Assembly: GCA_043228905.1 (NCBI GenBank) | Contig: JBHGNT010000009.1 | Coordinates: forward strand, 11,532,001 to 11,596,000 | Length of the DNA: 64,000 nt | Source: Azolla caroliniana | Lineage: Eukaryota; Plantae; Polypodiophyta | Reading direction: 5' to 3' | Part shown: positions 1-64,000 of the stretch, one piece after another | How positions within the stretch are numbered: the stretch's first letter is position 1 | How the letters are laid out: each line of letters starts with the position of its first letter | Translations under genes and position numbers: made by a program | Notes under the pieces: generated by a model | The model's input: only the letters and a program-made list of their open reading frames with translations | What the model was told of the DNA's origin: nothing | The model's database searches: none

Positions 1-1774
1 GTGCGAATGTGTACCTTACCTCAAGGTGCAACGAACTCGGTGGCTCATGTGGTGAATGCCATGAACAAGGTCTTGAAGGATTGCATCCCTGACATTAGAT
101 GCCATTCTTGGATGATATTTCGATAAAAGGATGTTCGGATGAGGAGAAAGATGGATCGAAAGATAAGGAAGGGTGTACAAAGTTCGTCGTGGATCATATG
201 AAAGATTACGAGAAGGTGCTTCAAAGGCTCGAAGATGCGAATTTGACATTTTCGGGAGAAAAATCCACATTCAGGCAACTGGAGATCTTAGTGGTAGGTC
301 ACTTCGCCATCCAAGGAGAACCTGATCTAGGACATGAAAGAAGAATGCGTAAACCAAACGGAGGTTCGAAGGTTCCTTGGAGCATGCGCGTTTTAGCATA
401 TCTGAATTCTGCACTACGCTCATGTCACCAAGCCATTATATGGACTACTAAAGAAAAGAATGAAGTTCGAATGGTGAGACGAGCACAAAAACGTGATGTG
501 AAGATTGAAGAGAGTACTTCTTGAAGCTCCAACACTAAGAAAGGCCGACTATACCAAAGGGAAGCCGATTTATGTGACTGTAGATACGAGCCCAACCGGA
601 ATTGGGTGGGTCATCAATCAAGAAGGAGAAGATAATGCGTGGTATGCCATCCAGTTCGGAGCAAAGGGTTCTCAGAAAACAACAACAAAGATATGCCCAA
701 GTCAAGCGGGAACTTTGGGGTATTGTGTCGGCAGTGAAGATGGACAAAGACTACCTGATCAGGTCAGAAGTAATAATTGAGACAGATTTTCTCCCAATCC
801 TCGGGATGATCTCAAGATGTGCAACACTAGATCTAGCTATGCTAAGGTGGATTGCCTATATCAAGTCTTTAAACCCAGAGATCCGCCATATTGTGGGGAA
901 GAATGCCATGGCTGACATGTTGTCGAGGGCAAGATTTGAGAATGAAAGTGACATGGTTTCGGAAGATTAAGACGTCACCCTTGACTTCTTCAAGATGACC
1001 CAACTATCGGCGGAAGACAAGGACACGCTAACCCTCCACGCCTTCAACGAGGATGAGTACGAAGGAGAGTGGTTACTGATCAACAGATTCTTAAGAACTA
1101 TGACGACGAATGCTTCATTGACGAAGGAGGAGGCCCTACGAATTCGGAAGAAAGCCTACCAATACTTCTTGAGGGGAGGACTCCTTTGGCGACACCCAAA
1201 AAGAAGGACAGGAATGCCACGTCGAGTGGTGGTAAAGAAAGCAGAGCAAGTGACACTGATGAGCGAATTCCATAAGAGTCCTTGGGCAGGTCATAGAGGA
1301 ACATGGGCAACATTCGAAAAGCTGAAGGAGAAGTATTGGTGGCCAAGCATGTACAAAGATGTATTCTATTTCGTGTCCACATGCGAAACTTGCCAAGTAC
1401 ATTCGAACATACGTCATCGTGATGAGTTACGACTGACATACCCGCTAACCATACACTTCAAATGGATGGTGGATCTGGTCTCGATGCCAATAGGAGTGGG
1501 ACAAATGAAGTACTTAGTACTGGCAAGAGAAGACCTAACGAATCAAGTGGAAGTACGAGCCTTGGCAAATAGGATGACATCAACTGTTTGCAAATTTCTA
1601 CTCAAAGAGGGTGTTTGCCGATACGGATGTGTGGGAAAGATAGTGGCTAATCAAGGGGAGTTGGATGCATGCGAAGCAACGGAGCTCTTCGATCGACTAG
1701 GCGTGAAGTTCTCCCTCACGCCTGCCTACAATCCAGAAGCGAGGGCATGGACCAATCGTCAAAGCCATCGTACG
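1..1774 (+). pseudogene. Degenerate pol (RT C-terminus, RNase H, integrase N-half) of element A'
   Basis: ORFs 99-524 (FLDD), 505-780, 602-970 and 995-1816 (zinc-finger H and CxxC, WMVDLV) lie in shifting frames with stops. Confidence 0.9.
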
Positions 1775-2461
1775 TGTTGGGATTTCGGTCCCTCCGGATG
1801 GGATGTCCGGAGATGAATGACGGCAAGCCCGGTTGCGGTTACGGAGCCGGATGATGAAGACCCTGGCTACGGAGCCGGATGATGAAGACCCTGGCTACGG
1901 AGCCGGATGATGAATACCCCGGCTACGGAGCCGGATGATGAAGACCCCAGTTACGGAGCCGGATGCTGAAGACCCCGGTAACGGAGCCGGATGACGAATG
2001 TACCCGGAGAGAGATCCGGATGCGGGGACATATTTGTTAATATGTTTTGCCAAGAGCCCTTGAGGCTATATTTGTAAATAGCCCGAAAGTCATATGTGTA
2101 TAAATATGACTTAGGGCAAACAGTTTAAAAGAGGTTGTTGCTCATTTTTATGTAAAGTGAGAGCAGCCGAGAGAGAGAGAGAGAGAGAGAGACGAAGAGG
2201 TCGTTGCCTCTGTGTATTACCGCCGCCTGTGGCGAAGACAGTGAGCTCAAGGTTGTTGCCTTGTAGCTTCACCAGTGTACATCCCTGTTCATAGTGATAG
2301 TTGGAGTTTGAGGACTCCCGTGGTTTTTTTTTCCCATTTAGGGTTTTCCACGTAAAATATCCAGTGTACCTTTCTCTCTATTGTCCTCGTGCACTTTCTA
2401 GTTCCCGATTTCTGTGAGTTGATCCTATTCCTCGGTTGTGGCCGAGCACTGGCTTTCAACA
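1775..2461 (+). repeat. Copia-1 5' LTR (687 bp)
   Basis: Direct repeat of 6576-7261 with about 5 substitutions and one 1-bp indel. Contains a 27-bp tandem array, a TATA-like tataaata and (GA)n. Confidence 0.97.
1837..1998 (+). repeat. About 6 x 27-bp tandem repeat (ggctacggagccggatgatgaagaccc) in Copia-1 U3
   Basis: Read directly; also present in the 3' LTR at about 6638-6799. Confidence 0.9.
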
Positions 2462-2464
2462 AAT

Positions 2465-2476
2465 TGGTATCAGAGC
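2465..2476 (+). promoter_or_regulatory. Primer binding site, tRNA-iMet
   Basis: TGGTATCAGAGC 3 nt after the LTR end; canonical plant iMet PBS. Confidence 0.95.
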
Positions 2477-2492
2477 GACGGTAACACAGAAA

Positions 2493-5400
2493 ATGGAAGG
2501 CGGCGGTAGTGGGCCTCCGGGCATGATGGTGTTGAACTCACAGAACTACGCCGACTGGAAGATAAAGATGGAAGACCTTCTCATCATCCGAGACCTGTAC
2601 GAACCGATCGACAATGCCGAGATACCCAAGGGAGTAATAGAGTCGGAGTGGAAGCTCCTGAACCGGAAAGCCGTAGCGACGATTCGGCAATATGTCGATG
2701 TAAGCGTCCTACAACATGTGGCGAACGACACCAACGCATATGAGATGTGGAAGAAGTTGTCGGGCCTCTACAAGAGGAAGAATGCGTTGAACCGGACCTC
2801 CCTGATGAGGAAGATAGTGAACCTCAAGTACCGGGACGGCGAGAATATGGTGGAACACGTGAGCACGTTCATGGGGTTCGTGAACCAGCTTGCGGCGATC
2901 AAGTTCCCGTTGGAGGATGCAATGCAAGCCATCATTCTGATGTGTACATTGCCGGAAAGCTGGGAGAACTTGGTGGTGACTCTCAGCACCTCCTGCACCG
3001 AAGATAACTTGTCTCTACAAACGGTAAAGACAAGCATTTTGAACGAAGAAGCGCGTCGGAGAGATAAAGAACCGGTTTCCGATCCGAAGATGCTGCTTAC
3101 CGAATCGGATCGGGGAAGACAATGGAACCGGAGTCCGCAAAGACGGGAGAAGTCGGGGACCCGGTCGCAGTCAAGAGGAAGGCCCACATGCTTCCACTGT
3201 GGGAAGCCGGGGCACTTCCGGAAGAATTGTCGGCATTACCGAAAGGACAACGGAGCCGACGACACCGATTCGAAGAAGTCACCGGAGAGAAACGGTGCAT
3301 ACCGGGGAGCCACAGACCGGAGAGGTCCGGATCGGCGAGGGCAGGACAGGAAAGGAACGACGGCACTCGTGGCAAGTGAGGAAGAAATCATGCTCATCAC
3401 CGAAGAAGGTGAACTAAACATTGCCGGCGATGAGACGACCTGGGTGGTCGATTCCGGAGCGTCGTTCCACCTGACCCCGGAAAGAAGATACTTCTCATCC
3501 TACACAGCCGGTGAGCATGGCTGTGTTCGGATGGGAAATGAAGGTACGTGCCGGATTGCCGGCATAGGAGACGTGTGGTTGACAACCCCGACCGGATGCA
3601 AAATGCTGCTGAAGGATGTCCGACACGTTCCGGAGGTTTGATTGAACCTGATTTCGGCCGGGAGGCTAGACGATGAAGGCTACACAGGTAGCATCCGGAA
3701 CGGCGTAATGAAGTTCAGCAAGGGGAGCCTGATAGTGGCTCGGGCCCGGAAAGTCAACACACTGTACCTTATGAATGCCTGGTTGTGTCCGGAAGAGTTG
3801 AATGTGGCAGCCGACACTGCCGGTGAGCTGTGGCACAAAAGACTGTGCCACATGAGTGAGAAGGGGATGAAGAGGCTTGCAGAAGACAACCTTATTCCAG
3901 TGAAGCATGTGCATCTGGAGAAGTGCACCGATTGCCTGGCCGGTAAGCAGAACCGAGCCTCCTTCCACTCAAGGCCACCGACGAGACGTAGCGCACCATT
4001 GGAGTTGGTGCACACTGACGTGTGTCAAGTAGAAATGAAGTCACATGGCGGAGCCCAGTACTTCGTAACATTCATAGATGACCATAGCCGGAAGCTGTGG
4101 ACGGCACCGTTGAAGACAAAGGACCAAGTATTGTCCGTCTTCAAAGAACTCCACGCGAGAGTGGAAAGGGAATCCGGCAAGAAGCTGAAAGCGATACGAG
4201 CGGATAATGGAGGGGAATACTGGGGGCAGTTCCAGGAGTACTGTCGCTCGAAGGGAATCCGGCTCGAGTTTACTGTGCCGAAGACGCCGGAACTGAACGG
4301 GCTGGCCGAGAGGATGAACCGGACCATAATGGAGAGGGTCCGGAGTATGTTGGCGCATGCGAAATTACCCAAGGGATTTTGGGCTGAGGCAATGTCGACG
4401 GCGACGTATGTGATAAATAGATCACCCTCAGTACCTTTGGACGGAGACACGCCGCAGAAAGTGTGGACCGGTAAGGAAGTGTCCTACCGGCATCTGAAGG
4501 TGTTCGGGTGTCTCGCATACGTGCATGTGGCAAAGGACCGGAGGGGAAAGCTAGATCCAAAGACCCGGCCATGCATATTCCTCGGTTACGGCGACGACGA
4601 GTTCGGCTACCGAGTATGGGACCCGGTCGACAAGAAGATATTCAGGAGTCGAGATATCATCTTCATGGAGGACAAGACACTCGCCGACTGGGAGTCGGAG
4701 AAGAAGATGAAGAGCTCCAAGTCGACCGGTGAGAATCAACTCTACGAAGAGCAGTCCCGACCGGCAAGGGACCGGTTAGCACTCGAGGATCCGGCCGAAG
4801 ATGGTGAAGAAACAGAACCGGCCGAGGAAGATGAAACTGATACCGGAACCGGCCCTGATCCCGAAATGGATTCGGATGAAGAGGAAACGGAGCAGCCGGT
4901 TACTGAAGCTTCGGAACGGAGATACCCTCTAAGAGAGAGAAGGGCCCCCCGGAGATTTCCGGAACCAGAGCACGTGCTGCTAACCGACGAGGGGGAGCCG
5001 GAGAGTTTTGAAGAAGCAAAGCTTGACACCCATAGCCGCAGGTGGTTAAGTGCCATGCAGGAGGAGATGGATTCCCTGCATGAGAACCACACATATGAAC
5101 TTGTGGAGTTGCCGAAAGGAAAGCGGGCACTTCGAAACAAGTGGGTGTTCAAGCTGAAACCGGGAGATGCCGAAAACCCCCCGAGATACAAAGCCAGGAT
5201 CGTGGTGAAGGGGTTCCAGCAGAAGAAGGGCATCGACTTCGACGAGATATTTGCCCCAGTAGTGAAGATGACCTCCATCCGGACGGTGCTGAGCATAGCG
5301 GCAAGCATGGACCTCGAGGTAGAACAGATGGACGTGAAGACGGCATTCCTTCACGGTGACCTCGAAGAAGAGATCTACATGCAGCAACCGGAAGGATTCG

Positions 5401-6565
5401 AGAAGAAAGGGAAGGAGCACCTGGTATGCCGGTTGAAGAAGAGCCTTTACGGACTGAAGCAGGCTCCCCGGCAATGGTACCGGAAGTTCGACTCCTTCAT
5501 GACCGACGAAGGGTACCACAAAACGCAGTCCGATCACTGCGTGTTTGTGAAGAAGTTCGAAGGAGGAGACTCTCTAATACTCCTCCTGTACGTGGACGAC
5601 ATTTGATCGTCGGATGGGACCAGGTCAAGATACGGATGCTGAAGAAAGCTCTTCACCGAACCTTCTCAATGAAGGACCTGGGTCCGGCGAGGCAAATACT
5701 AGGGATGCACATCATCCGAGACCGGAAGAAGAAGCAGTTGTGGCTATCACAGGAGAAGTACGTAGCAAAGGTGCTTCACCGGTTCAACATGTCGGAAGCA
5801 AGACCGGTCGGATCAACTCTCCCGGCAAACTGCAAGTTGTCCAGCAAGCAAAGCCCCAAGACAAAGGCTGAGAAAGAGGACATGATGAAAGTACCATATG
5901 CCTCTGCCATCGGAAGCTTGATGTACGCAATGGTGTGTACAAGACCGGACATAGGATACGCAGTCGGAGTGGTGAGCCGGTACATGAGCAATCCCGGCAA
6001 GGAGCACTGGAACGCGGTCAAGTGGATACTCCGATACCTGAAGGGCACGGCAAACGTGTGCCTCCGATTTGGCTCCGGTAAGCCCTAACTCGACGGCTTT
6101 ACCGATTCGGATATGTCGGCTGATGCAGATACCAGCCGGTCCACATCAGGGTATGTGATGACGTATGCAGGGGGAGCTGTTTCGTGGCAGTCGAGGCTGC
6201 AGAAGACGGTTGCGTTGTCAACCACGGAGGCGGAGTACATGGCGGCTGTTGAAGCCGGCAAGGAAATGATATGGATGAAGGACTTCATTAGAGAGCTCGG
6301 TATCCGGCAGGAGGAGTACCGACTCTACTGCGACAGTCAGAGTGCCATCCACCTTGCGAAGAACGCGGCCTATCACTCCCGGACGAAGCACATCCAGCGA
6401 AGATATCACTGGATCCGGGAAAGGATAGAAGACCAGGAGTTCGTGCTGACGAAGATCCACACGGACGAGAACGGCTCAGATATGCTGACCAAAGTGCTCA
6501 CACCCGACAAGCTGGAAGCATGCCGGAAGAGGATCGGATTGGAGAGACATCCCATGCCGAAGTGA
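2493..6565 (+). pseudogene. Copia gag-pol polyprotein, disrupted
   Basis: CFHCGKPGHFRKNC knuckle, WVVDSGAS protease, integrase core, LYVDD RT, RTKHI RNase H. Relative to Copia-2 there are stops at 3639-3641 and 6086-6088 and a 1-bp deletion near 5603. Confidence 0.95.
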
Positions 6566-6575
6566 AGGGGGAGTT

Positions 6576-7261
6576 TGTTGGGATTTCGGTCCCTCCGGAT
6601 GGGATGTCCGGAGATGAATGACGGCAAGCCCGGTTGCGGTTACGGAGCCGGATGATGAAGACCCTGGCTACGGAGTCGGATGATGAAGACCCTGGCTACG
6701 GAGCCGGATGATGAATACCCCGGCTACGGAGCCGGATGATGAAGACCCCGGTTACGGAGCCGGATGCTGAAGACCCCGGTAACGGAGCCGGATGACGAAT
6801 GTACCCGGAGAGAGATCCGGATGCGGGGACATATTTGTGAATATGTTTTGCCAAGAGCCCTTGAGGCTATATTTGTAAATAGCCCGAAAGTCATATGTGT
6901 ATAAATATGACTTAGGGCAAACAGTTTAAAAGAGGTTGTTGCTCATTTTTATGTAAAGTGAGAGCAGCCGAGAGAGAGAGAGAGAGAGAGAGACGAAGAG
7001 GTCGTTGCCTCTGTGTATTACCGCCGCCTATGGCGAAGACAGTGAGCTCAAGGTTGTTGCCTTGTAGCTTCACCAGTGTACATCCCTGTTCATAGTGATA
7101 GTTGGAGTTTGAGGACTCCCGTGGTTTTTTTTCCCATTTAGGGTTTTCCACGTAAAATATCCAGTGTACCTTTCTCTCTATTGTCCTCGTGCACTTTCTA
7201 GTTCCCGATTTCTGTGAGTTGATCCTATTCCTCGGTTGTGGCCGAGCATTGGCTTTCAACA
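6576..7261 (+). repeat. Copia-1 3' LTR (686 bp) preceded by PPT aagggggag
   Basis: Matches the 5' LTR; PPT at 6565-6573. Confidence 0.97.
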
Positions 7262-7850
7262 GTACGAGCATGCAACGGTCGAGTCGGGAATTGGCCACGA
7301 CTATTGCCCTATGCCTTGTGGGTATATGCCAACAGAGCTTATGTATGGACAAAAGCCGATAATGCCCATCGAAAGGACGATCGCCTCATGGGTAGCGATA
7401 CCATGGGAGAACGAGATGAGCCAAGAAGAGTTATTACCGCCACAGATAAGGCAACTTGAAAGAATACTTGAAGATCTAGAAAAAGCGCGAAAGATGAAGG
7501 AGGCAGCCCGAGTGAAGAACAAAATTCGGTTCAACAAGACTCATCGACTGCGTCCCAAGAAGATCGAAAAAGCAGATTGGGTATTGGTCTACGACAACAG
7601 CCTTGACAACCAACACAGTACAACAAGAAAGTTCGCAAGAAGATGGTTCGAACCGTATGTTGTGACAAGTGCCAACGATAATGCCACATACCACCTTGCA
7701 GAGCTAGACGGATCAAGGTTGGCCGGACCCATTGCGGGGAAAAGAGTAAAGATTTTCAAGAAAAGACAAGACAAGGATCGTGACCTCGATCACCTAAATG
7801 ATGAAGATAATAGGACGGATGTGAATAAGGATGTGGAAGAATCTGATTGA
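7262..7850 (+). pseudogene. Integrase C-terminal part of element A'
   Basis: MPTELMYGQKPIMP...DWVLVYDNSLDNQH...KFARRWFEPY, homologous to B1/B2. Confidence 0.9.
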
Positions 7851-7922
7851 TCACCGTAGTCTAAATCTCACACTCTCTCTTCTTGGCACGTATTGCAGGA
7901 AGTGCGGTTTGGTGGGGGTGGA

Positions 7923-9087
7923 GGTCGTGAAGATTTTCGGCGTTAGTGTCAAATTTGTGAGGAACATAAGAAATCGAGTGTGGTTCTTCTCACGAAATAT
8001 AAAACAATAATAGTGAAGATACTATTTTAAATAAGTTTAATATCTTGGTACAAAAAGGTGGAGGTCTTGAAGAGCTTTTGAATGCACTTTGCTACGTAAC
8101 AAATGGTCAACTAAGTGTAAAGTTATGTGGGTATGAAGTTGCAAAAAGAAAAGAAAAGAAAAGAAAAACAAACTTGTGAGATGTCCCACATAGATAGGAC
8201 AAACAAGGATCCTACAATATATAAAGCAAAGCCAAAAGTTTTTATTTTGTGTTTATGTGTGGAGCATAGAGAGTTCAAGGTGACTTGAACTAAGTTAATC
8301 AAATGAATGGGTGTGGCCTAGCTACTTGCAAAGGTTTTGGCCAACCAAAACCGGCCGGTGACGGAACCCGCTCAGGATGCCCACCGAACCGTATCGGGAT
8401 GCGGCGACTGGTCGATGACAGAACCGGCTAGGGATGCAGACCAAACAGGTGCAAATCGGACGGATCGGTTGATCGCCTTGGATAGTGTCTTAAAGATATT
8501 TGGTGTAATTTGAAGGCCAAAAGCCTAATAGTATTTTGTGCTTTAAAAAGGGATGTATGCAAGACTTGAACATCACACCTCCAAGATAGGAGGCAATAGA
8601 CTTACCAGTAGGCTATATCATTTCCTTAGAAATGGTTTTCCTATCATTATAGTTTTACATGTAAATTCTCATATTAGAGCTTGATTGAGTGACATGTGAT
8701 GCATGAGCGCCAAATGGCAAACATGCATCACATGCATTCATGCATTGTATGCATGTCTTGTACCCTCACATGCATCATATGCATGGGAGCATCTATAAAA
8801 GGGTAGATGAAAAAGATCAAAGCGAGCGATGTATTAATCAAGGAATTAAAAAATAAGAAATTCGTTATCCAAATGATGTATCAATCTTGTTCTTCAAATC
8901 TAAAGTCAAGAGTTCAATCTTAATCTCTCTCAATCTAAAGTCGAGTGTTCTATCTTATCTCAATCTCTCTGATTCAATCTATCTTAATTCCTTTCTCGCT
9001 AAAGCTAGTGCAAACTTCGAGTCCTTCCGGTCCAGAACCCCGACGGTTCCACCTCATGATCCACACATAGTAACGATCTTCACGACA
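7923..9087 (+). repeat. 3' LTR of element A' (about 1.16 kb)
   Basis: Starts (g)gtcgtgaaga after the PPT. Its 3' end carries the lineage U5 motif (gtccagaaccccgacggttcc...ccacaca) and ends cgaca, followed by ACGT. Confidence 0.7.
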
Positions 9088-9156
9088 ACGTGTGGTGGCG
9101 ATGTGGCGATATAACAGCCAAACCATGTCCCCGACTGCAAACGTCGGTGCAGTCAA
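9088..9156 (-). pseudogene. Chromovirus-type integrase fragment
   Basis: FAVGDMVWLLYRHIATTR resembles FKVGDMVWLLRRHILTT near 14050. Confidence 0.6.
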
Positions 9157-9160
9157 GCGA

Positions 9161-12100
9161 TGTCAGTCCACTTGATCTTTATACTTGTGGGTACAAGTTC
9201 TATGTGCGGAAACGTGTATGGATTTGTAGTCAACACTGACATACAGAAAATAGAATAGGCGTGGAGACTTACACAGATGGAGCTCTTTAATGGAAAGCGT
9301 CTTATTACTTCGTTCTTTTTCAGAGATACAATACTCTGCTCGTCATCACTCACAACAATGTTAGGTATTCGCTTATATACTAAGCCCTAACATATTAACG
9401 AGTTGACACTCGAACGGATACAATTTGGAAGGAGTCGGCCTTTTATGCCAACAAACTCCCCTGTAAAAAGACTACTCTTTCTTGTATGTACAAGTGCTTG
9501 GGGTTATCTCCCCTTTAAACCTAGATTACAAATTTAACTAGATCTTATGTTACAAGTCTGTCGGCAAGTAGCCGAGTCGGTAGAGGTATAGTATGAGTGT
9601 CGGTCAATTCTTACCTTCTGCTCCTCGTTCAACTTTCTTCTACTCGGTCACTTGCCGTAGCCCCATCTTCATCCTTAACATTCCGAAGTGTTGATCTGGG
9701 AGTGGCTTCGTCAGGCAATTGACAATGTTCACCTTGGTGTCGATCTTCCAGACTTCGAGTTTCTTCTCGGTCACGAGCTCCCGGATATGACGATACCGCA
9801 CCTCAATGTGCTTCGTCTTTGCATGGTAGACAGGATTGTTGATGAGGTGTATTGCACTCTATGAGTTGCAATAGATAGTCAGCGCTGGTCAGTCTATTCA
9901 GTTTGCAGTTTTGAAGTCTGTAGTCAGTCGGTGCATCCAGATCGCTTCCTTTGCTACTATATACTCGGCTTCTATGGTAGACAATGTCGTGCACTCTTGA
10001 AGTTTCGACCTCCATGATATCGCACCACCACCATAGGTGAAGATGTAGCCTGATGTCGATTTCCGATTGTCCGTGTTCTCGGCATAGTTGAAGTCGGTGA
10101 AGCCTTCGATTTCGGCTAAGATTGTCAATCTGAAAGTCAGTTGTGCATCCATGGTTCCTTTTAGATACCTTAGGATGTTCTTGACGGCCTCCCAATGCTT
10201 CCATCCTGGGTTTGACATGTACCAATTGACCACCCCTATGGCATAGGCTACATCGGGTTGGGTCGCCACCATTGCGTACATGATACTTCCTACTACCAAT
10301 GCATAGGGTATCTTTCCATTAACCTCTCTCTCCTTGTCCATTGCAGGAGAGTCTCTATCTGATAGTCTGATCGACGTCGGAAGCAGTGTCGGTGTTGGCT
10401 TCGCGTTCTCTATGTTGAAGCACTTCAGCACCTTGCGAATGTATTCGGACTGGGAGAGTTGGAGAGTTTTGGTCGTCCGATTTTGCTCTATCCTCATGCC
10501 CAATATGTATTGGGCTTGTCTGAGTTCCTTCATCGCAAACTTTGCGTGAAGGCTCCGCTTCAGCTTACCGATCTCTGCTTGATTGCTCCCTGCAATCAAC
10601 ATGTCATCGATGTATAGGATCAGATAGATCCTTGACTCGTCGGCCAGTTGCCGAACATACATGCATGGGTCGGAGTCTGATCTGTTGTATCCAAGCTGCC
10701 ATATGTAGGACTCAAACTTCTGGTACCACATTCTCGGCGCTTGTTTTAGGCCATATAGACTTTTCTTTAGTCGACATACGAGGTGATTGTCCTCCCCCGT
10801 CTCCGTGAAGCCTGCCGGTTGAGACATGTATATGTCTTCTTCCAGATCTGCGTGTAGGAATATTGTCTTTACGTCCATCTACTCGAGCTCTAGATCTTCT
10901 GTCGCCACGATTCCTAGTAGGAGTCGAAGGGTGGTCATCCGTATTCTTGTTTGAATCCTTTCGCGACAAGTCGAGCTTTGTACTTGGGTTTCTCTGAGTC
11001 GGATACATACTTGTATCAGAACACCCATTTGCAAGGTAGCGGCTTTCTTCCTACTAGTAATTCGACCAGCTCCCATGTTTGATTTTGATGAATCGAGTCC
11101 ATTTCGGATTTCATGGCCTGCAGCCATGTTTCGGCGTCCGGTACGGCCATAGATTCGTCATACATGCGTGGTTCGCCAACATCTGTGTAGGGGACATAGT
11201 CGAGGCCCAGTTGATAAACCTCTATTTGCCTTCGAGCTCGTCCAGATCACTTGGTTGTCGTAATATCTGGTTCGGATTCTTCGATCGGTTCAGATTGACA
11301 ATCGGTATTTGTTCAACCAGTTGTGTCAGGAGCTTTGTTAGGTGTCCCGCCCTCGGTTTGGGATTTCGGCGGTGTCTGGTTGTTCTCCCCTGTGGTTGTT
11401 GTCGACTTGGTTCTGACGGGCATCTTATCGACTCTACCTTTGTTGACTCTTGTCGATTCAGCGGTGTCTTTGATTGCTTGGTCTTTGAGTTTGACGTTAG
11501 GACTTGTTGCCGATTCAGTGTCGGCAGGGAAGTTGGTAGTTTGTTGGAGTTCGACTATTTGTCGAGTCTCCGATTCGGCCCATTGGGTCGGTCCTTCTAC
11601 GACAGTGTTGTCATCTTTGAAGGATACCTTCTTACCAATTGTTTTCTGTTGGTTCCGTTGAGAGAAGGTAGAGCCTTCATTGAAGACTACGTCGTTGCTC
11701 CGGATCAATTTCCGGTTCTCAGGTTCCCATAGCCGGTAGCCAAAGTCCCCATCGGTTCCATAACCGAGAAATATGCACTTTGTTGCATGGGGTGCCAACT
11801 TCGTCCTTTTGTCCCTAGGGATGAACGTGTAGGCTTTGCATCCGAATATATGGAGCCTATTGTAGGTCGGTTGTTTGCCTTACCATAATGCATGTGGCAC
11901 TTCAAGCCTGACTGCTCTTAACGACGCTAGATTTATTAGGTACACTGCCGTTTGCAATGCCTCGGCCCAGAATTCCAGCTTCAGTCCGGCTTGCTGGAGC
12001 ATTGTCGTCACCCTCTCCTGGATCGTTTAGTTGATCCGTTCAGCCACCCCATTCTCCATGGGTGTGTAAGGAACGGTCTTTTGATGTCGGATCCCTTTTT

Positions 12101-13050
12101 CGGACAGGTACTGTTTGAAGGCTCTAGAGCTGTACTCACCTCCGTTGTCGGATCGGAGTGTCTTCACTCTATGTCCCGACTGGTTCTCCACTTCAGATAT
12201 CCATCGAGTGAAGAACTCAAGTGCTTCATCTTTGGACTTCATGGAGTATGCCCAAACTTTCCGTGTACAGTCATCTACGAATGTGATGAAGTACCAAGAG
12301 CCTCCTAGTGATCGCTCTAGCATGGGCCCACATATGTCGGTGTTCACGAGCTCTAGGGGTTGTCGTACCGTCTCGTAGTGGAGAGAGTGCAGACTTCGGG
12401 TCTGTTTCCCATATCGACAATGCTCGCAAAAGTCCATCTTTGTCTGGAGTTTCGGGATGTAGCCGACCGACATCAGCCGATCAAGTCCAGCTTGAGACAT
12501 GTGGCCAAGTCGGCCATGCCATAAGTTCGGGTCGGTTTTCTCGGCTACGTTCATAGCCCCTTCAAGGTTGGTCGCCATCAATGGGTATAGATTATTATAC
12601 TTATGCCCACTACTGATTTTGAGGTTCCCTCGGCTGATCACGCATGTCGACTCGTGTAGAGTCATTCGATACCCATCTTCGGCTAGCATGCTGATGGAGA
12701 CTAGACTCCTCTTTAGATCGGGTACGTGCCGAACTCGGTGCAGAGTTATTGTGTTGTCATTTGGCAATCTGATGGGAACCTCCCCAGTTCCGGCTATCTT
12801 ACACTCCTGCCCGTTTCCCAATCGGACTGTGCCGCTGGCCGCGGCTGAATAGTTCGAGAACCATTCAATGTTGGGGGTCACGTGAAATGTGGCACTAGCG
12901 TCTAGTAGCCACGTGTGTGCAACTTGTGCACTATAGAGGACTTCTCCGATCATCGAATCCTATAGGGAGAGGATTTCTCCGGATTGGGTGTCTGCAACAT
13001 TGATCTGGTTGCCGACTGGAGAGAGGTCCGAGTCGGAACGTCCCCAATTC
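9161..13050 (-). mobile_element. Older truncated Ty1/copia element (Copia-3): 3' LTR 9161-9453, degenerate pol, no 5' LTR
   Basis: Protease (WLLDASATFH), GAG-pre-integrase, integrase, RT (LYIDDMLI) and RNase H fragments in ORFs 12027-12953, 11313-11798 and 9898-10878. PPT aggggag precedes tgttggc at 9453. The 5' boundary is approximate. Confidence 0.85.
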
Positions 13051-14034
13051 CACGAACTCTATTGCATTAGAGAAGGACCTTGAGCAAGTTAATTTCATCA
13101 AAATGAGGATCCAAGGTATCTAGGGTTGTCTTGATCAAGACCAAGAAGTTGGGGCAAAGCATATCAATGAAACTTAGATGATCTAGATGACTTTTAGAGA
13201 ACCTATGGAGCCTATAGATGAAGATGCAGGGCACCTTGTTGAATTAGAAGACGTTTCATAGTCTAAACATACTAACGATTCAACTTAGCGTACTGACAAA
13301 GCCAATGAGGACAATCCTGATGAAAGAGCTAATCTTGAGGAGACGGCTTTACCAGACTTATTATTCGATTGAATGGAAATGTCTTATTGTAAATTTTGAA
13401 CAATATGAATTGTTAAATTTTGACGTAATATATAAGTTGAGCTTACTTATAATTTTCATGTAACAATCATTGAACTTATAGATTAAGTATACTTGTATGT
13501 GTACATGTTGTCTAAACTATCCTTTATCATTTGGGGTATATCGAAGATAAATTTATACTCTATCATTTACTCGTATGATTGGAATGTTATTGTAGACTAG
13601 TTTATTTATACATTGACAATGTCATGTATCACGTGTCAATAGAAATTTTCTCTTGACATAGTAGTATCTCTTAATTGCAAGGTTCACAATTTGCTTTAAG
13701 ATATATTATACATAAATATACACACATAATTAGAAGAAGCCACTTATTCAATGGAGTATGCTTTTTAGAATATGCACAAGGACTCGTGTTACTATTATAC
13801 TTGCATTGACAAATACACCCCTGTCTAAGATTTGGACAAAAACATGGTAGATACAATATACGTCGGATGTTTTTGTTGACGTGATATTAGTTAGTTCTAT
13901 TTTTTGCTATGTTTTCATAAACTACATATGCATGTGTCAAACCTTTTTGAAATTTTGCTTAAATCAGGCATTTTTAACATCTCGCTAAGATATGAAAAAG
14001 AGAATGCGACATATTACCTGTTTCAAATGACCCG

Positions 14035-14457
14035 GTGTTTACATCTGGTTTTAAAGTTGGTGACATGGTCTGGCTATTACGTCGGCATATTCTGACAACA
14101 TGCCCATGCAACAAACTTGATTACAAAAACTTGGGTCCGTTCCTCATCATTGACAAAGTCAACCCTATGGCTTTCTGTCTTGCTCTTCCATCACACTACC
14201 AAATTCACAATGTCTTCCATGCATCACTTCTTGACCTCTATCATCCATCCTCAATTCCAGGAAGAAGCATCGAGCCACCCCCCGCTTTGGCGACTGGGGA
14301 TGAATATGAAGTCGACACCATTCTATACTCACGCAAGAGTCGACGGAAGCTTCAGTATCTGGTCTTGTGGAAAGGATATCCCATCTCTGAGGCCACATGG
14401 GAGCTCGCTAGAAATTTACTCAATGCCCCGGAAGTGGTTCATGATTTTCATCTCTGA
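14035..14457 (+). pseudogene. Chromovirus integrase C-terminus with chromodomain
   Basis: KLDYKNLGPF, IHNVFHASLL, EYEVDTIL...QYLVLWKGYPISEATWE. Confidence 0.9.
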
Positions 14458-14508
14458 TATCCTCACAAACTCACACTTTCTTGAAGTCGGCGCTTAAGGG
14501 GAGGATAA

Positions 14509-14871
14509 TGTCATGAACATCGACTCGAATTCTAGCCTTAGGTCCTTGTATATATATTTCTCCTAGACAAACTTTAGACTTTAAACCTTTGTATAAAGAG
14601 TGGTATGTAAGACTTAGTATGTACTTGACTCAGTATGTAAGCCTTGGCATGCAAGAATTTGTATGCTTTATATTAGAGTATGTAAGACTTGGCATGAGCA
14701 TGCTTATCATGCATCACTACATGTATAGAAAGGGTTGATCTCCCTTGTTAACATCAAGGAGATCAACACTAGCCATGGAATAGATATTCTCACTCATTGT
14801 CATCAACTTCTCCATCTCTCTATCTCATCAACCTCCCCATCTCTTTATCTTCCAATTGTTCATCCGTGACA
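14509..14871 (+). repeat. Chromovirus 3' LTR
   Basis: PPT aaggggagga followed by TGTCA...TGACA; no partner LTR in the window. Confidence 0.75.
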
Positions 14872-15602
14872 ACAAGAGCTCCCCTTACTACCCTCAGTGC
14901 AATGGACAAGCGGAAAACACTAATAATGTGTTATGTACAGTGCTCACAAAGATAATCATGGCCTGTCGGTCCGATTGGAGCACCAAACTCCAAGCCGAAT
15001 TGTGGGCGTTCCACATCTCCTACAAAGTAGTAACTCACCACATGCCCTTCAAACTACCCATTGAGTTCCTCGTCCGTAGCCTCAGGATAACCATCCAAGA
15101 ACGATGGGATGGGAACCCCCTCCCATCACGCCTAGAGAACCTAGAATGGTTGACAAAAACTCAGCTACTCACATTCCAAGCACTCTTGACAGAGAAACCC
15201 AACAGAAAGGTCTGGCACGACAACAAAGCAAAGGATAAAGATCTAGCTAAAGGGGACATGGCTCTCAAATGTTTCTCTCAACGACACAAAAAGAAGCTCA
15301 AATTACGGAGCGAAGGCCCCTATGTAGTCTCAGAGATTACCAAGTCAGGAGCATGTCGAATACGCACACTCGACGAAATCGACATACCAGGATTCATCAA
15401 CGGGAGCAAACTAAAATGCTACTACGGACCCCTCACCCTCGAAGCTCTACTCACGGCCCGACAACGAGAAGTGGAAGCCAAACTTAAAGCATTCAAAGGT
15501 CGTATGGCCCGACTCGAAACCGACCTCCGCAATGTGCAAGCGAAACTAAAACAACAAGGTGATACCCACCCTGTAGCTATTGCTAAATCATATGGATCCT
15601 AA
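14872..15602 (+). pseudogene. Ty3/gypsy integrase C-half with coiled-coil tail (element E)
   Basis: SSPYYPQCNGQAE, EGPYVV, INGSKLK motifs. Confidence 0.85.
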
Positions 15603-16176
15603 TGTCGTGACAACACACTTACCATGCTTCGCCGATGGCATACCTCTAATGGTAGTAATTGACATTGGAGCCTCACTAACCCTCTTCTCCTTCGAAATGT
15701 GGGAACATCTAGGGTTCCCGAACCCATGCAATGATAACATCGTTTGCTTTGATGATTCCACATCATGTTGCCTCGGAGCCTTCACGTGCAAAATCAAGAC
15801 ACAATATAGTGCCCATTCAATTCGAGTTCGGTTCCTTCCACTGAAAATGTTGTACACACCTTCCCTCCTCGGTTTGGATTGGTGTCACATGAGTGAGTGT
15901 CTACTATCACCAAGCAAGAACATTATCTCCTTCCAAACTGTAAATGGTGTGAAGTCAGCAAAACTCGTTGCAACAACACTCCAACCACCTCCAGCCAATC
16001 TCGACGAACTCCAGACCATGAAAACATCCAAACAAAATGAACTCCCACAACCACCGATCACCCAAGGCCAGAGTAATGCCAACATCGGAACAAGGAAGGG
16101 CACGCCGCACAAGTGGGTGAACGTCCACGTGACTTTCGCCGAAGGACCACACCAAGGGGAACGTGCCATCTGGTGA
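15580..16176 (+). pseudogene. Retropepsin-like aspartic protease downstream of integrase (element E)
   Basis: VVIDIGASLTLFS...WEHLG and PSLLGLDW motifs with retropepsin spacing. Confidence 0.7.
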
Positions 16177-16909
16177 GTCCAAAAAGAGCTCACAAACTCC
16201 CAAGGTTGGCACAAAGGTGCCACTCGATTCTGGGTTCCTAAACGAAGTCAACTCCCCACCAACAACCATATCATGACCGCACGGAACACTCAACGACTTT
16301 GCATCAATCAAACACCCCGCTTATGTTAAGTTAGGCACCGGTCAGATTTAGCACCTGGAAGGTCAAAATCCACAGAGACCTACCTCTCGAGCCCCCTTTT
16401 TACCCCTCCAAATGATCTCACAATTTTGGGTTCCTAAAGGCACACGACAACCCTCAGACAACACCCGGACAACAGCTTCAACGTTACGTGTGTGTGTGCC
16501 CTCTCCCCCCTTGCCTCCCCTACCCTTCTTTCACCACCATTTTTTCCCCTTCCTCTGGATCACTGCTTTTTCCCCTTTCCTTACCTCTTCCCCCCACCTT
16601 TTTTCCCTTCCTCTTTCTCTCTCAACTCCACACTCCCTCCTCACTCATCCCCCCCCCATATTGCGCATTCCCAGCGTTCCATGCCTCCACTTGTCACCCC
16701 AATTTTGGGCTTCCCCCCCAACCCCGCGGCCCATTGCCTTTTCAACCATGGCAACCCCCACCTCATGAATACAACAACAACGCTTGTCCCCCACCATGGC
16801 ACATCCTCACTCCCAGCCGTCAAAATCAACCAGCCCCGATTGCCATCATACCCCACACCGCCCCAAGCGGCGTCCACATTAATCGTCGTTGAATGTTGTG
16901 CGTCGCAAT

Positions 16910-17462
16910 TCATCACCGTTCGATGAGGTTGACTCATTGAATGAGCCTCACTCTTCATGTTCGACGAGTCTAACTCGTCGAAAGAGCCTCGCGAACGAGC
17001 CTCACTCCTCCTGTTTGACGAGACTAACTTGTCGAATGACCCTCGTTGTTCGACGAGTTTGACTTGTGGAACGAGCCTCACTCTTCCTATTCGAAGATTC
17101 CAACTCGTTGAACAACTCTCGTTGTTTGATGAGTCTGAAAAACTCTCACCCTCCAATGTTCGAGGACTTCACACTCATCTAACCTCCCCTCCCCATGGTT
17201 CGACAAGTGCCCACTCCTCGAACGACCCTCCCCATGGTTCTACGAGTGCCCAGTCGATGAACGACCCTCCACCCACTACAGTTCGACGAGTACATTGTCG
17301 TGGAATGACTGAACCCATTCTTCGATAGGTATAAACTCGTCGAATGACCACTCCCCCCTCATGGTTCGATGAGTCCCCACTTGACGAACAACCCTTCGCC
17401 TTCCACAATTCGCAGTCATCGAACGCCTCCTAAAGTTCGACGATGGCACTCGTCGAACGACC
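16910..17462. repeat. Degenerate tandem repeats built on ttcgacga/tcgtcgaa
   Basis: Recurrent cgagcctcactc...tcgacgag and cctccccatggttcgacgagtgccc units; boundaries approximate. Confidence 0.6.
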
Positions 17463-17742
17463 CTCCCAAAATAAAAAAATTTAATAATTAATTAAATTAA
17501 ATACTTGTTGAACAGACAAGCTCAACCGGATCCGGATCGGCTGAATAAGTCAAAGCCGGATCGGTATCCAAAAATAGAGAACCGGATAGGTATTCAAATC
17601 GGTATCCGGGACCAAGAGCTGGATCGGAGAGACGGACCGTATTATAAACGGTAAGCCGTTAGAGGCCTGTTAGTCCTTTTAAGGACTTGTATAAAAAGTG
17701 TTTTGTAGGACATTTGTATGTATAGAGTGTTATTATTTTGAA

Positions 17743-18104
17743 TTGAGAGTATGTTATTCTACTCTCTCTTGTGTATTCTCTATTCTGAAGCTTCCATTAA
17801 ACCTGTGCTTATTCTCTGTTACTATCCGGTGAAGCCAGTTTCATCTATAAGCTTCCGCATGCTACTCTTTTCAATGCTAATAAAAACAATAAAAACATAG
17901 AAAGTAAAAAACAAAAACATTAAAACTTAAAATTATAATTATAATAATAAAAATAATAAATAATTGAGAGTATGTTATTCTGAGAGTATGTTATTCTGCT
18001 CACTTTGACTCTCATGTGTTTTATTTGTTTTGAAGCTTCCATTAAAGGTGTGCCTACTCTCTGTTACTATCTAGTGAAGCCGGTTTCGTCTCTAAGCTTC
18101 CGCA
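17743..18104 (+). repeat. Diverged direct repeat of about 120 bp (17743-17860 and 17963-18104), LTR-like remnant
   Basis: ttgagagtatgttattct...gaagcttccattaaa...ctctgttactatc...aagcttccgca occurs twice. Confidence 0.7.
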
Positions 18105-18107
18105 CGT

Positions 18108-20015
18108 TGTCGTGCCTTTCAATGTCGGAACGTTGCGTGAATCGGGTGGGAACCGTTGGGGCTTTGGACTACGAGGAGGAAGAATTTGAGACGAGTCTAA
18201 TTATGAATAGATTGCAAAATAAGAGAGAGATAGGAAATTCGTGAATCCCACCAGTATAGTGTATTAATCAATACTTAAATAAGAATATGAATTTAGATTG
18301 AAAGAGAGTAATAGACAGAAAAGTCGTGAATCCCACAAGGATAGTTTATTAGTTTTATTAATATATAAAACCCTAATAATAAATTAGAATCGATTGGACG
18401 CGAGAGATATAGAAAACTCGTGAATCCCACAAGTATAATGTATTTTATTAATCATTATTTTTTAACCTCGATGATTTTCTTCACTCAATTTTTCATATAA
18501 ACTTTATTTATCACACCAATTACATTGTGCTCCCCATCCTTGTATAGTGATAGGAGAGGCTTAGCAACCCATGCTTTTTCTAACTATAGACTTTATGCTT
18601 TCTTCTAAACTTTATGCTTTTTCTAACCTCATGCGTTTTTTATCGACTATAGTGTTAATGCCCATGTGAGATGTGCATGGATAGCTTTTTTTATCATGCG
18701 TTTTCTTCTAACTGTAGCTTTTTTCCTAGAGAATATGCATGAAATAACCTTTGTATGTGGGATATCTACTTTTTTAACACTTATGATGTGTTAGTCTAAT
18801 GGTAAGCTTCAAATTATTAACCTTGAGGTGGAAGGTTTGATCTTTGCCCTATGCATGCAACATATATTTTAATATTTTCTTCTTTCTTTTCATATTTATT
18901 CAATCGGTTATTTTATACGTTTTTTACGTAATGTAGAATTACACTACGACACTCACCCCCTTCGAACCCGCACATCCTCTGGTATGTGCCGAAGTTGCTA
19001 GAGCTTGTTATTCTCCTTCATTCCCAATTATACCGTCTATTTCTCCCACTATGTCAACTTTGTCTCTCCATTTTGAGCAGGTTCATTCCTTCCACCTGAA
19101 CCATTGTCGCCATTCGATCCACCATATTGTTCGTTCACTCTTTGTATTGCCATGACCGGTTTTCATGGCTCCTTGTGTTCCTCCTGAGCTTAACCCTTCA
19201 TGTCTCGTACATGTGCCACCTTCGTCCCGATTTTCTTCTTGGTGAAGGCACTTCGACCCATCATTTATTTTTGTTTCGTGCCTTCCTCCCCAAGGATTTG
19301 TCCGAATATCGACATTGACTATCCCATGTAGACCCTTCAAGTACATGTTGTCATGCTTCAAGTACAATCTTGCTTTAGAGTTGACGATCTTCATGTTAGA
19401 GCTCTATTTCTCTGTCGAGATCTCATCCTCTGTAACATCCTTCAAATCCTCTTGGCCCGCTTGGTCCTTGTCATCTGTGGTAGTGTCTTTGCTTGACGTT
19501 TGCCTTGTCTTCATCAACCTCAACTTCTTTTCGGATCGATCTCATCTGATCTTCTTTCGGTTGGATCAGCTTCCATATGAATTCGCATTTGGCCGAATCA
19601 GACTCGGTCGATCGGTTTTGACCGAGTCGGCCCCTTTCTGGGTCGGGTTTGACCGATCGATTTCTGCCTGAGTTGGCTTCCGTTTGGATTAGAATACTGG
19701 CCGGATCATCTGCCATCCAGATCGACTTTCGGCTTTACGTTCCTTGCTGCCACCTCCCGTCTGTCTGGTCTCATGTTGGTTCTCGGACACAATCACCGAA
19801 GTCTCTAGAATAAGTGGTCTGGAATCCTCAATATTACTGTCCTCCATCATTTCACCCATATTCACCTTCTCAGCTATCTCTTTGTTGTATGCATCGGCTA
19901 CGATCTTCATTTTTTCTCCGCCACCTTCTGTCTCTTCTGTCTCATGTTGCCTTTCGAACGCAATTGTCGAAGTCTCTGGAATTAGTGGTGAGAATGTCTT
20001 GACATGGTCATCCAT
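18108..20015 (-). mobile_element. Element F: 3' LTR (18108-18951) plus degenerate internal region, related to D; cut by element A
   Basis: LTR homologous to 56629-57418; PPT aagggggtgag and pre-PPT hairpin; peptide ETS...HET...GGG resembles the D ORF; flanked by ACGT (18104-18107). Confidence 0.75.
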
Positions 20016-22199
20016 TGTTGGGAAAATCCTTGCGGATGCGTAGAAGTTGGGCAGGACCATAGGGGTCTTGAACCAAGGAATCAAGAAGTGAGGAGGAAGA
20101 GTCTGTGGTTTACGTATGCCCTAAGACCGCGGTTAAACAGAGAAGGTTAGCGAAACGAGAGAGAGAGTGTGTAAGAGGATCGTGTGTAGACACAAGCGCA
20201 GGCAGAGATGTTGAGAACAACTTGCATTAGGTAGATAAGTTTCTATTAATCAAAACATGCGCGTAGCGCTGTGGACGATTGCAACCGGATCAGTGCCAGT
20301 GATAGAGCGTAGAGCTCTACAGTAGTTAGATACAAAGATACGTAGGCACGTAGATGGGCGATCCCCTGGTCAAGAGCACTCGGGCGTCTGACGTGAGTAG
20401 GGGAAGCGCCTTCCGGTGATCTGTCGTAGGACTCCTCGTCTCCCCTCCTCTCTGTTTCTTTTCTCCTCTCTAGATAACATTCCTAAAATAGTCAAAGGTC
20501 GCCCCTTTTATAGCACAAGGAACAACCGTTACAAAGCATTCATGACCTGTCGCTTTCCCTTCCTAGATTGTCCCTCCTGATTCGTCCTCCTCGTAACTCT
20601 CCCTACTTACGCGATGTCTAAATCCCTATTAATGCCTTAACTTCCTAGTACACCTCTTTCTACTTATGCCTAATACTTACACTATTTAATTCACTAGGGG
20701 TGTGCACTCGTGCACACCAGTGTTCCTGCACGTTTCCCATTGTTTCCACCTATGGCCCGGAATCTTCACGACATCCACCCCCACTAAACCGCACATACTC
20801 CGGTATGTGCCGGGTAGCGAATTGAGTGAGGGATTCCGGGCCATCTTCTACTCGTCCTCCCCTTCTAAACTGGCAGTTTCAGCTCCCAGGTCCGGTTCCG
20901 CCTCGTTCCACCTCTTGAAGGCCTTTATCCGCTTCCCGGCCACTGGAGTCGTCATTCGAGTTAGTGCCCGACCCTCTACCTGGTTCGTTAGGTCTTCTCT
21001 AGCCAACACCAGGTATCGCTTCTGACCCTCTCCCATCAGCATCGATACTAAGTCAACCATCCATTTGAAGTGCATGGCCGGGGGGTATGTTGGGTGCAGC
21101 TCATCGCGGTGTCGAACCACCGAGTGCATCTGGCAGCTTTCGCATGTGGACACGAAGTCGTGCACGCTCTTATATATACCCGATCACTAGTATTTCTCCT
21201 TTAACTTCTCGAATGTGGCCCATGTACCCTGGTGTCCAGACCAAGGGCTTTCGTGGAACTCTGATATTAGCTTCTCTTGATCATCCGCTCGTGCTATTAC
21301 CCGGAGCGGCGCGTCGTTTCGCCTTTTTGGGACCCTCGAGATTTTCCCGTTCCGTAGGAAGTATCGGTATGCCCTTTTTCGGGGCTGTCCCGCTTCCTCC
21401 CTAGTCATCGAGGTGTCCGCCGTCATTGTTTTCAGAAATATTCCGATTAGAAGCCACTCCCCATCATAGTCGTCTTCGTCGAACTCGTTCAAGGGTGGAG
21501 CGCTTCGCATTTTTATCCTCATCCTTGCTGATTCGAAGAAGTCCACGCCGACTTCTTCGTTCTCCAATACCATGTTGTCCTCGTCCTCAAACCTTGCTCT
21601 AGAAAGCATATCGGCCATGGAATTGTCTTTACCCGAGATGTGTCGTATCTCTGGGTTCAGGGACTTGATGTACGCAATCCACCTGAGCATGTGTTACCGA
21701 TTAGGAACACGGTCTATGGTCAGTCCTTTGACCTAGACCTCAAAGTGACTGTGTGGCAATGAATGGTAGTGTCTAAGTGTAATACTTAGGGGGATACCTC
21801 CCGTAACCTAGTAGCGTATAAGGGAGACGACTACAACCGAGCTCCTTAGATAGTGGGCTAGCACACACACTATTACTCACGCCTACACTCTTACGACTGT
21901 GCTACACCACCAAGGATTACAGGCACACAGTAGATTAACCACAGATATGCACAAATATCAGAGAAGATAGAACTCTATTAAGATACGCCTTTTACATTCA
22001 AAATTACACGCTACCTCTATCAGAGGTTTTCTGCCATGTATATACGCAGCAGGGTCTTTTAGCCATTCATGCTTCCCACGTGAACCGTTTACATGCGTTA
22101 CAATATTACTCGATTCCATATTACTGCGCTCTTGTCCATCGGTTACTATTCCGGCGGACAACACCTAGCACGCCTGTGGGATAGTGTCATGGCACGTCG

Positions 22200-24830
22200 G
22201 ACCCACCTCTTTAATCTTCCTCCAAAATGCCCTTGATGTTTGGTTTTGCTACAGTGTCCATGTCGGGGGACAGCATAGGGCCCGTAGGTGTGTGGTTGTG
22301 TGGTTCCCCTGCTTGGTCGGGAGGGCTTCCTATGGTGTCGCTATCGTCATGTGTGGGCGGTCCGGGTTCTACTGGCTCTTCTTGGGCTATTGGGGTTGGT
22401 TCAACCATCCGCGGGCTTGCGGTAGGTCGCGGCTCTGTTTCGTCCGTCACTTCCTCCGTGATGTCGGTCGTCGTTGTACGCTCTGGAGAGTGGGGTTGCA
22501 GTTCCTCTTCGTCCGGAACGTCCTCCGTGATGTCGGCCATAAGTGTATGCTCCGGTGGGTGGGGTTCCTCTCAGTCGGTGGTTTCGTTGTTTGGTATTGC
22601 GGGGGACTCCGCTCGCCGTTACGTGTTGTTCACCGCAGTGGTAATTTCTAGTGACATGGCCTGAGGTTCCTCTTGTTCGGCAGTATCCGGAATTGGTGTC
22701 GCGATGGATTCCTCATTTGTTTGCATGCTGTTGGCTTGCGTGATCAAGTGAAACAGGTCCTCCTGACTTTCGCCAAAATCATTTAGTAGCTACGCGAGTT
22801 CCTCGGAATGTTGGTCCGCTAGCGTGCGATAGTCCTGCACTAGGTCCTCGCGTACTGCGGCAATGCTTTCCTCATTGAGTTTGTAGAACCCTCGGCCATC
22901 TTTCCTTCGGTTCTCCCAGTCTGCTCGATACGTATGAAATTCCACCGCTTGTGCAACCCACGCCATCCATCCTTTGTTGAGCGCCGATATTAATTGCGTC
23001 GTAAACCTCTCCCGATTCGTTTGCAAAAGGATGCACACGTTCTCTATTATGGCTTGGCAACGGTTGCGTGCTTCTTTTACAAATTTCTTGAGGTTTGCAA
23101 TTTATTGCTGACTAACCGCCGCCGCTTCCTCATACGTGCTCCTCATTCCTGCCCAAAGCTGGGATTCCTTCGCATGTAGTTCTTCCTGTTTTCCCATTTC
23201 ATTGCTCAGGCAGATTTCTAGCTGATGCCTTCTCTCCTGTTCTCCCACCAGCTGCTCGTCAAATTATTCTTTCTTCTTCTTCAATAAGGCCAGGAGTCCC
23301 GCGATTGCCGCTTCCGATTTTTTCGCTTCCTCCCGTAATTGGGCATTTCCTTCTTTCGTCCAGGTGTGTTGTGTTGTCTCCGCTGCGAGTTTCTCTTCAA
23401 GGGTCTTCACTGCCTTTCGGCCGTTGGCCCGGATGTCCTTTTTTCTGTCCGAGGACTGGCAAAGTTCGGCATGGAGACGGTTAATCTCTGATTCCGCTAG
23501 TTGCATGGCCCGTTTCGCTTTCGAGGCAATGGTGGTCTAAGCTTCAATCTCTTCCCTCAGGGCTTCAACGACGTTGGTTGTTGTTGGAGCTGCCTGTTGT
23601 GCCGTTGTCGCGTTATTTTCCAACTCCGTGATGCGTTCATTGGCCTTTTGTAGCTCGGCTTGGCACCCATACTGACCTTTGCCAGTTCCCAATGAACTTC
23701 GCAAGGGCCACGTTTAATGGGGGTAGTTCCATCCCCATTCGGCGTATATCAGCGTTCCTCTACCTGCGCGTGCTCCTTGGCCATTCGTTGTGAGATTTTT
23801 ATCTGTTACGTTGCCAGGAATTCCATGAGTTCAAAAGTGGTTCCGAACTGTAATAGTGCGCCGAACTCATGGGCCGTGTTCGGAATGTCCGAATACGCCA
23901 GGACCTCGCTTTCCGCTGTCAATACGGCTTTCCCCCGCTGTGACTGGGTCGTAATGATCGGTCGTGGTTCCCGGATTACTTCGAAGGTGGTATTGGGCTC
24001 CGTAGCTGCGGAGCTGTCACCCACGGTTGTTGTCTCCGTGGCCACGAGTGCATCTTTAACAAACCCTCGCCCATCTTTCCTATCCAGTCTCTGCCTTTTC
24101 CGACTCGGGCTTTCTTGTCGTGGTTCTGGCTCCGCAGCCGCTTCCTTAGTGCGCGCAGCCTGCTCTTCCTACGTTGTTCGCGTGTTCGGCTAGGCAAATT
24201 GGGGTTCATCCTCCCACTCTATGGTGGCTAACTCCGCTAACCTTCGCTTCACGGATCGAGGCAACAGCGTGGGCTTGCTGAGCTGCGGTGCCAGCAGACC
24301 TCGGGGTGGGAATAGTATCGTCAGGTACTGTTGTATGATAGGCCTGAGCTTTTTGCCTCCTTGATACACATGCAGACCTTCCCTTACGCCGGCCCCGTAA
24401 TGACCCCCCAATCAACCATACATCCTTCAAAGGTATCAATGATGATACCTGCCTTCTGCTTGGGCATCCCATATGCGTTTACATGTACGCATCCGACCTC
24501 CAATAGGAACTTGGAGATTTCGCGGAAAAGGGGATCCGGGATCTCCTTCATTCTATATGCCTTGGTGGATGACGAATATGGACCGAAATATCTCTACAGG
24601 GACTCCGCAGGAGGGATTTCGAAATGCCTTTCACCCAGTGATGACAGGTCCAACTTTTTCCGGATGGATGAGTTGGTGACCGTGTCGATGTTGAGCTTTG
24701 TAGCGATGTCCAGAGTGTCAGGGTGTGGAGGTGCCTCAGCGAACCTAATATACCCATCCAAGCATTTCTCCATGAGCCATCGACACAAGGCAGTAGAGAT
24801 GAATATCAGCATAGTCGGAATAGGCTCGTG
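22200..24830 (-). pseudogene. Degenerate extra ORF of element C (unknown N-domain, coiled coil, acidic/Pro-rich tail)
   Basis: Colinear sense-strand ORF fragments 24594-25037, 24190-24411, 23806-24045, 23264-23506, 22790-23038 and 22211-22540. Confidence 0.6.
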
Positions 24831-25099
24831 GCTAGTGGGTGAAGACTGTTGGTTGCGGCAGGCTTGAGCTCTGTGATAGGATGGAGAAGAGTGTGAGGAA
24901 GGGGAGCGATGAGAGCGCTGAGAGTTTGTGCATGCCTTAAGTCCTTTTAATAGCGTCACTATCTTCTCTTTTTCTTTTCTTTTTTCTTTTTTGTTCATAA
25001 CGGTTACATACAATACTATTTTTACATTATAATACAAGTCAGGGCTGTCTACTTACTCTGCGGATTCTCCGGCTTTGTCTTGTCCGGCGGGGAACGGGT

Positions 25100-26495
25100 T
25101 AGGTGACGTAGGTCCCAGATAAGGTTTAAGACGAAACCCATTCACTTTCTATTGTATCACTTCCCCGATCAGCATGCCCAGTTGAAACGTGCCTTATTCT
25201 ACTCCTATTATCCAGTACGGGCCTGTCCAACGGAATAGTAATTTTCTTGGCATATGCCCCATGCGTATTTGGAAAACTAATACCGCTTTTCCCACCATAA
25301 AATCTTTTTCACACGCATGCCAGTGTCGGTCAATGAATGCTTTGCGCCACCGTTGTTTCTGCTCTAATATGGCCATACTGCGTACCCTTGTTTCTCCTAG
25401 CTCTAGCAGTCTCTGTAGCCGTATTTGTGCGGATTTGCCCTCTGGTAGCCGGGCTCGTATTTGAATCCGCAGACTGGGTACCTGGAATTCAACTCGCATA
25501 ACCGCCTCCAAACCAAACGCCAGCCTGAATGGTGTTGATTGTATGCTGCTCTTATAGCTGGTATGGTTTGCCCATAACGCGCTATGCAACTTGGTGTCCC
25601 AATCCGTCCTGTTCTCATTGACTATCTTTTTGAGGATAGTTTGGAGGGTTTTGTTCGTGGATTCCGCCAAGCCATTTGCCTACGGGTAATACGACGTACT
25701 TTTCTTGTGCACCACTACGTAATGTGGGGTCAGTTTGTTGATGACCGTATTCAGAAAGTGACTCCTTTTGTCACTAATGAGCTCGATAGGGCAGCCGAAA
25801 CGACACTAGATGTGTTCGTACAGGAATTTCGTCATGACTGTCGCGGTATTCTCGCGTACTGGTTTCGCTTCTACCTAGTTGGTGTAGTAATCCATAGCCA
25901 CCAGGATGTACTTATTGACTATTCGAGCAACCGCCGGGGTAAAAGGTCCCACGAAATCTAACCCCCACTTTTGGAAAGGATCTAGTGGCAACACTGGTTG
26001 GTGTGGCATTCTTGCAACTTCTGTGAGTTGCCCAGTCGTTGGCATAAATCGCACTATCTACAATATTCGTACGCGTACTTTTGCGTCGCCAGCCACCAAA
26101 GTCCTGCTTGCCAAATTTTCTGGGCCATAACATCGCCTGCGTAATGTCCTCCCACCGTACCATAATGGGCTTCGCGTAGAACCGCGGCCTTCTCATCCTG
26201 CTGTATTCCGCGCCTCCAAATGCCATCCCTGCCCTTGTGTATAGTATGTTTTCTACTAAACAGAAATTTCAACTACGGACGACCAACCGTTTTTTCTCAT
26301 CCGTCCGTAATTGTGGTGGCGATAACCCCGTGGTCAGGAAGTAGGTCATTTCCATGAGCCACCGATCTGGGGAGGTCTTTTTCGTTCGTTCTGCTAGCGC
26401 TACTACCCGCAGAATGTCTACATCCGGAAAGTCGTTGTCATCCCTCTGTGCCGTTTCTCCATTATCGAGTCTGCTCAAAAATTCTGCCACTACGT
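25100..26495 (-). pseudogene. Element C integrase
   Basis: HYGTVGGHYAG, AESTNKTL...DWDTKLHSALWA, FRWTGPYWI. Confidence 0.9.
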
Positions 26496-27210
26496 TGTCG
26501 AGGTATTCCTCGCGGATGCGTGGAGTGAGGCAGGACCTCGGGGGTCCTGTACCGAAGAGTAAGAGAGAGAGAGAGAGAGAGAGACCCACTACGTGCGAGC
26601 ATAGATTCACAGGGACACGGCCCTTCGACGCAAGGACGCGAATGGGACACCGACACAAAAAGACACGAAAGTATGTATGTATTGACAAGACAAACAACAA
26701 GAACACTAAGACAACAAAACACGAAGTCGGTTACAACCGAACAGGCCGGCGGACAGATGCCGATACCTGTTCGTAAACGCACAGAAAGACAGGAACAGGT
26801 TGGAGGTGCTGCCGGAAGCACTCGGGCATTCCTCGGAGCAGCGCGAGCCTCCCGAAACCTGCACAGAAGGAAGCTATGGAGTCTGTGAACCAGAGAGAGA
26901 GAGAGAGAAGCCTTCGCGCCCAATCCGACAGCACTTCGTCCTCGACTCTCCGCCCTCCCTCTACCCTCCTCGTCTCCTTCCTTTTATAGGCAAGGAAGGA
27001 GCCGTTTCCCCTTTTACTACCTACCTACCGAATCTACCTAGGATCTCCTATGTACAACTCAAGGCGCACGTGCATGAAGAGTCGGTTTCTACGCTCCGGT
27101 GCACCGATCCCACTCGTGGACGGTTTTCTTCACGACATCCGCCCCCACCTAACCGCGCATCCACCGGCATGCGCCAAATTGTGTTGGGACGGAGAAAACC
27201 TGTCCAGCCT

Positions 27211-30200
27211 TCATTCCCCGCCCGTCGGTTCTTCCTCGGTTTCGGATCGTTCATCGTCACGGTCCAGGTCAACCGGATCTGGCTCGTCGTCGTGACGCTT
27301 CTTGAATGCTTTGATCCGCTTCCCCGCTACCGGAATCGCCATTCTCGTACCGTCGAGTTTCGCCAGATGGTACGTCCCGTTGTCGTTGGCGCTTTGTACC
27401 ACGTAAGGCCCGAACCACCTTCTTGCGAACTTCCGCGTCGCTCGGTGCTGGTTGTCGAGGATGCTGTCGTAGACTAGCACCCAGTCGCCTTCCTCGATCT
27501 TCTTTGGTTGGAGCCGGTGCGTCCGGTCGAACCGGGCTTTGTTCCTCGTCTTGGCCACCCGAAGCCTTTCCGCAGCCTGCTCCACATCCTCCGGTCTCCG
27601 CTCGAGCTGTTGTATGTGCTCCGTCAACAGTTCCTCCCGGCTCATCTCGTCTCTCCAGTCCACGGTTGCCCATGAGGAGACCGTACGTTCGATCGGCATG
27701 ATCGGCTTCTGCCCAAACATCAGCTCTGCCGGCATGAATCCGGTTACCGAACTGTGCGTAGTTCGGTCCGCCCACAACGCGTAAGGCAACAGCCGCGGCC
27801 AGTTCCCGACTTGACCTCCGCATGCCCGAACTAACGCCTTGACGATTGGTCCGTGTCCGCGCTCCACCTTTCCATTCGCCTCCGGATTGTACGCAGTGGT
27901 AAGCGAGAGCTTGACTCCTAGCCGGTCGAATAGCTCCTCGGCCTCTTCGGCGTCCAACTCCCCGCGATCAGCCACGATCTTCCCGACGCACCCGTACCGG
28001 CATATTACGTCCTCGAGCAGGAACCGACATACGGCCGCAGTCGTTTTGTTCTGAAGGGCCCAGCCTTCCACCTGGTTCGTTAGATCTTCTCGAGCCAGGA
28101 CCAGATACCGCATCTGTCCTACTCCTATCGGCATTGTTACCAGGTCTACCATCCATTTGAAGTGGATGGTCGGAGGGTACGTAGGGTGAAGTTCGTCCTG
28201 GTGTCGGACTATGGAGTGCATCTGACAGCTCTCGCAAGTTGTCACGAATCGATGCACGTCCCGGTACAGTCCCGGCCACCAGTACTTCCCCTTTATCTTC
28301 TCGAACGTGGCCCAGGTTCCACGGTGTCCGGCCCAAGGGCTGTCATGGTAGGCCGTTAGCAGCTCCTCCTGTTCTTCCTTCATCGCCACCACCCGGAGCG
28401 GAGCGCCGTCCCTCTTCTTCGGGTGCTTCCATAAGTATCCGTCCCGGAGAAAGAATCGGTAAGCTTTCTTCCGGATCCGGTTGGCCTCGTCCTTCGTCCA
28501 TGACGCATCCGGCGTCATTGTCCTCAAGAATCCACCGATCTGGAGCCACTCGCCGTCGTACTTGCTCTCGTCGAAGTCGTTAAGTGCCGGAGTGCTCGTC
28601 CCATCGGTCGTCACGTACGCCGCCTCGAAGAAGTCCACGCCGACTTCTTCGTCCTCCGAAACCATGCCGCCCTCGTCATCAAACCTCGCCCTCGAAAGCA
28701 TGTCGGCCATGGCGTTGTCCTTTCCGGAAATGTGTCGTATCTCCGGGTCCAGGGACTTGATGTACGCTATCCACCTGAGCATCGCCAGGTCCGGTGTCGC
28801 GCATCCGGAAACCATGCCAAGAATCGGCAGGCAATCCGTCTCGATAATCACTCCTGTCCCGATCAGGTAGTCTTTGTCCGCCTTTACCGCCAAAACGATA
28901 CCCCAGAGTTCGCGTTTAACCTGGGCGTACCCTCGCTGTCGCTCACTGAGGACCTTAGCGCCGAATCGGATCGGGAACCGGGTGCCGTCCTCGTCTTCTT
29001 GGTTGACGACCCATCCGATCCCGGTCGGGCTCGTATCCACCGTTATGTATACCGGGGTACCTTTCTCGTAGACAGCCTTCCGGAGCGCCGGTGCTGCCGT
29101 AAGAGCTTCCTTCAGCTTTGGGACCGACCCCGTGTGCTCGTCTCGCCACTCGAATTTTCGCCCTTTCTTCAGCAACCCGTATAGCGGCTCCGCAACGTGG
29201 GCGTAATGTGGGATCCATATGTGGTAGAATGCGCATGCCCCCAGGAACCTCTGAACTTCCGTAACCGAGCTACAGTCGGTCTTCATCGCGGAGATGGCTT
29301 CTACCTTTGCCGGAGACGGCTTCCGACCATAAGGTCCACATAGGTGTCCGACCACCAGGATTTCCGATTGCCCGAAGGCCGATTTCTCCCCGGAGAAGGT
29401 GAGCCTCGCCTCCTCTAGCCTTTGTAGCACCTTCTCACAGTCGTCGATGTGTGTTGCAACGAATCGCCGGCATCCGTCCGGCCCGAGTGTCTCGTCCTTC
29501 TCTTCCACCCGGCACCCTTTGATAGGGATGTCGTCTAGAAACAGCATGGTGATGTCCGGGATGCAATCCCTCAGTACCTTGTTCATTGCATTCACCATGT
29601 GGGCCACCGAGTTGGTCCCTCCCTGTGGCAGGGTACACATTCGCACTAGGCCGAGGGGAGTTCGCATCGTCGTAATGTCTCTGCTCTCCACGGCTAGCTA
29701 GACCTGGTCGTACCCTGAGTATAGATCACCAACCGAGTAAATCGACCTTCCGGCAAAGGCCTCCGCGAACTCGTCTATGGTCGGTCCGATTCCTGCGTTT
29801 CGAATGGTCACTCTGTTGACCGGCTGCAGGTCTTGAATGAAGCGCAACGTTCCGTTTTTCTTCGGTACGGTAAACCATCGGTTCGAGTATGGGGCACTCG
29901 ACGGTTCAAGAATGCCCATATCTACTTTCTGCCTCAATAGCTCCATCAACTTCGGGATGTGAGCTCTCGGTACCGGAATCGGCATGAGATTCCACGGCAC
30001 ATGCGTTACCGTGAATATCACCATCGGCTCCACGATCGTCGGGTCTACGCACCCGATCTCTTTCGGTGAGAATGCGAAGGCTTTCCCGTGCCTTCCGAGC
30101 ATCCTCCGAAACCGGTCTTCCTCCGCCGGCAGTAGGAACCCGCCCCCACCGATTTTGAGCTCCCGGAGCGTCCCGTCGGTGAAGGTGTGCCCTATGCAGG

Positions 30201-30684
30201 CCGGATCTCGTAAACTGGGGTCCGACGCAACCCCTCTGATCCTGGACTCGCTGCCCTCCGGTAAGGGTGCCGAGATTGGCCTTACCTTCCGATCCACAGT
30301 CTTGTACTTTGTGCTAACCCGGGCCGTCTGATCCGTCCCGAGCCCCCGACTGAAGTTCGCGATGACTTCGTACATCTCTTCGGAACATACCGGTATCGTC
30401 CGGTCTTCGTTAAGGTCTTCTCCGGCAACCTTCCTCAGCATCCCTAAGGTGTCGTCGAAGGAGACCGCCTCCACGGCTCCGCTGATTTCCTCGTCCGGGC
30501 CGAGAACTCCGCACGCTCGAAGTCGCTCTTCCACCCTGGTCCTTTCCCGGCCAACGATGTCGACCATCATACACCCTCCGTTGTCGGAGAAGCAAAATCC
30601 CCTACCTATCGTATAGTCGTGGGGTCTTTTCCGAGTGTCCGGGCTGTCTCGGCCCCACGCCTTGGCAGCCCTCTCTAAAAATCC
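27211..30684 (-). pseudogene. B1 pol (RT, RNase H, integrase) with one premature stop
   Basis: RFIQDLQPVN, FLDD, VDTSPTGIGW, integrase core, GPY; stop at 29698-29700. Confidence 0.93.
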
Positions 30685-32801
30685 TCCCGGTTCTCGCCAC
30701 CGAGGGACTCGCGGTTTCTCTCATGGTTCGGCCGCACCGTCAAAAATTGCACCGAATGGTGCCCGTCCTGGCTTTTGACCCTCGCGTAGGCCGAACCGTT
30801 GTCCAGCACCTTGGTCTCCATTCGCGCCGCCGTGATGTATGGTTCCCCTAATATGACCGGGTGCGAAGACGTTTCCTGTACGAAGAAGTGCTGGTCAATC
30901 TCGACGTCGCCGATCTTGACTCGCACGTTCGGGCAGGCCCCATGCAGTTCCTCTGTGGCGCGCGTCGCTGCCCGTATCTTCCACCCGTGCTTGGTGTTGA
31001 TCGGCCACTTCCCCTTCTTATAGAAGTCCATGGACATTAGGTTTATTTCCGAACCGTGGTCTACCAACGCCACCACCGGTTCCCGAACATCTCCGATTTT
31101 TACCGGGGTCTCCGTGGTCGCTCGGGCCCAGTGTGGCCTCGAGTAGTGGCTCTCCGCCCACTCATCTTCCAGCGCCGAGTCATCGATGTGCGTCGTCCGC
31201 ACCTCCACCGGTTTTTCCAGTTCCGTCTCCGTCGACAGTCTCTTCCGTTTCACCAAGTCTACAATGGAGTCGTGGAACTCCTTCTTGGCGATCCCTAGCA
31301 CCTCCCGTAATGACAGCTCCACCTTGCTGTCGAGGATCCGTTCCTCTAGGACCTTCCGTAGGTCCGTAGTCCTTTCAATTTCCGTCCCTAGTCGGTATCC
31401 GCCCTTCCTGGGGTTATCTTGCGAGCTGGGCCCGCCGGCATCGTTCCGTCGTTGCCCGAATCGGGTCTCGTACCGTTGTGAGGGCCCGGCCGCTCCGGCT
31501 TTCCCCACTCGTTTTTCTTCTACCAGAGCCTCGTAGTTCCGGCAAGCGGCTTCTACGAAGCCCGTCTTCTCCTCGACCGGATCACTCCACCCGGTTATTT
31601 CCCGGGCCCGTCTCTCAGCGCGGTCCGTTTCATCTTTCCTCAGCTGCGCACCGGCGAGGCCTTCCAGCATTGCCGACCAGAAACCGTCTTTACTTTCCTT
31701 TCGGGCCTCGCTGCCCCCGACCTGAATACCGGCTGACGCCGAGTAGTGGATGGCCTCCACGTGTCGGGCCACTGCCTCTTCCATCAGTCTCTTCATACCT
31801 CCTCGCCCGTCGTTTCGGCTCAGGGCCCTCCTGGTGTCGCCAGCGTGCACCCGGCCTTCCCACAGGTACACCACCCGGTTTCTCAACGCCTCTGCAAAAT
31901 CGCCGCAGTCCTTCCGAATGTGGCCAACCTCGTCGCACCACATGCACCTGTTCCCTGCTGCCGGTCGTCGGTCACGAGCCGGTTCGCCGCCTTCCCTTCA
32001 AGTCTGGGCGATCTGGAGATCCTTTATCGCCCGCGTCAACTCCTCTAGCGCGGCTCCTCCGGACGAGCCATTGACCATGCTGGTCGAAGCTGGACCGGTC
32101 TCGAGCCATTCCCGGGTTTCTTCCCTTCGCACTTGCGGTGCCGGTTCAAGCCTCCTTGCTGTAACATAGCCCGCACCTGCCGCCCCGTTGTCAGCCCATT
32201 CTCGCCGTTTGTCAAAACGGCCACAGACTCTCTTAACCGCAGCCCAGTCGGTTATCAGCCCGTCTTCAGTTTCCAGCAAGGAGCCGACTTGATCCCGGTC
32301 CCGCTCGTCCACCGACTTGACGAACAGTAGGACCCGGCTCGTATCCAGAATGGTTCGGTCAAGCGCCGAAAGGCGCGCAAAGCGTTCTTCGAACTCCCGG
32401 AGGAGTGCCGACGCGTTTCTTCCTTTGCCGGGGGACTCCACCCATTCCATGAAGTCCCGTTTCGAAAGCCGAAGCGCGTCGTCCAGCCCATATTTCTCTA
32501 GGAGTCGGCCTTCGAACTCCTCCCAGGTACGGCTCTCCGCCCGTACCTCGAGCACCTCCGCATGGATGCTCGGCATCGCCACTCGAGGGAACCCGGCAAG
32601 ACGCCTCTCTTCCGGAATGTCCCGCATCAGCATTTCCGCCCCGTAGGACGCCAAATACCTCGTAGCATCCTTTCCGCTGAAACGGCCGATCGTACCGACG
32701 ACCACCTCAATGGCTCTGTCGAGGGCACCGGTGCCCTCGCGTGTGCTCAATATCCGATCCACGGCCGAAGCCATGGCCTCTGCAAGATCCGACCCCCTCA
32801 T
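30675..32801 (-). pseudogene. B1 gag-protease with one premature stop
   Basis: CMWCDEVGHIRKDC knuckle, LVDHGSEINL and ILGEPY protease motifs; TGA at 31998-32000 where B2 has CGA. Confidence 0.9.
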
Positions 32802-32823
32802 CCTCTGCTCTTCTGCCGCCTCT

Positions 32824-32841
32824 TTCACGTCGGGTTCACCA
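32824..32841 (-). promoter_or_regulatory. Primer binding site, tRNA-Trp (B1)
   Basis: TGGTGAACCCGACGTGAA 4 nt after the 5' LTR; complementary to the plant cytosolic tRNA-Trp 3' end as recalled. Confidence 0.85.
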
Positions 32842-33489
32842 AATATGTCGAGGTATTCCTCGCGGATGCGTGGAGTGAGGCGGGACCTCGGGGGTCCTGT
32901 ACCGAAGAGTAAGAGAGAGAGAGAGAGAGAGAGACCCACTACGTGCGAGCGTAGATTCACAGGGACACAGCCCTTCGACGCAAGGACGCGAATGGGACAC
33001 CGACACAAAAAGACACGAAAGTATGTATGTATTGACAAGACAAACAACAAGAACACTAAGACAACAAAACACGAAGTCGGTTACAACCGAACAGGCCGGC
33101 GGACAGATGCCGATACCTGTTCGTAAACGCACAGAAAGACAGGAACAGGTTGGAGGTGCTGCCGGAAGCACTCGGGCATTCCTCGGAGCAGCGCGAGCCT
33201 CCCGAAACCTGCACAGAAGGAAGCTATGGAGTCTGTGAACCAGAGAGAGAGAGAGAGAGAAAACTTCGCGCCCAATCCGACAGCACTTCGTCCTCGACTC
33301 TCCGCCCTCCCTCTACCCTCCTCGTCTCCTTCCTTTTATAGGCAAGGAAGGAGCCGTTTCCCCTTTTACTACCTACCTACCGAATCTACCTAGGATCTCC
33401 TATGTACAACTCAAGGCGCACGTGCATGAAGAGTCGGTTTCTACGCTCCGGTGCACCGATCCCACTCGTGGACGGTTTTCTTCACGACA

Positions 33490-34906
33490 ACGTGTTGCGT
33501 ACCCAGGCGGTGCTGAATTACAAAGTCGAATTCCTGAAGCAGCAGCATCCATCTCGCCAATTTCTTCGTCACCTCTTGTTTCTCCACCAAATATAGCAGT
33601 GCCGAATGATCCACGTGAAATGTGAATTTCCGCCCTACCAGATAATGCTAGAACTTATCGATGTTCTGTTGTGGAATAGTTACACTCAATCATTGATCAT
33701 TTTCAACTAGCGTAGTACACTGGCCGGTACAAATTTGGCTCCGTGAGCTGCATTAGCGCACTACCTATTGCTATGTCCGAGGCATCTACGAACACATGGA
33801 ATGGCTTCACCCAAACTGGTGGTTGTACGATGGGTGCTTGCATTAGCATTACCTTTAGCGCATCATATGCCTTTTCTTCCGTAGCTATCCATTGCAAGGG
33901 AGTCCGATGAACGATGGCATGTAACGGCGTGGCGAAGTCCGCCAAATAGCGTATCATCCGACTGTGCCATCGTATTTGTCCTAAAAAACGGATGAGTGAT
34001 TTCGCGTTTGTCGGCGTTTTCGCGTGGGTAATCGCGGAGATTTTATTCGAATCGACCACTATCCCTTCCTTGCTGACTATATCGCCGAGGAGAGCCCCAC
34101 TGGTAACGCCAAAGGCACATTTGGCAGGATTTAGGCTTAAGCGTGCGGTGCAGCAACGTTCCAGACACAGTTGCAGATGCGTAAAATGGTCGGTTGTTCT
34201 TCCATATACTGGAAAATCGTCTAAAAAAACTTGCATGAAGGCCGGAATATATTCCCCAAAAATCTTCGTGATTGTCCGTTGAAATGTCGTCGGCGCCATC
34301 TTTAGCCCGAACATCATGACGACTGCAACATAGACTCCTCAGTCTATGACAAACGTCGTCTTCTCTTAGTCGTCGGGGTGCATGCATACATGATTGTACC
34401 CACTGAAGCCATCTAAAAAACTGTACATGTCATGCCCCGCGACGGCGTCCAGTACGCTAACGGTGAAAAGTAAAGGGAATGCGTCCGTAATGGTTATGGC
34501 GTTTGGGTTTCGGTAGTCCACGCATAACCGTATTTTGCCATTTTTCTTTGGTACAACTACGATCGGGCTTAACCATGTAGCTTGTTTAATTGGTCGTATG
34601 AATCCCGCCTTCACGAGTTTGTCAATTTCTTCTTTTACGCGGGCCATGTAGTTTGGGTTCATGCGGTATCGACGCTGCTGGACCGGTTTTGCATCGGTTG
34701 CTAAATTGATCTTATGTTGATTGAACTTCGGATCTAACTCCTTCATGTCCTCGTAGGCCCAGGCGAACACATCTTTATACTTCCTGAGTAGTGCTATCAT
34801 CGCGTCTCTCTTATCCGGCATTAATTCTTTTGCGATGGATAAGAAATGGGGTTCTGACGTCGTACCCACGTTTACTTCTTCCAGGGCTGAGACGGTGACT
34901 TGGCGT
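33490..34906 (-). pseudogene. Element C reverse transcriptase and RNase H
   Basis: WLSPIVVVPKKNGKIRLCVDYR, FLDGFSGYN, FLDD, FVDASDIAIG. Confidence 0.92.
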
Positions 34907-35407
34907 TGTCACGTTGCTACGCGCGTGCGTGGAGAAGGGCGGAACCACGGGGGTCTTGGACTAAGGAGTAGAGGAGAAGGAATCGGACACGGAATGGAAG
35001 CTTTGCTCAAGAAGAAGAAGAATGAACAAGAGATTAGATCGAACAAGAGGAAGATGGAGACAAGATGATCAACAAGATATATTAAAACGAAATGAACGAT
35101 TACAAAAAAGGTGGCTGCATAGGCCGCACCACACGACTACTCAAAAACCCTAACCGACGAAGATGAAGATAAAGATAAAGAAACCCTAACCCTAACGCTC
35201 GACCTATGTGGTATACCTCGCACACTCAAAATAGGCAACCCTTTTACAAAGGCCGCTCCCTTCCTTTTATAGAACAAGGAGAGGGATGCGTTACATGGGA
35301 TCGTCTGTCCCGACTTGACTACTCTTCGGCGCCATAAAGGCGCCCTCGTTATTCACACTAAATGTACAAGGGTTTCCGCATCTGGCCGAAATTCTTCACG
35401 ACATCCG

Positions 35408-38400
35408 TGTTAGGGAATGGATGCTTTCCAAACCTCTCGGCCACAACCGAGGACACACGGGTCAGTGCAGAAGTAAATCAAGAAAACAGAGAGAGACTCG
35501 AATGCACAAGGTTTAGCGTGGAAAACCCTAGACGGGAAAAACCACGGGAGTGCAAGACTCCAACTAGACACTATACGCAAGGAATGTACAATGGCGAGCT
35601 GCAAGGCGACGACCTTGAGCTCGCTGTCCTCGCCACAGGCGGCGGTATTACACAGAGGCGTCGACCTCTTCCTTTCTCTCTCTCTCACTCTCTCTCTCGG
35701 CTGCTCTCACTTCGCTCCCTCTAAGTGGAAAAACAGAAAATGAGCAACAACCACAAAACTGTTTGCCCTAAGTCATATTTATACACATATGACTTTCGGG
35801 CTATTTACAAATATAGCCTAGAGGGCCCTTGGCAAACATATTCACAAATATGTCCCCGCTTCCGGATCTCTCTCCGGGTACATTCGTCATCCGGCTCCGT
35901 AGCCGGGATCTTCATCATCCGGCTCCGGAGCCGGGGTCTTCATCATCCGGCTCCGTAGTCGGGGTCTTCATCATCCCGATTCCCGGACATCTGACCATCC
36001 CATCCGGAGGGTCCGTAATCCCAACAAACTCCCCCTTCACTTCGGCATGGGATGTCTTTCCAGTCCGACCCTCTTCCGGCACGCTTCCAGCTTGTCGGGT
36101 GTGAGCACTTTGGTAAGCATATCTGACCCGTTCTCGTCCGTGTGGATCTTCGTCAGCACGAACTCCTGGTCATCTATCCTTTCCCGGATCCAGTGATATC
36201 TTCGCTGGATGTGCTTCGTCCGGGAGTGATAGGCCGCATTCTTCGCAAGGTGGATGGCACTCTGACTGTCGCAGTAGAGTCGGTACTCCTCCTGCCGGAT
36301 ACCGAGCTCTCTAATGAAGTCCTTCATCCATATTATTTCCTTGCCGACTTCAACAGCCGCCATGTACTCCGCCTCCGTGGTTGACAACGCAACCGTCTTC
36401 TGCAGCCTCGACTGCCACGAAACAGCTCCCCCTGCATACGTCATCACATACCCTGATGTGGACCGGCTGGTATCTGCATCAGCCGACATATCCGAATCGG
36501 TAAAGCCGTCGAGTTCGGGCTTACCGGAGCCGAATCGGAGGCACACGTTTGCCGTGCCCTTCAGGTATCGGAGTATCCACTTGGCCGCGTTCCAGTGCTC
36601 TTTGCCGGGATTGCTCATGTACCGGCTCACCACTCCGACTGCATATCCTATGTCCGGTCTTGTACACACCATTGCGTACATCAAGCTTCCGACGGCAGAG
36701 GCATATGGTACTTTCATCATGTCCTCCTTCTCAGCCTTTGTCTTGGGGCTTTGCTTGCTGGACAACCTGCAGTTTGCCGGGAGGGTTGACCCGACCGGTC
36801 TTGCTTCCGACATGTTGAACCGGTGAAGCACCTTTGTCACGTACTTCTCCTGTGACAGCCACAACTACTTCTTCTTCCGGTCCCGGATGATGTGCATCCC
36901 TAGTATTTGCCTCGCCGGACCCAGGTCCTTCATTGAGAAGGTTCGATGAAGCGCTTTCTTCAGCATCCGTATCTTGACCTGGTTCCGTCCGACGATCAAC
37001 ATGTCGTCCACGTACAGGAGGAGTATTAGAAAGTCTCCTCCTTTGAACTTCTTCACAAACACGCAGTGATCGGACTGCGTTTTGTGGTACCCTTCGTCGG
37101 TCATGAAAGAGTCGAATTTCCGGTACCATTGTCGGGGAGCCTGCTTCAGTCCGTAAAGGCTCTTCTTTAACCGGCATACCAGGTGCTCCTTCCCTTTCTT
37201 CTCGAATCCTTCTGGTTGCTGCATGTAGATCTCTTCTTCGAGGTCACCGTGAAGGAATGTCGTCTTCACGTCCATCTGTTCTACCTCGAGGTCCATGCTT
37301 GCCGCTATGCTCAGCACCGTCCGGATGGAGGTCATCTTCACTACCGGGGCAAATATCTCGTCGAAGTCGACGCCCTTCTTCTGCTGGAACCCCTTCACCA
37401 CGATCCTGGCTTTGTATCTCGGGGGGTTTCCGGCATCTCCCGGTTTCAGCTTGAACACCCACTTGTTTCGAAGTGCCCGCTTTCCTTTCGGCAACTCCAC
37501 AAGTTCATATGTGTGGTTCTCATGCAGGGAATCCATCTCCTCCTGCATGGCACTTAACCACCTGCGGCTATGGGTGTCAAGCTTTGCTTCTTCAAAACTC
37601 TCCGGCTCCCCCTCGTCGGTTAGCAGCACGTGCTCTGGTTCCGGAAATCTCCGGGGGGCCCTTCTCTCTCTTAGAGGATATCTCCGTTCTGGAGCTTCGG
37701 TAACCGGCTCCTCCGTTTCCTCTTCATCCGAATCCATTTCGGGATCGGGGCTGGTTCCGGTATCAGTTTCATCTTCCTCGGCCGGTTCTGTTTCTTCACC
37801 GTCTTCGGCCGGATCCTCGAGTGCTAACCGGTCCCTTGCCGGTCGGGACTGCTCCTCGTAGAGTTGATCCTCACCGGTCGACTTGGAGCTCTTCATCTTC
37901 TTCTCCGACTCCCAGTCGGTGAGTGTCTTGTCCTCCATGAAGATGATATGACGACTCCGGAATATCTTTTTGTCGACCGGGTCCCATACTCGGTAGCCGA
38001 ACTCGTCATCGCCGTAACCGAGGAATATGCATGGCCGGGTCTTTGGATCTAGCTTTCCTCTCCGGTCCTTTGCCACATGCACATATGCGAGACACCCGAA
38101 CACCTTCAGATGCCGGTAGGATACTTCCCTGCCGGTCCACACTCTCTGCGGCGTGTCTCCGTCCAAAGGTACTGAGGGTGATCTGTTTATCACGTATGTC
38201 GCCGTCGACATTGCCTCAGCCCAAAACCCCTTGGGTAATTTCGCATGCGCCAGCATACTCCGGACCCTCTCCATTATGGTCCGGTTCATCCTCTCATCCA
38301 GCCCGTTCAGTTCCGGTGTCTTCGGCACAGTAAACTCGAGCCGGATTCCCTTCGAGCGACAGTACTCCTCGAACTGCCCCCGGTATTCCCCTCCGTTATC

Positions 38401-40760
38401 CGCTCGTATCGCTTTCAGCTTCTTGCCGGATTCCCTTTCCACTCTCGCGTGGAGTTCTTTGAAGACGCACAACACTTGGTCCTTTTTCTTCAACGGTGCC
38501 GTCCACAGCTTCCGGCTGTGGTCATCAATGAATGTCACGAAGTACTGGGCTCCGCCATGTGACTTCGTTTCTACTTGACACACGTCAGTGTGCACCAACT
38601 CCAATGGTGCGCTACGTCTCGTCGGTGGCCTTGAGTGGAAGGAGGTTCGGTTCTGCTTACCGGCCAGGCAATCGGTGCACTTCTCCAGGTGCACATGCTT
38701 CACTAGAATAAGGTTGTCTTCTGCAAGCCTCTTCATCCCCTTCTCACTCATGTGGCACAGTCTCTTGTGCCACAGCTCACCGGCAGTGTTGGCTGCCACG
38801 TTCAACTCCTCTGGACACAACCAGGCATTCATAAGGTACAGTGTGTTGACTTTCCGGGCCCGAGCCACTATCAGGCTCCCCTTGCTGAACTTCATTACGC
38901 AGTTCCGGATGCTACCTGTGTAGCCTTCATCGTCTAGCCTCCCGGCCGAAATCAGGTTCAATCGAACCTCCGGAATGTGTCGGACATCCTTCAGCAACAT
39001 TTTGCATCCGGTCGAGGTTGTCAACCACACGTCTCCTATGCCGCCAATCCGGCACGTACCTTCATTTCCCATCCGAACACAGCCATGCTCACCGGCTGTG
39101 TAGGATGAGAAGTATCTTCTTTCCGGGGTCAGGTGGAACGACACTCCGGAATCGACCACCCAGGTAGTCTCATCGCCGGCAATGTTTAGTTCACCTTCTT
39201 CGGTGATGAGCATGATCTCCTCTTCACTTGCCGCGAGTGCCGTCGTTCCTTTCCGGTCCTGCCCTCGCCGATCCGAACCATTCCGGTCCGTGGCTCCCCG
39301 GTAAGCACCGTTCCGTTCCGAAGACTTCTTCGAATCGGTGTCGTCGGCTCCGTTGTCTTTTCGGTAATGCCGACAATTCTTTCGGAAGTGCCCCGGCTTC
39401 CCACAGTGGAAGCATGTGGGCCTTCCTCTTGACTGCGACCGGGTCCCCGACTTCTCCCGTCTTTGCGGACTCCGGTTCCGTTGTCTTCCCCGATCCGATT
39501 CGGTAAGCAGCATCTTCGGATCGGAGGCCGGTTCTTTATCTCTCCGACGCGCTTCTTCGTTCAAAATGCTTGTCTTTACCGTTTGTAGGGACAAGTTATC
39601 TTCGGTGCAGGAGGTGCTGAGAGTCACCACCAAGTTCTCCCAGCTTTCCGGCAATGTACACATCAGAATGATGGCTTGCATTGCATCCTCCAACGGGAAC
39701 TTGATCGCCGCAAGCTGGTTCACGAATCCCATGAACATGCTTACGTGTTCCACCATATTCTCGCCGTCCCGGTACTTGAGGTTCACTATCTTCCTCATCA
39801 GGGAGGTCCGGTTCAACGCATTCTTCCTCTCGTAGAGGCCAGACAGCTTCTGCCACATCTCATATGCGTTGGTGTCGTTCGCCACATGTTGTAGAACGCT
39901 CACGTCGACGTATTGCCGAATGGTTGCAACGGCTTTCCGGTTCAGAAGCCTCCATTCCGTCTCAAGTACCCCCTTGGGTATTTCCGACCTGTCGATCGGT
40001 TCATACAGGTTCCGAACAATGAGCAGATCCTCCATCTTTATCTTCCAGTCGGCGTAGTTCTGCGCATTCAGCACCATCATCCCCGGCTGCCCGCTGCTGC
40101 CACCTTCCATTTTCTGCATTGCAGTCGCTCTGATACCAGATTGTTAGGGAATGGACGCTTTCCAAACCTCTCGGCCACAACCGAGGACACACGGGTCAGT
40201 GCAGAAGTAAATCAAGAAAACAGAGAGAGACTCGAATGCACAAGGTTTAGCGTGGAAAACCCTAGACGGGAAAAACCACGGGAGTGCAAGACTCCAACTA
40301 GACACTATACGCAGGGAATGTACAATGGCGAGCTGCAAGGCGACAACCTTGAGCTCGCTGTCCTCGCCACAGGCGGCGGTATTACACAGAGGCGTCGACC
40401 TCTTCCTTTCTCTCTCTCTCACTCTCTCTCTCGGCTGCTCTCACTTCGCTCCCTCTAAGTGGAAAAACAGAAAATGAGCAACAACCACAAAACTGTTTGC
40501 CCTAAGTCATATTTATACACATATGACTTTCGGGCTATTTACAAATATAGCCTAGAGGGCCCTTGGCAAACATATTCACAAATATGTCCCCGCTTCCGGA
40601 TCTCTCTCCGGGTACATTCGTCATCCGGCTCCGTAGCCGGGGTCTTCATCATCCGGCTCCATAGCCGGGGTCTTCATCATCCGGCTCCATAGCCGGGGTC
40701 TTCATCATCCCGATTCCCGGACATCTGACCATCCCATCCGGAGGGACCGTAATCCCAACA
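35408..40760 (-). mobile_element. Copia-2, full-length Ty1/copia (same family as Copia-1)
   Basis: 619-bp LTRs at 35408-36026 and 40142-40760; 5-bp TSD ATCCG (35403-35407 / 40761-40765); iMet PBS at 40127-40138. Confidence 0.97.
36037..40119 (-). pseudogene. Copia-2 gag-pol with a single premature stop
   Basis: A 1084-aa and a 275-aa ORF lie in frame, separated by TAG at 36865-36867 (CAG in Copia-1). Confidence 0.95.
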
Positions 40761-42627
40761 ATCCGCCCCTACCTAACCGCACGTCCACCGGTACGTGCCA
40801 AATCCGGTGAAGGGTGAGAGATTTCGGCCGTGAGAAACCGGTCCCACTAGGCCTCCTATCCTCACGGCCACCGCCCATCTCTCCCGTCTCACGTTCGTGC
40901 TCGGGCGCAACCGCCGAAGTCTCCGGCCCCGGTGTCGAGGGATCTCGCCTCCGTCCCCTACAAACCTCCTCTTCGTCATTTCGGTTGCCCGCCTTGCCGC
41001 CGCCACCGTCCGTCTCTTTAGGTCTCACACCGGTTCTCGGGCCGGTTGCCGGAGTCTCTAGGACCGGTGTGTGGAAGGTTGCGGCACCGCCGCTCGTCTC
41101 CTCTTCTTCCTCGATTTCGCAAGCCTCGAGTATGCTCGCGAAATCCTTGTAGAACGTTTCGGGCAACCGCGTCCCGAAACTTTCGCCCACTCTCGAAGTG
41201 GCGTCCATTGCTCCGTAGATATCGGCCTCATCCATGGCCGTCCTCTTTCCACAAGTCGAGAGGGTCGCTCGCTCCGCACCCTCTCCCACATCGTCGCCGT
41301 GGTCGCCCGCTTTGCTGCCGCCACCGTTCGTTACCCTAGGTCTCACGCGGGCACTTGGGCCGGCCACCAGGGTCTCTTGAACCGGTGCGTGTAAGGTAGC
41401 AACGCCGCCGCTCGTCGATGCTATGCCCGTAGCCACCTCCATTCGGACATCGTCGTCCGTGGCTACCCCGCCTCCGTATATGCAAGCATCAATTATGCTT
41501 GCCGCCTCCTCTTCCACGGTCTCCTTACCGTTGTCTCGGTTGCCCGCCTTGCCGCCACCACCACCCGTCGCTCTAGGTCTCACGCCGGCAATCGGGCCGA
41601 CCGCCGGTGCCTCTAGGGCCGGTGTGTGTAAGGTCACGGCACCGCCGCTTGTCTCCTCCTCCCTCGATGTTTCGGGCCGCCATGTCCCGAATCCGTAGTT
41701 ACCGGCCTCCATGGCCGTCCATTCGCCGCAAGACGAGAGAGTCGCTCTTTCCGCACCCTCTCCCATGTCACCATCGTGGTCGCCCGCCTTGCCGCCGCCA
41801 CCGCCCATCACTCTAGGTCTCACACCGGCTCTCGGGCCGGTTGCCGGAGTCTCTAGGCCCGGTGTGCGTAAGGTCCCGGCACCACCGCTCGATGTTTCAG
41901 GCCTCCATGCCCGAACTCCCTCATGTCCGCTCGAATTGGTGATCGCCGCCTCACCGTCCCCGACCTCGTCCTCGGTCGATCTTTCTCCGCATGTCGAGAG
42001 GGTGGCTCGTCCCGCACCCTCTCCCGTGGTACCGATGTACCATTCTCTTTCGGCCTCCTCATCCTCCGATCCGCTCGGGCCCGACTCCGCAATAAGCCCT
42101 TCTTCGGCTTCGATTTGTGCCTCTACGATCTCGTACGCTTCCCGCACCAAGGCTTCGATGTCGAGCTCCTCCGAACCGATTTGCATTGAGCTCTCTTCCG
42201 GCGGTAGTGCGTAGTCGGTCGCCGCTCTCTCTTCTCCGCCGCTCGTGGGCCGCGTTGTGGCCAACCGCCTCTCATCGCATTGTATGCACGCCCATTCCAC
42301 CTCGTTCCAATCTTCGGTGAAGCCGTACGCCCCTTCATCGTCTTCGAGGTAGGGAAAAATGGCCATTCTTCCCCTTTCGTTGACCGACTTCAAGAATAGT
42401 GGGACCTTGTCCGCCCCCACCGATTCTTGATCCCGGACCGAAAGTTGGGAAAACCGGAGATCGAACTCCCGGAATGCCTTCATTGCACTTCGAGGAGCCT
42501 TTGCCGACGACACCCATAGATCGAACTCGCGTCTATCGTACTTGTACGCCTCTTCCCGTCTTTCTCTCCTTCTTGCGTAATCCCTTTCCATTCTCGTAAT
42601 TACTTCCGCGATGTCTCCGTCTTCCAT
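40761..42627 (-). CDS. Element D ORF: Gag fragment fused to acidic Gly/Ala/Thr-rich repeats (about 620 codons, uninterrupted)
   Basis: The N-region REFDLWVSS...FREFDLRFSQLS...FLKSVNER aligns with B Gag RDFMEWVES...LREFEERFARLS...FVKSVDER; ET.SGG..TL.TP.LE.P..GP..GVRP...GGGGK repeats follow. Confidence 0.75.
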
Positions 42628-42649
42628 CTCCTTCCTCCCTTGCCGCCTC

Positions 42650-42667
42650 TTCACGTCGGGTTCACCA
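42650..42667 (-). promoter_or_regulatory. Primer binding site, tRNA-Trp (D)
   Basis: Identical 18-mer and TATT spacer to B1. Confidence 0.85.
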
Positions 42668-43213
42668 AATATGTCGCGTTGCTACGCGCGTGCGTGGAGA
42701 AGGGCGGGACCACGGGGGTCTTGGACTAAGGAGTAGAGGAGAAGGAATCGGACACGGAATGGAAGCTTTGCTCAAGAAGAAGAAGAATGAACAAGAGATT
42801 AGATCGAACAAGAGGAAGATGGAGACAAGATGATCAACAAGATATATTAAAACGAAATGAACGATTACAAAAATGGTGGCCGCATAGGCCGCACCACACG
42901 ACTACTCGAAAACCCTAACCGACAAAGATGAAGATAAAGATAAAGAAACCCTAACCCTAACGCTCGACCTATGTGGTATACCTCGCACACTCAAAATAGG
43001 CAACCCTTTCACAAAGGCCGCTCCCTTCCTTTTATAGAACAAGGAGAGGAATGCGTTACATGGGATCGTCTGTCCCGACTTGACTACTCTTCGGCGCCAT
43101 AAAGGCGCCCTCGTTATTCACACTAAATGTACAAGGGTGAGCACACACGCTGCACCCCGCCGATGTAGCCAATGTTTCCCGGTTTCCGCCTCTAGCCGAA
43201 ATTCTTCACGACA

Positions 43214-43881
43214 GCGTGAAATTTCCATTTCCCTCTCAAACATTGCCCGTGCTCTGCTTAGTTCTAATATTGACTACGGGTTTGGTTCATAAGCCTCGTC
43301 GTGGAGTGTAGCGGGCATGGCATATTCCGCTGCGGTTTCGATGACGTCGATTTCGAACAGCGGAATAATTTGAGGGTGCTCGTCTAGGTATGCCTCTAAT
43401 TCTGTATCATCCAGCCCAGCCAGCATATTTATATCCTCCGTGTACAATGGTGTTATTCCCTTGGGTTATGTAGCCATTTCCTTTGTTGGTACGTGGACCT
43501 CGGTGCGTCCGCGTCGAAAGTAGATAAACTTGTGTTGCCAGCTCTGCTTGATATTCGTTGAACGAAGCCACGGTCTGCCCAGCAACATAGGATACGCCCC
43601 TGGAGCGTCAAGGCCGAGGACTATCGCCGAGATGTCCAAGCGATGTCCTCCCATGATAATGCCTACCTTGGTTATCAACCCCAATGGTCGTAGTAAGTGG
43701 GTATCCGCCATGCGAAGCCAGAACGGGCAAGCTTTCCATTCTGAAATTCCCAATTGTTCGCATGTCTTCACACTAATTACATTAACGCCCGAGCCGCCAT
43801 CTATTACGCATCCTGGAATTTCCTGACTGTGTAGTATCAACTTGATATCCGGGTTGTGGTGATCCACCACTGTCGGTCCGT
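43214..43881 (-). pseudogene. Element C aspartic protease region
   Basis: CVIDGGSGVNVIS and YPMLLGRPWL. Confidence 0.88.
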
Positions 43882-44097
43882 TGTCGTGAAGAAAACCGTC
43901 CACAAGTGGAATCGGGGTACTAGAGCGTAGAAACCGACTCTTCATGCACGTGCGCCTTAAGGAAATCCTAGGTAGATTCGGTAGGTAGGGAGTAAAGGGG
44001 AAACGGCTCCTTCCTTGTCTATAAAAGGAGGGAGACGAGGAGAGTAAAGGGATCGCGGGGAGTCGAGGACGAAGTGCTGACGGATTGGGCGCGAAGG

Positions 44098-44139
<42 letters not shown>

Positions 44140-44569
44140 TCACAGACTCCATAGCTTCCTTCTGTGCAGGTTTCGGGAGGCTCGCGCTGCTCCGAGGAAT
44201 GCCCGAGTGCTTCCGGCAGCGCCTCCAACCTGTTCCTGTCTTTCTGTGCGTTTACGAACAGGTATCGGCATCTGTCCGCCGGCCTGTTCGGTTGTAACCG
44301 ACTTCGTGTTTTGTTGTCTTAGTGTTCTTGTTGTTTGTCTTGTCAATACATACATACTTTCGTGTCTTTCGTGTCGCTGTCCCATTCGCGTCCTTGCGTC
44401 GAAGGGCCGTGTCCCTGTGAATCTACGCTCGCACGTAGTGGGTCTCTCTCTCTCTCTCTTACTCTTCGGTACAGGACTCCCGAGGTCCCGCCTCACTCCA
44501 CGCATCCACAAGGAATACCTCGACATATTTGGTTAACCCGACGTGAAAGAGGCGGCAGAAGAGCAGAGG

Positions 44570-46696
44570 ATGAGGGGGTCGGATCTTGCAGAGGCCATGG
44601 CTTCGGCCGTGGATCGGATATTGAGCACACGCGAGGGCACCGGTGCCCTCGACAGAGCCATTGAGGCGGTCGTCGGTACGATCGGCCGTTTCAGCGGAAA
44701 GGGTGCTACGAGGTATTTGGCGTCCTACGGGGCGGAAATGCTGATGCGGGACATTCCGGAAGAGAGGCGTCTTGCCGGGTTCCCTCGAGTGGCGATGCCG
44801 AGCATCCATGCGGAGGTGCTCGAGGTACGGGCGGAGAGCCGTACCTGGGAGGAGTTCGAAGGCCAACTCCTAGAGAAATATGGGCTGGACGACGCGCTCC
44901 GGCTTTCGAAACGGGACTTCATGGAATGGGTGGAGTCCCCCGGCAAAGGAAGAAACGCGTCGGCACTCCTCCGGGAGTTCGAAGAACGCTTTGCGCGCCT
45001 TTCGGCGCTTGACCGAACCATTCTGGATACGAGCCGGGTCCTACTGTTCGTCAAGTCGGTGGACGAGCGGGACCGGGATCAAGTCGGCTCCTTGCTGGAA
45101 ACTGAAGACGGGCTGACAACCGACTAGGCGGCGGTTAAGAGAGTCTGTGGCCGTTTTGACAAACGGCGAGAATGGGCTGACAACGGGGCGGCAGGTGCGG
45201 GCTCTGTTACAGCAAGGAGGCTTGAACTGGCACCGCAAGTGCGAAGGGAAGAAACCCGGGAATGGCTCGAGACCGGTCCAGCTTCGACCAGCATGGTCAA
45301 TGGCTCGTCCGGAGGAGCCGCGCTAGAGGAGTTGACGCGGGCGATAAAGGATCTCCAGATCGCCCAGACTCGAAGGGAAGGCGGCGAACCGGCTCGTGAC
45401 CGACGGCCGGCAGCAGGGAAAAGGTGCATGTGGTGCGACGAGGTCGGCCACATTCGGTAGGACTGCGGCGATTTCGCGGAGGCGTTGAGAAACCGGGTGG
45501 TGTACCTGTGGGAAGGCCGGGTGCACGCTGGCGACACCAGGAGGGCCCTGAGCCGAAACGACGGGCGAGGAGGTATGAAGAGACTGATGGAAGAGGCAGT
45601 GGCCCGACACGTGGAGGCCATCCACTACTCGTCGTCAGCCGGTATTCGGGTCGGGGGCAGCGAGGCCCGAAAGGAATGTAAAGACGGTTTCTGGTCGGCA
45701 ATGCTGGAAGGCCTCGCCGGCGCGCAGCTGAGGAAAGATGAAACGGACCGCGCTGAGAGGCGGGTCCGGGAAATAACCGGGTGGAGCGATCCGGTCGAGG
45801 AGAAGACGGGCTTCGTAGAAGCCGCTTGCCGGAACTACGAGGCTCTGGTAGAAGAAAAACGAGTGGGGAAAGCCGGAGCGGCCGGGCCCTCACAACGGTA
45901 CGAGACCCGATTCGGGCAACGATGGAACGATGCTAGTGGGTCCAGCTCGCAAGATAACCCCAAGAAGGGCGGATACCGACTAGAGACGGAAATTGAAAGG
46001 CCCACGGACCTACGGAAGGTCCTAGAGGAACGGATCCTCGACAGCAAGGTGGAGCTGTCATTACGGGAGGTGCTAGGGATCGCCAAGAAGGAGTTCCACG
46101 ACTCCATTGTAGACTTGGTGAAACGAAAGAGACTGTCGACGGAGACGGAATCGGAAAAACCGGTGGAGGTGCGGACGACGCACATCGACGACTCGGCACT
46201 GGAAGATGAGTGGGCGGAGAGCCACTATTCGAGGCCACACTAGGCCCGAGCGACCACGGAGACCCCGGTAAAAATCGGAGATGTTCGGGAACCGGTGGTG
46301 GCATTGGTGGACCACGGTTCGAAAATAAACCTAATGTCCATGGACTTCTATAAGAAGGGGAAGTGGCCGATCAACACCAAGCACGGGTGGAAGATACGGG
46401 CGGCGACGCGCGCCACAGAGGAACTGCATGGGGCCTGCCCGAACGTGCGAGTCAAGATCGGCGACGTCGAGATTGACCAGCACTTCTTCATACAGGAAAC
46501 GTCTTCGCACCCGGTCATATTAGGGGAACCATACATCACGGCGGCGCGAATGGAGACCAAGGTGCTGGACAACGGTTCGGCCTACGCGAGGGTCAAAAGC
46601 CAGGACGGGCGCCATTCGGTGCAATTTTTGACGGTGCGGCCGAACCATGAGAGAAACCGCGAGTCCCTCGGTGGCGAGAACCGGGAGGATTTTTAG
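44570..46696 (+). pseudogene. B2 gag-protease
   Basis: Near-identical to B1; premature TAGs at 45125, 45458 and 46241. Confidence 0.9.
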
Positions 46697-46753
46697 AGAG
46701 GGCTGCCAAGGCGTGGGGCCGAGACAGCCCGGACACTCGGAAAAGACCCCACG
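46687..46753 (+). promoter_or_regulatory. Putative -1 ribosomal frameshift signal (GGAUUUU plus pseudoknot)
   Basis: G GAT TTT TAG; the -1 frame is open into pol; stems GGGCTG/CAGCCC and CGTGGGG/CCCCACG. Confidence 0.8.
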
Positions 46754-49700
46754 ACTGTACGATAGGTAGGGGATTTTGCTTCTCCGACAACGGAGGGTGT
46801 ATGATGGTCGACATCGTTGGCCGGGAAAGGACCAGGGCGGAAGAGCGACTTCGAGCGTGCAGAGTTCTCGGCCCGGACGAGGAAATCAGCGGAGCCGTGG
46901 AGGCGGTCTCCTTCGACGACACCTTAGGGATGCTGAGGAAGGTTGCCGGAGAAGACCTTAACGAAGACCGGACGATACCGGTATGTTCCGAAGAGATGTA
47001 CGAAGTCATCGCGGACTTCAGTCGGGGGCTCGGGACGGATCAGACGGCCCGGGTTAGCACAAAGTACAAGACTGTGGACCGGAACGTGAGGCCAGTATCG
47101 GCACCCTTACCGGAGGGCAACGAGTCCAGGATCAAAGGGGTTGCGTCGGACCCCAGTTTACGAGATCCGGCCTGCATAGGGCACACCTTCACCGACGGGA
47201 CGCTCCGGGAGCTCAAAATCGGTGGGGGCGGGTTCCTACTGCCGGCGGAGGAAGACCGGTTTCGGAGGATGCTCGGAAGGCACGGGAAAGCCTTCGCATT
47301 CTCACCGGAAGAGATCGGGTGCGTAGACCCGACGATCGTGGAGCCGATGGTGATATTCACGGTACCACATGTGCCGTGGAATCTCAAGCCGATTCCGGTA
47401 CCGAGAGCTCACATCCCGAAGTTGATGGAGCTATTGAGGCAGAAAGTAGATATGGGCATTCTTGAACCGTCGAGTGCCCCATACTCGAACCGATGGTTTA
47501 CCATACCGAAGAAAAACGGAACGTTGCGCTTCATTCAAGACCTGCAGCCGGTCAACAGAGTGACCATTCGAAACGCAGGAATCGGACCGACCATAGACGA
47601 GTTCGCGGAGGCCTTTGCCGGAAGGTCGATTTACTCGGTCGGTGATCTGTACTCAGGGTACGACCAGTTCCAGCTAGCCGTGGAAAGCAGAGACATTACG
47701 ACGATGCGAACTCCCCTCGGCCTAGTGCGAATGTGTACCCTGCCACAGGGAGGGACCAACTCGGTGGCCCACATGGTGAATGCAATGAACAAGGTACTGA
47801 GGGATTGCATCCCGGACATCACCATGCTGTTTCTAGACGACATCCCTATCAAAGGGTGCCCGGTGGAAGAGAAGGACGAGACACTCGGGCCGGACGGATG
47901 CCGGCAATTCGTTGCAACACACATCGACGACTGCGAGAAGGTGCTACAAAGGCTAGAGGAGGCGAGGCTCACCTTCTCCGGGGAGAAATCGGCCTTCGGG
48001 CAATCGGAAATCCTGGTGGTCGGACACCTATGTGGACCTTATGGTCGGAAGCCGTCTCCGGCAAAGGTAGAAGCCATCTCCGCGATGAAGACCGACTGTA
48101 GCTCGGTTACGGAAGTTCGGAGGTTCCTGGGGGCATGCGCATTCTACCACATATGGATCCCACATTACGCCCACGTTGCAGAGCCGATATACGGGTTGCT
48201 GAAGAAAGGGCGAAAATTCGAGTGGCGAGACGAGCACACGGGGTCGGTCCGGAAGCTGAAGGAAGCTCTTGCGGCAGCTCCGGCGCTCCGGAAGGCTGTC
48301 TACGGGAAGGGTACCCCGGTATACATAACGGTGGATACGAGTCCGACCGGGATCGGATGGGTCGTCAACCAAGAAGACGAGGACGGCGTTCGGTTCCCGA
48401 TCCGATTCGGCGCAAAGGTCCTCAGTGAGCGATAGCGAGGGTACGCCCAGGTTAAACGCGAACTCTGGGGTATCGTTTCGGCAGTAAAGGCCGACAAAGA
48501 CTACCTGATTGGGACGGAAGTGATTATCGAGACGGATTGCCTGCCAATTCTCGGCATGGTTTCCGGATGCGCGACACCGGACCTGGCGATGCTCAGGTGG
48601 ATAGCGTACGTCAAGTCCCTGGACCCGGAAATACGGCACATTTCCGGAAAGGATAACGCCATGGCCGACATGCTTTCGAGGGCAAGGTTTGATGACGAGG
48701 GCGGCATGGTTTCGGAGGACGAAGAAGTCGGCGTGGACTTCTTCGAGTCGGCATACGTGACGACCGATGGGACGAGCACCCCGGCACTTAACGACTTCGA
48801 CGAGAGCAAGTACGACGGCGAGTGGCTCCAGGTCGGTGGATTCTTGAGGACAATGACGCCGGATGCGTCATTGACGAAGGACGAGGCCAACCGGATACGG
48901 AAGAAAGCCTACCGATTCTTTCTCCGGGACGGATACTTATGGAAGCACCCGAAGAAGAGGGACGGCGCTCCGCTCCGGGTGGTGGTGATGAGGGAAGAAC
49001 AGGAGGAGCTGCTGACGGCCTACCACGACAGCCCTTGGGCCGGACACCGTGGAACCTGGGCCACGTTCGAGAAGATAAAGGGGAAGTACTGGTGGCCGGG
49101 ACTGTACCGGGACGTGCATTGATTCGTGACAACTTGCGAGAGCTGTCAGATGCACTCCATAGTCCGACACCGGGACGAACTTCACCCTACGTACCCTCCG
49201 ACCATCCACTTCAAATGGATGGTAGACCTGGTAACGATGCCGATAGGAGTAGGACAGTTGCGGTATCTGGTCCTGGCTCGGGAGGATCTAACGAACCAGG
49301 TGGAAGGCCGGGCCCTTCAGAACAAAACGACTGCGGCCGTATGTCAGTTCCTGCTCGAGGACGTAATATGCCGGTACGGGTGCGTCGGAAAGATCGTGGC
49401 TGATCGTGGGGAGTTGGACGCCGAAGAGGCCGAGGAGCTGTTCGACCGGCTAGGAGTCAAGCTCTCGCTTACCACTGCGTACAACCCGGAGGCAAATGGA
49501 AAGGTGGAGCGCGGACACGGACCGATCGTCAAGGCGTTAGTTCGAGCATGCGGGGGTCAAGTGGGGAACTGGCCGCGGCTGCTGCCTTACGCGTTGTGGG
49601 CTGACCGGACTACGCACAGTTCGGTAACCGGATTTATGCCGGCAGAGCTCATGTTTGGGCAGAAGCCAATCATGCCGATCGAACGTACGGTCTCCTCATG

Positions 49701-50160
49701 GGCAACCGTGGACTGGAGAGACGAGATGAGCCGGGAGGAACTGTTGACGGCGCGCATACGACAGCTCGAGCGGAGACCGAAGGACGTGGAGCAAGCGGCG
49801 GAAAGGCTTCGGGTGGCCAGGACGAGGAACAAAGCCCGGTTCGACCGGACGCACCGGCTCCGACCAAAGAAGATCGAGGAAGGCGACTGGGTGCTAGTCT
49901 ACGACAGCAGCCTCGACAACCAGCACCGAGCGACACGGAAGTTCGCAAGAAGGTGGTTCGGACCTTATGTGGTACAGAGCGCCAACGACAACGGGACGTA
50001 CCGTCTGGCGGAACTCGACGGTACGAGAATAACGATACCGGTAGCTGGGAAGCGGATCAAGACGTTCAAGAAGCGTCACGACGACGAGCCGGATCAGGAT
50101 GACTTGGACCGCAACGACGAGCGATCCGAAACCGAGGAAGAGCCGACGGGCGGGGAATGA
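46690..50160 (+). pseudogene. B2 pol (RT, RNase H, integrase)
   Basis: ORFs 46801-48435, 48520-49122 and 49126-50160 lie in one frame, with stops at 48433 and 49120. Confidence 0.93.
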
Positions 50161-50449
50161 AGGCTGGACCGGTTTTCTCCGTCCAGACACAATTTGGCGC
50201 ATGCCGGTGGATGCGCGGTTAGGTGGGGGCGGATGTCGTGAAGAAAACCGTCCACAAGTGGAATCGGGGTACTGGAGCGTAGAAACCGACTCTTCATGCA
50301 CGTGCGCCTTAAGGAAATCCTAGGTAGATTCGGTAGGTAGGGAGTAAAGGGGAAACGGCTCCTTCCTTGTCTATAAAAGGAGGGAGACGAGGAGAGTAAA
50401 GGGATCGTGGGGAGTCGAGGACGAAGTGCTGACGGATTGGGCGCGAAGG

Positions 50450-50501
<52 letters not shown>

Positions 50502-50887
50502 TCACAGACTCCATAGCTTCCTTCTGTGCAGGTTTCGGGAGGCTCGCGCTGCTCCGAGGAATGCCCGAGTGCTTCCGGCAGCGCCTCCAACCTGTTCCTG
50601 TCTTTCTGTGCGTTTACGAACAGGTATCGGCATCTGTCCGCCGGCCTGTTCGGTTGTAACCGACTTCGTGTTTTGTTGTCTTAGTGTTCTTGTTGTTTGT
50701 CTTGTCAATACATACATACTTTCGTGTCTTTTGTGTCGTTGTCCCATTCGCGTCCTTGCGTCGAAGGGCCGTGTCCCTGTGAATCTACGCTCGCACGTAG
50801 TGGGTCTCTCTCTCTCTCTCTTACTCTTCGGTACAGGACTCCCGAGGTCCCGCCTCACTCCACGCATCCGCGAGGAATACCTCGACA

Positions 50888-52700
50888 CCGTAAAATTCGT
50901 GGCGACGCTTACTCCAAGTCTTCCCATCATCCGCTCCTCCATGGCCTGGCGGAATCGTGGGACTAGTTGCAGCAACTTCTCCATGGTTAATGTGATCTCG
51001 CAGCCTGTCAGTGCCTTCCATATGGGGTCCGGGGATGGTCCCTCTTCCTCCAATAGCTCCACCGTGTTTGCGGACTCCTTCCGCATGCGCTCCATATTTG
51101 TCGTGTTTGCTTTTTCAACCCATGCTTGGGTTGTCCGTCGTGTCTCATCTAGCGCGGCCCAATCAACATTTGTTTTTTGTTGACGTGTCGTGACTTACTG
51201 TACTTCCGTCATAATCGTATTGACAGCGGACCCCTTGCCCTTGCATATTGGGCATTGTGTGGAAAAATGTCTAGGTTGTTGACAAACAAAACAATGGATC
51301 CTAGATTCACCCTTCTCGACCCCTGGTGGTGTGTGTCGATCCCCAGGTGTGACTTGCTCCTCTCGGTCCTGATTCGTTCATCAAAGCGTACGCGATGGTT
51401 GCTGTTGGTCCCGGCGTGGTTCCTGGTGCCTGTCATCGTCCGAACTTTCGTTGTACCGCTGTTGGTCCTGATATTGACGATGCTTTCCGCGAGGCCCATT
51501 GAAGCTGCCACATTTGTTCGTCGGACGGTAATTCTCATAGCATCGGCCCCCTTTAGTATTTTTGGGGTTACCACGGTAGTCTTCATCCTCCGGCTCCTCT
51601 TCCTCGGAATCGTTGTGATTCCGACGATTCTGGTAGTGCCGGTCATTGCGTGGGTTTCGATCCATATACCGTGTTCATTCTTCTTGCCGCCTTTGTTCAT
51701 TACGGCGTGGGGGACGTTCTGTTTCCACGCTGCGTACTGTGGGCGTGGCTCTGTTCAACATATTGTACTCGCACTTCTCAATTGTGTGAGCTTTCGAGTG
51801 ACAGATTGGACAGTGGATCCGCATGTTGCATTCAACTGCGGAATGCCCCGAATTCAAGCAAATCGTGCATTGGATCGCTTAACGAAAATGTTGTTCCTCG
51901 TCCTGAGGTAACGCTTGTCGTAATGAGGACATGGAAAACCTTTCCTCTTCTTCATCCAGCTCGAGTTGTAGTACTCTTTCTATGACCATATCAGTCGTTT
52001 CCCCTTTCACGCTATTGTTGGTTAGTGTTGTCCGTATGGGTCAGCGTAATGCTGCCAGAAATGTCTCCCTAGCCTCGTCCTCCGTCGGGCCCCGTTATAA
52101 TTTCCGTCGTAGATTTTGGAAGTGTAAACTGAAATCCGCTACCGTCTTGATCGGCAACTATTTAATTGTATAAAACTGCCCGAGGATTTTGCGTTGCGGC
52201 ACCCTCCGATGAAAAAACCGTAGAAAGGGTGACTGCAGTTGGTTGAAGGTCGTGATTGCCGGCAGATCCATCTGTGAATGCCAAACGCCGCTCTCCCATC
52301 CAATGTAAATCCGAACTCCGTCATTTTGGACTGGTGCGCTACTGCCTCGGAAAGGCTCCGCGCCATGTGCTTTGCATTCCAGACATTGAGGAACAGTCGG
52401 ATGTGGGTTGCGGCGTCGGTTTCGTCGTTGAAGCGGGGATAAGCAAAGGCCACGTTGGGTGCTACGGCGGGCAGGGAAAGGCCACAGTGCTTTTGTGGTG
52501 AGCGCGCTTCCTGCGTATCGTCAAGGTATTTGGAGAGCGAGAAATCGTCTTTGTGGTCCCGACAGGTATTAGTCTGGTTACTGAGGCGAGGCTTTTGCCG
52601 TGCACGTTCCTCTGCCTGGCATGTGATGGACCTTGTGATTGGTTGGTCTTGTCGTGTTGGTTCTCTGGGGCGTCTGAGGCTGAACATCCATTCGTCGTTG
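50888..52700 (-). pseudogene. Element C gag
   Basis: YPRFNDETDAATHIRLF...FTLDGRA and zinc knuckle CPICHSKAHTIEKC; frameshifted. Confidence 0.8.
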
Positions 52701-53213
52701 TTTGTCTGTGAGAAGACACAGATCACCAAGTGTACCAAAACTGTTACCGATTAGGAACACGGTCTATGGTCAGTCCTTCGACCTAGACCTCAAAGTGACT
52801 GTGTGGCAATGAATGGTAGCATCTGTGCATAATACTTAGGGGAATACCTCCCGTAACCTAGCAGCATATAAGGGAGACGGCTACAACTGAGCTCCTTAGA
52901 CAGTGGGCTAGCACACACACTTTTACTCACGCCTACGCTCTTACGAATGTGCTACGCCACCAAGGATTACAGGCACACAATAGATTAACCACAGATACGC
53001 ACAAATATCAGAGAAGATAGAACTCTATTAAGATATGCCTTTTACATTCAAAATTACACGCTACCTCTATCAGAGGTTTTCTGCCATGTATATACGCAGC
53101 AAGGTCTTTTAGCCGTTCACGCTTCCCGCGTGAACCGTTTACATGCATTACAATATTACTCGATTCCATATTACTACGCTCTTGTCCGTTGGTTACTATT
53201 CTGGCGGACAACA

Positions 53214-55930
53214 GCATGGCTAGGTCAAGAGTTGCGCATCTAGAAACCATACCGAGAATCGGTAGGCAGTCTATTTGTATACTCACGTCTATCACAATGA
53301 GGTAGTCTTTGTCGATCTTTACCGCGGAAACGATACCCCATAGCTCACGCTTGACTTGGGCGTATCCTCGTTGTCGCTCACTTAGTACCTTCGCACCGAA
53401 TCAGATAGGGAAACGCATGCCGTCTTCGTCCTCTTGATTTAAGACCCATCCGATCCCGGTCGGGCTAGTGTCCACCGTGATGTAGACCAGAGTTCCTAGT
53501 GCGTATTCCACTTTGTATAAAGCTGGTGCCACGATGAGCGTTTGTTTTAGCCTCTGTACCGCCTCGGTATGTTTCTTTGTCCATTCGAATTTCCTGCTCT
53601 TCTTTAGCAAGCCGTAGAGTGGTTCGACGATGTGCGGGTAATGAGGGATCCATATGTGGTAGAAGGCGCATGCTCCTAAGAACCGTCAGACCTCGGTGAT
53701 GGATATGCACTCCTCCTTCATTGCCGAGATGGCCTCTACCTTGGTTGGTGATGGCTTCCGGCCGTACGACCCACATAGATGGCCCACCACTAAGATCTCT
53801 GGTTGTCCAAAGACCGACTTCTCTCCCGAGAAGGTAAGTCGTGCGTCTTCGAGCCTCTGTAGTATCTTCTCGCAGTCGGAGATATGGTCGGTGAAAAACC
53901 TTCAGCACCCGTCCGCGCCGATCGACTCATCCTTGGTGTCCTCTGGACACCCCTTGACAGGGATGTCGTCCAAGAAAGTCATGGTGATGTCCGGAATGCA
54001 ATCCCGCAAAACTTTGTTCATTGCATTCACCATGTGTGCCACCGAGTTGGTCCCTCCTTGTGGTAGGGTACACATTCGAATTAGGCCGAGAGGAGTTTGC
54101 ATTGTTGTGATGTCCATGCTTTCCACGGCCAGCTGGAACTGTTCGTACCCCAAGTAAAGGTCTCTAACCGAGTATATGGACCCTCTGGCGAAGGCTTCCA
54201 CGAACTCATCGATCGACAGTCCAACTCCCGTATTGCGGATGGTCACCTTGTTGACCGGTTGTAAGTCCTGGATGAATCGCAACGTACCGTTCTTCTTTGG
54301 TACCGTAAACCATCGGTTAGAGTAAGGGGCACTCGATGGTTCAAGGATGCCCAGCTCCACCTTCTGCTTAAGAAGCTCCATCAACATTGGCATGTGAGCT
54401 CTTGGTACTTGAATCGGTTTGAGACTCCATGGCATGTGCGGCACGGTAAAGATCACCATTGGTTCGACAATGGTCGGGTCGACGCACCCGATCTCTCCCG
54501 GCGAGAATGCGAAGGCTTTCCCGTGCCTCTCGAGCATCCTTCTAAGCTGGTCCTCTTCCACCGGCAGTAGGAAGCCACCCCCACCGATCTTCAGCTCTCG
54601 TAGCGTTTTGTCGGTGAAAAGGTGTCCTATGCCGGCGGGATCTTGCAAGCTCGAGTCAATAGCGACCCCCTTTATTCGTTCCCAGCTGCCCTCCGATAAG
54701 GGAGTCGTGACGTGCTTCACCTTCCGGTCTACAGTCTTGTACTTGGTGTCTACTCGGGCGATCCGATGCGCCTTGGTTTTTCTTTCGAAGTCCGCAATGA
54801 CTTCATACATGTCGACCGAGTTGACCGGTATGACTCGGTCTTCGCTTAGGCCTCCTTCGACTACCTTCCTGATTTCTCCAAGGGTATCATCGAACAAGAC
54901 CGCCTCCACGGCTTCCCCAATCCCTTCGTCGTGACTCAAGGCTCCGCACGCCTTTAAGCGTATCTCGGCCCGTTTTCTTTCTCGGCCACTGATGCTGCCT
55001 ATGGTACATCTCCCATTGTCGGAGAACAAAACTTTCCTTCCTATTTTACAGGTGTGGGGAATTTTCCAGCTATCCGGACTATCGCAGCCCCGCGCCTTGA
55101 TAGCCCTTTCTAAAAATCTGCCTTGTCGTTATTTCCGAGGGTGTCCCTATTCTGCTCGTGATTCTTCCAAACGGTCAAAATTTGGATGGAATGACAGTCG
55201 TCCTGACTTTTTACCCTCGCATAGGCTTAACCATTGTCCAGCACTTTCGTCTCCATTCTAGCCGCCCTGATGTATTGTTCGTCGAGGATGACCGGGTGGG
55301 AGCACGTATCTTCATGAAAAAGTGTTGGTTTATATCGAAGTCTCCGACGCTCACCCTAACGTTCGGGCAAGCCCCGTGTAGTTCTTCCGTGGCTCTTGTA
55401 GCCCCATGTATCTTCCACCCATGTTTGGTGTTGATCAGCCAATTCCCTCTTTTGTAGAAGTCCAGGGACATCAGGTTAATTTCCGACCCGTGGTCGATTA
55501 ATGCCACCACCAATTCCTTCACGTCCCCGATACGAACCGGGGTTTCTATAGTCGTTCTTGCCCAGTGCGGCCTAGCATACTGGCTCTCCACAAGCTCCTT
55601 TTCCACGGCTATCTCATTGAGGAGTGTCGCCCTTACCTCAACCGGCTTCTCGGGCTCCGGTTCTGTCGCGAGACGCTTTCTCTTCACGAGCTCCACGATG
55701 TTGTCGTGGAATTCCCTTCTCGCTATGCCAAGCACTCCCCTAAGCGTGAGTTCTATGCAACTGTCAAGAACTAGCTCCTCTAGAACCTTCTGTAGGTTCG
55801 TTGTTTTCTCTATTTCCGAGCATAAACGGAAGCTTGGAATCCTGCCCTTCTCCTTCTCTTGGAACCCGGTCGGAGTGGCATTGTGCCTTTTGGGTGCACT
55901 TCGGGTGTCATACCTCCCCGAAGGGCCCGC
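53214..55930 (-). pseudogene. Element A gag-protease and pol (RT, RNase H)
   Basis: LIDHGSEINL, RFIQDLQPVN, FLDD; multiple frameshifts. Confidence 0.9.
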
Positions 55931-56617
55931 TGTCGTGATGTTTTCAACACATAGTGTGAAACCACCACAAAAAAAAGAATAAAGTAGTAGTTGAAATAAA
56001 CTAATATTGTGAAGTCAACTTTTGTAACAAATGATGAAAAGATAAGAAGTTAGAAGCGAATTTTCAAAAGTAGAAAAAATAGAAAAATAATAATAATAAT
56101 AACACAAAAAAAAAAACGCGAGGCGTAGAATTGAGGAGCATGGTAGAGAAAAAAGCTCATAATTTCCTCATCCGGTGTCCAAATTAGACAAGAAAACATT
56201 CATAAGAAATCTAACTCAACGGATTTTCCAAAAATAGCTTTCATGTCTAATTTGGACTTACAAAAATAAGATAGGATAGAAATAAAACGCAACTCATATA
56301 GACAAGCTTCTTTTTAGGAGAAAAATAAAGCAAACCATAGTAAACCTAATAAGAGCTTATTTTAAGAAGAAGAGAGACAGGGGGATTGAAGAAGAAAAGA
56401 TTTATATTTCCTCTCTCATACTCTTATACCCCAAAAGGGGATATAGAAGAAAAAAAAATATCATGTATAAAAACAAGTCCATTATATTGATGATTTAGTA
56501 ATAAAAACTTTCCATATTTCTTCTCTTATGCTCTCTTATTTTAAACATTGCTTATGTATAAAGATAATTAAGTGTCATTCATACTCCCGTAATCTAAGCT
56601 TTTCTTACTTATTAGCA
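55931..56617 (+). repeat. Possible LTR fragment that truncates element A
   Basis: Abrupt switch to AT-rich DNA starting TGTCGTGA, like the lineage LTR start; preceded by CCGC. The far end was not found. Confidence 0.4.
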
Positions 56618-56622
56618 TTATT

Positions 56623-57686
56623 TGACGGTGTCGTGCCTTTCGGCTCCGGATCGTTGCGTGAGTCGGGTGGGAACCGCCGAGGTTTTGGACTAGGAGAAAG
56701 AAAAATATGAGATGAGGCTAGTAATGAATAGATTATTAGAAAGAGAGATAGAAATTTCGTGAATCCCACAAGTGTATTTTATTCGATTAATCAATATTTA
56801 GATAAGAATATGTATTTAGATTGAAAGAAATATATAAGAAACTTGTGAATCCCACAAGTATAGATTATATTATTTTCGTGAATCCCACGATTATATTAAT
56901 TGGTTGGTGTTTTCAGAAATATATCCAATTTCCAAATATTTCACACACCTATTACATTGTGCTCCCCATCCTTATGTAGTGATGGGAGAGACTAAGCATA
57001 GCTACATGCTTTTTTTTCTAATATGTTCATGCACACTAAATGTGCATGTGATGCTTTTCTAATCCTTGCTTTTATTTGCTAAATATAGTGCTCATGCACG
57101 CTAGATGTGCATGAGTCACTTTTTAGTTGCTTGCGTTTTTCTATAAAATATTCACGCACTCTAAAAATGCATGGTTTACCTTTTAATAAAGGTAGGCGCA
57201 AATAAAGCACTTATAGTTATTAAATCTATTTGTAGAACACTAAAGATAAGGTAGCATAATGGTAAAGTTGAGGTTTGGCTACGTGGAGGTACAGGTTTCA
57301 AATCTTGCCCTATGCACGTGATAAATATTTTGATATTCTTATTTTATTTATTTATATGTAATTAAATCGTTTATATTATTTTTACTTTTTCACGTAGTGT
57401 ACGAAATACACTACGACAACGGGAACTAAACTCTCCGTTATACGCAGTGCTCAGCCACAACCGAGCTTAGAATCATACACAGAAAACGGGAATGAAAGCA
57501 CGACACAAAGAAGAGAAGAGCACACTGGATGTTTACGTGGAAAACCCCAAACTCGGGAAAAAAAACCACGGCAGCCCACAGGCTGCAAACTATCACTATG
57601 TTAGAATGTACAACAGTGAGTTCACGGAGGCAACGACCTCGTGCTCACGATCTTCGCCACAGGCGGCGGTTACAACAGAAGCAACG

Positions 57687-57735
<49 letters not shown>

Positions 57736-58082
57736 CACTGTTACGCGCTCTAATCTCATGCAAAACAAGAATGACAACAACTATATCAAAAGTTTTCCCT
57801 AAGTCATATTTATACCAATATAACTTTTCGGCTATTTACAAATATAGCCACGATGGGCTCTCAGAAACATATTTACGAATATGTCTCTTCATCCGGTGAG
57901 CACTCCTCACCAGGTCTGCACCATCCAGCTCTCCGTAGCCGGGTACTCCTCATCCGGTTCTCACCGGGTCTGCACCATCCCACTCTCTGTAGCCGGGTAC
58001 TCCTCATCCGGCTTTGGCCTCAGCCGAGATTGTTCAGCACTGTTCTTCTCCCTTCCCATCCGGAGGGACCTGTCTCCCAACA
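56623..58082 (-). mobile_element. Copia-family solo LTR interrupted by a gypsy-lineage solo LTR
   Basis: 57419-58082 is homologous to the Copia-1/2 LTRs; TG start at 56623; 5-bp TSD TTATT (56618-56622 / 58083-58087). Confidence 0.8.
56629..57418 (-). mobile_element. Solo LTR of family F
   Basis: TGTCG...CGACA, homologous to 18108-18951; 4-bp TSD ACGG (56625-56628 / 57419-57422). Confidence 0.9.
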
Positions 58083-58371
58083 TTATTAAGTATTATTCAA
58101 TCTCACATAATCTCCTACTCGAAGATTTGCTTATGCATAAATGTAATTAACTATTATTTGATCTCTTATATTACCAATTTACTCTTATTAGAGGGAAATC
58201 GCTCGTCTTTACTCAATCTATACATACACTGTGCTCAGTGAGCACCTTTTATACAAGCCCTGACAATAGGGCTAACACAAGTACTGACAGTACTTGACCG
58301 CTCATAAATGAGCCTACTACACTAACTCCCAAAATTATTCCTTACGAGGAATATCTTCCCAACAGCCTCGC

Positions 58372-58458
58372 GCGGTTTACGCACCAATACGGCCATGTCA
58401 TGCATACCGATTTACGCACCCAGTCTACGCACTGGTTTACGCATTGTATTACGCACGA
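58372..58458 (+). repeat. Short degenerate (tt)tacgcac repeats
   Basis: Five spaced copies of tacgca. Confidence 0.5.
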
Positions 58459-61400
58459 ATGTTGAGCTTGTCTCTCAACACACGTAAAACCTGTGTATAT
58501 TGTGTATTGTGTATACCCTGTCTGTTGCTATTTTCGGTTTCTGCGGTATTGTGTATTTCACAATCAGTCTTTCTCACAGATCTCAATGGTTGAATCACAA
58601 CAATATCATGCCATATGCAACATATGTTTGCATATCTCTTAGATATTTTATATTATATATAACTCATCATGATGAAAGTTAACTTCAATCAATGCTCTTG
58701 GCTAACATATTAAATCAATATCAAAGAACTATATCTCATCAATGAATGTTTGGGGAAATTTCTATAATAGGACAACCCTGAGCGAAGGACATTATACAAA
58801 CATAAAATGTAATCAATGTCCCATACCACTGAATACTACCTTATGTTATTCTTTGGTTGTTCAATAACTAATCCAAAGAAGAGTGCTTGGCCTCACCAAT
58901 AGAGTCTTGACAACATCATAGGATGTCATAGTGAAGGGGGTTAGAACTAGTTCCCTTAATATAGCACAACACCTAAGGCTCCAAGACAACAATCCTACCC
59001 TTAATCCATCGAGATTATCTATAGACCAGTTTGTAATGTTAGACCTATAACATGTGTGGCCCCTTGATAGTATGTGGAATGGCGACAAACACAAGTGATA
59101 TGTAGGTGTGTATTCCCTAGAAAGTATTTGGAACATCAACGTACACAACATCATTAAATGAACATGTGCCCCTTAATAGTATTCACCAATTATTCTTATG
59201 GAGGACGTGAAACATCCATGTCTAATAACATGCATAAACCAACTAAAAATAGAAATTGTGTCATGGTTGTTCAACAAAAAAAGACAAATTTAAAATATCT
59301 AGTTCCTTTTATTAGGGCTTCCTTCTTGAAGTTTTTATACAAAAAAATAAAGGCTACTTTGCTAATTTAGGTAGTTAAAGAGATGTTTGCAGACAAGCTA
59401 CCCCAATCTCTTGGAGTTTCTTAAGTGTGATATTCTCTAACCTTGAGCTAAACTTTGTAACTGCAAAAGTATAATAACAAAAACATACTCTTAAGTTTAT
59501 AAAAAGATTTCTATTGGGATCTTGTTTCCTCTCTTAGAATTTTCTAAGCGGACATTTGCTTAAAAAAAATTATTTGTTTATAAAAGTTTGTTTCATTGTG
59601 CGTATTTTTAATATGTAATTTTGATAATAATTGGATGACAAAGTTCACACATTCGACTTTAACAACGTCAATATTCATACATAAATAACTACATGAAACC
59701 TAAATCCATATTGTTTTTGAGCTTTTTCAAAGGAAAAAAATATTGAACGGAACAATTTCTCATACTCTTTTTTTATCCCATCAAGGTAAGCAATTGCCCT
59801 TCAATTTGTTTTAAGAGAATAATTCATTTAATAGTGGAAAGGATGGTCTAAGGAGAATCGAGATAAGTACATTTTGAAATTGATGATTGTTGTAAAGCAG
59901 AAACATCAACAAGGAATTCCTCCCAAAAGAATAAGGAGAAACATCATGGAAATATGCAATTATTAACTACCTATATATATAAAAAGCAAGCAAATGAAAA
60001 GAAAGGAATAAATTGTCCTTCATTTTGTTTAAATGACTAGCACGTGTGTACGTGTAAAGAATGGTTGAAGGAGAACCGAAAATGAGAGCATATTGAAAGT
60101 AATGATTGTCATAAGATGAAAGAAAACAAAACCCCTCCCAAAAGAATAATGAGAAACATCAACAAACATGCATGTGGATAAAGCAAAAAAATGAAAAGAA
60201 GGGAATCATTAGAAAATGATGCAGTTCTCCTTGGGAATAGGGTTCTTTGACACATCATGATAACATATAGCACAAAAAATATCTTAAATGATGCTATGGG
60301 AGAGAACCCTAAAGTTAAGAAGATATCATTCCTTCTTAGATGCCCCTTTGCCCTACCTAGTTCATAATTTCCACAATTGTATGATTTTGGTAAAAATAAA
60401 ATAATGAAAATTTGAGGGAGGGCTCACATTCATGTAGTCTATTGTTTATTGGCTCCACTATTATGATGGCTCTTCTATGCATAATGCCCATCACATAGAA
60501 TGGAATTGACATAAAGTTGGAATATGTACAATAGAGGAGTATATGTAACCGAACAACCTTAACCACAAGAAAACTATAAGTTCTATATAGGAATCATCTC
60601 CACAAGCTTACATTGATATTCAAGGAATGTGCATGTTTAATTAATGTGTGTGCGATTAACACCAAAAGGTGCAATTATGCACCTGCAAGTAATGCACAAA
60701 TGTTGTTGGAGGGGTGAAGATGTGATGGCATAACGAAATATGTACCATGAACTTGTATGGGCTTTATTGTATTGATGGGTAAATGGATAGATCAAAGACT
60801 CACTTCAAAGGATTTCCTCATGTTTCCCATTTCCTTTGGAGAACAAATCAATTCTAGAGAACCCAAATGGGTTCACAAATGTGGAGTTTTGTTGTGAAGG
60901 CCAATGACTATTATCTTATGCATTATCTAAGAATAAATTTATATTTCGTACAATACAATCAAGCCTTGTGACACAAGACATGTCTTTAAGGTTCAATGTT
61001 ATGATAATATTGCATAACTTCCTACCGTTTAAGGAAATTATATGAATAGAATCTTGTAATTTATAAAAAAGTAAGATAAAGAGTTACTAATAAAAGTCTC
61101 TCTTGTGTTGCCTTCTAGGTGCATCGCACTGAGCACACATATATCTCTCGGTTGGAGTTCTATCTCCTTACCAAGGTCGTGTGTACAAGGGTAAGTTTGC
61201 CATTTACCATTTTCGTTGTGAAAAAGGTAAGAGTGGTCATCAAGCACTTTGGAGCTACAAACACTCGAACATGTGTATATAATTACCTAAGTGAACTCAT
61301 CTTCTCCTCTCTTAAATTGTATCATATTTAAGAGGCTAAATAGTGTCATAATGTGGCTTGATCAGTCAATCTAGCTGGTTAATGATGCATAGAGCATGCA

Positions 61401-62584
61401 TGAATGAGAAAAACACGTGTCCATTACATAAGATGAACCACAATCACATACAAGGGGATTAATGTAATGCTTAGAGTAATAACGCATTTAATACTAATCA
61501 CCTGAAAATGAGAGGGTAGAGATAATGTATGAGACCAAAAAATATAATATTTTCATGTAATACATCAACATGGGTAATGACTCTTGATGTTTAGGAGCAT
61601 TATAAATGAACGTCAGAAGTGAGAATGCATATTAAGATTGTGAGAGGAATCCTTGCAAGGATTAGGTTGGTCAAATATGTGTGGAGAGCATAGTTGAATG
61701 TGGTTAGAGACGTAGTACACTTGTATTAAAGTGTGATACTCAAGCTCCAAAACTTGTTTAAGTGTACACAATTGAATAATCTCATCATTTGTATCTCAAT
61801 GCCCCGTTTAACATCATAGTGAGTGTGAGCTAAGTCATATGGAAGCAATAGTTCAAATGAATAGAGAATGGGATGGGTTTTATTTATTGATGTGCGTGAT
61901 TTCCTTGTTCAATAAAGAAATTGGTTTTGTAGTTAGTATAATGTATGTGTATGTGAGAGAACATGTAACCTAACTCTTGCAAATGAGGAGGAAGAAGAAA
62001 AAAGACATATATAGGCTTTTAGAACGTTTTGGCCCTTATCACACCAGTATGCCCACAAGGGTTTTGATTCTACTAGCTTTCTCTCTTGTGTATTCTTCCC
62101 TTGCACCTTGACTTGCATCATTGATACCAACATTGATATCATTGTAGGGTTGTTAAGTGTATGACATGTACTTAGCATCCCTTGAATTGAATGAGTGCAT
62201 AATCTTGGGCATAACATGCCAAAATCTCCTTGCCAAGCCCGAGTCTACCGAGTTAATTTGAGTGGAAGGATCAAGCTTAGGTGAGAGGTGGATGCCAATA
62301 GAGGTGAGGTTGGAGAGGAAGGCATGGTTGGTGGGAGAGACATTTGGTTGAAAAGGAGGATGATTTGTTTGGGGTGGGGGGAGATAAAAGGACGGAGGTG
62401 GTGCAAGAACATGGAGGGTTGTGTTCATAGTTGGAGCAAAGGGGGAGTAGAGCAGAACAAACCATGTATCAACTATCATGAAGACATACATTTTGGCTTA
62501 TCAAGAGTCGAACCTACAACTTCTTGGTCTATATGTTGAACCTTTAACCATTGTAATAACATATATGGTGTGTAATTATAATAA

Positions 62585-62897
62585 GGGAAAAGTACTAGGA
62601 TACCCATGGAAGTTCATCTATTTACCAGAATGCCCTTGGAAGTTCCAAATTTACCAAACTACCCCTATGTCCAAAAAATTACACTTTATAAAGTAATTAT
62701 ACACTCAAATCTTTGGTAAATAGGGCTAGTTCGGGTCCATTTCTTCCATCTTTGGTAAATAGGGCTTGTAGATTTAAGTGTATAATTACTTTATAAAGTG
62801 TAATTTTTTGGACATAGGGGTAGTTTGGTAAATTTGGAACTTCCAAGGGCATTCTGGTAAATAGACAAACTTCCAGTGGTATCCTGGTACTTTTCCC
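62585..62897. mobile_element. Mutator-like MITE (313 bp)
   Basis: About 125-bp TIRs starting GGGAAAAGTAC; 9-bp TSD TTATAATAA (62576-62584 / 62898-62906). Confidence 0.92.
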
Positions 62898-63432
62898 TTA
62901 TAATAATTATATTTTTAGTTATTACAAGATATTTCGAATATTCTAGAACATTCTTGAATATTTCATTATTATATTTATTATCATAAATATCTAAAATATT
63001 CTATAGAACATTCTAGAATACTCCATAAAGATCTATAAATAGGTGTCCATACATTCATCACAATTCATTCAGTTCAACACCAGTCTTTAGCCCTTAGCCT
63101 ACTCTTTGTAACCTTGGTTTTTCTTAATATAATCTCATTTCCATTTCCTGTCTTATCTCTCTCTCTCTCTCCTACTCACGAGTAATGACATCAACCATGT
63201 TTCAAAGCCATGTTGGGAGGATGAAGGTGGGCTGGTTGCATGCATCGAGTGAGTGATCATTTGGTGCTTGGTGGGGCCATTATTGAGGTCATCGGTGAAT
63301 ATTAGGATAGTCGTACTAGTGGAATCATGGACACTCAAGGGGATGTGAGGAGAGGAGAAGTTGTAAAAATGTTTGAAGACAAAATGTTCTTTGAACATTG
63401 GGATTAGATCTTTTGATGGACTTTATGATTAA

Positions 63433-63734
63433 TGTTGGTGTTGATAATTAGTTGTTGAGAATCAAACTCAACTTCCCTAGTGTGGGAACACACCTTAGTA
63501 TACTCAAGTGTGTGAACACCCCACCTCCTAGTATAGTAACTAGTGTGTCATAGAACTTTAAGGTTCTATGACACATATTTAGTAGATAGTTAAGACTTCA
63601 CCTCTTCAAGTGGTGGTTGTAGTAAGAGAACATGGAGAGAAGGTGATTACATAAGCATCTTCTCCTCCTCTTTGTAATGTTGGTTCATTCATGTTATTGT
63701 TAATACAGTCTTCTTGTTTCCTGCATACATTGTG

Positions 63735-63798
<64 letters not shown>

Positions 63799-64000
63799 TC
63801 TCTTCCGCTGCACAGTATCACTCCTGATTCTTTCCATGGTATTAGAGCGCTTGGTAACTTGATCCAAGTTCATCCGCATGTGTTATGTCTAAGCCCACCT
63901 TCACGAAGAACCGATCGATCGCTATAGCAGCAACTTGCACAGTATCACTCCTGATTCTTTCCATGGTATCAGAGCGCTTGGTAACTTGATCTAAGTTCAT
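63433..64000 (+). mobile_element. Probable 5' LTR and iMet PBS of another LTR element, with duplicated LTR-end/PBS
   Basis: ...ttcCA|TGGTATTAGAGC (63837-63848) and ...ttcCA|TGGTATCAGAGC (63964-63975). The LTR start is tentative. Confidence 0.6.
63742..63798. repeat. (CT)n(CA)n microsatellite
   Basis: Read directly. Confidence 0.95.

What the first reader, a model, noticed from the sequence alone, without database searches (positions are those of the whole stretch)
26492..57422. Ty3/gypsy lineage with CpG-centred 4-bp target-site duplications
Seen: all four two-sided insertions of this lineage have 4-bp TSDs with CG in the middle: ACGT (B1), GCGT (D), CCGT (B2) and ACGG (solo LTR 56629). One-sided junctions agree: ACGT (9088), ACGT (18104), CCGC (55927), and CCAT (20012, the deamination product of CCGT). 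Copia and element C in the same window have 5-bp TSDs. Known: plant LTR elements usually make 5-bp TSDs with weak sequence preference, and this integrase has no chromodomain. Inference: the integrase cuts symmetrically around CpG, possibly methyl-CpG, which would steer it into other TEs without a chromodomain.
Basis: partly seen in the sequence, partly recalled or inferred. Interest (0 to 1): 0.85.

Follow-up and report, generated by a model that had tools for sequence, protein, structure and literature searches.

The report
Moss-type retrotransposons insert at CG sites
These jumping genes land on a CG pair and duplicate four bases around it, a habit already published for the moss Phygy group to which they likely belong, so the finding is real but largely known; whether the CG must be methylated is untested.

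Summary
All 4 two-sided insertions have exact 4-bp TSDs centred on CG. Of 4 one-sided junctions, 3 have CG and 1 has TG. In independent metagenome loci, 14 of 16 TSD-blind junctions have CG at the same register against 4.9% background.

It is not new. Neumann et al. 2019 report Phygy as 4-bp TSD in 100% of 186 elements, NCGN preference, tRNA-Trp PBS, no extra domain. The window's elements match on TSD, lack a chromodomain and aRH hit, and have Physcomitrium gag relatives. Placement against labelled Phygy references could not be tested.

Small additions: the target sharpens to Y|VCGB|R (T at position 1 in 1 of 60 half-sites, about 30% expected). An acidic residue sits at the position of PFV Ala188 in 81 of 82 integrases. 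A gag-only element carries the same TSD. The most likely mechanism is direct sequence and shape readout by a 4-bp-stagger intasome. Methyl-CpG dependence and steering into TEs were not shown.

The parts
26496..33489 (-). B1, full-length non-chromovirus Ty3/gypsy (Phygy-type), 6994 bp; LTRs 26496-27137 (3') and 32846-33489 (5'), 0.8% diverged; gag and pol carry in-frame stops
26492..26495 (.). B1 left TSD ACGT (right copy 33490-33493)
32826..32841 (-). B1 primer-binding site, same motif in D and (1 change) B2; tRNA-Trp assignment is recalled, not tool-verified
27138..27149 (-). B1 polypurine tract
27214..28500 (-). B1 integrase: HHCC, DDE (D119, D178, E213), weak SH3-like C-terminal domain, about 30-residue acidic tail, no chromodomain hit; E181 aligns to PFV Ala188
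34907..43213 (-). D, non-autonomous element of the lineage (gag-like only, no pol); LTRs 34907-35403 and 42672-43213, 2.0% diverged; TSD GCGT at 34903-34906 and 43214-43217; interrupted by a copia
43882..50887 (+). B2, full-length sister of B1 (95.7% identical), 7006 bp; TSD CCGT at 43878-43881 and 50888-50891
56629..57418 (-). Solo LTR of another family of the lineage; TSD ACGG at 56625-56628 and 57419-57422; homologous LTRs abut the same PBS in loci such as L002
7923..9087 (+). 3' LTR of a lineage element that starts left of the window; right flank ACGT 9088-9091
18108..18951 (-). 3' LTR related to the solo LTR; flank ACGT 18104-18107
20016..20773 (-). 3' LTR of older lineage element A (internal part runs to 21691 and resumes 53214-55930); flank CCAT 20012-20015
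55927..55940 (+). Junction CCGC followed by an LTR start of the lineage at 55931, inserted in the gag of A; far end not found
21692..53213 (-). Host gypsy element E of another lineage (about 24% RT identity); LTRs 472 bp, 6.1% diverged; 5-bp TSD GCATG; holds B1, D and B2 (control)
35408..40760 (-). Copia inserted in the PPT of D; 5-bp TSD ATCCG (control)
1775..7261 (+). Copia with 5-bp TSD GTACG (control)

Best explanation
These are non-chromovirus Ty3/gypsy retrotransposons, likely of the Phygy clade, that leave 4-bp duplications centred on CG, most likely because their integrase itself reads the sequence and bendability of a short target (about Y|VCGB|R) without needing methylation. Shown: 4-bp TSDs, CG centre in 30 of 32 sites (TG in the other 2), near-absence of T at position 1 and A at position 4, an ordinary gypsy integrase fold with no chromodomain hit. 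Inferred: the intasome joins the two strands 4 bp apart and kinks the central C-G step, as 4-bp retroviral intasomes do at YR steps. Base contacts, possibly through the acidic residue at the PFV Ala188 position, would narrow YR to CG. The gag-only element D would be moved in trans by the same integrase. Nesting in TEs would follow from young TEs being CG-rich and from selection against insertions in genes.
For: TSDs. Outside test with a TSD-blind rule: 14 of 16 CG, background 4.9%, P 5e-17, at most 3 of 16 at any other register. Pooled 32 sites: half-site first base A32 G14 C13 T1 of 60, against T 30-34% in flank and window NCG contexts; outer base pyrimidine in 28 of 36, 18 expected, p 6e-4. 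Whole-genome contigs of three organism labels clip most often after matching CGT next to the B2 LTR (11, 12 and 10 contigs at 43879). Phygy description. Four retroviruses with 4-bp TSDs show the same T/A avoidance and a YR centre, and PFV local preference is largely independent of chromatin (PMC4422553, abstract and section 6). Drosophila ZAM integrase binds its CGCGCg target directly (PMC2527525 passages); that Drosophila lacks CpG methylation is my recall. Residue 181 is E72, D9, N1 of 82 and aligns to PFV A188. Fold matches PFV and Ty3 integrases.
Against: No experiment separates CG from methyl-CG. All sites are old insertions filtered by selection. A flexible-step model alone predicts TA, CA and TG centres too, and 0 of 32 are TA or CA, so a further specific contact has to be assumed. 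The E181 role rests on a sequence alignment with a nearby gap, and I did not survey that position in 5-bp lineages. The outer-base signal is post hoc (8 positions looked at). The 24 outside sites come from 8 assemblies of one accession series. In one search the loose rule gave CG in only 21 of 39 candidates. ZAM's CG site alone was not sufficient for cleavage in vitro. Phygy membership was not tested against labelled references, and B1/B2 (7.0 kb) fall below the reported 7.7-10.0 kb.
Confidence: 0.68

Rival explanations
1. The integrase prefers or needs 5-methyl-CpG, so it uses the host's silencing mark to land in TE-rich heterochromatin without a chromodomain.
For: All 8 window sites lie in or beside other TEs. 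At least 10 of 24 outside flanks are repeat-like. TEs here look CpG-methylated: CpG transitions make up 3 of 5, 4 of 6, 4 of 10 and 14 of 29 LTR-pair changes. Phygy nested in Tcn1 is reported in P. patens, and Phygy domains are among those enriched at centromeres of a liverwort. The centre is CG rather than any YR step.
Against: No methyl-binding domain (MBD, SRA) was hit at E<=1. The window is almost all TE, so nesting is uninformative. 14 of 24 outside flanks had no repeat hit (small library). ZAM gives a CG-targeting precedent by direct binding. The flanking T/A avoidance matches generic 4-bp intasome geometry.
Confidence: 0.14
2. The integrase reads CG locally, but a host chromatin factor or nucleosome feature bound by the C-terminal domain or acidic tail chooses the region, as for Ty3 or MLV.
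For: A weak SH3-like C-terminal domain and a short tail are present. Tethering is established for related integrases (Ty3-TFIIIB structure listed). Centromeric enrichment is reported in a liverwort.
Against: Tails are short (median about 37 residues) and vary from 3 to 234. No regional bias was measured here because no genome is held.
Confidence: 0.14
3. The CG centre is chance or an artefact of how LTR ends were called.
For: Only 4 two-sided sites lie in the window, in CG-rich DNA (CpG o/e 0.98). Outside junctions are one-sided.
Against: P 5e-17 in a TSD-blind outside set with a single-register peak. The same motif is published for 186 Phygy elements. Other elements in the window have 5-bp TSDs.
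Confidence: 0.01

Closest known systems
Phygy clade, non-chromovirus Ty3/gypsy (Neumann et al. 2019, PMC6317226; seen: passages of main text and Additional file 5 table)
   Same: 4-bp TSD, NCGN preference, no extra domain, coding region fills the internal part, conserved PBS that I recall as tRNA-Trp; 24 P. patens proteins among the best 120 gag hits
   Different: Elements are 7.0 kb against 7.7-10.0 kb. Identity to P. patens proteins is only 30-67%, so the host is probably another species. The finer motif Y|VCGB|R and a gag-only member are not mentioned in the passages I saw.
TatI (OTA/Tat) and Selgy
   Same: 4-bp TSD in both; tRNA-Trp PBS in TatI
   Different: TatI has aRH in 100%, with no such hit here. 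Selgy is 4.4-6.7 kb with a tRNA-Ala PBS and no NCGN note.
Drosophila ZAM (PMC2527525; seen: passages)
   Same: Gypsy-type integrase with a CG-containing target that it binds directly
   Different: Target is CGCGCg with a second binding site nearby; different lineage and host.
PFV, MLV, PERV and XMRV intasomes (PMC4422553; seen: abstract and section 6)
   Same: 4-bp stagger, YR centre, T disfavoured at first and A at last TSD position; fold and DDE alignment
   Different: Their YR enrichment is modest (on average 63% above a 22% baseline), whereas here 30 of 32 centres are CG; Ala188 corresponds to Glu or Asp here.

Membership tests
Phygy | Falls in the Phygy clade on RT/RH/INT trees with REXdb references | tested here: inconclusive
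   No labelled Phygy sequence was available. A quick gag-protease tree of 75 of 119 rows (careful search unfinished, no outgroup) puts B1/B2 among Riccia, Adiantum and two P. patens families; that those families are Phygy is inference.
Phygy | 4-bp TSD | tested here: met
   4 of 4 two-sided sites
Phygy | NCGN target | tested here: met
   30 of 32 sites, other 2 TG; 14 of 16 by the blind rule
Phygy | tRNA-Trp PBS (81%) | tested here: inconclusive
   An 8-nt-plus tRNA-type PBS is conserved in B1, D, B2 and anchors 120 LTRs in loci. The Trp assignment is recalled; searches found no reference to confirm it.
Phygy | No chromodomain | tested here: met
   0 of 12 proteins; positive control hit
Phygy | No aRH domain and no extra ORF; polyprotein fills the internal region | tested here: met
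   One RNase H only in 10 of 10 pol proteins at E<=1 (no positive control for aRH); B1 coding frames run from just after the PBS to 76 bp before the 3' LTR
Phygy | Size 7656-9968 bp (descriptive; the paper calls size relatively insignificant for classification) | tested here: not met
   6994 and 7006 bp
TatI | aRH domain (100%) | tested here: not met
Selgy | 4.4-6.7 kb and tRNA-Ala PBS | tested here: not met
   Size 7.0 kb; the PBS part rests on recall
Chromoviruses (Galadriel, Tcn1) | Chromodomain at integrase C-terminus | tested here: not met

The most novel reading that the evidence does not exclude
Phygy-type integrases read 5-methyl-CpG directly at the centre of the target, through a remodelled target-contacting loop (acidic residue at the PFV Ala188 position), and so home to silenced TE DNA without a chromodomain: a DNA-methylation-guided integrase spread across liverworts, mosses, ferns and Chara.
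Probability: 0.12. Interest if true: 0.8.

Novelty: new member of a known kind. Interest (0 to 1): 0.22.

Why it matters
As it stands this confirms a published Phygy trait in further genomes and sharpens the motif from NCGN to about Y|VCGB|R. It gives annotators a usable signature (TGTCG...CGACA ends, 4-bp CG-centred TSD) that also ties pol-less elements and solo LTRs to the lineage. Phygy is the only plant LTR lineage for which Neumann et al. report a TSD sequence preference, and I found no paper explaining it, so the mechanism is an open and testable question. If methyl-CpG were required, it would be a route to heterochromatin targeting that needs no chromodomain.

Tried and rejected
No own genome is held, so no genome-wide logo or compartment test was possible. 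The LTR-end/PBS pattern found nothing in viral contigs. Loci L080-L122 hold only about 300 bp of flank and their records could not be reopened. Of 120 PBS-anchored LTRs, 95 gave no start under the first rule.

Rows dropped before counting: 9 of 25 starts were PPT-preceded; L079 is a degenerate PPT but was kept as a miss; 1 of 4 3' ends (L011) is a truncated PBS. In one search, of 39 candidates I kept 17 of 19 within 2 mismatches (L063 and L081 lie inside LTRs), 4 at 3 mismatches that were PBS-anchored, and 1 that duplicates a 3' end. I dropped 15 at 3 mismatches, none with CG, as probable false starts (a reversed-sequence control gave 7 false starts).

The first lay showed only internal loose ends. 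The second hides 31 rows and favours long pieces, so it is qualitative. No RNA holder was listed. The tRNA identity of the PBS was not confirmed. The protein atlas gave only generic gypsy integrase clusters. Cluster look-ups gave no organism names. CG density next to sites (0.047 per base) does not tell methylated from unmethylated targets. No earlier scan findings were returned. PMC7466625 (passages) has no TSD or methylation terms and the link RLG2/RLG3 = Phygy is unverified. PMC6839031 (passages) concerns an unrelated transposon. Additional file 1 of Neumann et al. (per-element TSDs) was not among the supplements held and may already show the VCGB refinement.
Full report
Anatomy. The window is a nest of LTR retrotransposons with CpG o/e 0.98. 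Self-alignment, ORFs and Pfam resolve one Ty3/gypsy lineage with TGTCG...CGACA ends, a shared PBS and a shared PPT. B1 (26496-33489, minus) and B2 (43882-50887, plus) are full length and 95.7% identical. D (34907-43213) has LTRs and PBS of the lineage but only gag-like sequence. A solo LTR lies at 56629-57418. Older or partial members give 3' LTRs at 7923-9087, 18108-18951 and 20016-20773, and an LTR start at 55931.

Observation. Testing duplication lengths 2-8, only 4 bp matches at B1 (ACGT), D (GCGT), B2 (CCGT) and the solo LTR (ACGG). One-sided flanks read ACGT, ACGT, CCAT and CCGC as reported. The 55931 junction is genuine because host gag homology ends at 55930. The two copia elements and E have 5-bp TSDs. 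With CG at 6.0% of positions, 4 of 4 has probability 1.3e-5.

Independent test. No genome is held. A pattern made of the LTR end and PBS, which does not involve the TSD, returned 123 metagenome stretches from 36 of 64 parts of the collection. Of 120 PBS-anchored LTRs, 25 had a start under a fixed motif rule; 9 were PPT-preceded and 16 were scored as flanks. CG lay at TSD positions 2-3 in 14 of 16, with one TG and one misfiled degenerate PPT, against 4.9% in the same flanks (P 5e-17). No other register exceeded 3 of 16. All 3 genomic 3' ends were also NCGN. A looser rule gave 21 CG of 39 candidates but admits false starts (7 in reversed sequence). The kept outside sites come from 8 assemblies of one accession series. 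In whole-genome contigs of three organism labels laid on the B2 junction, the commonest genomic clip follows a matched CGT (11, 12 and 10 contigs), and no listed row clips after T or GT alone. Thirty-one rows are hidden, so this is qualitative.

Motif. Pooling 8 window and 24 outside sites gives a CG centre in 30 and TG in 2. The first base per half-site is A32, G14, C13, T1 of 60, against about 30-34% T expected. The base outside the duplication is a pyrimidine in 28 of 36 cases, 18 expected (p 6e-4, post hoc among 8 positions). The target is therefore about Y|VCGB|R, best ACGT.

Identity. Pol relatives include Riccia and Chara proteins. Gag relatives include 24 P. patens and 7 Adiantum proteins among the best 120. 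No chromodomain or second RNase H is hit in 12 proteins at E<=1, while a chromodomain remnant of another element at 14296-14451 is readily found. Neumann et al. 2019 state that Phygy elements are the exception among plant LTR elements in having an insertion preference for NCGN. Their table gives 186 elements, 4 bp in 100%, tRNA-Trp 81%, 7.7-10.0 kb, no extra domain. Jedlicka et al. 2019 also find 4-bp TSDs commonest in Phygy, and Phygy nested in Tcn1 (passages). I put Phygy membership at about 0.85. The clade-defining tree test could not be run with labelled references; my quick gag tree only shows the elements among bryophyte and fern families, including two from P. patens. The tRNA-Trp reading of the PBS is recalled.

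Mechanism. The predicted integrase (mean pLDDT 87) is an ordinary gypsy/foamy-type fold whose best matches are PFV and Ty3 intasomes. Retroviruses with 4-bp TSDs select a flexible YR centre and avoid T at the first and A at the last position, which is the flank pattern seen here. PFV reads bases through Ala188 largely independently of chromatin (abstract). The aligned residue in this lineage is Glu in 72, Asp in 9 and Asn in 1 of 82 sequences, a candidate specificity determinant by inference only. ZAM shows that a gypsy-type integrase can bind a CG target directly, although that site alone was not sufficient for cleavage. I therefore favour direct sequence and shape readout (0.68) over methyl-CpG reading (0.14) and host tethering (0.14). 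Nothing here separates CG from methyl-CG. LTR-pair changes are rich in CpG transitions, so TEs are probably methylated, but that says nothing of the target's state at insertion. Steering into TEs is not shown: 10 of 24 outside flanks are repeat-like against a small library and there is no background.

Verdict. The additions are a sharper motif, a candidate residue and a pol-less member with the same signature. I found no paper testing methyl-CpG targeting by these elements (open-access library only). Interest 0.22, new member of a known kind.

Noticed in passing
window 1770-1774 and 35403-35407: Both copia TSDs (GTACG, ATCCG) end in CG; n = 2 in CG-rich DNA, about 5% by chance for CG anywhere in both.
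   Followed up: no
window 34907-43213: D is a young (2% LTR divergence) gag-only non-autonomous element with the lineage's ends, PBS and TSD; its 3' LTR lacks about 45 bp present in the 5' LTR.
   Followed up: partly
window 35403-35408: A copia inserted inside the polypurine tract of D, at the LTR boundary.
   Followed up: no
window 14296-14451: Chromodomain (Pfam Chromo E 2e-15) of a decayed chromovirus, followed by a PPT-like tract; used as positive control.
   Followed up: partly
window 17744-17859 and 17981-18104: Local duplication next to the 18104 junction; the uninterrupted copy reads ATGC where the target copy reads ACGT, consistent with CpG decay at a paralogous site.
   Followed up: no
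window 22164-25100: Host element E has about 3 kb between integrase and 3' LTR with broken frames that hit none of my stored proteins; its PBS is unlike the Trp-type and Met-type motifs of its neighbours.
   Followed up: no
window 18952-20011: Internal region behind the 18108-18951 LTR has no hit to stored proteins but has DNA relatives in L030, L042, L070 and L075; possibly another non-autonomous family.
   Followed up: partly
window 62573-62909: Inverted repeat of about 340 bp (84%), MITE-like, in AT-rich DNA with CpG o/e 0.37.
   Followed up: no
L012/L013, L068, L023: Tandem or nested members of the lineage, including an LTR inserted into another LTR at ACGG (L023); some tandem contigs may be collapsed assemblies.
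   Followed up: partly
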